A stretch of 64,000 nucleotides of DNA from a virus (IMGVR_UViG_3300045988_180675:32001-96000), one strand, 5' to 3'. Counted from the first letter of the stretch, positions 1 through 64,000 are shown. Made by a program: numbers and translations. The notes: generated by a model not told the origin, from the letters alone.

Positions 1-2650
1 CTTCATCCGTATGAATGAGTGTTACAACATCTTGTGAGCGTAAGCCTCGAATACTTCCTGTGAACTGGAAATCTTCGCTAGAGGATGAATTAGTAAGGTT
101 CTTTGCGTATGTTGCTGAGTATACATCTGAAATATCATTTGTTAATACAGCTCTATTTGTTTTACCTGTTTTCGCTGTGTAAACCTTTGAAGTGAAATCT
201 TGGTTTGTCTTGCCGCCTTCATTGTTGATGAGGTTGTCATCTTCGAAGATCTTAATTGATGGCGTACAAACAATCTTATATCCATCCACCAATGACTTAA
301 CATCTGTTTCTTTTACCTTGTATTTAACCTGATCAACACCTTCAAAGACAAACTTTACTGCAATTGTTTTTGAAATGTTTGTCGATACAGAGGCTAGTCC
401 GTTTTCGTCAGATGTGAAAGTTTCTTCGTATTGGGTTGCTTGGTTTACATATTTGTATGTTGTATTAGGTGTTAATCCGCTAAATTCTACAGTGATATTA
501 AAGTATGTATCTTCGTGTGTTCCAGTGTATGTTTCTGGCAAATGCTTTTCAACCACAATCTCTGTCGTGTTTGCTGTTGTTGGTGGAACATCCTTTTTAT
601 TTGTGAATACAACTTCTTTATCAGTATCTAATACTCCTGATGTATTTTCTGCACCTGTTTGTGTCCAACCAGTCTGTGGTTGTTCTTGGATTGTGTAGTT
701 TACGTTTACTGGTAATTCAATTTCCGTTGACGAATTTCCATTGATTCTTACAACTGCTTCGCCATTATTGAAGATTACGTTATTAAACTTTTGAACACCA
801 GAAACACCTTCGCCTGTTAATTTAATGTTGAAGGCAAATGATGTTCCATCCTCGATATCAACATTCTTTGTAATTTTCAGCTTTCTTGTCGTTGTAACGA
901 CATTGTTGTATTCATTTATAACTGTTGTCTCAAACTTACCTGTCTTATCGTCATAATTTATGATTGAAACCTTTTTGCCATTGATTTCTTTCGTTGCATC
1001 TACACGTCTGTAGTTCGGATTGTCATCTTCAACCAAATAGTGTTCTTGTGTCTTGTCAATGATTGGCATGACGTATGTCATTGAGCCATCTGAATTCTTG
1101 ATCCACTTGCTATCATCTGTTTCGTAATAGCGTCCACCATTTGCGGTTAAATCGAATCCCTTTGCCTTGGTTTCTCGAACCCAATACCCAGCGATATTAT
1201 TCATATCCGTAGGTTTTGTCGCATACTTTTCTTCTGCTACTGGTGAACCGTTTGTGTTGTATTTCAGGATCCATCTTCCAGTGTATTTATCTGATTCTTC
1301 AAACAGGTTAAAAGCTGATGTTAATCCATAACCAATGTTGTTGAATACAGTATTTTCTGATGTCTTAACGATTTGGAGTCCCTTTTTTCTTACAACTACA
1401 TTGTCACTTGGAAGAAGATTTGGATCTGAATAATTTGAGAAGTCAAAACTTGTTTGTGATCCAAGACCATAGATATAATCTACAACCATATTAGCTAGAT
1501 ATGGTTTTCTTCCGTTTGCATCCACATGATTCGGTTGTGGCATTTTAGATGTATCCAGATTTGCATATAAAGAGAATGCTCCAGAGAATCTTCCTGTAAA
1601 TTGAGAAAAATCAAATTTAGCACCAAGAATCTCGGCGTTTTGCATGAATCCTCCGTAGTCAGGATATGATGAAGGATTTATATTTTCTTGTGTAATTCCT
1701 GTTAAATCAATTACATGCTTCGTATTTTTATATACTTGGAATGCAAAGTTTGCATTCTCTATTTTTGATATTCTCTGTCTTGAAAATAGATCTTTAAAGT
1801 CAACTGAGGAGCCACTAAACATGGAATCAATGCGAGTTACTTCTGTAAGATCTAATGAGGAAAGATTTACTGTTAAGCTTTCGTCACCTGCATTTGGATC
1901 CCAAGCTGACATAAACATCTCTCTAGCATTTCTTGGTTGCATCTTTAGATTTTCCAAGCCTTCAATTTCTTTTACGGAGGCTCTTGCAAACATTGCCTCA
2001 GTGTTACCAAACTTCAACTTGGACCAATTCTCTCCAAATTTAATCTTTCTTGCACGTGCTCCTCTAAACAAGAAATTTAGACCTACATAATCAGAGAAGT
2101 TGGCTCCATCTGGAGTTTCTGTTCTTCCTTTTGCGTCCAATACTGTTACATGAGATAAATCAATCATGGCAGCAGATCCAGCGAATCTCGAAACTTCTTT
2201 TATATTGTCGTTCATTAGTTCGCTGAAGAATATCCAAGCCCAACCATTTAAAGTGCGATGTGGAATATAATCGCTTGGACAGATTCCTATTGTTTTATCA
2301 AAATCTAAGGTTGAAATTCCATTGAACCATGGATACTTTGTTTCTCTATCCTGCCTAATTTGTTCCATAGCACCAAAAGCCCAAGCTGGCTTTATTGCTT
2401 CTAAGCTTCCACTTCCTGCTACAAATCTTGTGTAGCCGTCTTCATAAACTTCAATTTTAGCTGTTGTTGCTACGCCGTCTGAAAACTGGTCCAGAGGCAA
2501 TGATATCTTCAACTCTCCATGTGCAGCTAGTGGTAATTCAGAAGAAAGAATAGGACTACTACCACTTCCTTCTTCTGCGTGTACCGAACTAGGCAATAGA
2601 GTAATGATAAATAATGTTGCTATAAACAGTTTCAATATTTTTTTTATCAT
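1..2650 (-). CDS. Secreted surface protein (signal peptide, DUF285-like repeat region, then Cna-B/pilin-like beta domains); 3' end outside window
   Basis: The minus-strand frame is open from ATG at 2650 (RBS AGGAAAGGAAATGAA) to the window edge. It is absent from the ORF track because it is truncated. My translation begins MIKKILKLFIATLFIITLLPSSVHAEE. Repeated ..MF.. segments follow (NTEAMFARAS, NAREMFMSA, RIDSMFSGS), then beta-rich segments (NVNYTIQEQPQTGW). Confidence 0.7.
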   Translation of the reverse strand, partial: MIKKILKLFIATLFIITLLPSSVHAEEGSGSSPILSSELPLAAHGELKISLPLDQFSDGVATTAKIEVYEDGYTRFVAGSGSLEAIKPAWAFGAMEQIRQDRETKYPWFNGISTLDFDKTIGICPSDYIPHRTLNGWAWIFFSELMNDNIKEVSRFAGSAAMIDLSHVTVLDAKGRTETPDGANFSDYVGLNFLFRGARARKIKFGENWSKLKFGNTEAMFARASVKEIEGLENLKMQPRNAREMFMSAWDPNAGDESLTVNLSSLDLTEVTRIDSMFSGSSVDFKDLFSRQRISKIENANFAFQVYKNTKHVIDLTGITQENINPSSYPDYGGFMQNAEILGAKFDFSQFTGRFSGAFSLYANLDTSKMPQPNHVDANGRKPYLANMVVDYIYGLGSQTSFDFSNYSDPNLLPSDNVVVRKKGLQIVKTSENTVFNNIGYGLTSAFNLFEESDKYTGRWILKYNTNGSPVAEEKYATKPTDMNNIAGYWVRETKAKGFDLTANGGRYYETDDSKWIKNSDGSMTYVMPIIDKTQEHYLVEDDNPNYRRVDATKEINGKKVSIINYDDKTGKFETTVINEYNNVVTTTRKLKITKNVDIEDGTSFAFNIKLTGEGVSGVQKFNNVIFNNGEAVVRINGNSSTEIELPVNVNYTIQEQPQTGWTQTGAENTSGVLDTDKEVVFTNKKDVPPTTANTTEIVVEKHLPETYTGTHEDTYFNITVEFSGLTPNTTYKYVNQATQYEETFTSDENGLASVSTNISKTIAVKFVFEGVDQVKYKVKETDVKSLVDGYKIVCTPSIKIFEDDNLINNEGGKTNQDFTSKVYTAKTGKTNRAVLTNDISDVYSATYAKNLTNSSSSEDFQFTGSIRGLRSQDVVTLIHTDE

Positions 2651-2663
2651 TTCATTTCCTTTC

Positions 2664-5600
2664 CTATAGTCCCTCGTCTGGTTCTGCGATCTCTGGGACT
2701 TCTTCATTATTACTTGTGTTATTTTCCGCCTGTTGTTTTGAAGCAGAACTCGTTGCGTCATCAAGATTTGTGTAGACTCTAATCTTTGGAATGTAGTTAT
2801 CTGGGTTTCCGTTTGTCCACTTCTTTGTGATGACGAGTGAATCTGTTGCGGCTGGCATGTTTTTAACAACATATTTGCCATCAACCTGTTCCATATCTAG
2901 GATGTACGTTCCATCGTTATTTACTACTAAAGTGTATTCCTTTGGATCCTGTACAAACTTCTTTTTATCGCTTGATACAGGGTCTTGGTTTTCTCTAATT
3001 GTATAAGTTCCTACTGGAATATTTACACTTACTTTACCCGTTCCATAATCTGGAGAAACCTTTGTGTTTACTGGTACGCCTTCATAGTCTGTACCTGTAA
3101 TTTGGAAGCTGATATTTCCCCATATAGGTTGGTTTGTTTCTCCATTTAGCTTATACCACTCTACACGAGCGAGTCTATTGTAGTTGAATACAGTGTCAAT
3201 CTTTGTGTTTGTTGTCTTGTTTGTGATCGTTACAACACCATAATCATCAATCTTAACTTCTAACTCGTCTTTTAGCTTCATAAATTCTCTAGGTGTATTT
3301 GTTTCTTTGAGCTTATAAGTTCCCTTTTCGATATTCTTGAAGATAACCTTGCCATTTTTATCTGATGTTACTTTTTCGATTAAATCATTTCCATAATCGG
3401 ATGTACCAGATAGCGTGAATTCCACACCTTCGATTGGAGCAGAGATTCCTTCTTTATTAGGGAAGGTCTTCTTCTCAAATACAATATTTGCATGAACACG
3501 AGGAGTATTGAAGATTGTGATCTCTGAAACTTCTTTATTGTCGATTAACACTCTTCCATTTTCTGTGATCTCGATAACGTGCTTTTCTTCGTTTAGGAAG
3601 TAATCTGGAGTCGTTTCGTATTCTGTCAAAGTATACTTTCCAACTGGAATCTTCTTAAATTTGATGACTCCCTTGCTATCCGTTAGTTTGATCTCATCTA
3701 CATACTCGCCATAAGCACTTCTTCCACTTAGTTTAAATTGGATTCCAGGGATAGGTCGTCTTGTTGTGGCATCTTGCTTATTTAGCTGGAAGTTGCCCAT
3801 GATCTTATAAGTTGTTGTTGTATAACCGTTGAAGATATAGTTCGATGATTCTGCACCAGCTTCTCCAATAGCGGTTGCATTAGCATAAACGACGTTATAG
3901 TTCTTATATACTGTTTCGATCACTGGGAGATTTTCTGGGGCTCTCATATTCAGTATTGCGACAAGTGATTGTGACTTTCCGAGATATCCGATGGAATTAT
4001 CACTCTTTCTTCTGCAGTCAATCGCAATCGTTTTAATTGTTGAAAGATCTGAATTTGCATCTAATCTTGTAAAATTTTCTAATTTTTCTTCTGGTGTTAG
4101 ACCTCTTAGTGTTTCTAAGTCAATATCTTCTGTTGAACCGTATAATACTGGGGCAAATCCTAGTCGCTCCATTTGTGTCGTATCAACGGATTGAAGTATT
4201 CCTCTCCAATTTGGTTTCGCACCATCTGGAGTTGTGTATTTTTCAATATTATCAAACAAGATAATATCCTTTGTGTTTGATGTTGCTGAGTTTGCAAATG
4301 TCAGTTTATAGGAATAATCCTCATTTGGAGCCACGATTGTATCTGCTGTGAACTTTCCATCTGTAGAATTCTTAACAAGCTTCTTTAGACCAGATGAGAA
4401 GTATACCAGTGTAGACAAGTTATATGTTGTATCTGCATAGATAAATCTATTTCCTTTATCTGTTGTTAAGTTACTCATTTCCTTTTTGTATGATCTAAGA
4501 ATAGAGGCATCGTCAGCTGTTCCGTCAGTAATAGCACTATTGCCTGTTTCAAAAGCAACTGGGTTATACACGTTTCCACCATAATCTCTTATGTTGTCAT
4601 AAGGGAATAATGTCTTGAATTTTAGAATTGGATGTTCCATCTGATCGGAGGTTTCGAAGATAACAAGTGTACGTCCTGTATTCTTGTAATTTTGCTTTGT
4701 TGTTACTGTGACGTTGTATGTCTTGCTGCCATCTTTTTCTTCTAGTGTAACGTTGTTTTCGTCGACAATTAAACCTGCTGGCATCAAATCAAACCACTTA
4801 CCACCATCTTGTGGGATTGACGATACGTCCGTGCTTGATGTTCTTGCCGTTTCTTCAGTATCAATGACCCATGTTAATTCATATTGCTTCTTAATACGGT
4901 TATTTAATACTTCTGCAACGTTCTTACGAATTCTTTCATCGGTCTGTGTCTTTCTTGCGAAATCGTATTCTAATGGTGCTGTATAGTTGAAGATCTCTTC
5001 GCCATTTGCCTTTCGCATGTAACCATGAACTTCAGATTGGACAATAATGTCTTCCTTGTTGGCAACAAAAGCGTCAACCTTTGGCGAATGTTTTAGTTCA
5101 TAGTTTGAACCTGCTAAAATCTCAGTAAAGTAATATGGGTTTTTGGATACCAACTTATAGGCAATTACATTGTTATCAAACTTCAGGTTGTTACCAGAAG
5201 AAGTTAATCCTTCTTTTATGATATTGTATTGATTCTTTGCTACATCATAGTCTGCAACATGCACATATTCTGAGCTTTGATTATCGTATTTCGCATATAC
5301 TTCTACAAACGCATTTTCTGGTGTAAAAAATGGATTCGGTTTGAATTTGTTGTATGTAGAATCATATTTTGCTTCTATAAATCTTGGGTTTAATGCAACG
5401 TTTTGAATCTGATAGTCTTCAGAAGTTAAGTTGTCAATAATACTTCCTGTTTCTTTGAGCTTGATTCCGTCTACAAACTGCTCATAGATGACGTTTTGCT
5501 TAAAGTAGTTTTCTGGGAGTCTTTCTTTTCCATCTTCTACTGTGAAATACTCTGGCATTCCGTAAATGTAGTATCCAAAATCAAGATTGTTATATGTATT

Positions 5601-6782
5601 TAATTTTCCGCTTTGGAAATCTTGTAGATCGTATCTTGAATACTCACTTAGCTTTACTCCTACTGAACTCCAGTTTTGTTGGATACTGTCTTTATCTACA
5701 CGGAAGATGTTATCTCCGTATTGAAGAGAAATAAAGTTTCCTTCTTTTACCGACCATGGATCCTTGAAATAATTGATGTCTACAGTTGTGGTTTGCTCCA
5801 TTGGCTCATCCTGGTGATCAATACCTTCTACGATAAACTTGTTAGTTGTTCTAATCGAAACTGTTTGGTCATCTTTATATTCAGATTTTGGAAATCTATA
5901 GAGAATAGAATCAATTCTGTCGATAAATTGATAACTGTTTGTTTCACTGTTATTATCGACCCAGCCGTTTGTTCCAATGTTGTATTTGTATGGAACATAC
6001 GTCTTTGAACTATCATTTGCATCTACGGCAGTAGATTCGATTGTAAACTTGTATGGTTGGTTACCTCTTGTTACTGATTTAAACTGCAGTTCAGAATAGA
6101 AGTATGCATCTGCATCAGCTGGCTTTTCTCCCCAAGTATCATCCCATTCCTTGAATACATCTCCTACAATGGCTCCCCTTACGCCTTCAATGTTTGCGTA
6201 GGTGTTGATTGTGATCTGTTGTAACTCATTTGAGGATGTTAGCTGTCCTCCTGCTGTATCAAGCTCTACTTTTGCGTTTACATGTTCTGCTGACATTGAC
6301 ATATCTGTATATTCGCTAGCCTTATCCGTTAATTGGTAGGCGTATTCGAAGTTATATGTCTTACCAGATGGGACTGGGCGTCTATTTGAAATAACGACTT
6401 CTCCATCAATAATTTCATACATCCATAGTGATGTTACCTCTTCGCCCTGGGCAGTTGCATCTTCGACTTCCTTTTTGGACGGGATAGAAATCTTGAACGT
6501 ATCACCAATAGAACCATCACGCTTAGTGAAGATCGTTGCTGGCAGTTTTAGTCTTGCTGTAGGAATTTTCTCTGTTCCACTGATTGAAAACTCCGTCGTG
6601 TATTTGAAAGAACGTTTTGCCTCGTTTTGTGTTGGGGCGTAAGTAACTTCATCTGCTGTTGTTTGAAATGATTCTATTGCATTCGTAGAGTTAGATGTAA
6701 CGTCTTCTGCATTTACTATGCGTGGTGTTACGAGTGTTGCAATGCAACTTAATGCTAAGAGTTTTTTGATTAAATTCTGCAT
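2664..6782 (-). CDS. Giant secreted adhesin with SpaA/Cna-B (prealbumin-like) repeats; no C-terminal sorting signal
   Basis: 1372-aa ORF with signal peptide MQNLIKKLLALSCIATLVTPRIVNAEDV. C-terminal repeats carry the G.Y.L.E...P..Y signature (GKYTLTEYETTPDYF, GTYKLKETNTPREF, GTYTIRENQDP). The protein ends ...EVPEIAEPDEGL with no LPXTG or hydrophobic tail. Confidence 0.85.
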   Translation of the reverse strand: MQNLIKKLLALSCIATLVTPRIVNAEDVTSNSTNAIESFQTTADEVTYAPTQNEAKRSFKYTTEFSISGTEKIPTARLKLPATIFTKRDGSIGDTFKISIPSKKEVEDATAQGEEVTSLWMYEIIDGEVVISNRRPVPSGKTYNFEYAYQLTDKASEYTDMSMSAEHVNAKVELDTAGGQLTSSNELQQITINTYANIEGVRGAIVGDVFKEWDDTWGEKPADADAYFYSELQFKSVTRGNQPYKFTIESTAVDANDSSKTYVPYKYNIGTNGWVDNNSETNSYQFIDRIDSILYRFPKSEYKDDQTVSIRTTNKFIVEGIDHQDEPMEQTTTVDINYFKDPWSVKEGNFISLQYGDNIFRVDKDSIQQNWSSVGVKLSEYSRYDLQDFQSGKLNTYNNLDFGYYIYGMPEYFTVEDGKERLPENYFKQNVIYEQFVDGIKLKETGSIIDNLTSEDYQIQNVALNPRFIEAKYDSTYNKFKPNPFFTPENAFVEVYAKYDNQSSEYVHVADYDVAKNQYNIIKEGLTSSGNNLKFDNNVIAYKLVSKNPYYFTEILAGSNYELKHSPKVDAFVANKEDIIVQSEVHGYMRKANGEEIFNYTAPLEYDFARKTQTDERIRKNVAEVLNNRIKKQYELTWVIDTEETARTSSTDVSSIPQDGGKWFDLMPAGLIVDENNVTLEEKDGSKTYNVTVTTKQNYKNTGRTLVIFETSDQMEHPILKFKTLFPYDNIRDYGGNVYNPVAFETGNSAITDGTADDASILRSYKKEMSNLTTDKGNRFIYADTTYNLSTLVYFSSGLKKLVKNSTDGKFTADTIVAPNEDYSYKLTFANSATSNTKDIILFDNIEKYTTPDGAKPNWRGILQSVDTTQMERLGFAPVLYGSTEDIDLETLRGLTPEEKLENFTRLDANSDLSTIKTIAIDCRRKSDNSIGYLGKSQSLVAILNMRAPENLPVIETVYKNYNVVYANATAIGEAGAESSNYIFNGYTTTTYKIMGNFQLNKQDATTRRPIPGIQFKLSGRSAYGEYVDEIKLTDSKGVIKFKKIPVGKYTLTEYETTPDYFLNEEKHVIEITENGRVLIDNKEVSEITIFNTPRVHANIVFEKKTFPNKEGISAPIEGVEFTLSGTSDYGNDLIEKVTSDKNGKVIFKNIEKGTYKLKETNTPREFMKLKDELEVKIDDYGVVTITNKTTNTKIDTVFNYNRLARVEWYKLNGETNQPIWGNISFQITGTDYEGVPVNTKVSPDYGTGKVSVNIPVGTYTIRENQDPVSSDKKKFVQDPKEYTLVVNNDGTYILDMEQVDGKYVVKNMPAATDSLVITKKWTNGNPDNYIPKIRVYTNLDDATSSASKQQAENNTSNNEEVPEIAEPDEGL

Positions 6783-6797
6783 TTTTATTCCTTTCTG

Positions 6798-7205
6798 TTA
6801 TTTGAATCCATTTTCTTTTAGGTGCGACATAAATTCTTGGTAAGATGGGTAGCTTGACTGGATTCCAAACTCAGTCAGATCCTTAACTTTTTCAAGGTCG
6901 ATTTTCGCCACTATTGTTACTATGCCATTTTTTACAGACATATCAACATTTAAAACCGAACCTTTGCCGTAATCCTCTTCTAAATTCTTCTTATATTCTT
7001 CTGATACATATTTGATGTTGTCGTTGTTGTAGACACTTTCGTCTGTTGGGTAGTCAGTAGAAAAAACAACAGTTTTAATGTTGTCATCTTCGTGGCTAAT
7101 TGTAATTGTTTCTTTATTATTCTTTAAGGTTGTTGTCTTACTATTAGTGCATCCGATACTTGTACACAAGCAAAGGACGAATAAAACGCCTAAAAATTTC
7201 TTCAT
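6798..7205 (-). CDS. Small lipoprotein, first gene of the adhesin operon
   Basis: MKKFLGVLFVLCLCTSIGC has a signal peptide and a lipobox Cys. RBS AGAAGAGGAAAATT. Confidence 0.8.
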   Translation of the reverse strand: MKKFLGVLFVLCLCTSIGCTNSKTTTLKNNKETITISHEDDNIKTVVFSTDYPTDESVYNNDNIKYVSEEYKKNLEEDYGKGSVLNVDMSVKNGIVTIVAKIDLEKVKDLTEFGIQSSYPSYQEFMSHLKENGFK

Positions 7206-7230
7206 AATTTTCCTCTTCTTTCTAAACTAA

Positions 7231-7259
7231 ATTATACTATATATCATTGTATTTTACAA
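7231..7259 (-). promoter_or_regulatory. Sigma-A-type promoter of the lipoprotein/adhesin operon
   Basis: Minus strand: TTGTAA (7254-7259), 17 nt, TATAAT (7231-7236), 26 nt upstream of the ATG at 7205. Confidence 0.55.
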
Positions 7260-7269
7260 TCAGCAATTT

Positions 7270-7305
7270 GCTTAAAAGAAAATAAGTAGTTGTTTTCTAC
7301 TTATT
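7270..7305 (-). terminator. Rho-independent terminator
   Basis: Stem AATAAGTAG (7281-7289) / CTACTTATT (7297-7305), followed on the minus strand by a T-rich run (plus-strand AAAAGAAAA 7272-7280). Confidence 0.6.
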
Positions 7306-7596
7306 CTTCTTCATCATCTTCATTCTCTTCTTCAGTCCAGTCGATTGCTTGCCCGCAATACGGACAGAAGTCATGTTGCTCATAATCTAATTCAAATTCG
7401 TGGTGACAATTCGGACAATTCCAGTGATCGAAGATGATCTGTCCGTCTTTTCTGGTTTTGTTTTTGTTGCTTTATTTACCAGATCCCGAAGTTGGTGGTC
7501 GATGACTCTGTTCGCTGCCAAGTGATTCATCACATTAGGTTCTCTAGCGTTTAATACTTCTTGTACGAAGTCCAACGCCTCTTGATATGTTTCCAT
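7301..7596 (-). pseudogene. Split gene: helical N-terminal ORF (7387-7596) plus out-of-frame C-terminal zinc ribbon (7301-about 7450)
   Basis: The 69-aa ORF METYQEALDF... ends in junk after ...KTKPEKTD. The -1 frame continues GQIIFDHWNCPNCHHEFELDYEQHDFCPYCGQAIDWTEEENEDDEEE to a stop at 7301-7303. The junction lies in the A-rich tract AACAAAAACAAAACCAGAAAAG. Confidence 0.45.
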
Positions 7597-7608
7597 TTGT
7601 TTTTCTCC

Positions 7609-7989
7609 TTATTTGCTCATCTTGAGTTCCTGATCAATTTCTTGGTGTCTGATCGTAAACATCCTTGATATCGTGTCGTACACTTGTTTTGCCCTAGCCA
7701 TTTCTGCCTCAAACACTGTTTCTCGCATTAGCATGTCTTCGATAATATCCTTGTCGACTTCTTTTCTTTTTAGGACTCGTTTTAATAGGTTTGCGTGCGT
7801 CTTGATTGTGATTAGGTAAGTGTAATAGGCTGATGCCTTTGCCATCATCTTAGCTGCGTTCCCATTGCCTTCTTCTACTGATAAAGGTACTTCTAATTGA
7901 TAATTTCTGCTGAGATACATTAGCAGCATTTCTGGATCCATTTTTAATAGGTCCATCTCTGTAAGCTTGTTTTCTTGTTCTTTGCTCAT
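7609..7989 (-). CDS. Hypothetical helical protein
   Basis: 126-aa ORF, RBS GGAGAAAAACAA. Its start overlaps the stop of the upstream gene (operon spacing). Confidence 0.6.
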   Translation of the reverse strand: MSKEQENKLTEMDLLKMDPEMLLMYLSRNYQLEVPLSVEEGNGNAAKMMAKASAYYTYLITIKTHANLLKRVLKRKEVDKDIIEDMLMRETVFEAEMARAKQVYDTISRMFTIRHQEIDQELKMSK

Positions 7990-8252
7990 TTGTCGTCCTT
8001 TGTCATTATCTTTTGTACCCTATATAGGCAACACCAGATGAATATCAGGTAGAATGCGTGTGCAAAGATAATCAACTGCAGAATATTCTTGAAAATTCCA
8101 TATAAACGTTCCTCTACAAGCATACAGATAAGCAGAGTTAATGTAGTTTGTTGAGATATCTTGGCTAGCCTTTCAATATACTGCTCTGGCGTGTCGCCTT
8201 TTTTTACCATTGTCATCTTCTCGATTACTTCTTTAACCATTCTTACCTCCAT
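7986..8252 (-). CDS. Small hypothetical membrane protein
   Basis: 88-aa ORF with a hydrophobic C-terminal half (LLICMLV..., IIFAHAFYLIFIWCCLY), translationally coupled on both sides. Confidence 0.45.
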   Translation of the reverse strand: MEVRMVKEVIEKMTMVKKGDTPEQYIERLAKISQQTTLTLLICMLVEERLYGIFKNILQLIIFAHAFYLIFIWCCLYRVQKIMTKDDK

Positions 8253-8871
8253 TTTCTAACAGGTTGTTTCTAATATTTATAATTTCTGTAAATGTCTCTT
8301 GATGCATTAGCTTTTTCACCTCATCTTCTGTAATTACTTCTTTTTTGATGAGTAATTTACCGTCTTTCACTTCTCTGTTTAGCAATATCCAGGGTTCGTT
8401 TGGATCCACTGGATTGTCCACTAGAATCAGTTTCGTTTTCTCAGAGAGCTTTAATACGATATTGGGATTTGGCTTCTCGCTGAGTGCAAAGAATGTCACC
8501 AAACAGATCTCTAAGCCGTCAACGTCTGTTACGACGGTTGTTTTGTTTGTCTCTTCAATATTTAGATCTTCCATAGCCTTTTTTACCGCCTTTAAATGCT
8601 CTAGTAATTTGTCCTTAATCTTTCTATTTAAGATTTCGTGCAAGGCTAGAGATAGTATTGCTATTGTTAAAGCAATGTAAGACAGTTCCAATACGCCTTC
8701 AACCTTAATGATGTTCGCAGCAAAACTGAAAATAATAGCTAGCGTTGAGAAAATATAAATGGAAAACAACGAAAGCCGTCTAATAAGAAATAGCTTTGGA
8801 GCTGTCTTCGCCTGTAGCTCATTGATTATTTTATCCATTTTCTGGTTTTTCGTTTCTTTATTTTTGCTCAT
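8233..8871 (-). CDS. Hypothetical membrane protein
   Basis: 212-aa ORF with two predicted TM helices near the N-terminus (LSLFSIYIFSTLAIIFSFAANII, ELSYIALTIAILSLAL). Confidence 0.65.
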   Translation of the reverse strand: MSKNKETKNQKMDKIINELQAKTAPKLFLIRRLSLFSIYIFSTLAIIFSFAANIIKVEGVLELSYIALTIAILSLALHEILNRKIKDKLLEHLKAVKKAMEDLNIEETNKTTVVTDVDGLEICLVTFFALSEKPNPNIVLKLSEKTKLILVDNPVDPNEPWILLNREVKDGKLLIKKEVITEDEVKKLMHQETFTEIINIRNNLLENGGKNG

Positions 8872-8899
8872 AAGTTTCCTCTCTTTTCTTTACATTATT

Positions 8900-8928
8900 A
8901 TTTTATCACATTATATTCTTTTTAGCAA
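8900..8928 (-). promoter_or_regulatory. Class P-A promoter (TTGCTAAAAAGAA type)
   Basis: Minus strand: TTGCTA (8923-8928), 17 nt, TAAAAT (8900-8905). The -35 is followed by AAAAAGAA as in the other P-A copies. Confidence 0.6.
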
Positions 8929-8957
8929 ACAAAAAGTGCCTATATTATATGGCACTT
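8929..8957 (-). terminator. Rho-independent terminator after the MarR-like gene
   Basis: Stem AGTGCC (8935-8940) / GGCACT (8951-8956) with a T-run on the minus strand. Confidence 0.6.
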
Positions 8958-8964
8958 CTTTAGT

Positions 8965-9327
8965 TTATTCTTGCGATATTCTTTCTATCAGTTGTCCCAC
9001 CTTCTTTGTGATTGGTTCTATTAACAGTTTTCTGCCAGTTGATGTTAATCTGATTCTTCTTCTGTATCCACCAGCTGTCTTGTCTGTTTCTATCATTCCG
9101 TTTCTTTCTAATTCTCTAATCAGGTGAGAAGCTCCTTCTTGACGAATTTTGAGTGCTTCTGCTACATCTGCGATCTCATTTTCTTCTTTTAGAATGAACG
9201 CTGCTCTTACAACGTCTGGTTGCAGCTTTAGAACCTTTGCCCTTGCCTTAATAATCTTGTCAATTAAAACAGTTAACTTTGCAAGTTCTCTATAATCTTT
9301 TACTTTTATAACAATGTTGTTTTCCAT
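8965..9327 (-). CDS. MarR-like winged-helix transcriptional regulator
   Basis: 120 aa. The segment ...QEGASHLIRELERNGMIETDKTAGGYRRRIRLTSTGRKLL matches the recognition helix plus wing pattern of MarR-family proteins. Confidence 0.65.
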   Translation of the reverse strand: MENNIVIKVKDYRELAKLTVLIDKIIKARAKVLKLQPDVVRAAFILKEENEIADVAEALKIRQEGASHLIRELERNGMIETDKTAGGYRRRIRLTSTGRKLLIEPITKKVGQLIERISQE

Positions 9328-9332
9328 GTTGT

Positions 9333-9632
9333 TTATATTACTAGGACTGCTACTACTCCTAATTTCTCCTTTCCATTTTTATTTATCTTTTCAATATAAG
9401 ACGTTTCATTTATTACGATTGCTTGGGCAATCTCGCCCAGCTTCTTCTTTATTTCTTTCTTTGTTATCTTCTGGTTTTGGAATGACAACTTGCAATTTAC
9501 GGGAATCATTCCAATAACCTCTTCTTGTCGAGATAATCTTCGCTTGATTCTGATTGAAGATACTAGCATCAAGTCTAGTGAGTCGATGTGTTCCGCTACA
9601 GAATAATTTCGTTTTCCTTTCTTTATGTACAT
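9333..9632 (-). CDS. Hypothetical protein
   Basis: 99-aa ORF immediately upstream of the MarR-like gene. No recognisable motif. Confidence 0.45.
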   Translation of the reverse strand: MYIKKGKRNYSVAEHIDSLDLMLVSSIRIKRRLSRQEEVIGMIPVNCKLSFQNQKITKKEIKKKLGEIAQAIVINETSYIEKINKNGKEKLGVVAVLVI

Positions 9633-9723
9633 ACTTTCTCTCTCTTTCTATACCAATATTATAACATAGTAATTTCTATAAAGCAAATAAAAAAGGAGTA
9701 TTTTTGGCACTCCTTCTTTCGTT

Positions 9724-9990
9724 TTATTTCTTCTTCAGGTTTTTGTTTAAGAGGATTAGCTGTCCCAGAATTATGAGTAATACACTTCCCACGATTCTTA
9801 ATTCAAACAGAATTGATAACTCTGTAGTTACGAAAGTTGTTAGTGAGTAAAATAAACTAGGCACAAGTGAGCCAACTCCTGCACAGATTAACCAATATGC
9901 AATAATTTCGATCCATGTTAATTTGCCGCACTCTTCTAAGCATTTACCTACAAGTTCCTTTACTCTTGCTGCTGTTTTCTTTAAGATCAT
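9724..9990 (-). CDS. Small membrane protein
   Basis: Start moved to the ATG at 9990 (RBS AAAGGAGAAG), because the track start at 10017 lies inside the promoter -10. Two TM helices. Confidence 0.55.
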   Translation of the reverse strand: MILKKTAARVKELVGKCLEECGKLTWIEIIAYWLICAGVGSLVPSLFYSLTTFVTTELSILFELRIVGSVLLIILGQLILLNKNLKKK

Positions 9991-10015
9991 ATCTTCTTCT
10001 CCTTTTTCTTGTTTC

Positions 10016-10044
10016 ATTCTAGCATATTATCTTCTTTTTAGCAA
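10016..10044 (-). promoter_or_regulatory. Class P-A promoter
   Basis: Minus strand: TTGCTA (10039-10044), AAAAAGAA..., 17-nt spacer, TAGAAT (10016-10021). Confidence 0.55.
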
Positions 10045-10045
10045 G

Positions 10046-10079
10046 TAAAAAAAGTGCCGATTATAGTATGTGGCACTTT
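10046..10079 (-). terminator. Rho-independent terminator
   Basis: Stem AAGTGCC (10052-10058) / GGCACTT (10072-10078), followed by TTTTTTT on the minus strand. Confidence 0.65.
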
Positions 10080-10233
10080 CTGGGACTTACCCTTTTGTAA
10101 AGTTGTTTAATTTGATGTCATGGAGTTAATGTTCACTTCCATCGGAGGTGGATCCAGATTTTTTGGGAGGATTTCTACTGGATCACGTAGAAGTGAACGA
10201 CCAAGGAAAGTTGTTTTGTTCTTCCTTCCTTGT
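10080..10233 (-). ncRNA. Candidate structured sRNA (about 185 nt including terminator) with an anti-Shine-Dalgarno-like apical loop
   Basis: Minus-strand promoter TTGACT (10263-10268), 17 nt, TAATAT (10240-10245), and terminator at 10046-10079. No ORF longer than 17 codons. Long hairpin GTTCACTTC (10131-10139) / GAAGTGAAC (10190-10198) with inner GTGGATCCAG/CTGGATCAC. The loop on the minus transcript reads UAGAAAUCCUCCCAAAAAAU. Confidence 0.35.
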
Positions 10234-10302
10234 AACCATATATTATCATAACAGTATATATAAGTCAATAGTCAAAAAGAAAATAGTTGGAAATCCAACT
10301 AT

Positions 10303-10827
10303 TTATTTCTTCAATTCCATCTCTTTTATCAATGCCTCTTCTGATTTGTTAGAGAGGAAATCTGGAGCGGAAAGGTAATCTGCTTTGTTGGAAACTGTTT
10401 CCCAGCCAAGCCAAATCTCTGTAAAATTTGTAAGTTCGACTGCTCGTATTGTGAATCCCTCTTCTGACCATGGCAGCTTCTTCTCTGGACCGATTGTAAC
10501 ATATTCTAGTCCACCAACCTTCCCTCTTCTTAGCGTTTGATCATCTATATAGGCGTCTGCCTGGAAAATAAGACATTCGTCATTCTTCATCGCTTCGCAA
10601 TCCTTGTGAACTAACAGCTGCACCCATGTCGATGGGTCGGTTTTGTTTTTATCTATGGACATTATGGCGTACAGTTCATCTGTAATGTAAACCTTTTCTT
10701 GCTTTCTTTTTGTTTTGTAATTGCAGTTTTCTTTAGCAAAGAGTATCTTCAGTCCCATTTTTCTTGCATCGAAATTTTCAAAAAATTCTTTTAAGTGTTC
10801 CTTTCTTACTTTGATCTTGTATAACAT
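10303..10827 (-). CDS. Hypothetical protein
   Basis: 174-aa ORF. A terminator hairpin AAATAGTTGGA/TCCAACTATTT overlaps its stop. Confidence 0.6.
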   Translation of the reverse strand: MLYKIKVRKEHLKEFFENFDARKMGLKILFAKENCNYKTKRKQEKVYITDELYAIMSIDKNKTDPSTWVQLLVHKDCEAMKNDECLIFQADAYIDDQTLRRGKVGGLEYVTIGPEKKLPWSEEGFTIRAVELTNFTEIWLGWETVSNKADYLSAPDFLSNKSEEALIKEMELKK

Positions 10828-10830
10828 TAC

Positions 10831-11499
10831 TTATTTTTCTCCTTCTTTGGTTGTTAGCTCTCTTAACTTCTCTTCTGATTCTCGTAATAAGTTCTTATAG
10901 TTTTCGATATCGGATTCTATCTTCCGTCTTTCTTTTTCTAGTTGAGATTTCTCTTTGTTTTTTAAAATATCAGCATACTTTTCTTTTGCTTCTTCTACAG
11001 GTAGCGACAATAGTTCAAGTGGTACAAAATATTCTTTGCCAGAATACATATCTGTGAAGTAAATGTTATTGTTATCAATACTGATCGTTTCGATATAACG
11101 ATAATAACCTGTTATGTCTCTGTAAAAAAGCGTTGTTTGATATTTGAAATAGTCAAGCCATTCTCCCTGAACCTTTTTTAGTTTTAGTAGATCCGATAGA
11201 AGTGGAGTTGCTTTTCTTGTAACCAAGTCATTTCTTACGAGTCTAACAACGTGATTGATAGCACTTGTGTATACTTCTTTTTCGTATTTTTCGATCTCAT
11301 CGTATTTAACACCCAGATCCTTCAGTTCAATTTCCATAGTTTTGATATAGCCATTTTCACCTGGCTTGTAAGAAAACTTTGCACTATCCCAATCAAATGC
11401 AATATCGTCAATATCTTCTAATTCGATATTCTTGTTTAGTACGTTGTTTGCATAGTTTACTACAAATTCTTCAATTGGTGTTAATTCTTCTTTTTTCAT
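10831..11499 (-). CDS. Hypothetical protein with C-terminal coiled coil (distantly family-B-like tail)
   Basis: 222-aa ORF. The C-terminus ...PLELLSLPVEEAKEKYADILKNKEKSQLEKERRKIESDIENYKNLL resembles the tails of family B proteins. Confidence 0.6.
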   Translation of the reverse strand: MKKEELTPIEEFVVNYANNVLNKNIELEDIDDIAFDWDSAKFSYKPGENGYIKTMEIELKDLGVKYDEIEKYEKEVYTSAINHVVRLVRNDLVTRKATPLLSDLLKLKKVQGEWLDYFKYQTTLFYRDITGYYRYIETISIDNNNIYFTDMYSGKEYFVPLELLSLPVEEAKEKYADILKNKEKSQLEKERRKIESDIENYKNLLRESEEKLRELTTKEGEK

Positions 11500-11522
11500 T
11501 TTTATTTTTCTCCTAATTCTTC

Positions 11523-11969
11523 TTATATTTCCCTTCTTAGTCCGACAGCCTGTTTCGCTAGTCGGTCCGCTTTATTATTTAACTCTATACCGCTGTGGCT
11601 CTTTACTTTGCAAAAGTCGATTTTTATATATTTGTTTATTTCCGTGAAGAAATCACGGTAGGCAAGCAAAAATCTGTTTTTCTGCTTCACTTTTACTTTA
11701 CCTAATGCAATATCTTCAATGCCGTTAAAATCAAAATACAATTTCATTCTTTTTAGCTTTAGCTTCCTAGCTGCCTTCATAATGGTGATCGCACCGAAAA
11801 TTTCTCCAGCAACGTTCTTGAGTTTTATGGCATCTTTTTCATTTCCTGATTTCCTAATAATGTATTCTTTCCCGTTAACGATTAAGATGCCACCACATCC
11901 GTATCTGTTTGTGTTGTAGTTGTAGGATCCATCTATATATGCGTATGCAGTATTCTTCGCCTTTCCCAT
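11523..11969 (-). CDS. RNase H type 1 (RNase HI-like)
   Basis: Start set at MGKAKNTAYAYIDGS (ATG 11969, RBS GGGATGGAAG). DEDD-type residues are visible: YIDGS, VAGEIFGAI, LYFDFNG, NNKADRLAKQA. Confidence 0.8.
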   Translation of the reverse strand: MGKAKNTAYAYIDGSYNYNTNRYGCGGILIVNGKEYIIRKSGNEKDAIKLKNVAGEIFGAITIMKAARKLKLKRMKLYFDFNGIEDIALGKVKVKQKNRFLLAYRDFFTEINKYIKIDFCKVKSHSGIELNNKADRLAKQAVGLRREI

Positions 11970-12021
11970 ATTTCTTCCATCCCTTTTTTCTATAGTAAGC
12001 CTACAAGTGAGTGATAATGTA

Positions 12022-12516
12022 TTATTGTTCGATACCTTCTTTTGAACAAATAGAGTTAGACCCAAATAATTTCTCTTCAAGCTCCTTCTTCTTTTTCTTA
12101 TCTATCTCTAGGCTGCGTTCCTTCATTTCAATTTCTTTTGCCAGTTCTTCATATTGTTCACGTGTCTTCAGCATGTCTTGCAATTTCTTTTTCTGATCGG
12201 CTTCTTTTGCTAGTGCTTCTATCTCTGTATCTCTTAATAAGAAGATGTCTAAGTCGATTGTTGCGTAGGAGTAGATAGAATCGAAAACACCATAGGAATC
12301 TTCAATCGCTGCTGAATAATAGATACCAAGGCTCTTCTTCCCTGTGATGTCATTTCCTGTGATTTCAAAGCTGACAATCTCTATATCTCTATACCCGACA
12401 GGAAAAACTCTCTCCAGATTTAATTCTTTGTCAATTTTTTTGATCTTCTTCAAAATCTCTTTCTTGTTTTTGTTGTTTTGATGCTGAATTTCTAACATCC
12501 GTTTTAGGTTTAACAT
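12022..12516 (-). CDS. Hypothetical protein with coiled-coil tail
   Basis: 164-aa ORF behind a P-A promoter. C-terminal KKKLQDMLKTREQYEELAKEIEMKERSLE. Confidence 0.6.
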   Translation of the reverse strand: MLNLKRMLEIQHQNNKNKKEILKKIKKIDKELNLERVFPVGYRDIEIVSFEITGNDITGKKSLGIYYSAAIEDSYGVFDSIYSYATIDLDIFLLRDTEIEALAKEADQKKKLQDMLKTREQYEELAKEIEMKERSLEIDKKKKKELEEKLFGSNSICSKEGIEQ

Positions 12517-12543
12517 AAGTTTTCTCTCTTTCTTTCTATACTT

Positions 12544-12572
12544 ATTATAGCATAATACTTTCTTTTAAGCAA
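12544..12572 (-). promoter_or_regulatory. Class P-A promoter
   Basis: Minus strand: TTGCTT (12567-12572), AAAAGAA, 17-nt spacer, TATAAT (12544-12549). Preceded by terminator GAGAG.../...CTCTC at 12578-12607. Confidence 0.6.
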
Positions 12573-12616
12573 CTAAAAAAGAGAGCTTTTATACTCTCTC
12601 TTTTTTGATTCTTAAT

Positions 12617-12877
12617 TTAGTATCGCTTATCTTCTGGAATTTTCGCAACCTTGTTATGGCACTTCTTGCAGAAATAATAAGCATTTTTGAGTTTATATTT
12701 AGAACCCTGGTACATATCGGAGTTGTCACAGGTGTCGTCACACTCACCGTGGTTATTCACTTGAAACTCCCACATACCAAAATAATACATTTTCTGGTAA
12801 AAGTGTTTTTTGTTACCGCAATGTGGACATACAAGATTCAATTCTTCATGTTTGTTCTCTGTTGTCATTTCACTCAC
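12617..12877 (-). CDS. Small zinc-ribbon protein
   Basis: 86 aa with two Cys pairs: CPHCGNKKHF ... CKKCHNKV. Confidence 0.6.
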   Translation of the reverse strand: MSEMTTENKHEELNLVCPHCGNKKHFYQKMYYFGMWEFQVNNHGECDDTCDNSDMYQGSKYKLKNAYYFCKKCHNKVAKIPEDKRY

Positions 12878-13613
12878 TCACTTTCTTCTTAACTTTGTCG
12901 GTGATGATGTCGGAAAGCTTGTACATCTTTCCAGCTTCTAATTGATCCGCAAGATACTTTAACTGGTAATCAAAGCCATTTTTATCTCTTGATCCTTGAA
13001 AAGTCCAACACAGACAACGTTCACCGTCATTATTTAGCCATTCAAAGCAATTCTTTTTTGCGTTTACCCTACCATATAATTCATCAATTTTCACATGGTA
13101 AAGAAACCTATTTTTTATGGCGATCGGACAATCGACAACATTTTCTTTGATCATGTAGTCTTTTTCGTTCATTTTTGTGGGGATAAAGTTGTATCCTACA
13201 TCAGCAATCGAAGCTAAAACACAAAGTCCAATCGCCAGTGACACACCAAGTAAAATGGTGTTAAGGTCATTTTGTGATGGGTTCCAGAGCCAAATTGTAG
13301 TGCCGACTGAAATTGCGAACGCTATTGCTGGGGAATAAATTGTCTTAAATATCGCTTTAATGATGGTGTCAGTCCCTAACCACTCTTTTATTTCTTTTTC
13401 GCTTTGTTCCTTTGTTGCTTTAGCCGTTCCTAGTTGACTATATAATTTTCTCTTCTTTTCTTCTTCGTCAGCCTGTGTATCAGCCTTCAAGCACTTGTCA
13501 AACGGAAGTGCGTCATTTATGTAGCCGTCGTTTACATCTGGTTCTTCTTCTAAGGCAGCCTCTAATGTGAAAGGGCTACTTTTTCTTTGTTCTTCCTGCG
13601 TTAATCCTGTCAT
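12870..13613 (-). CDS. Membrane protein, module gene Y (paralog of 20991-21809)
   Basis: Shared N-terminus (MTGLTQEEQ / MAGLTQEQQ), LPFDKC motif, central TM helices, DCPIA(I/V)K, and C-terminus YQ.KY.ADQLE.GK.YK.SDIITDK. Confidence 0.65.
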   Translation of the reverse strand: MTGLTQEEQRKSSPFTLEAALEEEPDVNDGYINDALPFDKCLKADTQADEEEKKRKLYSQLGTAKATKEQSEKEIKEWLGTDTIIKAIFKTIYSPAIAFAISVGTTIWLWNPSQNDLNTILLGVSLAIGLCVLASIADVGYNFIPTKMNEKDYMIKENVVDCPIAIKNRFLYHVKIDELYGRVNAKKNCFEWLNNDGERCLCWTFQGSRDKNGFDYQLKYLADQLEAGKMYKLSDIITDKVKKKVSE

Positions 13614-13630
13614 ATTTTTACCTACCTTCT

Positions 13631-14173
13631 TTAGTAATCTCTTTCCGAAAAAGTAATACCAGAATCCTTATCTAGCCGTGTATCTGGAATTTCTCTTGCA
13701 TATTCTTCAAATTTATTTAATGGAATTTTATGGATGTTGCAGACTGCCTCCTTGAACGGTGTTTTTACCCCAAGTTTCTCTCCGTTCCAATCTCCTTCTT
13801 GATCAGAAAAATATAGCCCACTAATATCGCAAATACTCTGCTCAAAATCAATTCCTGATTCCTCCTTGTTTTCTAGGCACCAACTAATTTTTACTATACA
13901 ATCAGCTTCTGTTTCGTCTTTTTCGTTCGGTAGAAAGACTTTTACAATAAGTTCATCATTTTCTTCTTTTTTGCTAACATCAAATAATGCTGTAAGCAAT
14001 TTAATGGTTTTCCCTGTACCTCTTGTTTTGGAATCGGTTGATTTGATTATGCTAATCAGTTCAGCGATCTTTTCTTTCGCTTCGGAAATGTCTTTAATCG
14101 AATATGTTAACGTGGCGTACAATTTTTCTCCGTTTGAACCCTTGATATAGTTTTTGATTACAAATCTCATCAT
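13631..14173 (-). CDS. Cytoplasmic protein, module gene X (paralog of 24249-24887)
   Basis: MRFVIKNYIKG...EAKEKIAELISIIK aligns with MKFLIKNYSKD...EAQEKMAEFITKIK. Shared CDISG(L/M)YF.DQE and IPDT.LD motifs. Promoter TTGACT (14222-14227), 17 nt, TATAAT (14199-14204). Confidence 0.65.
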   Translation of the reverse strand: MMRFVIKNYIKGSNGEKLYATLTYSIKDISEAKEKIAELISIIKSTDSKTRGTGKTIKLLTALFDVSKKEENDELIVKVFLPNEKDETEADCIVKISWCLENKEESGIDFEQSICDISGLYFSDQEGDWNGEKLGVKTPFKEAVCNIHKIPLNKFEEYAREIPDTRLDKDSGITFSERDY

Positions 14174-14397
14174 TCACTTTCCTCTTTTCTACGTCTTTAT
14201 TATATGTTATAAAGAAAGTAAAGTCAAGAAAAAAAAGAAGGTCTATCAAGCCTTCTTTTCTTTTTCTAATTCTTTGGAGAGAGTTAGAACAGGGAATTGA
14301 ATAACAAACTTTTCATAATTTTTGGAGAAAAAATGCAAAATCATTTAATTGTTCCCTGTATCTATATACTAGCATATCCTAGCGGTATATGCAAGCA

Positions 14398-15261
14398 CTA
14401 ATTTCTGTTATATCCGAAGGTTCTTGTCTTGAAAACATCTTTCCAATAATTTTCTCGTGCATAGATACGTGCTGGTTGGGTATTCTTTGGGAAGATCTCA
14501 AGAAGCGTGTAAGTAAAATTTTCAATGAAGTAGTCTTCGCCTTCATTTTCTAATAGTTCTTTTAATCCTTTGTTTCCGCCTGTAAACGAGGTTTTGTAAT
14601 CGTTCCATCTTTGTAAGATGCCGTCCTTGCCACTTGCAGATCCGATATATAACTTTCCGTTTCGTGTATCAGTGATGCAGTAAATTCCTTTAACACCAGA
14701 TAGTGCTGCTCTGTAGTCTGCATATCGAACGCCATCAATCATGGATTTTAATGTTTTGAATGGTAGATGCACATTTTCGAAGCCGTTAAACTTAATTGGT
14801 TCGTAGATGTTAGGCAGAATTTCTGCCACTTCGATATTTTTAATCATATTTTCTGCACTAAAAATATATCTGGAGTAGGTATTCCCTTTGTGATAGTGGA
14901 TGATTAGTCGCCCGATTAGGCTACTATATTCAGGTAATTCGTCGTGTCCACACGTCCCAATGTTGTCGGCATCTGGAATTGATGTTATCTTACCAGCTGA
15001 TACTAATAACCACTTATCATCACTTTCCTGTAATCTTACAAAACCGAAGCATAGCTGCCCGTTCGCAGTGAAGTTTCGACTCTTTCCCTGGTGAGAATGA
15101 TATGTGAAATCTGTATTTCTATCATTTGGATCACTCTCATACCAATCTAAAAAGTGCGTTCTTCCTTGCCAACCCATGTTTAAGCCGATCTTGGTGTTTG
15201 CAATTTGATTCTTTGTTAAGTGTAAAATATCGTTTAGTTTTAATTTCTTGTCATCGTTCAT
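14398..15261 (-). CDS. GIY-YIG nuclease domain protein with an uncharacterised N-terminal domain
   Basis: C-terminal KGIYCITDTRNGKLYIGSASGKDGILQRWNDY...NKGLKELL...RENYWKDVF is a GIY-YIG signature. Start moved to MNDDKKL (15261), because the track start overlaps the promoter. Confidence 0.75.
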   Translation of the reverse strand: MNDDKKLKLNDILHLTKNQIANTKIGLNMGWQGRTHFLDWYESDPNDRNTDFTYHSHQGKSRNFTANGQLCFGFVRLQESDDKWLLVSAGKITSIPDADNIGTCGHDELPEYSSLIGRLIIHYHKGNTYSRYIFSAENMIKNIEVAEILPNIYEPIKFNGFENVHLPFKTLKSMIDGVRYADYRAALSGVKGIYCITDTRNGKLYIGSASGKDGILQRWNDYKTSFTGGNKGLKELLENEGEDYFIENFTYTLLEIFPKNTQPARIYARENYWKDVFKTRTFGYNRN

Positions 15262-15712
15262 ATTTGTTTTCTCTTTCTTTATCATATAACAGTATATCAT
15301 ATTTTTACAAAAAAATCAAAAAAATAAAAGAAGGTTTACTAGACCTTCTTTTAGTAATATATGCTTAACAAATAAGCAAGTAAGAGAGATAAGGGCTATG
15401 CAACCCTGGACCTATGTCCACCTATATATTATTACAAGCAAATACAGAATGCAAGAAGAAAATAAAAAAAGAGAACGCCATTTTCTTTGACGCCCTCGCA
15501 TCTCTTTCTGCATACGCAGTAGAGTGTTGTAAGTTTTACCTTACGATTAACTTGTGTTTTTAGAGTCTACTTTTTAGTATGTATCGTTCGCTCAAGCAAA
15601 AGAGCTGAGTGGGATGGTGTACTTTGTTCGCTTGATTTACGATACTTTTTTATCTTACATGCTAACATCTAAAATGTCAATAAATATTTTTGCAAAAATA
15701 TCTAATTAGTAT

Positions 15713-15741
15713 TTGTTAAAAAGAAACTATTGTGTTATACT
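15713..15741 (+). promoter_or_regulatory. Class P-A promoter
   Basis: TTGTTA (15713-15718), AAAAAGAA, 17-nt spacer, TATACT (15736-15741) with TG at -15. Confidence 0.6.
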
Positions 15742-15770
15742 ATAAGTATAGAAAGAAAGAGAGAAGAAAT

Positions 15771-16112
15771 ATGGGCAAACTTATTTTAAAAAAGGATTGG
15801 AAATATTTAACAATCATGGAATGGGAAGGAATATTGGAAGATGTTTCTGAAGCTAGCACGAAGTTTAAATATCAGACATTTACGGTAAAAGGAGAAAGAG
15901 TTTACGAACTTGTTATGAAGAACGAAGGGAAGATATGCGGACGATGGGTTGGAAACAAAATAACCTTTTTAAGAGGATGCTCTGCTTGCCACAAGGAAAT
16001 TATTGAAGCATATTTAACTGGCTATAGTGCAGGAGTTATTTCAAATAGATTATCGCTGATCCAAAAAGTAAGTGACTGCGAGATGTGGATTGGCATGGAA
16101 GTTAATAAATAA
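15771..16112 (+). CDS. Hypothetical protein
   Basis: Start set at the ATG at 15771 (RBS AAGAAAGAGAGAAG). The track start at 15732 is a GTG inside the promoter. Confidence 0.6.
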   Translation: MGKLILKKDWKYLTIMEWEGILEDVSEASTKFKYQTFTVKGERVYELVMKNEGKICGRWVGNKITFLRGCSACHKEIIEAYLTGYSAGVISNRLSLIQKVSDCEMWIGMEVNK

Positions 16113-16131
16113 AAGAAAGAGAGGGAAATCA

Positions 16132-16491
16132 ATGCTAAGAGGAAAATCAATGTTATTTACAGAAGAAAACAAGAAAGGTGTTGCAAGCGTGTGCGACTCT
16201 ATTATGAGTGGGAAAGAATTGAGCGTAAAACAGATAGAAGATGCTTATTTGTTTATGGTGGAAGCTGGATGCGAAATAGAGAGAAAAATTAAGATGGTTT
16301 TAGAAATCGTCTATCCGTCTGTATGGAAGTGCTTTTATGGGTTGGATAACTTTAATATTTTTTGTAAAACACTTTATTTCAGGTATATCAATAACGATAA
16401 CGAGCTTGTTTCGTTCAAATTTCCGCTTAAACTATTGGGATTATCAAGAAAAGAATTGGAAGCAGAAGCCGAAAACATACAAAAGGACTAA
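16132..16491 (+). CDS. Family B paralog (short form)
   Basis: Start at 16132 (RBS AGAGAGGGAAA). KELSVKQIEDAYLFM...YPSVW...FKFPLKLLGLSRKELEAEAE aligns with the products of 27795, 28250 and 30553. Confidence 0.6.
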   Translation: MLRGKSMLFTEENKKGVASVCDSIMSGKELSVKQIEDAYLFMVEAGCEIERKIKMVLEIVYPSVWKCFYGLDNFNIFCKTLYFRYINNDNELVSFKFPLKLLGLSRKELEAEAENIQKD

Positions 16492-16508
16492 AGAAAGTCC
16501 TTTTTTAG

Positions 16509-16537
16509 TTGCTAAAAAGAATATGTTGTAGTATAAT
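16509..16537 (+). promoter_or_regulatory. Class P-A promoter
   Basis: TTGCTA (16509-16514), AAAAAGAA, 17-nt spacer, TATAAT (16532-16537). Confidence 0.65.
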
Positions 16538-16566
16538 AAGTATATAAGAAGAAAGGGATAAAAGAG

Positions 16567-17241
16567 ATGTTAAATAAAGAACAAAGTAAAGAATATGAAA
16601 AGCACCTTATGAAGAAGAAGGCTGAACTATTGAAATATTTAAGAAGACAGGCAGTTAATCTTGGGAAGTTTACTTCCATGGATGAGTATCTGGATAAACT
16701 AAAGAAAGAAGAAAAACTTTGTTATGAAGGAGATGCAACCAGATTGTACCAGAGTGTTTATGCGGCACTTGCTAGATACTTCGATCGATATCGACAAGGT
16801 GATGATTTTTTATATGATAGTCTTAGTATTCACGATACAAATGATGCGATTGCATATCTATTTGGGAAGAAACTTGAACGCAACAAGGTTGATATTGTAG
16901 AGCTGATTGGACAGTTAAGGGATGGGGTTGCGGAGATTGGTGATGGCGAACATTATATGTTGCTAGAACTTCACAGGACTTATCTTGAGTTTTTGGAAGC
17001 AAGAATCCTTCACATTCAACTGCTCACTGGACACAAGTTAATTGCGAGTGAAGATCAGTTTTGTGTTAAAAATGCAATAATAAATGCTGCTGGTATAATG
17101 ATAATCAACTACCAATGTGAGCTTGAAGGCAAGATTGTCGATAAAGTATTATGGCTCGGAGCAAGATATCTATCCATGAGCGATGTATTACTAAAGAAAA
17201 AATCTAAACAAAAACAAAATTGTAACACTTGGAAATATTAA
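16567..17241 (+). CDS. Hypothetical protein
   Basis: 224-aa ORF, RBS AAAGGGATAAAAGAG. No recognisable motif. Confidence 0.65.
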   Translation: MLNKEQSKEYEKHLMKKKAELLKYLRRQAVNLGKFTSMDEYLDKLKKEEKLCYEGDATRLYQSVYAALARYFDRYRQGDDFLYDSLSIHDTNDAIAYLFGKKLERNKVDIVELIGQLRDGVAEIGDGEHYMLLELHRTYLEFLEARILHIQLLTGHKLIASEDQFCVKNAIINAAGIMIINYQCELEGKIVDKVLWLGARYLSMSDVLLKKKSKQKQNCNTWKY

Positions 17242-17258
17242 AAGGAGAAAATAAAAAT

Positions 17259-17960
17259 ATGGAAAGAAAATACAACATTATCATTTGTCCAGAGTATGAC
17301 GTACCTTTAGATAAATTAAAGGAAAATGGAGTTCAGTTTTGCAAAGAAGAACTATCTGATTTTGGAACAGTTGGTGTTCCGTTGTATCTGTTTGATGTTG
17401 ACATGATTATGCGAAGTATTCCTGTGGATATCACTACTTGGTTATGGCACAGAGAACGTAACGGAATGAGTTCTACAGAATGGGCAAAGCAAGCACGGAA
17501 AGGAAATTACGTAGAAAAAGCTCTTGAAAAGAACTTTGGTCCATTATGTGAGATTGCAAAAGAAAACATTAAATTCGTCCACGAACTCTTTGGTGACATC
17601 TATGTGAACATTAAGGAAGAGGGAGAAGAAGAGTTTGTTAAAGTGCTAAATAAGGTTAATAAAGAGGCATTAGAAAATATGGGCGATCTAATCCGATGTT
17701 TCGTTGAACATGGATACATCAGTCAACAAGATTACCTTGAGCGAAAATATCCTATGGCATTCAGAGTTGTTGATGATCCGCAGCTTGGCAAGACAAGGTT
17801 GGCTGATCTAATATTCTTCTATAAAGAAGGAGAATACGAAGAAGCAAGAGCGGATATGGATGTCAAGATGTTTTGCAAGCTGAATGATGTTTCAGCGAGA
17901 ATGTTGTTTTGCCATAAGCGAGATGAGGATGATGATGTTCCACATGGGCAACTATCGTAA
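17259..17960 (+). CDS. Family A paralog
   Basis: Start at MERKYNIIICPEYDVPL (RBS AAAGGAGAAA). It shares the N-terminus and the GY..Q.DYLE.KYP.AFR motif with the products of 26200-26916, 27050-27766 and 29824-30534. Confidence 0.7.
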   Translation: MERKYNIIICPEYDVPLDKLKENGVQFCKEELSDFGTVGVPLYLFDVDMIMRSIPVDITTWLWHRERNGMSSTEWAKQARKGNYVEKALEKNFGPLCEIAKENIKFVHELFGDIYVNIKEEGEEEFVKVLNKVNKEALENMGDLIRCFVEHGYISQQDYLERKYPMAFRVVDDPQLGKTRLADLIFFYKEGEYEEARADMDVKMFCKLNDVSARMLFCHKRDEDDDVPHGQLS

Positions 17961-17999
17961 AAAATAAAAAAGTGCTGTTTAAGCACTTTCTTTTTTTAA

Positions 18000-19100
18000 T
18001 TACTTTGGTAAAAAGATTTCTGCATCGTAATCCTCGTCCACATCTGGAGCAAAGTACATTTTTGTTTTACGATCGAGAGTTTCTTTTGGTAGGTTGGCTA
18101 AAAAATTCCAACCCTTGTCTTTCTTACCGTTTAGTAGGAATGTGTAATCTGGTCGATGACGCAAAATTGACTCCACAGTTCCCTCTACAAAGAAGACGTT
18201 TCTTCCTACAATGGTAACCATGTCTTCTTTTAAGAAATCTTGGTATTTGTCTAACAAAATTTCTTTTTCTTTTAGAATAAGATCTGCTAGTTCTTTCTTA
18301 CTCAAGAATGTAACTGTTTTGTTCTTGTTGGAAACTAAAACAAATGGTTTAGCACACTGCTTATTTGAAGATTCAGTGGCTTTAAATGGGCTATAGTATC
18401 CATCAGTACAACCTTCCTTCTTTATATAAGCAGCGATCTCATTTTCAACTTGTTTTTTAAAGTGTTTGAGTCCGAAGCTGTCCATATAACCATCAGAAAT
18501 GTATGTGCCCTGTATATCCCCAATAAACCAGTCTTGTTCGATGTTAAATATCTCCGAAATTAAGATCATCCATTCTTCAATGGACATCTTATTACAATTT
18601 CTTTGGTATCTTACACCAGCTTTTCTTGATAGGAAATTCTCTAAGATTTCTGATGTAGTATCAATGACCGCAAGATCTGGAACGTCATCTACGTTTTCAC
18701 CTTCGATAAAGACTATTACTCCAGATGTTTTGTCGTAGCGATAGCAATCTTGTCCATTGATTCTCAGGAATATCTTTGCAATATCCAAACTGTCATCATC
18801 ATAGAAATCAGCTCCATCAATCACTTCGCCGTTGTGATACACAGCTTCTCCTACGCCATCAACGACCGTTTGACCAGCGTGTTCGATGTAGAAATCAAAA
18901 TCTACTGCCTTGCTAATAGCTCTGATCTCATTGAATGGGACATCCCACTTTGAACAGAAAGATATAGAACAAGTTTCCATATCTAATGCTTCCATTGTTA
19001 CTTTTTGGGATAATACTCCATATTGAATTAGTAGTATCAATAATTCGTTGAAATCCTCTTTGTTTCTGCAAAATAAATTCGTTTTAACCAAGTTTGCCAT
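18000..19100 (-). CDS. Hypothetical protein
   Basis: 366-aa ORF, RBS AAGGAGGAAAATTAAAT. No signature motif recognised. Confidence 0.7.
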   Translation of the reverse strand: MANLVKTNLFCRNKEDFNELLILLIQYGVLSQKVTMEALDMETCSISFCSKWDVPFNEIRAISKAVDFDFYIEHAGQTVVDGVGEAVYHNGEVIDGADFYDDDSLDIAKIFLRINGQDCYRYDKTSGVIVFIEGENVDDVPDLAVIDTTSEILENFLSRKAGVRYQRNCNKMSIEEWMILISEIFNIEQDWFIGDIQGTYISDGYMDSFGLKHFKKQVENEIAAYIKKEGCTDGYYSPFKATESSNKQCAKPFVLVSNKNKTVTFLSKKELADLILKEKEILLDKYQDFLKEDMVTIVGRNVFFVEGTVESILRHRPDYTFLLNGKKDKGWNFLANLPKETLDRKTKMYFAPDVDEDYDAEIFLPK

Positions 19101-19102
19101 AT

Positions 19103-19456
19103 TTAATTTTCCTCCTTGTTCCCTAGAAAAGTGTTTTCAAAATATTTTTCTAAATCTTTATTCATTTCTTCCTTTGCATTGTCGAGATCTTTGATATCTA
19201 GTTTATCTAATTTTTCAAGATATTGCACTAATTCTTCTTCAGTATCAAAATCTCTTTCTGTTTGATAACGCAGATTTTTAGTGAGTTCTACTTCGGTAAT
19301 CACATAGAACCTATTTCCTTTTGGTGCAATATGGACTAAAAATTTTCCTACTTCACTATCTTTGTATACAGCATGTACAAAACACAAGTAAAGATCGTCC
19401 AGTTCCCAGTTCTGCATCGTTTCTTTTACTAATTTGCGAATTTGTTCTAATTCCAT
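19103..19456 (-). CDS. Hypothetical acidic protein
   Basis: 117-aa ORF, coupled to its neighbours. Confidence 0.6.
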   Translation of the reverse strand: MELEQIRKLVKETMQNWELDDLYLCFVHAVYKDSEVGKFLVHIAPKGNRFYVITEVELTKNLRYQTERDFDTEEELVQYLEKLDKLDIKDLDNAKEEMNKDLEKYFENTFLGNKEEN

Positions 19457-19698
19457 TTTTTATTTTCCTCCGTTTTTTTAATACCATGCATCTCCATGAT
19501 TTGATCAAATATTTCTGAAGTGATCTGGAGAGTGTTTTGGTTTTCAATGATACCACCGTCAAGCTCTTCACCATTTTGGTAGATTGTGTAGTCGCAATCA
19601 TCATCTGAGTTGATCTGTACTGCGATTATGTAGTCGCCAACTTGCTTGACTATATCGTAGATTTCTAGTAATTCTTCAATCAATTCTTGATTATCCAT
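19447..19698 (-). CDS. Hypothetical acidic protein
   Basis: 83-aa ORF, coupled to its neighbours. Confidence 0.55.
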   Translation of the reverse strand: MDNQELIEELLEIYDIVKQVGDYIIAVQINSDDDCDYTIYQNGEELDGGIIENQNTLQITSEIFDQIMEMHGIKKTEENKKWN

Positions 19699-19699
19699 A

Positions 19700-19951
19700 C
19701 TACTTGCCTACTGGCATCTTTGTAAATGCCTTCTTGTCCAACCCACAGAAAGCCTTGATATGCTTTCCAGTTGTCATTGTGTAGCTGTCATACAAACGTA
19801 CTAGCGTGTCATCTGGTAAGCGTTTGATGATTGGTGTGTCGTAGCTATAAAGAGTTTCTGTTCCATCTTCCTCTACTACGACTTTAGCCTTTCCGCCAAA
19901 ACTTGCTTGGTTCTGATTCTCTGTTGGTGTTAATTCGTAAATCTTTTCCAT
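19700..19951 (-). CDS. Hypothetical small protein
   Basis: Start moved to the ATG at 19951, because the strong RBS AAGGAGGAAAATAAC sits directly upstream of it. Confidence 0.55.
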   Translation of the reverse strand: MEKIYELTPTENQNQASFGGKAKVVVEEDGTETLYSYDTPIIKRLPDDTLVRLYDSYTMTTGKHIKAFCGLDKKAFTKMPVGK

Positions 19952-20164
19952 GTTATTTTCCTCCTTAGCCATTTTGGCTCATACATGATTTTCACCTTAT
20001 TTACGTTAATTTTCTCCATAACATCAAATAAGATACGTATCTATTATGCAAGAATATAAGAAAGAAAAAAGGTTATGAAGACCAGGCTCTCACTTAATGT
20101 TGGTTTACAAGGCAAAATGGTGTATAATTTAGTTAGTACAAAGAAAGGAAAAGTGATTAGATTT

Positions 20165-20371
20165 ATGTTAGAAGAAACTCCGAGGTTCAGAGCAAAACGA
20201 ATGACTGATGGTGAATATGTTGAAGGCTGCTTAATCATGCATGAAGGTAGCCCTTTTACCTACATACTTACAGATGATGGGTATAATTACATGATTACAG
20301 ATGACTTGACTGGTGATTGTAAGTGCAAGCTTGTAAGAGTTCTTGGGCATTCCGTAGAGCAAATTTGTTAA
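20165..20371 (+). CDS. Small hypothetical protein (weak YopX-like flavour)
   Basis: Promoter TTGGTT (20100-20105), 17 nt, TATAAT (20123-20128) lies inside the track ORF, so the start is moved to the ATG at 20165 (MLEETPRFRAKRMTDGEYVEG...). Confidence 0.45.
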   Translation: MLEETPRFRAKRMTDGEYVEGCLIMHEGSPFTYILTDDGYNYMITDDLTGDCKCKLVRVLGHSVEQIC

Positions 20372-20376
20372 TATTA

Positions 20377-20409
20377 AAAGACATCCATTTGAGATGTCTT
20401 TATTTTTTT
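20377..20409. terminator. Hairpin terminator between convergent genes
   Basis: AAAGACATC (20377-20385) / GATGTCTTT (20393-20401), followed by TATTTTTTT. Confidence 0.6.
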
Positions 20410-20779
20410 ACAGAGCCTCGAAGTCCTTAATAATAGATTCAATTTCTGCTTTGATTCCACTCAGAATGCGACAATAACATATTGAACGTTTGAGCGTTGA
20501 AATTATCTCATATTGCTTGGCGTCGAGTATTGTTACAAATCCCTTTGTCACGTTCACGATCGGCTTTGTAAGCAGCTGAATCTCAACTACCACCTTCCCG
20601 TCTTCACCTGGCTGATGGATATGCACGTTGACGGCATGTTTTTTTCCATCTATTTCTCTTGTTAGCCGTATACCTTCCTGATCTGTTGAGATCTCCACAA
20701 AACCAGTAATCTGAGCCATTATTTCATTCTTTATATTTTCGATTCCTGAAACTGACTGTTCGATTGTTTTCTTTGCCAC
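20408..20779 (-). CDS. Hypothetical protein
   Basis: 123-aa ORF. Confidence 0.6.
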   Translation of the reverse strand: MAKKTIEQSVSGIENIKNEIMAQITGFVEISTDQEGIRLTREIDGKKHAVNVHIHQPGEDGKVVVEIQLLTKPIVNVTKGFVTILDAKQYEIISTLKRSICYCRILSGIKAEIESIIKDFEAL

Positions 20780-20784
20780 TTAAT

Positions 20785-20967
20785 TCACTTCCTCGTTGCT
20801 TCTATAAAGAGTTCAATTAGACGTTTCGCTGAAATTAGAACCAAGAAAACAGCCAGAGCTTTAGCTGTGATCGTATTCCATGTAAACAGCGTCCATGTGG
20901 ATAGCGTGAAAGCTATGGTGTAAAAAATTAGTACCAATACTAATGTCGGGATGCTTTTCTTATTCAT
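20785..20967 (-). CDS. Small two-TM membrane protein
   Basis: 60 aa: IPTLVLVLIFYTIAFTL ... ALAVFLVLISA. Confidence 0.5.
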   Translation of the reverse strand: MNKKSIPTLVLVLIFYTIAFTLSTWTLFTWNTITAKALAVFLVLISAKRLIELFIEATRK

Positions 20968-20990
20968 TTTTTATTCTTCCTCATTTCTTT

Positions 20991-21809
20991 CTAATTTTTA
21001 TATGCCTTATCAGTGATAATATCTGAGATTTTGTATATTTTACCATCTTCCAATTGGTCTGCAAAATATTTCATCTGATACTCAATATCATGTTTACCTT
21101 TTGGCTTTTCAAATTTCCATGAACTACTGAAATCAGATTTTTCATCTAATGCGTCGATACGATTTTTCTTCTTGTTGAGTCTAATATACAATTCATCGTC
21201 ATCTTTAATGCATGATAAAAGCTCTTCTTTTACAGCGATAGGACAATCAATAATGCTTTCGTCGATCATGTATTTCTTATCTCTCATCTTTTCTTCGATG
21301 AAGTTGTAATCATCCATGGCAATCCATGCCAACGCCCCAATGGCTGTGGCAACAAGCATTATTATCATTACGATAGAACCAAATATCAGAGTTGCTCCGA
21401 GAAAATAATTTCTCATATTTAAAGAATACATGCAGAATTTTGCGAAAGCAATTATTCCAGCAATGGAAATTGCAAAGGCTAGTATCGGCTTAAATGTTAC
21501 TTTTAATATTGTTTTGGTGATCGTGCCAATTCCTAGCCACTTTCCGATTTCTCTTTTGCTTTCCTTTTTCGTTGTCGGTTTATTACCCAATTGCTTGCAC
21601 AACGCTTTCTTTTGCTCTAGCTCATCAACTTCACTATCTGCTTCGATGCACTTATCGAATGGAAGGGATTTACTTATTTCGTTATTCTTGTATATCTCTT
21701 TTCTTGGAACGGCTTTTTCTACAGCTTCTTCTTGAGCATCATCTTCTTCTAAGATGCTTTCTAGTGTGAAGTGATTATTAGACTGCTGTTCTTGTGTTAG
21801 TCCTGCCAT
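20991..21809 (-). CDS. Membrane protein, module gene Y (paralog of 12870-13613)
   Basis: See 12870-13613. Same N-terminal, LPFDKC, DCPIAVK and C-terminal motifs. Confidence 0.65.
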   Translation of the reverse strand: MAGLTQEQQSNNHFTLESILEEDDAQEEAVEKAVPRKEIYKNNEISKSLPFDKCIEADSEVDELEQKKALCKQLGNKPTTKKESKREIGKWLGIGTITKTILKVTFKPILAFAISIAGIIAFAKFCMYSLNMRNYFLGATLIFGSIVMIIMLVATAIGALAWIAMDDYNFIEEKMRDKKYMIDESIIDCPIAVKEELLSCIKDDDELYIRLNKKKNRIDALDEKSDFSSSWKFEKPKGKHDIEYQMKYFADQLEDGKIYKISDIITDKAYKN

Positions 21810-21886
21810 CTTTGTTCTCCTTACCTTTCTAGTAAACTACACACCGCCTTTCGACGGTGTGCTTTACACTGTTCTTTATTACATAG

Positions 21887-24211
21887 TTATCTAATCTTTT
21901 CCTTACAAACGAATGCTAAGCACATTCCTAACATAGATAATGTGAAGAGCTTTAATGTGTCGTTCATATTGTCACCAGTAGGGGCTGTATGCTCACTGAT
22001 AACAGTTTCAGATTGTGGCTCGTTATTTGTTGGCGTAGTTGTTTCTTCAATAGGCTTCTTTGTGTAGACGTGAGTTCTAATGCCGTCTGCCTCTTTTGTT
22101 TCAACAAAGTTATAGCCATCAATATCTTGTTTTTCTACAAAGCCTTCTGCCAATTCTCTTAACTCGTTACCATTTGTATCAATGAATCTTGTGATCTTTA
22201 ATTCGGGATTCTCTACAACTGGACTATCATTTGGAACTTCTGTTTCAACCTTTGTGTAAACATGTGTTCTAATATCTGCCGTTTCAGTTGTTTCCTTGAA
22301 GATATAACCAGAAATCTCCTTCTTTTCTACAAAATTTTCTTCTAGTTCATGGATATCATTGCCCTGTTCATCTACAAATCTAGTCACCTTTAATTCAGGT
22401 AATGTCACTTCTGGTGCATCACTTGGCACTTCCTCATGTAATTCTTCATATACATAAGTTCTGATGCCGTCTTGGTCTGGCAACTTTTCTTTAAACACAT
22501 ACTTCGTGTTATTGAATGTGATTTCAGCTTTCTTATCTGTAAAACCATTCTCAAACTCTGCAATTTGTTCATTGTCGGTATTCACAAATGTTGTAATTTT
22601 AAACTCTGGGATTTCTACAGTTGGTGCATCACCTGGAATCTCATGTTGCTCATTCCATGTGTTTGTCACGTTAAATCCGTTATCCATATCTCCTGCAACA
22701 GAAGTCATGTAGAAATTCATTTCATCCTCTTTAATAGAATACTGAATCTCTTGATTCCCATTATACTTACGTAAGCCCGTAAAAGTGTATTCCCAGTTGT
22801 TTGATGGATCTAATACGATGGACTTACCTGTATCAACATTATCAGCATATAAATGCATTACTGCTTGAGTACCTGTATTACCTACCCAAGTCTTAGATAC
22901 TTTAATATCTCTTGTGATAGGCTCATCCTTTACAGTAACAATATTGTCCTTTGCAATTGACGTTTGAATAGTAAATACTGTGCTATTAAGTTTGTAGCCG
23001 AATGGTGCTTCAATTTCTTTTACTTCATAATTTGCTTCAAACACCATATTCGGAGTAATTGCTACACCATTTTCATCTGTTACAAGTGTTTGAGTAGTGC
23101 CGTTATCTACATTCTTGATTTCAAACTTAGCACCAGCAAGTTTTGTTCCTGTTTCTGAATCCTGCTTAACAATTTGTAGCTTACCTGTTGTTGTTACACC
23201 AGTAATGCCACCTACATCAGCAAGTTTGTATTGTGCTGTAACATCCTTTGTTACTTCATCACTTGAAAGTGCAACTTTATTCTTTTGAATTGTGCCATCT
23301 GTCATAGAGGTTTTCATGAACAACATGTAACCCTGTGTACCAATGTCACCTAGATCCAATGTCCACGACTTAAAGTCTGGAGAGAATTGAATCTTATCTG
23401 TAACATCTACAATCTCTCCCCAATGAGAGATAGTTGCATTTTCATTGTATGTTACCTTCTGCAACTTAAATCTTTCTTTCGTAACATCTACTGGATTTAA
23501 GAACCAGCCATTATCAGTTACAAGACTATCGGACAATACTACATGATGTAAGTCCATAGCACTCTTGTTGATTCTAATGATCCACTTTACTGTGTTAGGT
23601 TCTGCTGGTAAGCCTTCACCCCACTTAGCAATTACTTCACCACTTGTACTTGGTCGTGTAATTGTTGTTTCACATGAGGCTTGGTAGCCATCATATACGC
23701 CATTACCCTTGATGGTTAATGTAATAGTGTTAGTCTTATTTAGTTCAATGTGGTTCTTATTAAATGGCACCCACATGAAAATATTACCACTTAGGTTAGA
23801 ACGGTTATTAGCCTGCTCATTGAATACTACGTTAATCTTGCCACCTTCTGTGCCGTTAGGTAATAGTGTACCTTCGCCAATGACATCTTGAGTTACAGTG
23901 TCAATGATAGGGAATGTTTTGTCCAACTTATCAGAACTCATGTCAATTTGTTCTGGCACGATAATATCAAAATAATCTCCTGTATGGACTGTTTCTGTTG
24001 CGTTCCATGTCATGTTTAAAAAGAAACTTGATCCATCGTAAAGGTTGCTTTGATGCACTGCGTTGCCACTATCTCTTAGTGATACCTGGACGAGCTGTAC
24101 ATCCAACCTACGTGGTGATGGGGGGGTAATCTCGGCTTCTTCTGCGTGTGCAGGCATTGCCATACAAATCAAAGTGAATATCATTGTTACGAATGTTAAT
24201 ATCTTTTTCAT
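21887..24211 (-). CDS. Cell-wall-anchored adhesin (Cna-like A region, Cna-B/SpaA repeats, three 47-aa repeats, atypical sorting signal)
   Basis: Start at MKKILTFVTMIFTLICMAMPAHAEE (ATG 24211, RBS AGAAAAGAGGAAAAG). TGDYFDIIVP-type A-region motif. YEVKEIEAPFGYKLN E-box-like motif. Repeats PELK(I/V)TRF(V/I)D..GN.L.EL.E.FVEK..I.GY.F.ET....IRTHVYTK x3. C-terminus TAPTGD plus hydrophobic helix plus KEKIR. Confidence 0.85.
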   Translation of the reverse strand: MKKILTFVTMIFTLICMAMPAHAEEAEITPPSPRRLDVQLVQVSLRDSGNAVHQSNLYDGSSFFLNMTWNATETVHTGDYFDIIVPEQIDMSSDKLDKTFPIIDTVTQDVIGEGTLLPNGTEGGKINVVFNEQANNRSNLSGNIFMWVPFNKNHIELNKTNTITLTIKGNGVYDGYQASCETTITRPSTSGEVIAKWGEGLPAEPNTVKWIIRINKSAMDLHHVVLSDSLVTDNGWFLNPVDVTKERFKLQKVTYNENATISHWGEIVDVTDKIQFSPDFKSWTLDLGDIGTQGYMLFMKTSMTDGTIQKNKVALSSDEVTKDVTAQYKLADVGGITGVTTTGKLQIVKQDSETGTKLAGAKFEIKNVDNGTTQTLVTDENGVAITPNMVFEANYEVKEIEAPFGYKLNSTVFTIQTSIAKDNIVTVKDEPITRDIKVSKTWVGNTGTQAVMHLYADNVDTGKSIVLDPSNNWEYTFTGLRKYNGNQEIQYSIKEDEMNFYMTSVAGDMDNGFNVTNTWNEQHEIPGDAPTVEIPEFKITTFVNTDNEQIAEFENGFTDKKAEITFNNTKYVFKEKLPDQDGIRTYVYEELHEEVPSDAPEVTLPELKVTRFVDEQGNDIHELEENFVEKKEISGYIFKETTETADIRTHVYTKVETEVPNDSPVVENPELKITRFIDTNGNELRELAEGFVEKQDIDGYNFVETKEADGIRTHVYTKKPIEETTTPTNNEPQSETVISEHTAPTGDNMNDTLKLFTLSMLGMCLAFVCKEKIR

Positions 24212-24248
24212 TTTACTTTTCCTCTTTTCTTTCTTTTGAATATTGTGT

Positions 24249-24887
24249 TTAATAGTTCTTTGCTGAAAATACGATACCGATACTGTCATCCAACCATGTG
24301 TCTGGAATCTTCTTTGTACATTCTTTAAATCTGGTTAATGGGATATCCCAGATATTGTAAGTTGCCTTCTCAAATGACATCTTTATTCCAGATGTTTCTT
24401 CATCGAAGTCCTCTTCCTGATCATGGAAGTACATGCCACTAATATCACACTTACCTTTTTCAAAGATGATTTTTGGTGAAGTTTCGTCAGTACAGTCAAA
24501 ATGCCAATCAATCTCTGCTGTGCAATCTGCTTCGCTTTCTTGTTTTAACATTAAATCGCTTAGGTAAGCGACAATAGGTTTATCCGTAGGATCTAGGACA
24601 TTTCTTGTGTAATAATCAAATTTACTTACAATTTCTCCGTAGTTTTCGTTTCTGTAGTTTTCAATATCCATGCCATCAAGAATGTGATACAGATTGACAA
24701 TCATGGCAGCTGCTATGGACTTATTATTTTTGTTCAATTCTGTTTTCCAGTTATCCTTTATTTTCGTGATAAATTCTGCCATCTTTTCTTGTGCTTCTTT
24801 GATTGTTTCTACTTCAAATAAGACCGTTGCAAGCATTTCTCTGTTGTTGTCTGTATCTTTGCTATAATTTTTGATTAAAAATTTCAT
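24249..24887 (-). CDS. Cytoplasmic protein, module gene X (paralog of 13631-14173)
   Basis: See 13631-14173. Driven by a P-A promoter: TTGCTA (24935-24940), 17 nt, TATAAT (24912-24917). Confidence 0.65.
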   Translation of the reverse strand: MKFLIKNYSKDTDNNREMLATVLFEVETIKEAQEKMAEFITKIKDNWKTELNKNNKSIAAAMIVNLYHILDGMDIENYRNENYGEIVSKFDYYTRNVLDPTDKPIVAYLSDLMLKQESEADCTAEIDWHFDCTDETSPKIIFEKGKCDISGMYFHDQEEDFDEETSGIKMSFEKATYNIWDIPLTRFKECTKKIPDTWLDDSIGIVFSAKNY

Positions 24888-25077
24888 AATTTTTCTCCCT
24901 TTTATATACTCATTATATCATACTATTTTTTTTTTAGCAAATAAAAAAGAGGCTTTCGCCTCATATAAGATAAGGGTTTGCTTTTTTAGCAAACTATTCA
25001 AGGATATGGGGTATGACATCCCCCAGAGCTTTTGCTCGTCTTTATATTACTATGACCTTGAACAAACTGCAACTGTT

Positions 25078-25344
25078 TTATAAACAATTTTCAAAATAGA
25101 AATCTACTGCATGTGTACTGGAGAATATCCCTAGTTCCACAAATAATTCGCCAGCATCTTCATTGTCATAATAATAGTCTGCCATTGCGTTGCTGATGTA
25201 GTCGTAGAATTTGTTAGCTGGTCCATTTTCGTTTCCTTCTTTGTCCAGTAATTTCCAAAATTCGTCGGCATCCTTGGTGATCTCTAGGTGTTTACATTTG
25301 TTTTTTAAGTGAGTTATAAATCGTGATTTTTCTTTTGTTTCCAT
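25078..25344 (-). CDS. Hypothetical acidic protein
   Basis: 88-aa ORF downstream of 25349-25639. Confidence 0.55.
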   Translation of the reverse strand: METKEKSRFITHLKNKCKHLEITKDADEFWKLLDKEGNENGPANKFYDYISNAMADYYYDNEDAGELFVELGIFSSTHAVDFYFENCL

Positions 25345-25348
25345 ATCT

Positions 25349-25639
25349 TTACAATAGTGGTAAGTAACGGTAAATTTGCGACACTACAAAAGAATCTTTA
25401 CTTGAAAAGTGCATGTGCTTACGGATATTTTCTTTTCCTATTCTTTCGTATACTGGTAAACAAAATCCTTGTATAAACGAAAGAGAAATCCATTTTACGC
25501 TTTCTGGGATTATGATTTCATTTGTTGAATCCCAATCGAATTTCTCGTAAACCTGTTCTTGAAAAACTTCTGTACCGTTGTGTTGTCCAACTAATATTCC
25601 ACGTTCCTTTTTGTTTATTTGTAGTGTTATTCTGCTCAT
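25349..25639 (-). CDS. Hypothetical protein (possibly STAS-like/DUF4325-like)
   Basis: 96 aa. The pattern ...IIIPESVKWISLSFIQGF... loosely resembles STAS-like DUF4325 domains. P-A promoter TTGCTA (25688-25693), 17 nt, TATAAT (25665-25670). Confidence 0.4.
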   Translation of the reverse strand: MSRITLQINKKERGILVGQHNGTEVFQEQVYEKFDWDSTNEIIIPESVKWISLSFIQGFCLPVYERIGKENIRKHMHFSSKDSFVVSQIYRYLPLL

Positions 25640-25801
25640 TACTTATCTTCCTTTCCATACTCTTATTATACTACTATATTTTCTTTTTAGCAAGTATTGT
25701 TAAGACTTTAACTTTGATTGGATCTAAAAAAAATAATATATTTTTATCAAATTTCTAAATAATTTCTTGCATATACTGTTATGGCATGCTAATATATAGG
25801 A

Positions 25802-25914
25802 GCAGGGGGACATACATCAGCCATCCCTATATTGATAAACATTACCCCCTGTATTTCCAACTTTCCCCAAAGAGTTAGAAAAAAGAAGAAGGTTATAGTC
25901 GCCTTCTTTTTTTT
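25802..25914 (+). ncRNA. Candidate sRNA (about 113 nt) with C-rich motifs
   Basis: Promoter TTGCAT (25767-25772), 17 nt, TAATAT (25790-25795). Stem CAGGGGG (25803-25809) / CCCCCTG (25845-25851). Second hairpin AACTTT-CCCC-AAAGAGTT. Terminator AGAAGG/CCTTCT plus T8 (25886-25914). No RBS-preceded ORF. Confidence 0.4.
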
Positions 25915-25972
25915 ATTTGCTTTGTAGAAAATATTGTGATATAATACAATACAGATAAGAAGGGAAGGAAAT

Positions 25973-26143
25973 ATGGAAGAAAATAAGATATTAGTAACAG
26001 AACTACCGTTGCCGTTTGACGAGAAAGATTTGGGAGAATTAAAGAGTGCAAAGTGTATTATTGACTATCGTGGAGATGGAAAGCTTGTTGTGAAAGATGG
26101 ACAGCTCGCATTGTCTTATGATGGTTGTTGGTGGAAGAAGTAA
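25973..26143 (+). CDS. Small hypothetical protein (56 aa, not in ORF track)
   Basis: Promoter TTGCTT (25917-25922), 17 nt, TATAAT (25940-25945). RBS GAAGGGAAGGAAAT. Product MEENKILVTELPLPFDEKDLGELKSAKCIIDYRGDGKLVVKDGQLALSYDGCWWKK. Confidence 0.45.
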   Translation: MEENKILVTELPLPFDEKDLGELKSAKCIIDYRGDGKLVVKDGQLALSYDGCWWKK

Positions 26144-26199
26144 GGGATGATAGATAACAATATTTACAAAACAAAAAAGAGTCGAAAGACTCTCTTTTT

Positions 26200-26916
26200 T
26201 TACGACAACATTTGTCGCTTGTTAGATCTGATTATATTACGTGATTTTACTTCTACACTATATACATTGGAAGATTTATCTTCTTGATTTGTTCTTTCGC
26301 AGAACGAGGTTAACATATCTCTTAATTCTGCTTCATCGTAATATTCATCGTCTAGCACAAACATTGCTTTCACGTGGCAAACCTTTTCGTTGCCCTCAAC
26401 TGTATCCTTGCAGGCTTCTGGACACACGTCTAACAGAAAATCCTGTTGTGTAAGGTAGCCATATTTGGCGAATAACTCTGTTGTTTTCTCGAAAGCGATG
26501 TATTGTGGATCGCAAACCTCTTCACTACGGATCTTCATGTTGAAACTTTCAAAGTCTGGATTTTCAGCTATCAACTTTTGCATGAATTTGATCTCTTCGA
26601 CAATTTCATTCATTCTCTTTTCTGCTTTTTCACAAAGCTTTCCAAAACGTTTTTCTAGGACGTTAATCATGTACTGTTTATCTTTTTTACTAATTTCTTC
26701 CATCCACTCGATATGCGTCTTTCCGATTCCGTCTTGCCCAGACATCCAAAGGATCACTTCAATCTTCGTATCTCGGTAAAGCTTGTCAATGTTAAATAAT
26801 TGAGATAGATCGCTTCCATCTTTTGCTAAGTGGTGGAGCGTTCTCGTTACAATGTCATCAAACGATTCTGTCTGTGAATTTTTGTTGCAGATGATAATAT
26901 CGTATATTTTCTTCAT
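26200..26916 (-). CDS. Family A paralog (most divergent copy)
   Basis: MKKIYDIIICNK... and AKYGYLTQQDFLLDVCPEA... align with the other family A members. Confidence 0.65.
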   Translation of the reverse strand: MKKIYDIIICNKNSQTESFDDIVTRTLHHLAKDGSDLSQLFNIDKLYRDTKIEVILWMSGQDGIGKTHIEWMEEISKKDKQYMINVLEKRFGKLCEKAEKRMNEIVEEIKFMQKLIAENPDFESFNMKIRSEEVCDPQYIAFEKTTELFAKYGYLTQQDFLLDVCPEACKDTVEGNEKVCHVKAMFVLDDEYYDEAELRDMLTSFCERTNQEDKSSNVYSVEVKSRNIIRSNKRQMLS

Positions 26917-26941
26917 TTTTATTCTCCTTTGTTATACCTAT

Positions 26942-27021
26942 ATTATACTATACTATTTTCTAAAAAGCAAATATAGAAAGAGAAACTTACATTTGCTAAA
27001 AAGAATATAGTATGCTATAAT
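26942..27021. promoter_or_regulatory. Divergent promoter pair between two family A genes
   Basis: Minus: TTGCTT (26965-26970), 17 nt, TATAAT (26942-26947). Plus: TTGCTA (26993-26998), AAAAAGAA, 17-nt spacer, TATAAT (27016-27021). Confidence 0.65.
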
Positions 27022-27049
27022 AAGTATATAAGGAAAAGGAGAAGGTTAT

Positions 27050-27766
27050 ATGAAAAGAAAGTATAACATTGTAGTATGTCCTAGATGGGAATTACCACTT
27101 AAACAATTGAATATTGAAACAGGGGTAAAATTTTGTGGAAGAGAATTAGCTGATATGTCTGATGGGAAATTTCCACTTTCCTTATTAGATGTTGATAACG
27201 TCATCTCACACATTCGTCTTGATATTTTGACATATTTGTTTTTCATAAAACCAGAATATGATAGCTTTTTTCAGCTGGTAAAAGATGTTGCAAACAAAAA
27301 ACAAGATATTGAGAAAATTCTTCAAAATGTTTTTGGAGAATTATGTGACCTTGCAAAGAAGAGGATCTTAGTTATCCAAAAAGAGGTTCGTGAGATGTAT
27401 GAGGAATTTAAAAATGACGATGGAAAAACTATTGATGAAGAATTTGGCGATGATGTTCGTCCAGCTTTAGTTCCAGTCATTCACAAGATCGAAGAATCGC
27501 TTGAAAACTTTGTAAAAACTGGATATAACTACCAACACAAATATATTGAGGACAAGTACCCTGAAGCCATCAGAATTGAAGAAGAGCCAGATGGAGAAGA
27601 AATTGAGGTTATGGACCTATTATTCTTCTTTGATCCAAAGTGCTTAAATGTGGATCTACTCGAAAGACGAGTCGAGTCGTTTATTGAAGATATGCAATGT
27701 GATGCACGTATATTGCTGATTAAAAAGAATAGCATATTCCAACCAAGCAAGATGAAGATAAGTTAA
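27050..27766 (+). CDS. Family A paralog
   Basis: MKRKYNIVVCPRWELPLKQLN...; VKTGYNYQHKYIEDKYPEAIRIEEEPDGEEIEVMDLLFFFD. Confidence 0.75.
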   Translation: MKRKYNIVVCPRWELPLKQLNIETGVKFCGRELADMSDGKFPLSLLDVDNVISHIRLDILTYLFFIKPEYDSFFQLVKDVANKKQDIEKILQNVFGELCDLAKKRILVIQKEVREMYEEFKNDDGKTIDEEFGDDVRPALVPVIHKIEESLENFVKTGYNYQHKYIEDKYPEAIRIEEEPDGEEIEVMDLLFFFDPKCLNVDLLERRVESFIEDMQCDARILLIKKNSIFQPSKMKIS

Positions 27767-27794
27767 GTTAAAAACGAAAAGAGAGGAAAAATAC

Positions 27795-28250
27795 ATGGCA
27801 AAAGAAATTAACAAAGAAAAAGTATTAGAAGCCTACAAGCAGGCAACAAAAAAAGGAACATTAACGGAAGGACAGCTATTTGCATTTAGTCAGTTTGCGA
27901 GTCAGTTTATAGACGAATTTGGATATATGCTCAAGAAAGTTATGAGAGAGTTTTGTCCAGATGTTGCAAAGGATATTTATAAGCTACATCATTTTAAAAT
28001 TATGGATGATGTGATTTATCTCAATTATGACGCTGGAGAACTTGGAGAAAGAGAAGACTCTTTCTATATGCCACTCAATTGGATCGGATCCGATCTTACG
28101 AGAAAGGAAAAGAAAATTGAGGGAGAAATTGTTGAGCTTGAAAATCGAAAAAGACGTTTGCAGAAGATGATTGAAAGAAAGAGTGAAACACTTAAATATC
28201 TGGAAGAAGAATATGAGCGATTTGGAACGGAAGAAAGAGAGGCGAAGTAA
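27795..28250 (+). CDS. Family B paralog (globular N-domain plus coiled coil)
   Basis: 151 aa: ...LTEGQLFAFSQFASQF...FCPDVAKD...FYMPLNWIGSDLTRKEKKIEGEIVELENRKRRLQKM. Confidence 0.7.
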   Translation: MAKEINKEKVLEAYKQATKKGTLTEGQLFAFSQFASQFIDEFGYMLKKVMREFCPDVAKDIYKLHHFKIMDDVIYLNYDAGELGEREDSFYMPLNWIGSDLTRKEKKIEGEIVELENRKRRLQKMIERKSETLKYLEEEYERFGTEEREAK

Positions 28251-28726
28251 TGAAAGCGGGTATCGAAAATGCTAAGACAACATTAGAAATCTACGAAAAG
28301 CTAGAAGCTGGCAAAACAATTTCTGTTGAAGAAGTTGAAACTTGCTGGGGTTTTATTGCTGATGTTTACAGTGGGATGGAGAAAAAGGTGGAGAAGATAT
28401 TATCACTTTTTAGATATGGTGATAGAAATCTGTTCAAGAAGATATCGTGGATTAAGGTTGAAAAAAATACTGACGCTGTATATGTTGGATATGAAACAAC
28501 AAGGGGAAATGAAACCCAGGCTTCTTTGAAAAGAAAGTTTTTGTCAATGAGTGATAAAGAACTGAATGAGTGGCACCAAAAATCAAAGAAGAAAAATCTT
28601 GCTTCCTTGATCTTAGATATTGAAAGAACAAGACTTGAACTTACAGCATGCAAGCAATCAATTAGAAACAGTGACAAAGAAATAGAAGAATTAAAAAACA
28701 AATTAAAGAAAATGAAAAAGAGATAG
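28250..28726 (+). CDS. Family B paralog
   Basis: 158 aa, start overlaps the preceding stop (TAATG). ...ISVEEVETCWGFIADV...LSMSDKELNEWHQK...coiled coil. Confidence 0.7.
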   Translation: MKAGIENAKTTLEIYEKLEAGKTISVEEVETCWGFIADVYSGMEKKVEKILSLFRYGDRNLFKKISWIKVEKNTDAVYVGYETTRGNETQASLKRKFLSMSDKELNEWHQKSKKKNLASLILDIERTRLELTACKQSIRNSDKEIEELKNKLKKMKKR

Positions 28727-28741
28727 GAGAAGGTAAAAAGT

Positions 28742-28978
28742 ATGAGAAAAATTTTGGCAAGCGAAAAAGCATACAACATCATTACCGATAATTTGAAAGG
28801 TGTAGCGAAAGAGCTACATGCCTACAAGTTGGGAGATCTTGGTAGTTGTGAACAATTAGAAGAATTTATTGACGATAATTGCGATAGAAGTTACATCGCA
28901 AAAGGCGAAAATATTGAGGATGTTGAAGAATATATCGAAATTGCATCCTTTGACGACAATGGGGAAGTGATAAAATGA
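28742..28978 (+). CDS. Small acidic hypothetical protein
   Basis: 78-aa ORF, RBS AGGAGAAGG. Confidence 0.55.
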   Translation: MRKILASEKAYNIITDNLKGVAKELHAYKLGDLGSCEQLEEFIDDNCDRSYIAKGENIEDVEEYIEIASFDDNGEVIK

Positions 28979-29343
28979 AGAAAATAGGGAAATTATTTCT
29001 GGTGATTACTTTGGTATCGACTTTACTTGGATGTTTTGACACAAGAAGAGGTGGCGATAGAAGTCTAATGAGGGACGTTAAGCCTACTACTTACGAGTTA
29101 TCGGAACAAACAAAGAAAGAAATAGAAGAAGGAACAGACAAAATCATTATTGCCGAGTTCTTCTATCGTGAAAGGTCCACGAGTATGACAGAAGATTCCG
29201 TAACAGCTTCTATTGTGGCAACGGTAAATGCTATCAGCGAGAAGATGGAAGAAAATGGATATACGATTATCTCTTTGGATACGACAACACAGGGAGAAGA
29301 GTCGAGAGCAATTTCGTTTATAGCGATCTTCAGTAAAAAATAA
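28975..29343 (+). CDS. Lipoprotein
   Basis: MKKIGKLFLVITLVSTLLGC lipobox. Terminator at 29352-29377 (AGAGcTGGA/TCCACTCT plus T7). Confidence 0.7.
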   Translation: MKKIGKLFLVITLVSTLLGCFDTRRGGDRSLMRDVKPTTYELSEQTKKEIEEGTDKIIIAEFFYRERSTSMTEDSVTASIVATVNAISEKMEENGYTIISLDTTTQGEESRAISFIAIFSKK

Positions 29344-29392
29344 GAGAAGAAAGAGCTGGAATTTCCACTCTTTTTTTATCTGTGATTGGTTA

Positions 29393-29486
29393 GTGAACTA
29401 CTCGACAATAAATTGCCAAGTTTCCTGCTTCAACTACCATTGCGTCTAGCCTACATGGTTTATGTTGGGGCTATTCCATCTCCACT
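29393..29486. repeat. About 95-bp repeat, copy 1 (copy 2 at 63204-63330, beside the IS200-like remnant)
   Basis: GTGAACTACTCG.CAATAAATT.CCAAGTTTCCTGCTTCAACTACC.TTGC.TCTAGCCTACAT...GGGCTATTCCATC is shared with few mismatches. Copy 2 has an insertion of about 32 bp in the hairpin loop. Confidence 0.7.
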
Positions 29487-29537
29487 TAATATATTCTTTT
29501 TATAATAATTATTTCCTTCTAAATATCAAACTAATGC

Positions 29538-29566
29538 TTGCTAAAAAGAAATTACTGTGCTATACT
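29538..29566 (+). promoter_or_regulatory. Class P-A promoter
   Basis: TTGCTA (29538-29543), AAAAAGAA, 17-nt spacer, TATACT (29561-29566). Confidence 0.65.
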
Positions 29567-29597
29567 ATAGGTATAGAAAGAAAGAGAGAAAAATATT

Positions 29598-29822
29598 ATG
29601 AAAAAGATAAATCAAAAGACAGAACAAGTATCGGCACCAGAACAGGTATCAAAGCTACAACCATTTCCATTTATTGAAAATGAGGATTATTTATTAAAGT
29701 TAAAGAGTGGAGATTATGCTGTCGCATATTGGAACCAAGGGCAGTTTTATTCAGGATTTGGCGACCTATACATTGAAGAAGAGATTGTGGGTATTGTAGC
29801 ATTGAAGGATCTGGGGCTGTAA
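29598..29822 (+). CDS. Small hypothetical protein
   Basis: 74-aa ORF, first gene of a P-A cassette. Confidence 0.55.
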   Translation: MKKINQKTEQVSAPEQVSKLQPFPFIENEDYLLKLKSGDYAVAYWNQGQFYSGFGDLYIEEEIVGIVALKDLGL

Positions 29823-29823
29823 C

Positions 29824-30534
29824 ATGAAGAGAAGATACAACGTTGCAGTTTGTCCTAGATGGGATCTTCCAGTCGAGCATTTAAACACTGAAGCAGGAAT
29901 GCAATTTTGCGAAAGAGAGTTACAGGATATGTACGATGGAGAGTTTCCACTCGTCTTGTTGGATACTCGTGAGATTGCAAAAAACATCTGCTACGATCTT
30001 CTGTTTTATTTGTTTCTTATTTACCCTAGTTATTACGAGAGTTTCTTTTCGTTGATAAAGGAGATTAGTGAAAAGAGAAATGTCGAGCAAATTCTTGGAG
30101 ATTGTTTTGGTGAGCCATGTGAACTTGCCAAAAAGAAGATCCCTGCAATCGAGAAGGATATCGTTGGGATGTATGAAGAATTTAAGTTTGATAACGGAGG
30201 ATTTGTTAATAAAAAATTCGACAAAAACTACCGTTTATCCAGTCAGCACATTCTTTGTAGGTACGAACATTCACTTGAAAGCTTTGTGAAAACTGGCTAC
30301 TTACATCAATATGAATATATTGAAGATAAGTATCCAGAAGCCATTAGGGTTGAAAAAGAGGAAGATGGATCAGAAGTTGAAGTGATGGATCTATTATTCT
30401 TCTACGATCGTAAGAAATTGGATGAAGATGCCATTCGACAGCGTATCAATTTTTTTGCTAGTGAAACCAAATGCGAGGTTCGAGTTATAGTTGTTAAATT
30501 TGATGATGTGTCACAACAAGAAGAAAATGGATAA
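29824..30534 (+). CDS. Family A paralog
   Basis: MKRRYNVAVCPRWDLPVEHLN...; VKTGYLHQYEYIEDKYPEAIRVEKEEDGSEVEVMDLLFFYD. Confidence 0.75.
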   Translation: MKRRYNVAVCPRWDLPVEHLNTEAGMQFCERELQDMYDGEFPLVLLDTREIAKNICYDLLFYLFLIYPSYYESFFSLIKEISEKRNVEQILGDCFGEPCELAKKKIPAIEKDIVGMYEEFKFDNGGFVNKKFDKNYRLSSQHILCRYEHSLESFVKTGYLHQYEYIEDKYPEAIRVEKEEDGSEVEVMDLLFFYDRKKLDEDAIRQRINFFASETKCEVRVIVVKFDDVSQQEENG

Positions 30535-30552
30535 GAAAAGGGAGAACAAAAG

Positions 30553-31002
30553 ATGTTATTTGAAAGAAAAGACATAAAGAAGATTATCGAGATTAGCGAA
30601 AGAATTGCCGACGGGAATAAGTCGTTATCAGCTCAAGATGTCGTAGCGTTTGACTCATTTTATTCAAGCGTTAAGCTTGGTGTTGAGGTGAAGGTTGCAG
30701 AAATTGCCAACGCTTTCTATCCGATCACAAAGCATAAGTTTTTTGAACTAAGAGATTTCTGCATTGTTGACGATATGGTTAATGTTGCTTGTTATGACCT
30801 GGATGTGAATGTGTTTACATTCTCATTTCCAATCAGGATGTTTAACATGAGCAAGAAGGAAATCGAAAGTCACACATTCGACTTATGTCGTCGTCAACTC
30901 AGAAACAAGAAGAAGGAATTAGAAGAAAAAGAAAAAGAAGTAGAAATGCTAAAACAGAAGATTTCTGATTTGGAACAGGTTTGCCAATCTAAAGAATATT
31001 AG
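30553..31002 (+). CDS. Family B paralog
   Basis: 149 aa: ...LSAQDVVAFDSFYSSV...FYPITKHKF...FSFPIRMFNMSKKEIESH...coiled coil. Terminator at 31010-31048. Confidence 0.7.
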   Translation: MLFERKDIKKIIEISERIADGNKSLSAQDVVAFDSFYSSVKLGVEVKVAEIANAFYPITKHKFFELRDFCIVDDMVNVACYDLDVNVFTFSFPIRMFNMSKKEIESHTFDLCRRQLRNKKKELEEKEKEVEMLKQKISDLEQVCQSKEY

Positions 31003-31056
31003 AAGAAGAAAAGTGGGCAGCACTTAATAAGGTGTGGTCCACTTTTTGTATAACTT

Positions 31057-31083
31057 GTTTCGAGTAGTTTCGACCTGTTTCAA
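31057..31083 (+). repeat. Three direct GTTTCGA repeats at 10-bp spacing just upstream of the sRNA-1 promoter
   Basis: GTTTCGA at 31057, GTTTCGA at 31067, GTTTCAA at 31077. The -35 of the next promoter is at 31096. Confidence 0.6.
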
Positions 31084-31130
31084 GCAAACTATTATTTGCG
31101 TTATACTGTTATATATGCTATAATTTAGTT

Positions 31131-31225
31131 AGTCGATCTACCGAGGGTAGAAACGATCTCGAAAGACGAGCTAAACTAATTTCTGTAGGACGCAGCAGAC
31201 ACGGTAACTCGTCTTTTGCCTTTTT
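31131..31225 (+). ncRNA. sRNA-like unit 1 (paralog of 32540-32634)
   Basis: Promoter TTGCGT (31096-31101), 17 nt, TATAAT (31119-31124). Hairpin CTACC-GAG-GGTAG flanked by GATC...AAACGATC. Outer stem GACGAG/CTCGTC encloses hairpin TTCTG-TAGGACGCAG-CAGA. T-runs at 31213-31225. No ORF. Confidence 0.5.
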
Positions 31226-31240
31226 AAGTAACAAATTTGG

Positions 31241-31415
31241 TTGGACTAAAATTAGACCAAATTCAGACCAATAGTAGACTAAGCTTAGACTAGGACCAGT
31301 CTAAAATCGGACTAGAATTAGGGCTATTTCAGACCAAGACTAGACCGATACCAAACTAAATCCAGACTGTGATTAGGATGTATTCAGACTACAACTAGAC
31401 CGAAATCAGGACTTA
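31241..31415 (+). repeat. Array of about 16 direct 11-bp repeats (core T.AGACYA), strictly helically phased
   Basis: The RGAC cores start at 31243, 31254, 31265, 31276, 31287, 31309, 31321, 31331, 31342, 31353, 31364, 31376, 31386, 31397 and 31409. Spacing is 10-12 bp, with one position skipped or inverted near 31298. Confidence 0.8.
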
Positions 31416-31701
31416 TCATCATCTTGATCGTGAATCATTGTGGATCAACGTAAGAAAACAAAAGAAGCTGATCCAGGAGGAAACAAGAGAGAACAAAAAG
31501 GACCAATGATAAGAAATCAAATAGGAAGCAATAAACGATCACAGGAACAATACAAAGTAGAGATATAAAAGAAAAAAGGTGGAAGAACAATGCAGCCACC
31601 TTTTTATATTTTATGTGTGTGCGTTAAGAGATGCTCGCCCAGCCAGAATACAACCATGAAGGCATCCGTAATACAAAAATATACAATATAGCAAAACAAC
31701 C

Positions 31702-32253
31702 CTATAAGGAACTAATATAAGCCACAACCCCATTACGCAACATGGGAACATTATCGCTCATACCAAATAGACAATGATCGCAATTCTCTATAAGACCTTC
31801 TAAAGACAACATATACTTCAATCGTAAAGAGGTAAACAATATAGAACTTGTAAAAATATCCTTAGCAACCACAGAAGGACTTCTTAATGGACCTATATCT
31901 GCCAATACACTCTCTTTAGGTTTTCTATACATCGTAAACTTATCCCCAGGCTTAACAATATAGTTAGTTAGATTCATAATTGGATTCAAGTATATATTGG
32001 AGCAACCTTTCCTATCAACCAATGTTGTTTTATTTTCTGTAATCATATTTGCGATCGTCTTTTCGATAATGATGAACAAAGATTGGAAGTCCACCTTCGT
32101 TTCAGGAAAACAATGGTGATAAGACTCAATACCAAAAGTTTCCTTTAATTCATTAAAAAAGAATTTGTCACTAAAGTCCATTCCGAATAGTTGAGTAGTA
32201 AATACAGTTTCTTCCGTTTTTTCATCTTTCAAGATCAGTTCTATTTTTCTCAT
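31702..32253 (-). CDS. Hypothetical protein; the only solid ORF inside the repeat-rich region
   Basis: 183-aa ORF. Promoter TTGAGA, 17 nt, TATAAT upstream. RBS AAAGAGAGAAGAAAAT. Bidirectional terminator at 31572-31606. No motif recognised. Confidence 0.6.
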   Translation of the reverse strand: MRKIELILKDEKTEETVFTTQLFGMDFSDKFFFNELKETFGIESYHHCFPETKVDFQSLFIIIEKTIANMITENKTTLVDRKGCSNIYLNPIMNLTNYIVKPGDKFTMYRKPKESVLADIGPLRSPSVVAKDIFTSSILFTSLRLKYMLSLEGLIENCDHCLFGMSDNVPMLRNGVVAYISSL

Positions 32254-32539
32254 ATTTTCTTCTCTCTTTCTTTACCCAAATTATATCATATTCTTCATAT
32301 TTTCTCAAAAGAAAATAAAATAGAAAGACACAAGATATGCACAAACAAATAGATCCAAACCTCGTTCCCTGTTTCTTTCTTAGCTCTTCTTTTTTTTATT
32401 AAAAGAGAGAGAATAGGAAAGTGGTAAGAAAAGGTATACGCAAGAAAGGATACAGGAAGAACAAAGGAAGAACACAGGAAATTTAACTCAGTCAAAATTA
32501 CAGCTTGCCATATACTGTTATTCCTGTTATACTTTAAGT

Positions 32540-32634
32540 AGCTGATCTACCAAGGGTAGAAACAGATCCGAGAAACCACTTTAAAACTTCCTGTAAGACG
32601 CAGCAGGAAAGATAAGGTGGTTCCTTGTTTTTTA
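32540..32634 (+). ncRNA. sRNA-like unit 2 (paralog of 31131-31225)
   Basis: Promoter TTGCCA (32505-32510), 17 nt, TATACT (32528-32533). Same GATCTACC.AGGGTAGAAAC.GATC element. Outer stem AACCAC/GTGGTT, inner TTCCTG-TAAGACGCAG-CAGGAA. T6 at 32627-32633. Confidence 0.5.
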
Positions 32635-32890
32635 TATAAAGAAATAAGAATAGGAGAAGTCGGACATGAGAACTCTCCAGTTTTTCTCTTGCCCCTCTTC
32701 TTTTTTTAGAAAAGAAAGAAATAAGGAAAAGGCAGGGAAAACATAAGGGAGGTATATCAGAACGAAATAATATGGATCCAGATTATGTAATCAGTGGAAC
32801 GGGAATTACAGGATCCAACCGTGAGTCCATATATTGTTTGCTATATCTTAGGTTGCTGCATTACTCTACTTTATCTTTATTTATATAATA

Positions 32891-33575
32891 TTGGATTCCT
32901 CTACTATACCAATATACAGTATGTACAGTTATTATATTGGGCTATTCTAGTAGTCCATATTTATTATTCAGTATCGTTTATCTTGGGCTACTCTAATAGA
33001 ACAAAATTTTACAATAAGCCCATTATTCTCTATGGTTCTATCTTTTGTTTTTGGTTTGCTCTAGTAGCCCAGTATTATAACGATCTATATTTATACTTGG
33101 TCTACTCTATCGACCCAGTATCCTTTATTTATGCAAATTATTTTTTGGGCTTATCTACTAACCCATATTCTTATATATTACCTATATTTTTGGGCTGATC
33201 TACTGGACCAACTTCATTCTTGGTTTTCTCTATCAACCCATTATTTATCCAGATCAAACTAATTCTTGGGCTATTCTATCAGCCCATACTTTTTCTATTC
33301 TTGGTTTTCTCTATAAGACCAATCTCATTACACTGGGCTACTTAAGTATACCAGTCTATACAGATTCTTGGGCTACTAGACGGAACCATTTTTCTTATCT
33401 TAGTTTTCTTATTTCTTGGGCTACTCTACTATCCATATTATTTTCTTGATCTACTTCTTTTTGGGTCGCTATAGCAGACCAATATTTTATATATCTCTTT
33501 ATTTTCTTGGGCTACTATACGAGTCCAATTTTTATTCTTTAATATCTTTAATCTTGGGCTACTATAGCAGACCGT
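32891..33575 (+). repeat. Array of about 17 degenerate 21-22-bp inverted-repeat sites (consensus TTGGGCTACTCTA..AG.CCA), mostly spaced 44-49 bp apart, with some at about 30-35 bp
   Basis: Sites start near 32891, 32937, 32983, 33051, 33097, 33145, 33190, 33220, 33266, 33301, 33333, 33368, 33416, 33461, 33507 and 33554, plus a degenerate or inverted one near 33016. Example: TTGGTCTACTCTATCGACCCA, where TGGTC and GACCA are complementary. Confidence 0.8.
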
Positions 33576-34885
33576 GTTTTTAGGTGATTTTTGGAAAACG
33601 TGCCCTGCTCGCTGCTCTCTGGCTCTATGCAATGTTTATTTTCGCCCACTTCCGCCTCCCCTTTGGGGTTCGTTCGCAGCTCGCTTTTTCTTTTTTATAC
33701 TTCTTATTTTCCTATCCATCTTCTTGTTATTATCTTATACAGGAAAATCTACGTGATCACCGTGATGAAAGTGGTGCAAAATGGGATTTTAAACGGAAAA
33801 AGAGAGAAATATCAAGAAAACTAAAGAGAAAGTCCTTATATTCTCCTTTATTTAAAGGGAAAAAAGAAAGAAAGTATCGAAAAAGTAAACTTCTTACTAG
33901 ATTTCGGTATATTTTCTTAACAAATTCCCTTATTTTCAGCTTCTTCTTACTAATTTCCTACTGAATTCCGATTCTTAAAAAAGGAAAAAAGAAAGAAAAA
34001 ATGTCGTTTCTGAATACAAAAATATCGAATTATGTCAAATTCATCCCTATTTTAAGGAAGAAATGCCTATTCTTGTCCGTTCTCTCTTTATTTTCAGGAA
34101 GCCGTTGTGTTTTCCCATGTCTTTTCTGTATCTTTTTCTTATGTTTGAAAAGAAATTAACAGGAAAAGGGTAGAGAAGTTACCCAAGAATGCTTAAATTT
34201 ATCACTTAATTCTATGATCGTAATGAGAAAAGGCGAGATAAGATGCGAAAAAAGTGCAGAAATCGCCTATTTTACCCCTTCGACCTAGGTTTAAAAGGAA
34301 AAGTGGGGCTAGAGCATATTGTTACTAAGTAGAAAGCCTTTGTGTTTTCCTGTGTTTTTTCTTTTTATTTTCCCTTGTTTAAAAAGAAGAAGAAAGGAAA
34401 AAGGAAATTCATAGGCAAAAGTGCTGGAATGCACTTTCGCTCAAACTTATATTCTCAAAACTTATGAAGAAAACTAGGAAATAAAGAAGGAAGATACAGG
34501 AGTGACCTAGGTATCAATGATATTTAAGTTATGATGAAGCATTGGAAGAAGAAAAAGAAGGTACTGGAGAAATTAAAGTAGAGATTATGGTTATGTCGTA
34601 GATGGGGTTTATGATTTCCTTTTATTTTCTTTTGTTTGGGGTTTGATTATTCATTGATACTTCGGCATACAGGGAAGCCACTAGATTTTCTTGAAGTGAT
34701 CTCGAATTATTTCTTTCGTTTGAAAAGAATAAGATACGGAAGAGAAAAAGATATTATTTCGTATCATAGGTTTCTTTTGCTTTTGCCTGCACTACACGGT
34801 GTTGGACGCCTGTGAGTTAAGTGTTAATACTTGCTTATTAAGATGAAAATAGTGCAAAAAATAAACAGTATTTTATGTAAATTCT

Positions 34886-34919
34886 GCGACAATACATATA
34901 CTCAATATGTAAATGTCAC
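34886..34919. repeat. Imperfect hairpin homologous to the candidate oriT hairpin, located downstream of mob
   Basis: GCGACA-AT-ACATAT-ACTCA-ATATGT-AA-TGTCAC. Compare GTGACA-AT-ACATAT...ATGTCAC at 35910-35943. Confidence 0.5.
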
Positions 34920-35022
34920 ACATAGTTTTCTTTGCAGTTACTATTTTATATTCTTTTAAGAATATGTTTTGGAGTATTTTTATATTCTCTATGGAAAGCA
35001 TTTTTATATTCTAGTTAGCAAA

Positions 35023-35053
35023 TAAAAAAGGAAGATATTTGATATTATCTTCC
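35023..35053 (-). terminator. Rho-independent terminator overlapping the mob stop codon
   Basis: GGAAGATA (35030-35037) / TATCTTCC (35046-35053), followed by TTTTTT on the minus strand. Confidence 0.6.
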
Positions 35054-35863
35054 TGTGAATTCTGATAAAGCTTGTCTATTTTTGCTTTCTTTATCACTAT
35101 GTTCTTGTCTAAGTTTTTTAGCTCTTTCACGTTCTTCTTGGATAGCTTTATTGATGAAATCCATCTTGCTTAGATGCTCTCGTTTCATTGGAACACGGTC
35201 AATCATCAAGCCTAAACTCTGACATATCTCACAGAATTTTTCTCTGATCATAGCTGTGTAGGTGATCAGTCTGTTGTTGAATCTTGACTCTGGTTCATCC
35301 GCAAATGGAAGTGGAATACCAGCTTGTTCAAGTGCTTTTTCCTTTCCGATCTCAAGTCTAGTAGTGCCATCAGGATTACGCTCCTTATAAACAAAAATTT
35401 TACGTTCGTGAATATGTGGAGTTGACTCATCAAGATGTAAAGCTGAATCGAGAACGATAACACGACCTTTTGTGATTTGCTTTTCATACTCTGCCAACTG
35501 CTTATAGGCTTCAGATAATTTATCTGCATCTGGAAAGTCATATAAGTTTCCGATCTGGATAATACTTTCCGTAGGTCTGTATCTTGATGACTTACGGAAT
35601 TGATCCATCGTCATAAGCCTATCCTTTTTTCTGATTTTTCTGACTTTTTCATTTCTAAATTCTAAAGCATCTGCAAAGTGTTCTTCATAAAATCGTTTCT
35701 CAGCAGCCTCAAAGTCGTCTGCCATTTCTGGATAAAAGCACTCATACACATTATCAGAAACTCTTTCTTGGATGACATGAGGAGATTCATTTAAATCATA
35801 ATTTCGACAATTATGGTTTGGATTTCCCTCCCATTTTTGCCCATTGTGAATTGATACTTTCAT
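35045..35863 (-). CDS. mob: MobV-family relaxase (Pre/Mob plasmid recombination enzyme)
   Basis: Start at MKVSIHNGQKW (ATG 35863, RBS AAGAGG). N-terminal NHNCRNYDL (HxxR-type motif I). SALHLDESTPHIHERKIF is the HxDE...PHxH motif, nearly identical to the MobM-type HLDESTPHMH as I recall it. Confidence 0.8.
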   Translation of the reverse strand: MKVSIHNGQKWEGNPNHNCRNYDLNESPHVIQERVSDNVYECFYPEMADDFEAAEKRFYEEHFADALEFRNEKVRKIRKKDRLMTMDQFRKSSRYRPTESIIQIGNLYDFPDADKLSEAYKQLAEYEKQITKGRVIVLDSALHLDESTPHIHERKIFVYKERNPDGTTRLEIGKEKALEQAGIPLPFADEPESRFNNRLITYTAMIREKFCEICQSLGLMIDRVPMKREHLSKMDFINKAIQEERERAKKLRQEHSDKESKNRQALSEFTGR

Positions 35864-35891
35864 TTTAAATAACCTCTTTTCTCTAGTAAGG

Positions 35892-35943
35892 AGTATACCA
35901 CATAAAAAAAGTTGTGACAATACATATATATAATGTCACAACT
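35892..35943 (-). promoter_or_regulatory. mob promoter overlapping a perfect 10-bp-stem hairpin (candidate oriT / RSA site)
   Basis: Minus strand: TTGTCA (35915-35920), 17 nt, TATACT (35892-35897). Inverted repeat AGTTGTGACA (35910-35919) / TGTCACAACT (35934-35943) with a 14-nt AT loop. Confidence 0.45.
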
Positions 35944-35953
35944 AAAATTGTAT

Positions 35954-36715
35954 TTACACTGCAAAAGACAAGTCCTTTGGAAGATCAGCATAAAACTCTT
36001 CTCCTGTTTCAAGACAAAGACAGCCAAGTGGTAACTGCCTTGCACATCCACAATCAAGATTGATTAGATGTCCTTTTGCTGCCTTTGAAATCTTTGGTAG
36101 TCCTCCAGATCTAGTTTGACCATAAGAACATTTGAATACTGGGGTATGACCGATCAGAAGCGTAGTATCTTTGTACAGGGTATATAAAGAATGAAACTTG
36201 TTATACAAAAGAGTAGGGTTCATACTGTTGGCATATTCTCTACTCCACAACACACGTTCACGATCATGCGTGTTGGCATCTTTATACAATAAGATATCGT
36301 TATAGTAATAATCTAAATGGGTTGCATGAGCGATGTAGTATTGCTTATCGTTGATACTTAAATTAGGAATAACGATTGGGCATTGAGTAAGGTCGTAGAG
36401 GATTGAATACTGTTCTGTAAATAGAAGCTCTTCAAACTGTTTTAAAGTTTTTTCGTTTCCATTTGAACTCCATATATACATCGCATCGTCATCTTTTTCA
36501 AGCAAAGCCTGAAGCATAAGATGCTCATGATTTCCAATCAATAAAACGATATTCGGCTTAGATAATATGTGTTGTAACAACTTAATTGATTGATCGCCTC
36601 TATCTATTACATCTCCATTGACATATAAAATATCTTCATCAGAGAAATTTATCTTTTTTAATATATCCAGAAAATAGTCGTATTGACCATGAATATCACT
36701 CATTACATAATGCAT
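35954..36715 (-). CDS. Calcineurin-like metallophosphoesterase (PPP-type Ser/Thr phosphatase or ApaH-like)
   Basis: MSDIHGQYDYF, GDVIDRGDQS and LIGNHEHLM motifs (DxH, GDxxDRG, GNHE). Confidence 0.85.
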   Translation of the reverse strand: MHYVMSDIHGQYDYFLDILKKINFSDEDILYVNGDVIDRGDQSIKLLQHILSKPNIVLLIGNHEHLMLQALLEKDDDAMYIWSSNGNEKTLKQFEELLFTEQYSILYDLTQCPIVIPNLSINDKQYYIAHATHLDYYYNDILLYKDANTHDRERVLWSREYANSMNPTLLYNKFHSLYTLYKDTTLLIGHTPVFKCSYGQTRSGGLPKISKAAKGHLINLDCGCARQLPLGCLCLETGEEFYADLPKDLSFAV

Positions 36716-36821
36716 TTTTACCGCCTTTCTACATGCCTATATTATATCATAACAGTATGATATTTTAAAGATTATGATGCTTTTATTATGCGATTTTAAA
36801 AAGAAAAATCTAACCTTTTGG

Positions 36822-38627
36822 CTAGATTTCTTTTTTGTATATCTGGATATAATCCATATCTTTTTTCTCTTCGTTATATCCTTTAACTTGTACGATTTCC
36901 TGAACTGTAAAATCTTGTAGATATACGATTGTGTCAAATGACTTAGTAGAACGTTTCGCTTGTTCATAGGTTACATTTTGCATTCCTCTTAATGTTAGAT
37001 CAACAAGCTTATCACTTGCATCTCTTGCCGATTGAGAGTGGATCGATAAAGCCGTTCTACATCCAGAGTTTGATAATGTAATAGCAGATACCACTTCAGG
37101 ACCTTTTACTTCACCAATAATAAATACATTGGCACCAGCAACTAAAGCCATCTGTCCTAACTGCTCTAGCGTACATGGTTGTTGTCCGTTTTGTGGATTT
37201 AATACAACATGTTCAAACATGATTCCTTTTCGATAAGCAAATAATTCATCGTTTTCTTGGATACATAAGATTTCTGCCGAAGATTCATAGGCTTCTTCTA
37301 AAAACCAATTAAGCAAAGTTGTTTTACCAGATCCAGGAGGACCAGCAAATACGACTCCCTTACTATACTTCCCACAATCAAGTAGGTAGTTGCGAATCTT
37401 TTCATCCATCATTCCAGCTTTGATTAAATCGTCAGCCATTAACTTCTTTCTAGGTAACTTTCGAATATGAATAATAGGATATCCAGAGCATGTAATATAT
37501 GGTGCTGTGATAGAAAATCTTAACAGGTATTGTTCATCCTGCTCATCTGTAAATGTCTGGGTTGGAACACCTAAGTCGATTCCGTTTACAGTCGCTACAC
37601 CATTAATAAATCTTATATAGTCAGCCTGATCGATAAAGGTGATATTTGAAAGATACGCCTTTCCTTTGATTCTGACTCTTATTGAATAAGGATCCGTAAT
37701 TTTAATATCACTAATATCTGGATCGTCAATAAGGTCCTGTACGATATATAATTCAAATAATGCTCTATGTAGCTTTTCAATTAGTGCTGGGACATCTTCT
37801 CTTTGAAGTCTTAAAGTATCTACAAATGTTCTTTGGATGTATGCCTTTAACATCTCCATAAAAGATTCTTCATCTTTTTGACCTCTTAATACACTATAAT
37901 AAGAATTCTTTTCTGCTTCTGTAATATAGCCCATTGCCTCTTGGAAGATTGAGACAAAATGCTCGTAATCGCAAATTGTTTTTATTTGCATATCTTTAGC
38001 TTTTAGGTTATAAACAAGTTCTTCTCGACTATCGATTTCTTCAAGCCGTCTTGGAATATAAGTATCCAGCTGATTTAAAAATGGCTTTTGTGTAGACGAT
38101 GTTTTTAATTTTTCATCTTGTTCCTCTACCATTTGTAGATGTAGTTCTCTTTCTTCTTCTGTATAATTTCTCTTTATATCATTAGGAATGATCAGCTTGC
38201 TTTTTTCTTCAGTAGTATTATCTTGCTTTACCCCTATAAAATCATACAATTCACCAAATTTAATTTTTTGCCCATAAAAACGAATTAACACATAAGCCTC
38301 AAGATAATCTCCAACTAGTTTTACAGAGATCGATAAAGGATCAAAAAGTGTTTCTTTCTTTTTAATGTTTAAAAATTCGTTTATCTTTTTTTGCAGTTCT
38401 GTGATACCAATAAGGAGACTATGCTTTGATACAAACATGTAAACTGGATTAGCCCAAACGCCACCTTTGTCTGGAATGATGGTATTTGCTATTTTTTCAA
38501 AAGATTCGCCTTTTGAATAAATGATAAATTCATCTCTGTCTTGTAATTGGTATTTCTCTTCTAATTTTGCTAATTGAGAATTGTTTTTTGCGATTCCAAC
38601 AATTACATTTCCTTTATCTCTTGTCAT
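36822..38627 (-). CDS. CpaF/TadA/VirB11-like secretion ATPase with a long N-terminal extension
   Basis: Walker A FAGPPGSGKTTLLN. IIGEVKGPEV (compare GEVRGxEA). SGCRTALSIHSQSARDA (compare TGHxGxxSTxHAxS). 601 aa. Confidence 0.85.
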   Translation of the reverse strand: MTRDKGNVIVGIAKNNSQLAKLEEKYQLQDRDEFIIYSKGESFEKIANTIIPDKGGVWANPVYMFVSKHSLLIGITELQKKINEFLNIKKKETLFDPLSISVKLVGDYLEAYVLIRFYGQKIKFGELYDFIGVKQDNTTEEKSKLIIPNDIKRNYTEEERELHLQMVEEQDEKLKTSSTQKPFLNQLDTYIPRRLEEIDSREELVYNLKAKDMQIKTICDYEHFVSIFQEAMGYITEAEKNSYYSVLRGQKDEESFMEMLKAYIQRTFVDTLRLQREDVPALIEKLHRALFELYIVQDLIDDPDISDIKITDPYSIRVRIKGKAYLSNITFIDQADYIRFINGVATVNGIDLGVPTQTFTDEQDEQYLLRFSITAPYITCSGYPIIHIRKLPRKKLMADDLIKAGMMDEKIRNYLLDCGKYSKGVVFAGPPGSGKTTLLNWFLEEAYESSAEILCIQENDELFAYRKGIMFEHVVLNPQNGQQPCTLEQLGQMALVAGANVFIIGEVKGPEVVSAITLSNSGCRTALSIHSQSARDASDKLVDLTLRGMQNVTYEQAKRSTKSFDTIVYLQDFTVQEIVQVKGYNEEKKDMDYIQIYKKEI

Positions 38628-39775
38628 TTTTGTTTCTCCACATTGTAGCTATAGGTTCTCCCAGAAAGCCCTATTACTTGTAACTTATATTCACCTTTAA
38701 CTAGTTTTATAGTTGTTTCTAATTTACCAACTTCTTCCTGTGATAAGAATGTAGCTCCATCATCTCCAATGATACGAGCCTTTGGATCTGCCACTTTGTA
38801 ATTTCCTTTTTTTATTTCCTTTGTTTCATAGCTGACACTTACTTTATAATCGCCATCTTCATTGATTACGATTTTTTCTTCTTGAATGTCATCACTTTCT
38901 AGTGATTTCTTCTTTTCGTTTTCTGAGTTATCCGATGATTCATAAGTAGGAGTGTTAGGGACATTTACATCTGTTGATTCATCCCATTCCTTACCTGAAG
39001 TTGAATATTTAATAAAACCATAACCCTCAATCAAGTAATAACCACTATTGAGCCATGTAGGCAATGTGATCGAGATTGTTTTGTTTTGCATATATTCAAA
39101 GTTTTTAATTTCGTATGTTTCAGTTGACATTAAAGCTTTTACATCTGCTTTGATTTTATAGTTCTTTAAAATTGTACCAACGTAAACATCGGTCGAATAA
39201 GTTTTGCCTTTTTCTAGTCCGATAATAGTTCCTGCCTCAGATATATTTCCAGAACGTAACTTTGCGTTTCCGATCGACTCAATTACAGCTTGGCTATCCC
39301 CTGCTGAGGTTAGTTGGTTGGCATCGGAACTAGGATTCACATTTAATTCTTTTACATCTGTATCAAAAGTGTATCTACCCGCTGTATTAGCTTTTAACCC
39401 ACAAACGCCTATTGTATATCCAAGATCATAAAATCTTTCAACAGTAACATCGCCTTCAAAGATGCCTTCATTCTGTCTGTATACGATCTTATCTCCTGGA
39501 TACATCGTTGGGATCTTTGTATCCGTACTTTCATTAAGCCACGCCACACGACTTGAATCGCCATTTTTAACAACGCTATTTCTTGTGAAGGTCGCATCTC
39601 CCAAAAATGCTTCATAATAAGTGTTATCTCTTTCAATATAGAAAGATCCGTTTTTTAATTTATTTACATTCGTTTCTATCGTTGCCTCATTACTATTGTC
39701 TTGAGAATCTTCAGATGAACATCCTGTTAATAATGAAAGTGTTAATCCTATTAATAAAACTTTTTTCAAAATCAT
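38624..39775 (-). CDS. Lipoprotein, translationally coupled to the ATPase
   Basis: MILKKVLLIGLTLSLLTGCSSED lipobox. Beta-rich, with an Ig-like C-terminal part. Its stop overlaps the ATPase start. Confidence 0.75.
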   Translation of the reverse strand: MILKKVLLIGLTLSLLTGCSSEDSQDNSNEATIETNVNKLKNGSFYIERDNTYYEAFLGDATFTRNSVVKNGDSSRVAWLNESTDTKIPTMYPGDKIVYRQNEGIFEGDVTVERFYDLGYTIGVCGLKANTAGRYTFDTDVKELNVNPSSDANQLTSAGDSQAVIESIGNAKLRSGNISEAGTIIGLEKGKTYSTDVYVGTILKNYKIKADVKALMSTETYEIKNFEYMQNKTISITLPTWLNSGYYLIEGYGFIKYSTSGKEWDESTDVNVPNTPTYESSDNSENEKKKSLESDDIQEEKIVINEDGDYKVSVSYETKEIKKGNYKVADPKARIIGDDGATFLSQEEVGKLETTIKLVKGEYKLQVIGLSGRTYSYNVEKQK

Positions 39776-39936
39776 ATAGAAAGTCTCCTTTTTATCATTT
39801 ATATTATGCTATTTTTTTTACTGTTATATCGTAATTTTTATGCAGTTTTACCAATAGAGTATAAAAATGGAAATAGTTCTCGAAAATCATACTGTTATAT
39901 GATATAATATAAATGAAATAAATAGAAAGGACTATT

Positions 39937-40389
39937 ATGGACAAGAAATATAAAGCAATCCCCTATAAGGTTACAACCCATCATGATGCCATTGAAGATA
40001 AGAATGAACCATGGAATAGTGAACCAGCCTATGATACTTCTGAAATACGTTATTGTATCGTGTCGAATGAAACAGGAGAAGTTTTAGACGATGCACAAGG
40101 ATATGGATACAGAACAGCACAAAAGGCTTATGCAGGTTATGCGTATAAGACAAGGGATAAGAGTAAAGATCGGGAAAGAGAAAATAAGAAAAAACATATC
40201 CAAAAATGGATGAAAGAACACAAGGGATTTGTCAGAGCCATGGACGAAACAGCTTTTGAAATTTTAAAAGGCACTTGGGGACCCGATGACGAATTTGATG
40301 CTAAACAAGTCAAGGATATGCTTAAAGAATGGGGGTTAAATCCAGACTTTACAGCAGGCGAATTATTAAGGGTGTGGAGAAATTGGTAA
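39937..40389 (+). CDS. Hypothetical protein
   Basis: 150-aa ORF. Promoter with ATACTGTTAT plus TATAAT (39903-39908). RBS AGAAAGGA. Confidence 0.65.
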   Translation: MDKKYKAIPYKVTTHHDAIEDKNEPWNSEPAYDTSEIRYCIVSNETGEVLDDAQGYGYRTAQKAYAGYAYKTRDKSKDRERENKKKHIQKWMKEHKGFVRAMDETAFEILKGTWGPDDEFDAKQVKDMLKEWGLNPDFTAGELLRVWRNW

Positions 40390-40421
40390 ACAAAAAAAAG
40401 AGAGCAATCGCCCTCTTTTTT

Positions 40422-42167
40422 TTATTTCGACATATTTGCTAATCCTTTCGTGAAACTTGTTTGATTTAGATCTTCGATTTCAAAATCTAGGAATTGGATC
40501 TGTTGTGTAACTAATAAAGTTCCATCATTCTTCTTAAAGAAGTTGTTTGAAATGTTACCATACAATGTTAATGTTGCTGGTCCATTGATGGAAGATGCTA
40601 ACTTAGCTAGTCCAAAACCAACGGCTGTAGAAGTGGATGACACAAATTTAATACCGCCACCTCCAATTTCCTTCTTGTAAGATCCATAATTTTGAACGAT
40701 TTGAAATCCAGTGACCTTAAAGATAAGATCTGGATTACCATTTCCTAATGGCTGGAATTTTTCATTCTCTGTAATAGCTGCTAGTAGATCCTCGTTCTTT
40801 ATTTCAACATCATACTCTAAGGTATCAGTTGCTTTAGGATCGAATGGTGTTACATTTTGTTGCATATTCTTCACCATTGCTTCAAATCCATCTTTTGTAA
40901 CGGATGCACCAGCTGCTCCAGCATGTCCACCATGTCCTAAGAAAGAATCAGCACATCTATCAAGATGCTCCTTTATATCGTATCCTTCTGGGGCACGGAA
41001 TGAGCCTTTGAGAACTCCATCTTGACCATTTGTAAATACCGCACATGGCAAGTTGTATCTCTCTAATATCTTTGCCGCTAAAATTCCAATAATACCTGGT
41101 TTGATGTCTGGCACATAAACAATGACTGGGTTTTTGATTTCATTAGCTTTTTCTAAAACTTCAAGTTGAGGTAAGATACCCTGTTCATAAGCATTAGCTG
41201 TTGCCAATTTTCTTTCATCATTACACTGCTTTAAAATCTTCATAAGTTCTAAACATTCAGAGTAATCGGAAGATGTTAATAGTTCTACAGCGTATTTTGC
41301 ATAACCATCATACATACGCTCTAAAGCATTGATTGCTGGTCCACAAGTGAATCCTGCCGTAACTCCAGTCCAATGAGAGATTCCAAACTCATAAGCCATT
41401 GCCTTTAATCCTGGCAGAGCATTTGTAATATCATTGTTTAGAACCTTTAAACCCTGATAGGCTATAACATAATTTTCTTCTGTTAATACCATTTGATCGC
41501 AAAATGTAGCAAGCATTGCAATTGGCTTTAATAGCTCAAGCAATGGATTGCTGCTGCCCAATAATGAACGAGCAATCTTGTAGGCATTTCCTGCCCCACA
41601 GTATCCTGTAAAATCAGCTGAATTTGGAATTGCTTCTGCATCCAATATAAAATCAGCATTTGGTAATATAGTATTACCATTTTCTATTACAGGTTGATGG
41701 TGATCAGTAACAATTACCGTGTATCCAAAACTTTTTGCATAGGCAATAGGTTCTAGTGCAGCAATACCATTATCAACTGTTAAAATAAGAATCTCTTTTG
41801 GATCCAGATTGTTATCAGACGCATACTGGTTTACTTCATCGACCATTGTTTTGTTTAAACCAAATCCTTCGCACCTACGTGGGATCCGATAGTGAACATT
41901 GGTAAAACCAGTCCATCTCATTGCCCATATAAGAATTGAAATCGCACTTGTTCCATCTACATCATAGTCACCGAAAATAAAAATTGTTTTATTTTTATAT
42001 TCGTTGATCTTTGCAGTAATTTTTGGTAAGTCCTTCATGCTGTATTGATCAGTGATAGAACGCTTAAACCAATTGTTGATTTCTTGTACTGAATTTAGCC
42101 CAAGGTTTTTTAAATGGGCTTCGGCGATGGAATTTACTCCATCTCTTTTCTTAAATTTGTATTTCAT
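40422..42167 (-). CDS. recJ: RecJ-like single-strand DNA exonuclease (DHH/DHHA1)
   Basis: IFGDYDVDGTSA (DHH motifs I-II), VTDHHQP (DHH motif III), GHGGHAGAAGA (DHHA1 GGGH motif). 581 aa. Confidence 0.85.
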   Translation of the reverse strand: MKYKFKKRDGVNSIAEAHLKNLGLNSVQEINNWFKRSITDQYSMKDLPKITAKINEYKNKTIFIFGDYDVDGTSAISILIWAMRWTGFTNVHYRIPRRCEGFGLNKTMVDEVNQYASDNNLDPKEILILTVDNGIAALEPIAYAKSFGYTVIVTDHHQPVIENGNTILPNADFILDAEAIPNSADFTGYCGAGNAYKIARSLLGSSNPLLELLKPIAMLATFCDQMVLTEENYVIAYQGLKVLNNDITNALPGLKAMAYEFGISHWTGVTAGFTCGPAINALERMYDGYAKYAVELLTSSDYSECLELMKILKQCNDERKLATANAYEQGILPQLEVLEKANEIKNPVIVYVPDIKPGIIGILAAKILERYNLPCAVFTNGQDGVLKGSFRAPEGYDIKEHLDRCADSFLGHGGHAGAAGASVTKDGFEAMVKNMQQNVTPFDPKATDTLEYDVEIKNEDLLAAITENEKFQPLGNGNPDLIFKVTGFQIVQNYGSYKKEIGGGGIKFVSSTSTAVGFGLAKLASSINGPATLTLYGNISNNFFKKNDGTLLVTQQIQFLDFEIEDLNQTSFTKGLANMSK

Positions 42168-42273
42168 TTTCTTCCTCTTTTCTATTTTTATCCATGATCA
42201 TCAAATGTGTCAATATTATTATGTTATACCAAATAAAAAGAAAAAAAGCCGTGAATAATCACGACTCTTTTTT

Positions 42274-43098
42274 TTAGAATGGTAAATCATCTGACGTAAT
42301 GTCAAAATTATTTGCGTAATAATCTCCACCTGTAATAGCATTAAACTGAGCTTCACTCATCTGATCTGCAACTGGTTGCTGAACAGGAGTCTGTACCTGT
42401 GGCTGTGGCTGATATGTCTGTGCCATTTGCTGTGGTTGAGCTGTTGGCTGCTGGTACATCTGCTGAGCTACTGGTTGCTGATTTGCTTGGACAGGCTGTT
42501 GCCCCTTCTTTCTAACAATTACTGGAGTAGCAGCAATAACGATACCTAAGTTATTGAATGCTTTGCCGTCTTCTTTAGTTGTCTTGTAAACGGATAAATA
42601 TCCACTCACTGCAATTAAATCACCTACTTGATAGATTGTTCTATCCAAATTTTCGAGTAATTTCTTACTAAAAGAAGCAAACATAAATATCGTCTTTGGG
42701 TTTTCTTTGCTACCATAATTTAAAGCAAATGAAAAACCAGTTGGGAACAATCTTGCAACTGTTCCAACAAAGAATCCTGCCGCTTTATCATCTCCTCCTG
42801 GAACTAATGTGACGCTGTTGGCATTAACCCTGTAATATGTTAAGCCATCTTTACCTTCATCAGATGATAAATAACCTGCTACAGCAACAGGGGTGCCTTT
42901 TTTTGCAAAGCGTTCAAGATCTGACGCAGATCTACCATCAAATACTGAAACATTAAAAAATGATGCATTTCCAGTTTCATTTTGGTCATTTGATTTGTTG
43001 ACAGCCATACTAAAGTGAGCACACTTCTTGCCATCTTTTGTTGTTGATACTTTGATCTCTGAAGCTACGTTTCCTGATACTAAAATACTATTTGACAT
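42274..43098 (-). CDS. ssb: Single-stranded DNA-binding protein with two OB-fold-like halves and a Q/P-rich tail ending DDLPF
   Basis: Start at MSNSILVSGNVASE (ATG 43098, RBS AGGAGGAAAATAAA). First half: ...FFNVSVFDGRSA...GTPVAVAGYL. Second half: ...IFMFASFSKKLLENL..GDLIAVSGYLSVYK. The tail QQPVAQQMYQQP...ends in DDLPF. Confidence 0.7.
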   Translation of the reverse strand: MSNSILVSGNVASEIKVSTTKDGKKCAHFSMAVNKSNDQNETGNASFFNVSVFDGRSASDLERFAKKGTPVAVAGYLSSDEGKDGLTYYRVNANSVTLVPGGDDKAAGFFVGTVARLFPTGFSFALNYGSKENPKTIFMFASFSKKLLENLDRTIYQVGDLIAVSGYLSVYKTTKEDGKAFNNLGIVIAATPVIVRKKGQQPVQANQQPVAQQMYQQPTAQPQQMAQTYQPQPQVQTPVQQPVADQMSEAQFNAITGGDYYANNFDITSDDLPF

Positions 43099-43267
43099 TT
43101 TATTTTCCTCCTTTGCCCTCTTTTTGGGACTATCATAACAAATGTCTAATTTATTTGATATTTTCCATGTCATCAAATAAATACAATTCAATTATGTAAT
43201 AAAAATAAAATTAAAAAAATGAATTTGTAGCAAATTTGAGTAGATATAGCATAATATATACGAAAGG

Positions 43268-44014
43268 ATGTATAAATTATTTATGTTAGATAACCATGCT
43301 ATTGAAGTATATGAAAATTATTTATTAGGGAAAACAAAAGTCCTTAGTTTAAAAGAGCTTATTAAAAAGGATAAAATTGATGATATTGTAGAGGACGAAC
43401 AAGAAAAGATCAACCAAAGAATTGAAGAAGCAAATAGTGTTATTCAAGAGAAAAAAGCAATCGCAATTATCGCTTATGCTATTACAAAAATATTGAGATG
43501 GACACCTGTATATGCTGCCGATAATTTAACTAGTGATATTGTTGATCAACTAAAAATCAGGGGACTTTTTAAATATATCGATACTCCAATGACAATTGTT
43601 GCAACAGGAGATTACAAATGGATTATCAAGAAGGTATTTCCATTAGAAGTACCATATAATATGTGTGATCAAGCTGTTGATATCTATAAAAAGATTTTGA
43701 ACGGACAAATGAAGTCATTCCCACATGAATACTTTAAGGATGAACATGGAGAAGAAAAGCTTGCCGCAATATTAAAATATTACATTGCTACAAATTTTGC
43801 CATTTCTTCAGTTGAAGATCTTTATATAGCATTTGGTAGAGATAAAAATAGAGTCAGCAAGCTTGACAAAGCCTGTTTGTATTATGCCTATTCTGGCATT
43901 TATGAATCCCCATTAGAACTCTTACACTATTCCATAGGAAAAGATAAGGATGATTTTTTATACGAATTTTATAGCTATATGAACGTTTTTGACGAAGTTG
44001 CGAAAGAATTTTGA
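43268..44014 (+). CDS. Hypothetical protein upstream of the pilin gene
   Basis: 248-aa ORF. No motif recognised. Confidence 0.65.
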   Translation: MYKLFMLDNHAIEVYENYLLGKTKVLSLKELIKKDKIDDIVEDEQEKINQRIEEANSVIQEKKAIAIIAYAITKILRWTPVYAADNLTSDIVDQLKIRGLFKYIDTPMTIVATGDYKWIIKKVFPLEVPYNMCDQAVDIYKKILNGQMKSFPHEYFKDEHGEEKLAAILKYYIATNFAISSVEDLYIAFGRDKNRVSKLDKACLYYAYSGIYESPLELLHYSIGKDKDDFLYEFYSYMNVFDEVAKEF

Positions 44015-44110
44015 AAAAATTGTGGATAAAGTGTGAATAAAATAGCATAATCATTAGTGAACGACACGTTCACTTCTTTTATTTATATAAAAAAGAATAG
44101 AAAGGGAAAA

Positions 44111-45859
44111 ATGAAGAAGAAAATCATTAAAACGGCTGCATTTGGAGTTGTAGCCACAGGTATTGCATCTGCTTTATTACCTGTTTCCGCAGAAGGAGTC
44201 ACTCCACCATCAGCTACAACAAAGGCAACTATTACAGTGCAGAATGTTGATACAGCTGATACAAACGCTGAAGTAAAGGCTTACCGTATTGTTAAGCCAG
44301 AATTCAATGCACACGGTTTACTCGGTTATAAGGCTGTAGATGGCATTACAATTGCCGACTTAGCTAAGCCAACATCAGAGGAAGTACAGGCTGCTGTATC
44401 CTACATCTTAGCTCATCAGACAGAGTTTGAACCTGTTTCCTTAACTCGTAATGGTACAGATTTTACAGCAGAAGCTCCAGCAGGCGAATACGTTGTATTA
44501 GTTTCTAAGTCAAATACAACTGTTTATAACCCTGCAATCGTATCTGTAAACATTCCAAACGCAAACGTAGACGCTGCGGATGGCGGTACAGTCAACCTAA
44601 ACAATGCCTTTGCAAATGGTAAGGTAGCATTCTTAAAGAGAAGCACACCAACTATGAAAAAGAACATCATTGTAGATGGTCAGAAGAAGAAGGGCGACTT
44701 GGTATCTGCTGATGGCGTTGGTTCAACAGTTGCTGATGAAATTACTTTCCAAATTGATACACAATTACCATCCTATCAAGTTGGCGAAAATGGAACAGTT
44801 TACAAGAACCCACGCTTTGAAATTTCAGATAAGCTACAAGATGTATTTGAAAACATCTCTGAGATCAAGATCCAGAATGCTGCTGGGGATGATTTAGTAG
44901 CAAATACAGACTATGAGTTAGTAAACGGTGTAGGCAGCAAGGACTTTACAGTTAAGTTCAAGAGCGAATACTTAATGGCTCATGGTAACGAAGCAGTTAA
45001 GATCGTTTATAAGACAAAACTTACTTCTACAGAAACAAACCAGAACTTTGCAGACAACAAGAACGTTGCTACATTGAAGTATTCTAACGATCCAACAAAT
45101 GAACAGTCCGTTAAGATTGTAAAGGATAAGACTTATCATTATACATTCTCTATCGACGGAAACATTGATGGAACATGGGAAGAATCAGGTAGTACAATTG
45201 ATGGCAAGCAAGGCAAACATCAGACAAATGAATTGAGTAAGGTATCAGAACGTACAGAATCTACTACTTGGGAAGAAAAAGAGGACGAAACACACACATT
45301 TACAAAGCATTCTACCAAGGCTTTAGCAGGTGCTAAGTTCGGACTCTATAGTGATGAAGATGCTCAGACAAAGGTTGCAGAAACAACTTCTACTGATAAG
45401 GGCTTCATGAACTTCCATGGTTTGGATGCTGGCACATATTACTTAAAGGAAATTTCTGCTCCAGCAGGTTATTCTTTAAATAATACAGTATACAAGATCG
45501 ATATCGTTGCAAACCTTGATGAAGAAGGCGTATTAACAGACTATTCTATTTCAACAGAAACAAAGGTTGGAGCTGCTTGGAACAAGGTTGGCGAAATGAA
45601 GTATACAAATACTAAGGAAGTAGATAACAAGGCTTTATTAGATACTGGTGATGAAAACCCAGACTATGGTAAGGTTAAGAATACTATCGTAACAGCGATC
45701 GACAACCCTACACAGATCGAAAATACTAAGTTAGCTGCATTACCTTCTACTGGTGGTGTTGGTACAGTAATGTTTACTGTAGCTGGAATCGGCTTATTCT
45801 GCGGATTTGGCTATGCATTTATGCAAGCTCGCAAAGAAAAAGAAGAATTAGCGAAGTAA
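44111..45859 (+). CDS. LPXTG-anchored pilin-like surface protein
   Basis: Start at MKKKIIKTAAFGVVATGIASALLPVSAEG (ATG 44111). E-box-like GTYYLKEISAPAGYSLN. C-terminal LPSTGG plus TM helix plus RKEKEE. Confidence 0.85.
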   Translation: MKKKIIKTAAFGVVATGIASALLPVSAEGVTPPSATTKATITVQNVDTADTNAEVKAYRIVKPEFNAHGLLGYKAVDGITIADLAKPTSEEVQAAVSYILAHQTEFEPVSLTRNGTDFTAEAPAGEYVVLVSKSNTTVYNPAIVSVNIPNANVDAADGGTVNLNNAFANGKVAFLKRSTPTMKKNIIVDGQKKKGDLVSADGVGSTVADEITFQIDTQLPSYQVGENGTVYKNPRFEISDKLQDVFENISEIKIQNAAGDDLVANTDYELVNGVGSKDFTVKFKSEYLMAHGNEAVKIVYKTKLTSTETNQNFADNKNVATLKYSNDPTNEQSVKIVKDKTYHYTFSIDGNIDGTWEESGSTIDGKQGKHQTNELSKVSERTESTTWEEKEDETHTFTKHSTKALAGAKFGLYSDEDAQTKVAETTSTDKGFMNFHGLDAGTYYLKEISAPAGYSLNNTVYKIDIVANLDEEGVLTDYSISTETKVGAAWNKVGEMKYTNTKEVDNKALLDTGDENPDYGKVKNTIVTAIDNPTQIENTKLAALPSTGGVGTVMFTVAGIGLFCGFGYAFMQARKEKEELAK

Positions 45860-45929
45860 AGAAATAAAAGGAAGTGTAAAAGCTTCCTTTTTTTTATATG
45901 TTTTGATGAATATATAGCATAATATAAGC

Positions 45930-46796
45930 ATGAAAAAGAAAAGAAAAAAGTTTATGGTCCAATTGTTTTGCCTTTTGGGTATGACGATCGGGCTTGGAAT
46001 CATGGGATATCCAATTGTAAGTGACTTATGGAACAAATATCGAAATGACCAGATTGCCGATGAATACGAAAATAACGTAAAAGAACTTGATAAAGAACAG
46101 ATTGATAAAATGTGGGCTGATGCAAAAGCTTATAATGATCAACATACAGTCAACTTCGTAAAGGATGTTTTCCATGATAATGAGGACTATGTATTATCAC
46201 ATCCTTATGATCAGTTGTTAAACCCAACTAATGATAATGTTATGGGATATATAGAAATTCCGAAAATCAACGTTCGTTTAGCTATTTATCATGGTATCGG
46301 TGAAGATGTATTATCAAAAGGAGTTGGACATGTAGAAGGAACAAGTTTACCTATCGGTGGCGTTGGGACCCACACAGTATTAAGTGGGCATAGAGGACTT
46401 CCATCGGCAAAATTGTTTACCGATCTTGACCAGATGAAAGAGGGAGATCTGATTTACTTGCACGTCTTGGATAAAACAATGGCTTATAGGGTAGATAAAA
46501 TTGATACAGTTCTTCCTGAAGATACAAGTGGGCTTGCAATAGAACCAGATAGCGATCTTATTACACTGATAACTTGTACGCCTTATGGTGTTAATTCTCA
46601 TAGATTACTTGTTAGAGGAAAAAGAATTGACCCAGTTCCGATCGAGCAAAAGAAGATTACTCCGATTGAACAGGTTTCTAGTATGCCAATCAAAGAAAAA
46701 GCTTTAGCAATTGGGTTGGTTATTTCTCCTATCTTATTAATTGTTTTAGTGGTAAGTGACAAGAGAAAAGAAAAAAAGAAAAAGCAGGGCAAATAA
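45930..46796 (+). CDS. srtC: Class C (pilin-polymerising) sortase
   Basis: N-terminal TM helix. VLSGHRGLP. Active site TLITCTPYGVNSHRLLVRG (TLxTC). C-terminal TM helix plus a basic tail, as is typical of class C. Confidence 0.9.
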   Translation: MKKKRKKFMVQLFCLLGMTIGLGIMGYPIVSDLWNKYRNDQIADEYENNVKELDKEQIDKMWADAKAYNDQHTVNFVKDVFHDNEDYVLSHPYDQLLNPTNDNVMGYIEIPKINVRLAIYHGIGEDVLSKGVGHVEGTSLPIGGVGTHTVLSGHRGLPSAKLFTDLDQMKEGDLIYLHVLDKTMAYRVDKIDTVLPEDTSGLAIEPDSDLITLITCTPYGVNSHRLLVRGKRIDPVPIEQKKITPIEQVSSMPIKEKALAIGLVISPILLIVLVVSDKRKEKKKKQGK

Positions 46797-46805
46797 GCCT
46801 TGCTT

Positions 46806-47354
46806 TTATTTTTGGGGCGGAATATATCCATTCGATATCAGAGAATAGAAACTTGGAATATTTACATCAAAGTTTTCTTCTTTGTTGTATCTCTCGCATG
46901 CCATGGCATACTTTGTAGTCATGCCGCCTTTACGTCGAAACTCTTCTTTGTTTAATGCTCCTTTTGGTCTTTTGCTTCCTTCTATTGAAACCATGTTTCC
47001 GATATCTTTTAATCCGATCGATAATTCACGATAGTTGTATTTCTTGTTGACCTTTTTGGATTCGTAATAAAATACCTTCGCTGTAAATCTAACTATATCA
47101 CCAATAAAGAATTTGTTATCAAATAAAGTCTTGTTAAACATTGCATCTGTCACTAAAACATTGACATGTTGGCGAAAGGGTAATCCAGAACCAAGTTCTT
47201 TTACATCATGGAAGCAAATCGTAGGGAAACATTTTAGACGTTTTCCGCCAGATATTTCTTTAATGATCGGCGTCATAGAATAAAGTGTTCCTTCAAATTG
47301 AAGATTTTGCCCTACTACTTCATGGAAGTATGGATCGATAGGTTTTCTTTTCAT
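46806..47354 (-). CDS. Hypothetical protein
   Basis: 182-aa ORF, RBS AAAGGAGTTTATTT. Confidence 0.65.
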   Translation of the reverse strand: MKRKPIDPYFHEVVGQNLQFEGTLYSMTPIIKEISGGKRLKCFPTICFHDVKELGSGLPFRQHVNVLVTDAMFNKTLFDNKFFIGDIVRFTAKVFYYESKKVNKKYNYRELSIGLKDIGNMVSIEGSKRPKGALNKEEFRRKGGMTTKYAMACERYNKEENFDVNIPSFYSLISNGYIPPQK

Positions 47355-47463
47355 AAATAAACTCCTTTCTTTTACTCTTAAATTATATCACATAACAGTA
47401 TAAATTTCTAGTATTGCATAACAGTATATGGTATAATAAATATGAATAAGAAAGGAGCATACG

Positions 47464-48147
47464 ATGCTGAAATTTTATGATATGCCAGTTGGGCTTGGAA
47501 AAGATAGAGAAAAGAGTCTACTATTTTACTTGAACGATATGGCACAGAAAACAAGTGGGTTTGTTCTTGAGTATTGCCCACAACTAGTGACATTGGATAA
47601 TGTCCCAGATGATATTGTACGGGTTAGGCAGATGTTAACGCCAGCAACTATAACCGATTTAACGGAACAAGATAACCTGATTACATCTGTTGTCAGAAGA
47701 ATTCATTCTATTGAGTATTATGATTTTGAATATCCTGATAATTATGTTGCTTTTAATATATTAGAAGCTGCATTTATTACAGAAGTTGCTTTCATGGTTG
47801 CCATGATCAAAGACGGGAAGGAAAAAGAACTAAAGACTTTTATTGAAAAGAATTATAAGATCAACGATGAAGATCTGAGGAGATATTTAAAAGTTAGGAA
47901 GTACGTTCCAGAGGTCAAAGGGAAACTCGATCTGAACAAAATTGAAGAGTTCGAAGGGTTTTATTGTGATTTAGAGGTTACGAAAGATACTGAATATCAT
48001 GGGATTGAAACTTTAAAAAAATTCTACAAGAAAAACAAACTGAATCTCTTTGAAAGCCCAATGATAATGTTAGCTTGTTTCATGAGCAGAGAACAGATTA
48101 TCAAAATGTTATTCCAGTTAAAAGAAGAAAAGAAAGAAGAAAAATAA
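47464..48147 (+). CDS. Hypothetical protein
   Basis: 227-aa ORF, RBS AAAGGAGCATAC. First gene of the PhoH operon. Confidence 0.65.
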   Translation: MLKFYDMPVGLGKDREKSLLFYLNDMAQKTSGFVLEYCPQLVTLDNVPDDIVRVRQMLTPATITDLTEQDNLITSVVRRIHSIEYYDFEYPDNYVAFNILEAAFITEVAFMVAMIKDGKEKELKTFIEKNYKINDEDLRRYLKVRKYVPEVKGKLDLNKIEEFEGFYCDLEVTKDTEYHGIETLKKFYKKNKLNLFESPMIMLACFMSREQIIKMLFQLKEEKKEEK

Positions 48148-49578
48148 ATGAAAAAACAATACGTGTTAGATACAAATGTGCTATTGCTCGATGAAGATGC
48201 AATGCATAAATTTGAAGAGAATGATGTCTATATTCCAGTTGCAGTATTGGATGAGTTAAACATTCTGAAAGAAGATTATAGAAATCCAGAACGAGCCGAA
48301 GCTGCAAGAGCTGCTAACAAGGAGATTCGGAAACTGCTAGGAGAGCAAAAGAGCATCAAAAGAGATGAGAAGCGATTAAAAGATGAGATCGTTTGTACTT
48401 CTGAAGGTGGTGGAAATATTTTCTTTACCAATTACTTCAACCGTTCAGATTTAGAAGCCAGTATGAATAAAGATATTTCAGATTGGGAAATCATTTTAAC
48501 GGCAAAAGCTCTACGAGATTATAGTGATAATCAGACCTCTAAGGAAAAGAAGAGAAAAGTAATTCTTGTAACAAATGATAATGGCATGGCAAATAGAGCC
48601 ATGGGCAGATATGGCTTAACGGTAGAAGAATATAAGAACCCTATGGAAGAAGAAGTTTATAGTGGAAGAACCTCTATTATTGAAGCCAAGGTATCAGCCG
48701 TGAAGATGTTACAAAAAGGTGGTTCTGTTTCAATCAAGGATGCCATATTAGCAAAAGAACTAGAAAATGGAAATGACCTACATGAAAACCAATTTGTTGA
48801 ATTATATGCAAAAGAAAAAACAGGAGGTATCCAGACAGTAGGAAAAGTAGTTGGTGAAGAAATTGTTCCTCTTTATACGGACAGATCCAAGTTTAGCGGA
48901 ATCAAGCCACAGAATAATGCACAATATTTTGCAAAAGAATGTGTAGTCAGCCCTGTCGATAAAGTTCCATTAGCAATTATCTCTGGTCCTGCTGGAACTG
49001 GAAAGACACTTCTTGCTGTAGCTGGTGGACTAGATGCACTAGATCGTGGAGAAGTTAAGCAGGTGTTATTGTTAAGACCAAATGTAATGATTGACAAAAA
49101 TGATGCGGCACTTCCAGGTAGTGAACAAGAAAAAATTGATCCACTTATGAGACCATATTGGGATAATCTCAAGACGATCATGCTGGCAAAGGGCGTGAAA
49201 CCAGATAAGGTAAAATCACAAATCAATCAGTTGATCGGAGATGAAAAGATCCGAGTAGAATCGTTTTCTTATATCAGAGGAAGAAGTATTTCTGATACAT
49301 ATATTATTTGTGATGAATCCCAAAATCTATTAAGAAAACATGTAATTGGCATTCTTACAAGACCAGGGGAACATTCTAAACTCGTTTTACTTGGAGATCC
49401 GACTGATGAACAGATCGATAACCCATACGTAAACAAGTATAACAATGGGCTTGTATTTGCTATGAACTTAATGAAAGATAGCCCACTTTGTTATCAAACA
49501 ACATTTTATGAAAATGAAAGCAAACGTGGGGCACTCGTAAAAGATGTTATTAGCAGATTAAAGGAAAACAAAAAATAA
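48148..49578 (+). CDS. PIN-domain/PhoH-like ATPase fusion (PhoH2/YlaK type)
   Basis: N-terminal YVLDTNVLLLDEDAM (PIN). Walker A SGPAGTGKTLLA. Walker B-like IICDESQN. Confidence 0.85.
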   Translation: MKKQYVLDTNVLLLDEDAMHKFEENDVYIPVAVLDELNILKEDYRNPERAEAARAANKEIRKLLGEQKSIKRDEKRLKDEIVCTSEGGGNIFFTNYFNRSDLEASMNKDISDWEIILTAKALRDYSDNQTSKEKKRKVILVTNDNGMANRAMGRYGLTVEEYKNPMEEEVYSGRTSIIEAKVSAVKMLQKGGSVSIKDAILAKELENGNDLHENQFVELYAKEKTGGIQTVGKVVGEEIVPLYTDRSKFSGIKPQNNAQYFAKECVVSPVDKVPLAIISGPAGTGKTLLAVAGGLDALDRGEVKQVLLLRPNVMIDKNDAALPGSEQEKIDPLMRPYWDNLKTIMLAKGVKPDKVKSQINQLIGDEKIRVESFSYIRGRSISDTYIICDESQNLLRKHVIGILTRPGEHSKLVLLGDPTDEQIDNPYVNKYNNGLVFAMNLMKDSPLCYQTTFYENESKRGALVKDVISRLKENKK

Positions 49579-49596
49579 AAGAAGGAAGGGAAAAAG

Positions 49597-50604
49597 ATGG
49601 TATTTATCAAAGCAATTTTATCATTAATGCTTTTGATTACGATTGCATTGATATATTTCGTAATCAAAAAGTTATTAAGAAGAGTTTTTAGAAAAATAAA
49701 AAGAACTTTTAGAGGAATTTTATCTGGAGCAATATTATTAATTGTTGCCATATCCCTATCATTTATATCGATTTTAACTGTCGGAACAGATGTTCCATAC
49801 ATCAAAATAAACACAGATAGCACAGATATCCCAGCTACATTGTCCGATGGAGATCTTGTTCTTAGATATAACGAACAAAAGGTATTTACAACTAGAGAAT
49901 ATAAGGAACATTTAAAGAAACAAGACAAATATGAAGATTATCAGATCGTTTACTTACACGATGGAATAGAGGAATATGCTAAAATCTCTGCAAATGGAGG
50001 GGATGCCTATTCGATCGGTATTGTTTGTGGAGATGATAATAAGCTATCCAAAGTATATGGAATCGCTGAAAAAACTGGCTTAAAGGTTGGTGATGAGATC
50101 CTTTCCATTTCTGGTATTCCTGTAACAAAAGAATATACAGCGAAGAAGATCTTAGAAGATTATAAGATCGATTCTAGCCCTGTTTTATTAGCGTATAAGC
50201 GTGATGGGAAAGAATCTAGGGTAAATATCATCCCAGTTAAAGAAGGCATTAAAACAACGCAATTTAGAGTCAGTGGTGCATATACAAAGGAAGTTCCTGA
50301 TCTAATTGGCTCTGCATTGAATGAAGTAAGAGTTGATGCTCAAGCTGTATTAAGTTTAAATCTTGCGATGCTATTGTCTGAGCCTATCCATATATTTATT
50401 TTCCATATTTCAATTGCTTGGATGGTATTCGTATTTGCGTTAGCGTTATTATTCACATTTATTTTTTCAATCTTAAATGTAATGCGAAAGATTATGAAGA
50501 TCAATAACAAAACAATAAAGAGTATTAAGACAGTTCTATATATCGTTATCGTTCCATTGTATGTACTAATCGTGCATGTGTTAGGAGTTATTCAATCGCT
50601 ATGA
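49597..50604 (+). CDS. Polytopic membrane protein with a central PDZ domain
   Basis: TM helices at both ends. GLKVGDEILSISGIPV is a PDZ-type segment. No HExxH protease motif is visible. Confidence 0.65.
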   Translation: MVFIKAILSLMLLITIALIYFVIKKLLRRVFRKIKRTFRGILSGAILLIVAISLSFISILTVGTDVPYIKINTDSTDIPATLSDGDLVLRYNEQKVFTTREYKEHLKKQDKYEDYQIVYLHDGIEEYAKISANGGDAYSIGIVCGDDNKLSKVYGIAEKTGLKVGDEILSISGIPVTKEYTAKKILEDYKIDSSPVLLAYKRDGKESRVNIIPVKEGIKTTQFRVSGAYTKEVPDLIGSALNEVRVDAQAVLSLNLAMLLSEPIHIFIFHISIAWMVFVFALALLFTFIFSILNVMRKIMKINNKTIKSIKTVLYIVIVPLYVLIVHVLGVIQSL

Positions 50605-51050
50605 ATAAGGATACAGTAGGAACAAAGGTTTTAAGCGATGGGAGTATCAAAATTATTATTCCCATCTGCCCAAGAACAAAGAAGAATTCTCAAAATATTT
50701 ATCATAAGAATATTATCTCGAAGACGACTGGGAAAATAAAAAAGGTTCCATTTGTCGCTCCATCAAGTCCATTTAAAAAGTATGAAAAAGACGCATCTTT
50801 ATTTGTAAGACCTTTGGGCATTGATTATCCGATCAATATTAAAGCTTTATATTATATGGATACATACAGAACCATAGACCTAACCAATCTAAATGAAGCA
50901 TTGCACGATATTCTCGTTGTGAATGGGTTGCTAGTGGACGACAATACTAAAATCGTTGTATCTACGGATGGAAGTAGAGTATTCTATGATAAAAACAATC
51001 CTAGAACAGAGGTCTACATAACAAAAGCAGAACCAACATTCTCAAAATAA
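50601..51050 (+). CDS. rusA: RusA-like Holliday junction resolvase
   Basis: 149 aa. CPRTKKNSQ...then IDLTNLNEALHDILVVNGLLVDDNTKIV matches the D.DN..K...D.L...G...DD pattern of RusA. Confidence 0.6.
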   Translation: MNKDTVGTKVLSDGSIKIIIPICPRTKKNSQNIYHKNIISKTTGKIKKVPFVAPSSPFKKYEKDASLFVRPLGIDYPINIKALYYMDTYRTIDLTNLNEALHDILVVNGLLVDDNTKIVVSTDGSRVFYDKNNPRTEVYITKAEPTFSK

Positions 51051-51081
51051 AAAAAAGAGGGTAAATTAGCCCTCTCTTTTT

Positions 51082-51606
51082 TTAGTCCTCGATTTCCTTG
51101 TAGACGACAGTAAAGGTTCTCTTCTCTGCAATGCCAGAGCATTTTGACTCGATCATCTTGTTAAGAAGATCTTGAGCAATCTTTCTAACATCTGCATAAA
51201 ATGGTTTGCTGCCACTATAGTAGCGAAGTGCAGTTAATGTTGCATTGCAAACATCAAGATCATCTAAGTAGACAGATTGAATCCAATCCTTGCCATCCTT
51301 ATGAATGATCTTCGTCTTCATAAAAGCATTGCTGATCAATGGGTTACTGCCACTTTGCAAGTAGTAATAATATCCGTTTAGTTCGAATTCAATATAAGAA
51401 CCAAAACTCCATGTGAAGCCTTTAACCGTCATTTCAGCTTGGTCTTCGTTTCTGATGATAAGCTGTTCACCACCAAAATGATAGTCTTGTTGGTAGTATT
51501 GCTTATTGGCAAGCTTTCCACCATTCTCTTTTACGAGATTTAATACTTCCTTAAATACCCACATCATGGCATATTCGCCATTTTTTAGATAAACTTTGTC
51601 CAACAT
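51082..51606 (-). CDS. Hypothetical protein
   Basis: Start moved to MLDKVYLKNGE (ATG 51606, RBS AAAGGAGGAAAATTAAA). Confidence 0.6.
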   Translation of the reverse strand: MLDKVYLKNGEYAMMWVFKEVLNLVKENGGKLANKQYYQQDYHFGGEQLIIRNEDQAEMTVKGFTWSFGSYIEFELNGYYYYLQSGSNPLISNAFMKTKIIHKDGKDWIQSVYLDDLDVCNATLTALRYYSGSKPFYADVRKIAQDLLNKMIESKCSGIAEKRTFTVVYKEIED

Positions 51607-51607
51607 T

Positions 51608-52189
51608 TTAATTTTCCTCCTTTGGATCCCAGTTGAAATAGATTGGGTCACTTAAAAGCATTCCGAATTGAACCTTGATACCCTGCTCTGCATAATATTC
51701 AGATAACTTTTTAAAAATGATATCAGAATAAACAGTGATATCCATTGCCTTTTCTCCAAGCTTGATCGTTCCTTCGGAAAAGCCATTTTTTGCTTTTTCT
51801 AACATTTCATTTTTTAAATGGAACTTTGTAAACTCAATAATGTCTGTCAACATCATTTTATGAAATGGTAGGTCCAATCTATCTGTTGGATAGAATTGCT
51901 TAACCACACAGATTACCTGTGTTGAATCAACTGTAACAAAAGTATTGCCTCCACAGGCTTCATTTGTTGTTGATGTTAATGTCTTGATTGCTAGTTCAGT
52001 ATTTTCTAATAAGCAATCGAACTCTTTGTCTAACTTGATAGACATTTTCACCTGCTCTTGACAGTGAGAATAAACGATATATTGTCCATTCTCTAATGCT
52101 TTTTTCACTTGGCTTTTAATAGCCTCCAAATCGTTCATGACTGTTTCCAACTTGTTGTATTCTGCTCTTAATTCATCTATTAATAACAT
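51608..52189 (-). CDS. Hypothetical protein (weak paralog of 52305-52916)
   Basis: Start moved to MLLIDELRAEYNK (ATG 52189, RBS AAAGGAGGAAAATT). The P-C motif lies upstream. Confidence 0.6.
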   Translation of the reverse strand: MLLIDELRAEYNKLETVMNDLEAIKSQVKKALENGQYIVYSHCQEQVKMSIKLDKEFDCLLENTELAIKTLTSTTNEACGGNTFVTVDSTQVICVVKQFYPTDRLDLPFHKMMLTDIIEFTKFHLKNEMLEKAKNGFSEGTIKLGEKAMDITVYSDIIFKKLSEYYAEQGIKVQFGMLLSDPIYFNWDPKEEN

Positions 52190-52304
52190 AATTTTCCTCC
52201 TTTGGCTCTTTAGCCTTATCCATGTTATCAAATGATACAAAAATATTATGTGATATAGGAAGAAATAAAAAAGGACAATATATTTTTGCCCTTTTAAAAT
52301 ATTA

Positions 52305-52916
52305 TTACTTCCAAGAAAATTCCATGCTTGGCTCTTTGGTATTTAATTTCAAAGAAATGCCACGTGACTCATAGAGCTTCTCAATTGTTTCTTTTAGCCA
52401 CTGGCTATGTCTGTCGTAGAGTGGGAATAAGCTACATCCACAATAATCCATTAAGGATTGTTTGCCGTTACTAACACCATCTGATGCTGCTTCTAATAGC
52501 TTTTCTTTGATCAATAAATCGGTATCATGAAGCATATTTGTTTTGATCGCAGTTTCGAATAGCTCGCTTGTCTCTTCTGACATATCGATCTTAAAATAAG
52601 CAGTGTTGCTACTTCCGACATCCATCAAATATAAGTTTTTTGCTCCAGTAACTTCCTTCATTGCCTGTACTAATTTGTAACGAATTAGTGGAGTGAGTTC
52701 ACTTCTTGATAAGTCTAATAAATCAATAGGAATCTGGAACATAATGTGATTTCGATAACACTTGCCTTCATACCTTTCCATCGCTTCATGGATTGAAAAT
52801 TCCTGATTTTTAATACACTTTTCTAATAGTGGTTTAAGCTTTGATGTTTTTTTTGCAGCCTTTCTTTCTGCCATTTCTTTTGTTTCTCGTAATTCATCTA
52901 AAAGGTTTAATGCCAT
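52305..52916 (-). CDS. Hypothetical protein downstream of secA
   Basis: 203-aa ORF, RBS AAGGAGGATATA. N-terminus LLDELRE.. resembles that of 51608-52189. Confidence 0.6.
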   Translation of the reverse strand: MALNLLDELRETKEMAERKAAKKTSKLKPLLEKCIKNQEFSIHEAMERYEGKCYRNHIMFQIPIDLLDLSRSELTPLIRYKLVQAMKEVTGAKNLYLMDVGSSNTAYFKIDMSEETSELFETAIKTNMLHDTDLLIKEKLLEAASDGVSNGKQSLMDYCGCSLFPLYDRHSQWLKETIEKLYESRGISLKLNTKEPSMEFSWK

Positions 52917-52937
52917 TTTATATATCCTCCTTGGCTC

Positions 52938-55427
52938 TTAGTCTAATTGCATCTTTGCAATGGAAATCTTCATGTGCTTATTGTTTGTCTTGACTTCTTC
53001 AATAATAGGTTCTTTTTCTTCTTGCTTTGGTTCTGGTGCAGGAACGAACACCTGAATATTGTACATTGTCTTGACTGTTTGAGCAATGATATTCATCATC
53101 ATTTCATTAAAGAGCTGATAGCCCAAACGCTTATATTCTAGCTTAGGATCCTTCTGACCATAAGCCTTGATACCAATCCATTGCTTTAACTGTTCCATAT
53201 CGTCTAAATGGATCTTCCAGTTTGTATCAATGATACGTAATAAAACCTGACGTTCTAATTGACGCATCTGCTCTGGATCTACAAAGAGAGCTTCTTTTTC
53301 TGCATAAACGTTCATTGCACGTTCTACAACTGCATTCAATACAGTCTCCTTGCTTGTTCCGATTAATTCTTCATTACGTACACATAAGTTTGGATAGATT
53401 GCATATAACTGGTTGTTTAAAGAATCGAACTCTTCTTTTGTTAGTTTCTTGCCATTCATGCTCTTTGAAACGATGCCATCAAGATGATCCTTGACCATGC
53501 CTGTGATTGTTGCGTACATGTTGCCCTTATCTAAGACCTTGTTGCGTTCTGCATAAATGATTTCACGCTGATGGTTGTTGACAATATCGTACTCTAAAAG
53601 ATTCTTACGGATGCCGTAGTTGTTATCTTCAATACGATGCTGAGCATCTGTAATAGCTGCCAACAAGATCTTGTTTGTGATCTCTTCTCCTATTGTATGA
53701 TTCTTTTCATAGATAGAGAAGTAGTCAGCAGAACCAAAACGCTTTACAAGATTATCTTCTAAAGATAGGTAGAAACGAGATTCACCTGGATCGCCTTGAC
53801 GACCTGAACGACCACGTAACTGATTATCAATACGACGAGATTCATGACGTTCTGTACCAATAATCTTTAAGCCGCCATTCGCCTTTGCTTCATCATCTAA
53901 CTTGATATCTGTACCACGACCAGCCATGTTTGTTGCAATCGTTACTGCTCCAGCAATACCTGCCTTAGCTACGATTTCAGCTTCCTTGGAGTCATTCTTT
54001 GCATTTAATACTGTATGTGGAATACCACGCTTAGATAATGCACGGTCTAAAAGTTCAGAAACATCAATACTAGCTGTACCAACTAATACTGGCTGACGCT
54101 TCTTATAAGCCTTTTCTACTTCATTGCAGATTGCTTCATATTTTTCCTTCTTTGTTAAGAAAACAACGTCAGTTAGATCCTTACGAATAACTGGCTGATG
54201 AGTAGGAACTGCAACTACATCCATACCATAGATATCTTGGAATTCCTTTTCTTCTGTAATCGCTGTACCTGTCATACCAGCCTTCTTTTCATACTTGTTA
54301 AAGAAATTCTGGAATGTTACAGTTGCTAAAGTTTGGTTTTCCTCTTTGATTTCAACGCCTTCCTTTGCTTCGATAGCTTGGTGCAAGCCATCAGAGAAAC
54401 GACGACCGTCCATTACACGTCCTGTAAATTCATCAACGATCATAACTTCGCCATCACGAACAATGTAGTGTTCATCCTTGTGCATTAGGTAGTTTGCACG
54501 TAATGCAGTGTTGATGCAGTGCTGTAATTCAATATTTGTTGAATCAGAAAGATTCTCGATTGCAAAGACCTTTTCAGCCTTCTTGATTCCATTTTCTGTT
54601 AAAGTGATGACTTGATCCTTTTCATCCTTGATATAGTCACCTGTTTCTTCATACTTTTCGCCCATCAAAGAGTCGATCTTGCTGAATTCCTTAGCCTTAC
54701 CACAAACCAAAGACTTAACGAACATGTCGGCATGCTTGTATAACTCTGTTGACTTTCCACTGCCACCAGAAATAATAAGTGGAGTACGTGCTTCGTCGAT
54801 TAAAACGGAGTCAACTTCATCCATGATAACATAGTGTAAGCCACGCTGAACTCTATCAGCTGCTTCCGTAGCCATGTTGTCACGCAAATAGTCAAAACCT
54901 AATTCGTTATTTGTAATGTATGTAATATCTGAACCGTATGCAATCTGACGCTCCAAAGGGGATGAATAGTTTAATACTACACCTACAGTTAAGCCTAAAA
55001 ACTCGTGTACTTTGCCCATTTGCTCTGCATCACGAGATGCTAAGTAATCATTTACTGTTACGACATGCACACCCTTTCCTGTCAAAGCATTCAAGTAGGC
55101 TGGCATCGTTGAAACCAGTGTCTTACCCTGTCCAGTTGCAAGCTCACCGATTCTTCCTTGGTGTAATAAAATACCGCACATCACCTGCTCATCGTATGGG
55201 AACATGCCTAAAACACGACGGTCAGCTTCACGTACCACGGCAAATGCCTCTGGTAAGATCTTGTCTAACTTTTCGCCATTTTCAATTCTCTTTTTGAATT
55301 CGTTTGTCTTCTGCTTTAGTTCTTCGTCTGATAATAATGTAATCTTCTTTCCAAACTTCTCAATCTTCTTTAAGGTTGGCTTTAACTTCTTGATTTCTTT
55401 TTCACTTTTTGTTTTAAATAACTTCAT
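52938..55427 (-). CDS. secA: SecA-family preprotein translocase ATPase (accessory, SecA2-like copy; no C-terminal zinc finger)
   Basis: 829 aa. ...FAVVREADRRVLGMFPYDEQVMCGILLHQGRIGELATGQGKTLV...VVTVNDYLASRDAE..., DEVDSVLIDEARTPLIISG, TNMAGRGTDI. Promoter TTGTAA (55521-55526), 17 nt, TATAAT (55498-55503). Confidence 0.9.
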   Translation of the reverse strand: MKLFKTKSEKEIKKLKPTLKKIEKFGKKITLLSDEELKQKTNEFKKRIENGEKLDKILPEAFAVVREADRRVLGMFPYDEQVMCGILLHQGRIGELATGQGKTLVSTMPAYLNALTGKGVHVVTVNDYLASRDAEQMGKVHEFLGLTVGVVLNYSSPLERQIAYGSDITYITNNELGFDYLRDNMATEAADRVQRGLHYVIMDEVDSVLIDEARTPLIISGGSGKSTELYKHADMFVKSLVCGKAKEFSKIDSLMGEKYEETGDYIKDEKDQVITLTENGIKKAEKVFAIENLSDSTNIELQHCINTALRANYLMHKDEHYIVRDGEVMIVDEFTGRVMDGRRFSDGLHQAIEAKEGVEIKEENQTLATVTFQNFFNKYEKKAGMTGTAITEEKEFQDIYGMDVVAVPTHQPVIRKDLTDVVFLTKKEKYEAICNEVEKAYKKRQPVLVGTASIDVSELLDRALSKRGIPHTVLNAKNDSKEAEIVAKAGIAGAVTIATNMAGRGTDIKLDDEAKANGGLKIIGTERHESRRIDNQLRGRSGRQGDPGESRFYLSLEDNLVKRFGSADYFSIYEKNHTIGEEITNKILLAAITDAQHRIEDNNYGIRKNLLEYDIVNNHQREIIYAERNKVLDKGNMYATITGMVKDHLDGIVSKSMNGKKLTKEEFDSLNNQLYAIYPNLCVRNEELIGTSKETVLNAVVERAMNVYAEKEALFVDPEQMRQLERQVLLRIIDTNWKIHLDDMEQLKQWIGIKAYGQKDPKLEYKRLGYQLFNEMMMNIIAQTVKTMYNIQVFVPAPEPKQEEKEPIIEEVKTNNKHMKISIAKMQLD

Positions 55428-55550
55428 ATATAATCTCCTTTTCTTGTATACTGTTTAGGAATCTTTTGCCCTAAATCTCTTCTTTCTTTATATACTTATT
55501 ATAGCATAACAGTATGATTTTTACAAGTCTTTCCTATTCTTTTCAACAAA

Positions 55551-55680
55551 TAAAAAAGAGCCGAAATTATATCGGCTCTAACGAAAGTGTGCCTTATAGC
55601 ACTGTAGAAAAAAGAGTGGTACTGAGAAAACAAGAACACTTTACAGTGTTTTGCAAAATGGGATATGTTCCGTTTTGCTT
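55551..55680 (-). ncRNA. Candidate sRNA between the primase terminator and the secA promoter
   Basis: Minus-strand promoter TTGATA (55710-55715), 17 nt, TAGAAT (55687-55692). Terminator GAGCCGA (55558-55564) / TCGGCTC (55572-55578) plus T-run. Internal hairpin AACACT-GTAA-AGTGTT. No RBS-preceded ORF. Confidence 0.3.
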
Positions 55681-55741
55681 AATTACATTCTATTCTTTTT
55701 GCCTTTATTTATCAACAAAAAAAGCCAAGAAATCATCTTGG

Positions 55742-57352
55742 CTATTTTTTTAGTGGTAATTGATACATTGCTGCTAATACATTCGAAAGGTCATGGTTGA
55801 ACTTCGTTCTTGTATCAGGTGACATCTTATTATAAGAATCAACGTGATACAGATCCAGCAACATGCTAAAACGTTCTTCGTAGATAGCCTTGAACTCATC
55901 AAACTTTATTGACTTTAATAAAGCTCTATAGTTTCTATTCTGAAGTATCAGATCATCAAAGCCTTTCCCATATTCTTCACGCCACGTAAGAACAAATGGG
56001 TCCAACCCTAATTCTTTTAGAGCTTCTGATAAAGCACTTAATTGTCTGTAAACAGAACTATTTTGTAGTACATCTGCATCAAACATTAAGAATGCTTTAT
56101 TTCGAGAGCCTTTTATAGACTTCAGCATTGGAATAATAGAACTCCAAGAGCTTACTCCAGAAACATAGATTGCAATGTTTCCAGCCTTGGCAATTGCTTC
56201 AGCCTTGAATCGACCTTCTGTAATACAAATGGATGATTTATCCGTCATGGATTTTGGATAAATGATTCCACCTGGAGATCCAGAACTAGCTCCACCATAA
56301 ATACCAGCTTCTCCATTTAAGGAGGCTGATGAAAACCATGTGTAGCGAGGAGCATTATCGCTCTTTTTGTATGCTCTTATCTGGATTCCTACGCATTTTC
56401 CGTTTTCGTCTTTTGCCATGATCCCAATTCCAGCTCTGCCTGTAAATTTTACTCGTCTTGAATTGATATCAAGGTAGAATCCTGGAACTAAAGGCATCTG
56501 TTTTACGATCTTATTTAGAAGCTCATGTTTTTTGAAAGCTTCTTTTTCTTCTCTTGTAAGTTCCTCAAACTTCTTCTTAAAAGATTCATAAGCAAATCTA
56601 TCTCTGATCAGCTTGAACATACGTCTTACAAAAGTGCTACTGTGATCACTTCCCTCTGTTACTGGGAATGTAAAGTAGTTTTTTAGATCTTCTTCACATA
56701 GACCTCTTGTGGTAATCAGATGTTCACGGTCTTTTGGTGAAAGCCCAGATACAAGTGCCATAGCTGAATATACAATGTGGATCACATCGGGATCAGCCTT
56801 TGGAGCCTCGGTTTGGTTGATTGCAACATTTTCCTGAGACTTAACTGCATCGAAGTTTACCTTGATGGCATTTTTATTCTTATATTCTTCTTTGGATATA
56901 TAGCCCATTCGATAACATAAGTGATAAACTGCATCATTAAATTTTGTAATACCGTAAAATCTCATTTCGAAATCAATTGTTGACTTTCCAAAACCATCTG
57001 TAAAGCAATACCACATCGCTTTGCTTGGTGTAATTACAAAAGAACCAGGGACCTGATCGCCATGGAACGGACATAACGCATAAGCATTTTGTCCTTTCTT
57101 TGGTGATACTGCCAAAATAGCTTCTTTTGAAAATGGAACCATTTTCTTATTGTGATCATAAATTGGGGTTAGCCCGAATTTCATCACAGCCGTAGTATAT
57201 GGATCGCTTGAAGTTGAAACTTCATTATAGATCTCATCTGCTGTTGCATCTGGATAATTTTTACTAGCTGTTGCTATTACCCATTGAACAGGGGCTTTTT
57301 TGGCGAGTGTCATTAGTTCGCCAATTTTTCCTTTCTCCCATTTCTTCATCAT
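55742..57352 (-). CDS. DnaG-like primase: degenerate CHC2 zinc-finger region plus Toprim domain
   Basis: CPFHGDQVPGSFVITPSKAMWYCFTDGFG (CHC2-like, second Cys pair lost). ICITEGRFKAEAIA ... FLMFDADV (Toprim E and DxD). The second ATG (57349) has better RBS spacing. Confidence 0.75.
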   Translation of the reverse strand: MMKKWEKGKIGELMTLAKKAPVQWVIATASKNYPDATADEIYNEVSTSSDPYTTAVMKFGLTPIYDHNKKMVPFSKEAILAVSPKKGQNAYALCPFHGDQVPGSFVITPSKAMWYCFTDGFGKSTIDFEMRFYGITKFNDAVYHLCYRMGYISKEEYKNKNAIKVNFDAVKSQENVAINQTEAPKADPDVIHIVYSAMALVSGLSPKDREHLITTRGLCEEDLKNYFTFPVTEGSDHSSTFVRRMFKLIRDRFAYESFKKKFEELTREEKEAFKKHELLNKIVKQMPLVPGFYLDINSRRVKFTGRAGIGIMAKDENGKCVGIQIRAYKKSDNAPRYTWFSSASLNGEAGIYGGASSGSPGGIIYPKSMTDKSSICITEGRFKAEAIAKAGNIAIYVSGVSSWSSIIPMLKSIKGSRNKAFLMFDADVLQNSSVYRQLSALSEALKELGLDPFVLTWREEYGKGFDDLILQNRNYRALLKSIKFDEFKAIYEERFSMLLDLYHVDSYNKMSPDTRTKFNHDLSNVLAAMYQLPLKK

Positions 57353-57482
57353 TTTCCTCCTTTTTTTTTATACAAATATATATACTATCATTTGATCTCC
57401 ATGTCATCAAACAATTCACATATATAATGCAATAAAACAAGAAATAAAAAAAAGGCTATATTGTTATATAGCTTTTCCTTAT

Positions 57483-57665
57483 TTAGATTACTTTTGGAAA
57501 CACTTGTTCTGTCTTTGCAGTAATGATACGCCACACTTTTTCAGCATTCTTCTCAAATGCTTGTAAGAATCTAGCTTCATTGTGTACTGCCTTTTTATTT
57601 TTGGATTCACACAATAAGACATATTTCCCTGTGTTTTTGTTGTAGCTGTAGAGACCGTACTTCAT
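57483..57665 (-). CDS. Small hypothetical protein
   Basis: 60-aa ORF. Terminator at 57451-57478. Confidence 0.5.
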   Translation of the reverse strand: MKYGLYSYNKNTGKYVLLCESKNKKAVHNEARFLQAFEKNAEKVWRIITAKTEQVFPKVI

Positions 57666-57667
57666 TT

Positions 57668-57985
57668 TTATTTTCCTCCATTTGTTCTTTCTTTTAATTC
57701 TTTTTCGATTTCTTGAATTGCTTCTAAGAACTCGATCTTTGATGTTACTTTTCTTTGCATTGCAAACGCTTCTACTTCAGAACGAAGTGCAACGTGGCGT
57801 AATGCACAAGCATTAATAAAACAAACATCTGCATACTTCTTTTGAGTTGCAGAAAGACGGATCATCAGGTCGTATCCGATTTCTTTTGAACCCCATACAA
57901 CAATCGTATTGTTGCTTTCCGTAACTGTTTTAACAGCCTTGTAACCTTCATCACGAAGGTATCCTTCAGTCATAGTGACTTTCAT
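57668..57985 (-). CDS. Hypothetical protein
   Basis: 105-aa ORF, RBS AAAGGAGGAAAATTAAAAA. Confidence 0.55.
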   Translation of the reverse strand: MKVTMTEGYLRDEGYKAVKTVTESNNTIVVWGSKEIGYDLMIRLSATQKKYADVCFINACALRHVALRSEVEAFAMQRKVTSKIEFLEAIQEIEKELKERTNGGK

Positions 57986-57988
57986 TTT

Positions 57989-58204
57989 TTAATTTTCCTC
58001 CTTTTCGTACAATGCCTTTGTTTCTTCCGTCATGTAATAACGGTTCTTCTTGGAACAGTTTGACTCTAAAACGATCGCATCATCTAATATCTCTATTACA
58101 TGACATTTGAGTTTTAGATCTTCCGCATGGAAATAACCATGTTTGGATAATAGCTTGCCTGCATGATAGATGAACTTGTCGCCGATTTTACAATTGATAA
58201 GCAT
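57989..58204 (-). CDS. Small hypothetical protein
   Basis: Start moved to MLINCKIGDKF (ATG 58204, RBS GAAGAGGTGG) to reduce the overlap with the upstream gene to 17 nt. Confidence 0.45.
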   Translation of the reverse strand: MLINCKIGDKFIYHAGKLLSKHGYFHAEDLKLKCHVIEILDDAIVLESNCSKKNRYYMTEETKALYEKEEN

Positions 58205-58520
58205 TTGCCACCTCTTCGATCGGTAAGATCTTATCCTTGTATTTAGCGACATTTACGCCTTTTACGGTCGTAAGCAATCCAAAATCATTAGAGTTCTCGA
58301 TGATTTCAGCATCTTTTTCCGATACTTCGCAGAATGTAAAACCAAAAGTGTCAATAATTTCGATATCTGATGCACCCTCATACTCACATTCTTCATCTTC
58401 TGTGATAATGTTACAAATATGATCAACCATCATATCGATCATCCCTTTTGGATCTGTTCCAGTCATTCCAGCCTTAAAGCCATCCATTTGTAGATCATAC
58501 ACTGCAAAAAACTTTTTCAT
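58188..58520 (-). CDS. Highly acidic small protein
   Basis: 110 aa, rich in D/E (EDEECEYEGASDIEIIDTFG..., SEKDAEIIENSNDF). RBS ATAGGAGGAAAATTAT. The P-C motif lies upstream. Confidence 0.55.
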   Translation of the reverse strand: MKKFFAVYDLQMDGFKAGMTGTDPKGMIDMMVDHICNIITEDEECEYEGASDIEIIDTFGFTFCEVSEKDAEIIENSNDFGLLTTVKGVNVAKYKDKILPIEEVANAYQL

Positions 58521-58633
58521 ATAATTTTCCTCCTATGTCTGTTTTCTCCATGTTATCAGACTATTTATACATATATTTTGTAATATGAACAGAAAATAAA
58601 AAAGAGGACTTATTAATCCTCTTTTAATTTTCT

Positions 58634-59245
58634 TTAAAATGGTAAGTCGTCTGCACCTAAGTTAAGACCATATTCTGGCATTGGCTGTGGCTGACTAGGT
58701 TGAGCCATTGGTACAGGCTGTTGATACGGCTGCTGCATTGGTTGTGGAGCAACTTGTGGCTGTGGTTGATACATTGGCTGTGCAGGTTGTTGATACTGTG
58801 GCTGTGGTACGGCTTGAACCTGTGGTTGAGGAATTGGCTGTTGATACTGTTGTTGAGCAACATAAGGATCATACTGTGGTGCCTGTTGAGCTACTGGTTG
58901 AGCCTGTTTGTACTTCTGATTTGTTTCCTTGCTTTCTACAAACTCCTGGGATTCAACAATAACTTCTGTTACATATACATTCTTTTGTGTAGTCTTATCA
59001 ATGTATGTGCGTGTACTTAATCGACCTACGACTGCTAACTTGATTCCCTTCGCAAATGCTTGGGCGGCAAATTCTGCCATCTTGTCAAAACATACACAAC
59101 TAATAAAGTCTGCGGCTGTACCTTCTTGATCCTTTTGTCGAGGACGGTCTACTGCGATCGTATAATTACAGATCTTCTTCTGATTTTGTGTAACGTATAA
59201 CTGTGGATCACGAGATAGTCGTCCGATTAAAATAACCTTGTTCAT
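58634..59245 (-). CDS. ssb: Canonical single-stranded DNA-binding protein
   Basis: MNKVILIGRLSRDPQL...AADFISCVCFDKMAEF...GIKLAVVGRLSTRTY, a Q/P-rich tail and terminal DDLPF. Promoter TTGACA (59308-59313), 17 nt, TAGTAT (59285-59290). Confidence 0.9.
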   Translation of the reverse strand: MNKVILIGRLSRDPQLYVTQNQKKICNYTIAVDRPRQKDQEGTAADFISCVCFDKMAEFAAQAFAKGIKLAVVGRLSTRTYIDKTTQKNVYVTEVIVESQEFVESKETNQKYKQAQPVAQQAPQYDPYVAQQQYQQPIPQPQVQAVPQPQYQQPAQPMYQPQPQVAPQPMQQPYQQPVPMAQPSQPQPMPEYGLNLGADDLPF

Positions 59246-59351
59246 GTTCTTTTCTCCTTTATAGGTATTCCTATTGATACATATATACTATCATAACAGT
59301 ATGCATGTGTCAAGAAGAAAAGAAAAGCGTACCATTTGGCACGCTCTTTTT

Positions 59352-60167
59352 TTAATTTTCCAACCAACTATCGCCACTATTGTAGTCGATTGTTACTCCT
59401 GGCTGCACATTGTAACAGAAGATGTTAAACATAACAGATTCTCCCTTATCCTCTAAAGACATTGCTTCCATTAAGACTCCTCTAGCTACAAGTTCATCTC
59501 CTATAAAAATAGGTGTTACTCTGTATGCTATATGAGAATTTGGATTTGCCTTTAGATATCCTGCGATCAGGTTTTCAAAAGGTAACATTCCATCTACATT
59601 TAGATATCTTGTTCCAGTGATCAAGTTCTTTGGATTTGCATTTTCACCTGTTAATTGATAACCAATAAGGTGACAACGATTATATAAATACTTTCCATTT
59701 ACAAAATCATACTTCGCAATCTTCCAACCTGTTGGCTTGACTTCCTTGATAGAGCCACGAGGCTCTGTAGGCATGATATCTTTACCGATAATGGCAAATG
59801 TTTCTGTACATCTTCCAAGCCGATCAAGTTCTCCATAAGTAGCATAGCTTGTATACTCCTTTGGAACCATGTAATCATCGTAGAAGTATGGTTTGTTATC
59901 ATTGACAACGGTATAAGGCTCCCCAGAAAATTCTGGTAGAGAACTATAGTCGAATGTCGATGGTTCAGAAGATGTTTTTTCTTCCGCCTGCTTTTCAACC
60001 TGCTTTTCTTCTACGGTATTTTCACTTTCTTTTTCTTGGATCGGTGCTAATCTTTCTTTCTTGTCTTCCTTATCTAACACGTATGTTTTTGTGATATATG
60101 CTAATAATAAAGAAATAACAAGAAAGAAAATCTTGGAAATGAATCTGTTTCTTCTATACTTTCTCAT
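59352..60167 (-). CDS. Membrane-anchored DNA/RNA non-specific endonuclease (EndA/NucA-like)
   Basis: N-terminal TM anchor IFFLVISLLLAYI. ...YGELDRLGRC...KPTGW...YLYNRCHLIGYQLTGENANPKNLITGTRYLN matches the DNA-entry-nuclease family pattern. Confidence 0.8.
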   Translation of the reverse strand: MRKYRRNRFISKIFFLVISLLLAYITKTYVLDKEDKKERLAPIQEKESENTVEEKQVEKQAEEKTSSEPSTFDYSSLPEFSGEPYTVVNDNKPYFYDDYMVPKEYTSYATYGELDRLGRCTETFAIIGKDIMPTEPRGSIKEVKPTGWKIAKYDFVNGKYLYNRCHLIGYQLTGENANPKNLITGTRYLNVDGMLPFENLIAGYLKANPNSHIAYRVTPIFIGDELVARGVLMEAMSLEDKGESVMFNIFCYNVQPGVTIDYNSGDSWLEN

Positions 60168-60169
60168 TT

Positions 60170-60607
60170 TTAATTTTCCTCTCTTTTAAACACTAATTTC
60201 TTAACAACGCAATCGAAATTGTGATCTTCTACGACTTCTTCTTCATAGAAACAAAATTTGTTGCTAGGCAAAACTACACGCTTATCTGATGGCAGTTTTT
60301 GATCAACACAATATAGTATTACATCAGAACAATCTTCAATGTATCTCTTGTAATCTTCTGTTAGATCAATCAGAAATACATCATCGTCTTTTCCTAACTG
60401 ATCTGATGTGCTTACGATAAGCTTTGTCTTTTGTTTTGGGTTGATTTCTAAGACTGTAAAGAATAATTTGCTTTTCGCTGCAAAACATAAAGTTTCGTTT
60501 GCGTTTAAATCATTTAACATTCTTTCAATCAACTTCTTATCAAAAATAATTTCTCTGTTGTTAAACGTATAGCCACCGACTTTATCACATAAGGCAATCA
60601 TTTTCAT
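60170..60607 (-). CDS. Hypothetical cytoplasmic protein between the kinase and nuclease genes
   Basis: 145-aa ORF, coupled at both ends (ATGA overlap upstream; stop 2 nt from the nuclease ATG). Confidence 0.6.
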   Translation of the reverse strand: MKMIALCDKVGGYTFNNREIIFDKKLIERMLNDLNANETLCFAAKSKLFFTVLEINPKQKTKLIVSTSDQLGKDDDVFLIDLTEDYKRYIEDCSDVILYCVDQKLPSDKRVVLPSNKFCFYEEEVVEDHNFDCVVKKLVFKREEN

Positions 60608-61155
60608 AAATTGCCCTCCTTTATGATTTTGTTGATAAACTCCGCAGCCTGTTTAGGAGATAATACATCTAAGATAACCATATTTGCTAGTTCCTCTGCT
60701 TCAGCAAAATCGTTTCTGTCTGCCATAAGTCTTCTTGTTGCTTCAGCTGGATCATCACCACGCTTTTTAAGGCGTTCTAATAGCGTTTCTTCGCCTACTT
60801 TAATATAGACGATACAGATATCATTTTTATCATTTGTCGCCGCCAGAACGCTTCTGACGCCGTTTGGAGTAAGGACGATGCACTCATCTCCTTCTCTTTC
60901 GTAAGCTTCTTTTCTGCTTCCATAGTACCAACGACCATAGATGGTATCGAAATAATCGTATTCTGCATACTCTCTCTTTCTGATATTATCTATAAAATCC
61001 TTTGGTGCAATGAAGTTGTAGTCGATTCCATTCTGTTCGCCTTCACGCATTGGGCGTGTGGTGTCTGTGATGATACGGGAATATCCTAGCTTTTCTAGTT
61101 CCTTGGCAACGCTAGTCTTCCCCGCACCTGTTTTTCCGATCAAAATTACTTTCAT
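60604..61155 (-). CDS. Guanylate kinase-like (d)NMP kinase
   Basis: Start at MKVILIGKTGAGKTS (P-loop). ITDTTRPMREGEQNGIDYNFI matches TTRxxRxGExxGxxYxF. Confidence 0.8.
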   Translation of the reverse strand: MKVILIGKTGAGKTSVAKELEKLGYSRIITDTTRPMREGEQNGIDYNFIAPKDFIDNIRKREYAEYDYFDTIYGRWYYGSRKEAYEREGDECIVLTPNGVRSVLAATNDKNDICIVYIKVGEETLLERLKKRGDDPAEATRRLMADRNDFAEAEELANMVILDVLSPKQAAEFINKIIKEGNL

Positions 61156-61169
61156 TTTATTTTCCTCCT

Positions 61170-61328
61170 TTACCATTCTGCATTTTTGATCAAGAGCTTT
61201 TCACGTCTACGTGAATACTCCTTTTTGCTATGAAACACAGCGGAACGAGTCGTTCTGACTCTTGGTCTTGTGTGTTTGATAGCATCAAGCATCATTTGTT
61301 TTGATGCTTCAACATATTTTCTTTTCAT
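61170..61328 (-). CDS. Small basic protein (52 aa, not in ORF track)
   Basis: RBS AAAGGAGGAAAATTAT. Product MKRKYVEASKQMMLDAIKHTRPRVRTTRSAVFHSKKEYSRRREKLLIKNAEW. First gene after a P-C motif. Confidence 0.5.
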   Translation of the reverse strand: MKRKYVEASKQMMLDAIKHTRPRVRTTRSAVFHSKKEYSRRREKLLIKNAEW

Positions 61329-61441
61329 ATAATTTTCCTCCTTTGGCTTTCTTGCCCCATGTCATCATACTAAAGAACACTATTATTGTGCTATAAAGAT
61401 GGCAAAAAGAAAAGCTGCTATATAAGCAGCTGATCTTTTCT

Positions 61442-62731
61442 TTAGAAATCTTCCATTGGGATATCCACTGGGTAATAAGCATCCATTGGAATATCCTGAT
61501 AATTTGCAGGAGTTGGAACCTGTTGATACATCGGCTGCTGTACTGGAGCATACGGCATAGCTGATTGCATCATTGGTTGCTGATACTGTGGTTGTGGTGC
61601 AACCTGAGTCTGTGGTTGTTGATAAGCCTGCTGAATTGACTGTTGGTATGGCTGTTGCATTGGCTGCTGATATACTGGAGCAGCTGTCTGCTTAGCAGAT
61701 TGTTCCTTTTGTAGCTTTGCTTCCATACGATTCTGACGATCTAAATCATCAGCGATCTGGAACTGTTTTGCTGCCAACATATCTTCAAAACGACGCATGT
61801 GCGTCTCCATATTATGCAGGCATTCAAACCAAGAAGCAGCAGAGAGCTTGAATCTGTTTTCACATTCATCTCGCTTATCAGAACGCATTACATTTAGTGT
61901 ACCAGCATTAGTTCTAACGACCTTAGCCTTATAGCTTTGGACTCTGATCTCAACAGGATAACGGTTTCCAATTGTCCATGTAATATCTAATTCGTTTACA
62001 GGGCAATATTCCTGAGCATTATCCCCATGAATTAATGGTCTTGGACCAGATGAGAAAATCGTTGTTACACCTAATTGTAATTCTTCTGGAGCAACTTCAA
62101 CGGCTGCATCTAAAAGATTGTTTTGAGCCATGAAAATAGCTTCGTCAATTGCCGCAATGAGTTCTCTGTTGGCAGGGAATTTTTCAAGGTTCTTAGCTAA
62201 GAATTCTCTTTGCTTTACAAGAGTATTCATTCCACCTTCTTCCTTGATTACTTCTAAAGGTGTCTTTCCCTTTAAATTTCCAATTTGAAAAGCTTTTCCA
62301 CTTGCAAGTTTTCCAACTTGAGTAGCTGCCTTTTTCTGTGGTATTGGCTTTCCTAGCATCATCGCTGTAATACATCTTGTTCCAAACAATACATTATCAA
62401 TCACGGTAGCAGTTGCCTTCTGCAATTGATACATCTGCGTTGCAAATGGTAATGCAAGCATCGTTTCTGCATTCATTGCTGAACGTGAAGCCTCAATAAC
62501 ACCAAACACTTCCTTTACACGAAGATTGGCTTTAGAGTTATGAGATACTCCATTTTGACTTCCGATGATCGCAAAGATAAAACGAGAGAATTTCTCGTCG
62601 TAGATCTTGTAAGGTGATCCCACCTTTTCTGTATCGATCGGTGTCAAATGCCCTTCTACGGACAATGTTTGAGAGGATGTCTTTGCAGCAAATACCTCTC
62701 GTGGGTAGTTATTCTTCTTCTTTTCTGTCAT
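61442..62731 (-). CDS. Uncharacterised 429-aa protein with an SSB-type Q/P-rich C-terminal tail ending DIPMEDF
   Basis: The N-terminal 330 aa have no motif I recognise. The tail AAPVYQQPMQQPYQQSIQQAYQQPQTQVAPQPQYQQP...YYPVDIPMEDF parallels the tails of both SSBs in this window. Confidence 0.7.
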   Translation of the reverse strand: MTEKKKNNYPREVFAAKTSSQTLSVEGHLTPIDTEKVGSPYKIYDEKFSRFIFAIIGSQNGVSHNSKANLRVKEVFGVIEASRSAMNAETMLALPFATQMYQLQKATATVIDNVLFGTRCITAMMLGKPIPQKKAATQVGKLASGKAFQIGNLKGKTPLEVIKEEGGMNTLVKQREFLAKNLEKFPANRELIAAIDEAIFMAQNNLLDAAVEVAPEELQLGVTTIFSSGPRPLIHGDNAQEYCPVNELDITWTIGNRYPVEIRVQSYKAKVVRTNAGTLNVMRSDKRDECENRFKLSAASWFECLHNMETHMRRFEDMLAAKQFQIADDLDRQNRMEAKLQKEQSAKQTAAPVYQQPMQQPYQQSIQQAYQQPQTQVAPQPQYQQPMMQSAMPYAPVQQPMYQQVPTPANYQDIPMDAYYPVDIPMEDF

Positions 62732-62859
62732 TTTTTCATTTTCCTCCTGACATATAATTTTCTTCCTTTATCTAATCATGCTCCATGTAATCAAATAAGG
62801 ACATTGTTATTATGCAAGAAAGAAGAGAAAGAAAAAAGGCAAATCGATACATCTGCCTC

Positions 62860-62900
62860 TAGTCTGTTTTTGGTCTAGCTTTGGTCTGAATCTAGTCTAA
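62860..62900 (-). repeat. Second, short array of the 11-bp AGACYA repeat (4 units, inverted relative to 31241-31415)
   Basis: GTCT cores on the plus strand at 62862, 62873, 62884 and 62895 (exact 11-bp spacing). The minus strand reads TTAGACTAGAT TCAGACCAAAGC TAGACCAAAAAC AGACTAG. Confidence 0.7.
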
Positions 62901-63110
62901 AAGATCTTCATCGTTTTTATGCATCTCAAAGTATCCCTTTAGTAAATACAATGCAAATGCTCCTAATAGAATATATTTTACAAACCAAGGAATAATGTTT
63001 GCATAGGATAAAATGGCAAGAACGAAGAATAAAGCGACCATAACAACATAGGTCTTTATTCCGTTTCCTTTCTTCATATTGCCAAGTACCTTTTTACTTA
63101 ATTTCTTCAT
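62892..63110 (-). CDS. Small two-TM membrane protein
   Basis: 72-aa ORF (TYVVMVALFFVLAILSYA, FVKYILLGAFALYLL). Terminator AGGCA/TGCCT at 62836-62858. Confidence 0.55.
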   Translation of the reverse strand: MKKLSKKVLGNMKKGNGIKTYVVMVALFFVLAILSYANIIPWFVKYILLGAFALYLLKGYFEMHKNDEDLLD

Positions 63111-63203
63111 ATCTTTTCTCCTTTCCTATATTATGCTATTTTTTATCGAAATAATGAAAAAAGAAAAAAGACTGCATAAGCAGTTCTCTTCCTTTAGTCT
63201 TTC

Positions 63204-63645
63204 GTGAACTACTCGGTAATAAATTACCAAGTTTCCTGCTTCAACTACCGTTGCATCTAGCCTACATAGTATAGGTTGGATGTCTTATACGATATCCACA
63301 GGCGTTAAGTTTGGGCTATTCCATCCCTACTTGATACTTATATTATAATATACGTAATTACTTTATGCAAGTAATAAAGGAGCGTTCATCTCGGTTTTGA
63401 AAAGTCGAGTTTTCTCGCTCAACGTTCATAAACTACTTTTTATCTATGGCAGAAACATTCATATTTCCTATTTAAACAATATTGGAAGGAAAAACCTTTT
63501 GGCTTGATGGGTACTTCACTTGTAGTATAGGAGAGGTATCATCAGCTACCATACAAAATACATTGAAAACCAAGGCTAATACTTACAAGCTTACAATGCT
63601 CCTCCCACCGTCCAAGGACAGTGGGTTTCCGCAGATGGAATAGAA
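63204..63645 (+). mobile_element. Degenerate IS200/IS605-family remnant (95-bp repeat copy 2, frameshifted tnpA C-terminal fragment, end hairpin)
   Basis: Translated fragment GKTFWLDGYFTCSIGEVSSATIQNTLKTK (from 63488) matches the IS200 TnpA C-terminus (FW.RGYY..TVG......IQ.YIK.Q). An upstream K(G/E).SS..LK...F-like piece is in another frame. Hairpin CCCACCGTCC/GGACAGTGGG at 63604-63625. GGCTATTCCATC (63314) and GATGGAATAG (63634) are inverted repeats. Confidence 0.5.
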
Positions 63646-63698
63646 AGTATTTTACTTATGGAAAAAGAAAAAGACTGCACATGGCAGTCTCTCTCTTT

Positions 63699-64000
63699 TT
63701 AACACTCAATAAGCTCGTTAATGTATCCACGATCTTCTGTACGAACACAACGAACTTCAACAACTTCACGTTCAGTATTTGCGAACTTAAATGAAGTGAT
63801 GTTGTAGTCAACTTCTGCTGACAACAGATAATCGTAACCATCTAACTTCTCGTCTAAACCATCGATGTAGATAGTACGAGGTGCATGACTAGCACGGCAA
63901 TAAATTAGTCCATTCTTGCCAACAAGAACAACTTCACATGTATTTTCACGCTTGATAGAACGTGTAACATCCATGTCTGTTGCCTGTGTAAATGCATTAC
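63699..64000 (-). CDS. Hypothetical protein, possibly 5'-truncated by the window edge
   Basis: 91-aa ORF from the ATG at 63974, but the frame stays open to position 64000. Terminator AGACTGC/GCAGTCT at 63671-63690. Confidence 0.5.
   Translation of the reverse strand, partial: NAFTQATDMDVTRSIKRENTCEVVLVGKNGLIYCRASHAPRTIYIDGLDEKLDGYDYLLSAEVDYNITSFKFANTEREVVEVRCVRTEDRGYINELIEC

Follow-up and report, generated by a model that had tools for sequence, protein, structure and literature searches.

A tag of 15-16 bases precedes at least eight groups of genes, mostly for DNA replication and repair, in the 64-kb stretch of DNA analyzed here (the window), and its recurrence is genuine and far above chance. 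Its most likely position is at the 5' start of the mRNAs, and it is probably not the -10 box of their promoters. On sequence evidence, we put at roughly one half the probability that the tag is the 5'-leader half of a cassette, termed class C, and is targeted by a plasmid-encoded sRNA. Slightly less probable is the broader proposal that >20 replication, repair, and establishment operons share a leader tag of 15-20 nt and that one trans-acting plasmid sRNA controls all of them. Class C cassettes most likely head operons for replication, repair, and, probably, establishment on a ~200-kb conjugative megaplasmid from human oral Firmicutes.

Exact copies of TNTGATNACATGG occur six times in the window, all on the minus strand and where a preliminary description had placed them, compared with 0.05 expected from shuffles. 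Allowing up to one mismatch, TTTGATNNCATGGAG has seven matches (0.19 expected), including a plus-strand copy at 10111-10125 with no mismatches. The recJ copy (TTTGATGATCATGGAT), also described previously, holds up as a variant of this motif that is longer by one base, and this 16-nt form is the most frequent one in the megaplasmid family. A full cassette with the tag TTTGATGTTATGGAG had not been listed before and brings the number in the window to eight (Table 1). An intragenic TGATTACATGG at 59867-59877, which has no upstream box, looks like a chance match. The general form of the tag is TYTGAT-N3-4-YRTGGAG, in which TGAT and TGGAG are invariant, and the center varies freely and accepts a 1-nt insertion. 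An intrinsic terminator directly precedes each copy. The motif does lie upstream of start codons as described, but at 22-64 nt rather than 24-80 nt, and the strong RBS said to be common to all sites (AAAGGAGGAAAAT-like) is found at most cassettes but not at recJ, where it is weaker (GAGGAAGAAAATG).

Table 1. Class C cassettes and the candidate sRNA gene in the window
Feature	Coordinates	Strand	Promoter parts	Tag or tag complement	Context and structure
SSB-tail cassette	62781..62837	minus	T-run 62832-62837; -10-like CATAAT 62809-62814; predicted +1 G 62802	TTTGATTACATGGAG 62781-62795	Upstream of 429-aa gene with SSB-like acidic tail
Kinase/nuclease operon cassette	61355..61408	minus	-10-like CACAAT/AATAAT 61382-61390	TATGATGACATGGGG 61355-61369	Upstream of 52-aa basic protein, kinase, 145-aa protein, nuclease
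Acidic-protein operon cassette	58546..58603	minus	CAAAAT 58575-58580; predicted +1 A 58568	TCTGATAACATGGAG 58546-58560	Upstream of operon whose first gene encodes a 110-aa acidic protein; GUCUG/CAGAC hairpin surrounds tag
Primase cassette	57397..57453	minus	CATTAT 57424-57429; predicted +1 G 57417	TTTGATGACATGGAG 57397-57411	Upstream of CHC2/DUF3854 primase; 5' hairpin arms UUGUUUGAU/AUCAAAUGA
193-aa/174-aa gene cassette	52218..52272	minus	CATAAT 52245-52250; predicted +1 G 52238	TTTGATAACATGGAT 52218-52232	Upstream of 193-aa and 174-aa genes; small GGCU/AGCC hairpin adjoins RBS
Tandem-OB SSB cassette	43163..43219	minus	CATAAT 43191-43196; predicted +1 G 43184	TTTGATGACATGGAA 43163-43177	Upstream of tandem-OB SSB; 12-bp 5'-terminal hairpin
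recJ cassette	42190..42247	minus	CATAAT 42218-42223; predicted +1 G 42211	TTTGATGATCATGGAT (16-nt form) 42190-42205	
Api92-like operon cassette (new)	20014..20070	minus	CATAAT 20043-20048; predicted +1 G 20036	TTTGATGTTATGGAG 20014-20028	Upstream of operon 19951..18000 (83 aa, 83 aa, 117 aa, 366-aa Api92-like)
Candidate sRNA gene, ~185 nt (predicted)	10047..10268 including promoter; transcript 10234..10047	minus	TTGACT 10263-10268, spacer 17, TGaTAATAT; -10 at 10240-10245	CUCCAUGACAUCAAA (tag complement, unpaired linker) 10111-10125	Two stem-loops; apical loop UCCUCCC 10165-10171; terminator 10047-10079

Relatives of the element in oral metagenomes are conjugative megaplasmids of 160-206 kb and ~35% GC that carry VirB4-like, ALP, and topoisomerase genes and contribute 97 distinct cassettes. 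The first genes behind these cassettes fall into ~24 families, including DnaE, primase, SSBs, RecJ, an SMC-like ATPase, a PARP-like protein, and many unknowns. The motif is strand-locked to gene starts, and the earlier proposal that it is a signal dedicated to a regulon on a mobile element is supported. A phage origin was rejected: megablast against phage records gave nothing useful, and the primase had three weak matches in phage records versus 301 in plasmids. The bacteriocin megaplasmids of Streptococcus salivarius (pSAL813 type) were also rejected, with PLSDB yielding no match at either the DNA or the protein level, and Clostridium botulinum pCB111 has an analogous repeated module of its own for which homology to the class C cassette could not be shown. 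Viral contigs scanned with TTTGATNACATGGAG returned only single chance matches. The bipartite pattern returned 15 single chance matches and no family member from the genome contigs of the GTDB species representatives, indicating that the element is absent from that set.

A fixed terminator-promoter-leader cassette, ~90 nt long and AT-rich, has the tag as its downstream half. The terminator is followed by a T-run at -35 to -30, a CATAAT-like hexamer (A-11, T-7), a T/G 7 nt further on and, after 5-9 nt, the tag and then the strong RBS. When we aligned 12 unselected sites on the upstream box, T at -33 to -30, A-11, and T-7 were present in all 12, C-12 and T-1 in 11, and G+1 in 9. Among the 97 unique cassettes, a set partly selected for A-11 and T-7 and invariant at both, the hexamer is CATAAT in 71, CAAAAT in 13, and CACAAT in 7. 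Conservation outside this selection is also strong (T-17, 96/97; R-13, 97/97; A-6, 90/97; T-1, 92/97; purine at +1, 97/97), and the gap to the tag ranges from 12 to 16 nt.

The upstream TTACAT/TTGCAT hexamers that had been read as a -35 element are real and conserved, but the frame was off: what is conserved as a block is (R)CATAATA, shifted 3 nt downstream. This hexamer fits a -10 box better. As in a canonical sigma-A -10, its second base is A and its sixth is T, and the cassette sequence CATAAT-AAATAT-G (-10 to +1) resembles the element's canonical promoters, TATAAT-AAGTAT-A. With the hexamer as the -10, the motif would fall in the 5' leader. The T-1/purine+1 step exactly 7 nt past the -10, together with a leader hairpin based at -1 to +4, is consistent with transcription starting 6-8 nt after the -10. 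Neither a TTGACA hexamer 16-18 nt upstream nor a TGn extension was found in the cassettes (-14 is G in 5/97), and their -35 to -30 segment is the T-run of the preceding terminator. The putative class C promoter, with C at -12 and no -35 or TG, may be weak or dependent on a further factor.

In the model put forward initially, TnTGAT is a -10 and TTRCAT a -35 for an element-encoded sigma factor or RNA polymerase, with transcripts starting in ACATGG/GGAG. The TTRCAT-15..17-TnTGAT spacing suits a sigma-70-type spacer, and a second promoter class is implied by a sigma-A consensus scan that flags no cassette on the gene strand while the SSB, SecA, and sRNA promoters are canonical. There is precedent for a plasmid sigma regulon in SigN of pBS32 (PMC6751061), and Inocles, related oral megaplasmids, have been reported with a sigma-factor gene annotated RpoS (PMC12340149). 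Several observations nevertheless make this model improbable. TnTGAT lacks the A at position 2 except in TATGAT variants, whereas the upstream box holds the essential A-11 and T-7, and conservation peaks at CATAATA rather than in the TTRCAT frame. The T/purine is fixed 7 nt after CATAAT, but its distance to the motif varies between 5 and 9 nt, and the most frequent tag form carries its 1-nt insertion within the proposed discriminator. A covarying, G.U-rich hairpin that includes the motif's 5' half begins at the predicted +1 and requires RNA upstream of ACATGG, and the model leaves the sRNA complement unexplained. Neither T.TGAT as a -10 nor ACATGG as a start region is therefore supported. A tblastn search using sigma regions 2 and 4 as queries yielded no sigma-like ORF in the ~750 kb of family sequence covered, part of it redundant, and no Sigma70 Pfam is among the annotations examined, which cover part of the element. 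By eye, none of the known consensus sequences for sigma factors (B, D, E, F, G, H, K, L, ECF, and SigN), SPO1 gp28/gp34, the ComX cin-box, or the operators LexA/Cheo, Fur, DnaA box, NrdR, and CtsR fits both boxes. Sigma-54 and T7-like readings were rejected because the conserved GG/GC pair is absent and the spacing varies.

Using our own register search with shuffled controls, we found hairpins of 9-14 bp in 46 of the 97 leaders; 29 leaders exceed the 5% level of their own shuffles, versus ~5 expected. The outermost pair always lies at -1 to +4 of the predicted +1, never further upstream. Compensatory pairs are seen at one hairpin position (C-G 27, A-T 9, T-A 3), and the many G.U pairs make the structure specific to the sense strand. 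Since this covarying hairpin runs from the predicted +1 and includes the 5' half of the motif, it would be hard to explain unless the motif is transcribed. A special promoter, an operator, and a 5'-leader RNA element had all been offered at the outset; the last fits best. RNAalifold on a MAFFT alignment of 40 leaders did not find a consensus structure, which we attribute to register slips in the plain alignment. In the paired leaders, about half of the total, the 5' half of the tag forms the upper stem and (C)AUGGAG the loop. The hairpin at 43149-43182, reported as a perfect 11-bp stem with the motif in its loop, does exist, with 11 Watson-Crick pairs and one G.U pair, but TTTGATG forms its 5' arm and the loop holds just ACATGGA of the motif.

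These leader hairpins raise the possibility of a cis-acting element that involves no sRNA, such as a 5'-terminal hairpin with an SD-like GGAG that serves as an mRNA stabilizer or ribosome standby site, an RNA-binding-protein site, or the start of a tiny uORF. 5' stem-loops and SD-like "STAB-SD" elements stabilize Bacillus mRNAs (cryIIIA, ermC, aprE, and SP82). The invariant GGAG would agree with such a role, as would the 5'-terminal hairpins, which begin at the predicted +1 in roughly half of the leaders. In nearly all tag copies, A, G, or U precedes UGGAG, as would suit an NUG start (AUG/GUG/UUG-GAG...), and short frames such as MEKSIK* recur. However, UUUGAU is conserved far beyond the needs of pairing, because its partner strand varies freely, and cassettes with short leaders retain the tag without the hairpin. 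The putative uORF has no SD, and we rejected a conserved uORF since neither frame nor length is kept. A purely cis-acting tag would also leave the invariant sRNA complement as a coincidence, for which ~0.01 is expected by chance, and we consider it unlikely.

The plus-strand copy at 10111-10125, previously tied to an sRNA candidate, proved meaningful: it lies inside a candidate minus-strand sRNA gene (10047-10234), so that the predicted sRNA carries the complement of the motif. Across all family loci, this is the sole intergenic tag copy outside a cassette. The candidate sRNA has a fold z of -4.8, with the anti-tag predicted to be unpaired. Its five variants differ in their stems, and two have a different stem-loop 2 sequence (fold z = -4.6). 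CTCCATGACATC is nonetheless kept at 12 of 12 positions while its flanks differ, and the UCCUCCC loop and terminator are kept. Its own promoter and terminator, compensatory stem changes, and conserved unpaired seed(s) all point to a trans-acting base-pairing sRNA. Rfam 15 at gathering thresholds gave no matches in the window, and around the sRNA there were just chance-level matches (E 0.2-0.3).

An inverted copy could instead be another site for a protein, with the motif a DNA operator just past a sigma-A start that an element-encoded repressor or activator binds. One conserved sequence upstream of many operons on a conjugative plasmid, with establishment-type genes (SSB, primase, nuclease, and PARP), matches the logic of Reg576/EGeRS2 on p576 (PMC6294495, PMC8708921). 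A double-stranded site can function in both orientations, and the 16-nt form contains a perfect palindrome, ATGATCAT. Against this, most copies are asymmetric, the TGAT and TGGAG half-sites are 3 or 4 variable bases apart, a difference that a rigid DNA-binding dimer would poorly tolerate, and p576-like direct-repeat heptamers are absent. Neither a strand-specific G.U hairpin nor an inverted copy in an unpaired sRNA stretch would be expected of an operator, and no regulator gene was identified. An operator seems about as unlikely as a purely cis-acting tag.

Predicted pairing between the tag and the sRNA distinguishes class C leaders from other regions. Duplexes predicted between the sRNA linker and class C leaders have energies of -15.3 to -23.1 kcal/mol, whereas the 35 remaining upstream regions of the window reach -14.1 kcal/mol at best and average -7.5 kcal/mol. 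Over the 97 family leaders, the median is -21.5 kcal/mol. Common variants in the tag arms are wobble-compatible with the sRNA (C to U frequently, A to G several times), and A to U at the center creates a pair. Other variants mismatch it, namely the frequent U to C or U to A at position 2 and G to A/U at the center; A to U and A to C also occur before TGGAG, and this NTG pattern would suit a start codon equally well. The five sRNA variants share one anti-tag core, so the sRNA does not covary with its putative targets. A further point against targeting by the sRNA is that, in about half of the leaders, intramolecular pairing already occupies the UUUGAU half. Extended anti-SD pairing between the sRNA loop and the class C RBS was rejected, as the match covers just 6 bp and is generic.

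We envisage that transcription would start at the G (or A) 7 nt past the CATAAT-type -10 hexamer, so that the tag would begin 5-9 nt into the mRNA. The sRNA, made from its strong canonical promoter (10268-10240), would present a single-stranded linker, CUCCAUGACAUC(A/G)AA, that is the reverse complement of the tag. We infer that it would pair with the tag on every class C mRNA, while its anti-SD-like UCCUCCC apical loop might also pair with the strong class C SD. Such pairing would co-regulate the entire class C set post-transcriptionally. The direction probably leans toward repression or destabilization, in that the sRNA would open the 5' hairpin, generate a substrate for RNase III, or both.

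Recognition of large plasmid-like elements in oral streptococci and their relatives is very recent, and ~95% of the genes on these elements are without known function (PMC12340149). The tag provides a handle that delimits a co-regulated module comprising DnaE, primase, SSBs, RecJ, and SMC-like ATPase, PARP-like, and Csx16-like proteins, whose many small unknowns could be anti-defense or establishment factors. Tag and anti-tag form a mutable pair for testing how the element times its replication and establishment genes, and the tag can serve as a metagenome probe for family members. If the sRNA link is true, it would be a post-transcriptional regulon within a mobile element, in a role filled elsewhere by Reg576 repressors or single-strand promoters, and would add an RNA-based solution to these two for the transient expression of establishment genes.

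Several known systems resemble parts of this arrangement. Inocles of oral Streptococcus, likened here by niche and gene repertoire (RecD-like helicases, DnaE, RecJ, sortase, LPXTG proteins, and signal peptidase), are 245-395 kb with 24-32% GC, versus 160-206 kb and ~35% in this family, and the paper that describes them mentions no regulatory motifs (PMC12340149). On p576 (EGeRS2/Reg576) and pLS20 (EGeRS1), establishment operons are each preceded by the same regulatory sequence (PMC6294495, PMC8708921). A sequence so placed before several establishment or DNA-handling operons defines a regulon, and class C cassettes likewise repeat one sequence before several operons of a conjugative plasmid. 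p576, however, has strong canonical sigma-A promoters, paired TTATCCC heptamers, and an RHH repressor; the window cassettes contain no Reg576-type paired direct heptamers, and no autoregulated RHH repressor gene was identified. EGeRS1 is 420-750 bp, GC-rich, and multi-hairpin, whereas class C is ~90 nt and AT-rich. The cassette has no Frpo/EGeRS1-like hairpin of at least 300 nt that rebuilds -35 and -10 in single-stranded DNA; its hairpins are only the terminator and the 9-14 bp leader stem, without promoter boxes. Unlike either EGeRS, class C has no -35 or heptamer repeats, and its conserved block lies in the predicted transcript and is matched by a candidate sRNA.

SigN of pBS32 similarly serves DNA-metabolism genes plasmid-wide from one non-sigma-A promoter consensus, ATTTACGTTT-N-AGATATAAA (PMC6751061). 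The class C conserved block differs in lying downstream of the likely start, and no sigma gene was seen in the parts examined. Like trans-acting Firmicute sRNAs of the RsaE/RoxS type, the candidate sRNA is predicted to be structured and to have an unpaired C-rich loop (UCCUCCC) that could bind the SD. In the case of RoxS and yflS, pairing near the mRNA 5' end alters 5'-3' decay. The candidate differs from this type in being plasmid-encoded and without an Rfam match, and its main seed is not a generic SD match but a 12-20 nt complement to a tag on >20 operons of the same element. As with CopA/CopT, RNAI/RNAII, and FinP/traJ, a plasmid small RNA would pair with a leader hairpin loop and then extend into the stem. 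Those antisense RNAs, however, are encoded in cis, each with full complementarity to a single target; the candidate sRNA is encoded in trans, 10-50 kb away from the many targets predicted for it.

Six exact copies of the 13-mer TNTGATNACATGG occur in the window, all on the minus strand, compared with 0.05 expected from shuffled sequence. They lie at the coordinates given in the preliminary description, whose observation is thereby confirmed apart from small corrections. At recJ, the same motif carries one additional base. A position weight matrix scan identified an additional full copy at 20014-20028, as well as TGATTACATGG at 59867, which is intragenic and lacks an upstream box. When up to one mismatch was allowed, TTTGATNNCATGGAG yielded seven matches (0.19 expected), among them an exact plus-strand copy at 10111-10125.

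Each motif copy forms the downstream half of one cassette (referred to as class C). The upstream half consists of the terminator of the preceding gene (a GC-rich hairpin and T-run), a T-rich TTTYTT stretch, and the hexamer CATAAT or a variant of it (CAAAAT, CATTAT, or CACAAT). The hexamer is followed by 12-16 nt, the motif, a further 22-64 nt, and a strong RBS with its start codon. Alignment on the hexamer of 12 sites selected by the two boxes alone revealed T at -33 to -30, A-11, and T-7 in all 12, and C-12 (11/12), T-1 (11/12), and G+1 (9/12) in most. We then scanned metagenome contigs with the bipartite pattern, which yielded 97 distinct cassettes from about 60 loci of related elements. Positions outside the selection pattern were highly conserved: T-17 (96 of 97), a purine at -13 (97), A-6 (90), T-1 (92), and a purine exactly 7 nt past the hexamer (G in 86, A in 11). 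Across this set, the motif generalizes to TYTGAT, three to four variable bases, and YRTGGAG, hereafter the tag; its commonest form is the recJ-type 16-mer TTTGATGATCATGGAG.

The preliminary description proposed that TTRCAT is the -35 element and T.TGAT the -10 box of a special promoter. Six observations instead favor CATAAT as the -10 box and a transcribed motif, and we consider the special promoter quite unlikely. Both indispensable -10 bases are kept in CATAAT and not in T.TGAT. The T/purine step lies a fixed 7 nt from CATAAT and a variable 5-9 nt from the motif. The arrangement CATAAT-AAATAT-G resembles that of the element's canonical promoters, TATAAT-AAGTAT-A, and the center of the motif can accept an extra base and varies freely. 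The fifth observation is a hairpin in the leader, and the sixth is a complement of the tag in a predicted small RNA (sRNA).

A hairpin of 9-14 bp was found in 46 of the 97 leaders, with a 5' arm that starts at the predicted +1 and takes in UUUGAU(G) and a loop containing (G)AUCAUGGAGAAAA. The outermost pair lies at -1 to +4 and never further upstream, even though the search was given more sequence. In 29 of 97 leaders (about 5 expected), the hairpin surpassed the 5% threshold derived from shuffles of that leader. The lower stem contains compensatory pairs (C-G 27, A-T 9, T-A 3), and G.U pairs are numerous. Because G.U pairs are selectable only in the sense-strand RNA, selection on the hairpin appears to act on RNA. 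Given these features of the leader, it is improbable that the tag acts as a DNA operator located past the transcription start.

The cassette promoter may be weak or factor-dependent, since it contains neither a -35 element nor a TG extension and was missed by a simple sigma-70 scan that does list the promoters of SSB (59313-59285), SecA, and others. No sigma-like gene was found in the parts of the family sequence examined.

The genes headed by cassettes in the window are listed in the table. In the relatives, about 24 families of first genes are headed by a cassette, including DnaE (1390 aa), an SMC/RecF-like ATPase (702 aa), a PARP-domain protein, a Csx16-like protein, and many small unknowns. 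Orthologous genes of different relatives carry different variants of the tag center; selection therefore acts on the flanks of the tag rather than on its center. Beyond the tag, long class C leaders also share AAUAAGGYGGAAAAU and, directly next to the SD, an AGCC-N4-GGCU hairpin; AAGGUG-N6-AUG, a possible start of a short overlapping ORF, is present in some.

Locations of cassettes, promoters, and other features (window coordinates unless a family locus, prefixed L, is named)
Feature	Location	Genes or content
Class C cassette		429-aa protein with SSB-like acidic tail
Class C cassette		operon: basic protein, kinase, nuclease
Class C cassette		operon beginning with acidic protein
Class C cassette		primase
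Class C cassette		two-gene operon, 193 + 174 aa
Class C cassette		tandem-OB SSB
Class C cassette		RecJ
Class C cassette		operon whose last product is an Api92-like protein
Long class C leaders, examples	L004 2082; L140 7490; window 20014-19951
Second promoter class	for example upstream of 8871, 9509, 9990, 12516, 16112(+), 24887, 25639, 26916, 27050(+)	small genes
Third promoter class	10240-10268, 59285-59313, 55498-55526, about 36740, 39800-39930, 47360-47460	sRNA, SSB, SecA, phosphoesterase gene, two divergent gene pairs
sRNA promoter	10268-10240	TTGACT, 17-nt spacer ending TGa, TAATAT
sRNA terminator	10079-10047	AAGTGCC...GGCACTTTTT
Close paralogue of sRNA terminator	8872-8964	between genes 8233-8871 and 8965-9327
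SecA homologue	52938-55427	829 aa, all SecA domains
Palindrome array	32937-33582	about 14 copies of 20-nt TGGGCTACTnTAGTAGCCCA, about 46 nt apart
RRXRR-HNH and IS605/TnpB insertions	L004 12824-14119; L004 19130-20219; L155, L174, L238, L260

The candidate sRNA gene, with a predicted transcript from 10234 to 10047, sits between two minus-strand genes and has a strong, canonical promoter, with an intrinsic terminator about 185 nt downstream. The predicted fold (z = -4.8) comprises two stem-loops, a long unpaired linker, a small hairpin, and the terminator, with UCCUCCC as the apical loop of stem-loop 2. Within the linker, CUCCAUGACAUCAAA is exactly reverse-complementary to the tag in its UUUGAUGUCAUGGAG form. 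Thus, the plus-strand eighth copy, already associated with an sRNA candidate in the preliminary description, is the antisense of the tag within a minus-strand sRNA. Across all family loci, it is the sole intergenic tag copy outside a cassette. Four more variants were retrieved via a neighboring protein family, two of which have a different stem-loop 2 sequence and the same architecture (z = -4.6). CTCCATGACATC (12/12) is retained in all five variants, as are the UCCUCCC loop and the terminator. The flanks of the anti-tag differ; in one variant, an A->G change opposite tag U3 still permits a G.U pair. Rfam contained no match for the sRNA. Its terminator has a close paralogue elsewhere in the window, and duplication or exchange of terminator-promoter modules inside the element seems to have occurred.

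Predicted duplexes between the sRNA linker and the class C leaders ranged from -15.3 to -23.1 kcal/mol, compared with a best value of -14.1 and a mean of -7.5 kcal/mol for 35 other upstream regions in the window. Over the 97 family leaders, the median duplex energy was -21.5 kcal/mol. Of the frequent tag variants, C->U and A->G in the arms can still form wobble pairs with the sRNA, and A->U at the tag center adds a pair. Tag position 2 (U/C/A) and the central G/A/U are uncompensated in the sRNA. Alongside this complementarity, the tag seems unlikely to be a cis-acting leader element independent of the sRNA, whether a stabilizer, a protein-binding site, or a tiny uORF.

The structures and the complementarity come directly from the sequence analysis; the transcription start sites, the expression of the sRNA, and its pairing with the tag are inferred. 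In the model we propose, class C operons would be transcribed from a -35-less promoter, and their mRNAs would start with a common tag, often presented in a 5'-terminal hairpin. A constitutively promoted sRNA would pair with the tag, first at the loop and then by stem invasion, and its C-rich loop would possibly pair with the SD as well. Expression of the whole replication and establishment set would thereby be tied to the level of the sRNA. We lean towards repression or destabilization as the outcome, because the sRNA, once paired, would disrupt a protective 5' hairpin and leave a long duplex. In that case, expression would be transient following plasmid entry into a new cell.

Other genes of the element are preceded by two further stereotyped, canonical promoter classes. 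The second class, TTGCTAAAAAGAAnATAnTATGnTATAAT followed by the leader AAGTATAGAAAGAAAGAGAG, is a canonical sigma-A promoter with a TG extension and precedes at least 10 small genes of unknown function between 6.8 and 32 kb of the window. The third has a fixed spacer (ATACTGTTATGnTATAAT), and its conserved ACTGTTATG may be an operator.

The window derives from a 199,422-bp contig of a JGI metagenome. This contig turned up twice among the assemblies, each time in a different rotation, so the element is probably circular. Many samples, some of them labelled human oral metagenome, contain contigs of 160-206 kb that are near-identical or share 77-95% identity. The window encodes RecJ, two to three SSBs, a CHC2/DUF3854 primase, SecA, PhoH-PIN, sortases, LPXTG pilins and adhesins, an S26 signal peptidase, and a T2SSE-type ATPase. 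Relatives additionally encode a VirB4-like ATPase, an actin-like segregation protein, a topoisomerase, RecD2-type and RecG helicases, DnaE, a Ser/Thr kinase, and IS605/TnpB insertions. The primase shares approximately 30% identity with its counterparts on Clostridium and Bacillus megaplasmids, and phage relatives of it are nearly absent. Gene content and primase kinship lead us to regard the element as a conjugative megaplasmid from an oral Firmicute. It was absent from PLSDB, a phage collection, and GTDB representatives.

Relatives vary by an RRXRR-HNH endonuclease gene inserted between the kinase and 145-aa genes and by insertions of IS605/TnpB (Cas12f-like TNB) genes. The plasmid-borne SecA homologue is full length; together with the sortases, signal peptidase, and LPXTG pilins, it would constitute a plasmid-borne secretion and surface-display kit. 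The imperfect palindromes lie in a gene-poor region and are a candidate centromere (the family encodes the actin-like ALP) or iteron origin.

In gene repertoire and niche, the element resembles the recently described Inocles of oral Streptococcus (PMC12340149), which differ in size (245-395 kb versus about 200 kb here) and GC content (24-32% versus 35%). Clostridium botulinum pCB111 (NC_025146.1 1-21612) carries its own repeated module ahead of at least 11 genes, beside a homologous primase: TGnAATAATAA (an extended -10), 12-19 nt, TTATGGCT, a small GGCU/AGCU hairpin, and an RBS. This module is analogous to the class C cassette in its layout. Reg576 of p576 (PMC6294495) follows the same logic of transient expression that we propose for the sRNA. 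Regulon-defining upstream sequences on conjugative Gram-positive plasmids (p576, pLS20), plasmid sigma regulons (SigN), and sRNAs with C-rich loops are already known. What is new here is the cassette, with about 100 distinct instances across an uncharacterized oral megaplasmid family, and the predicted arrangement of one sRNA and many leaders on a mobile element.
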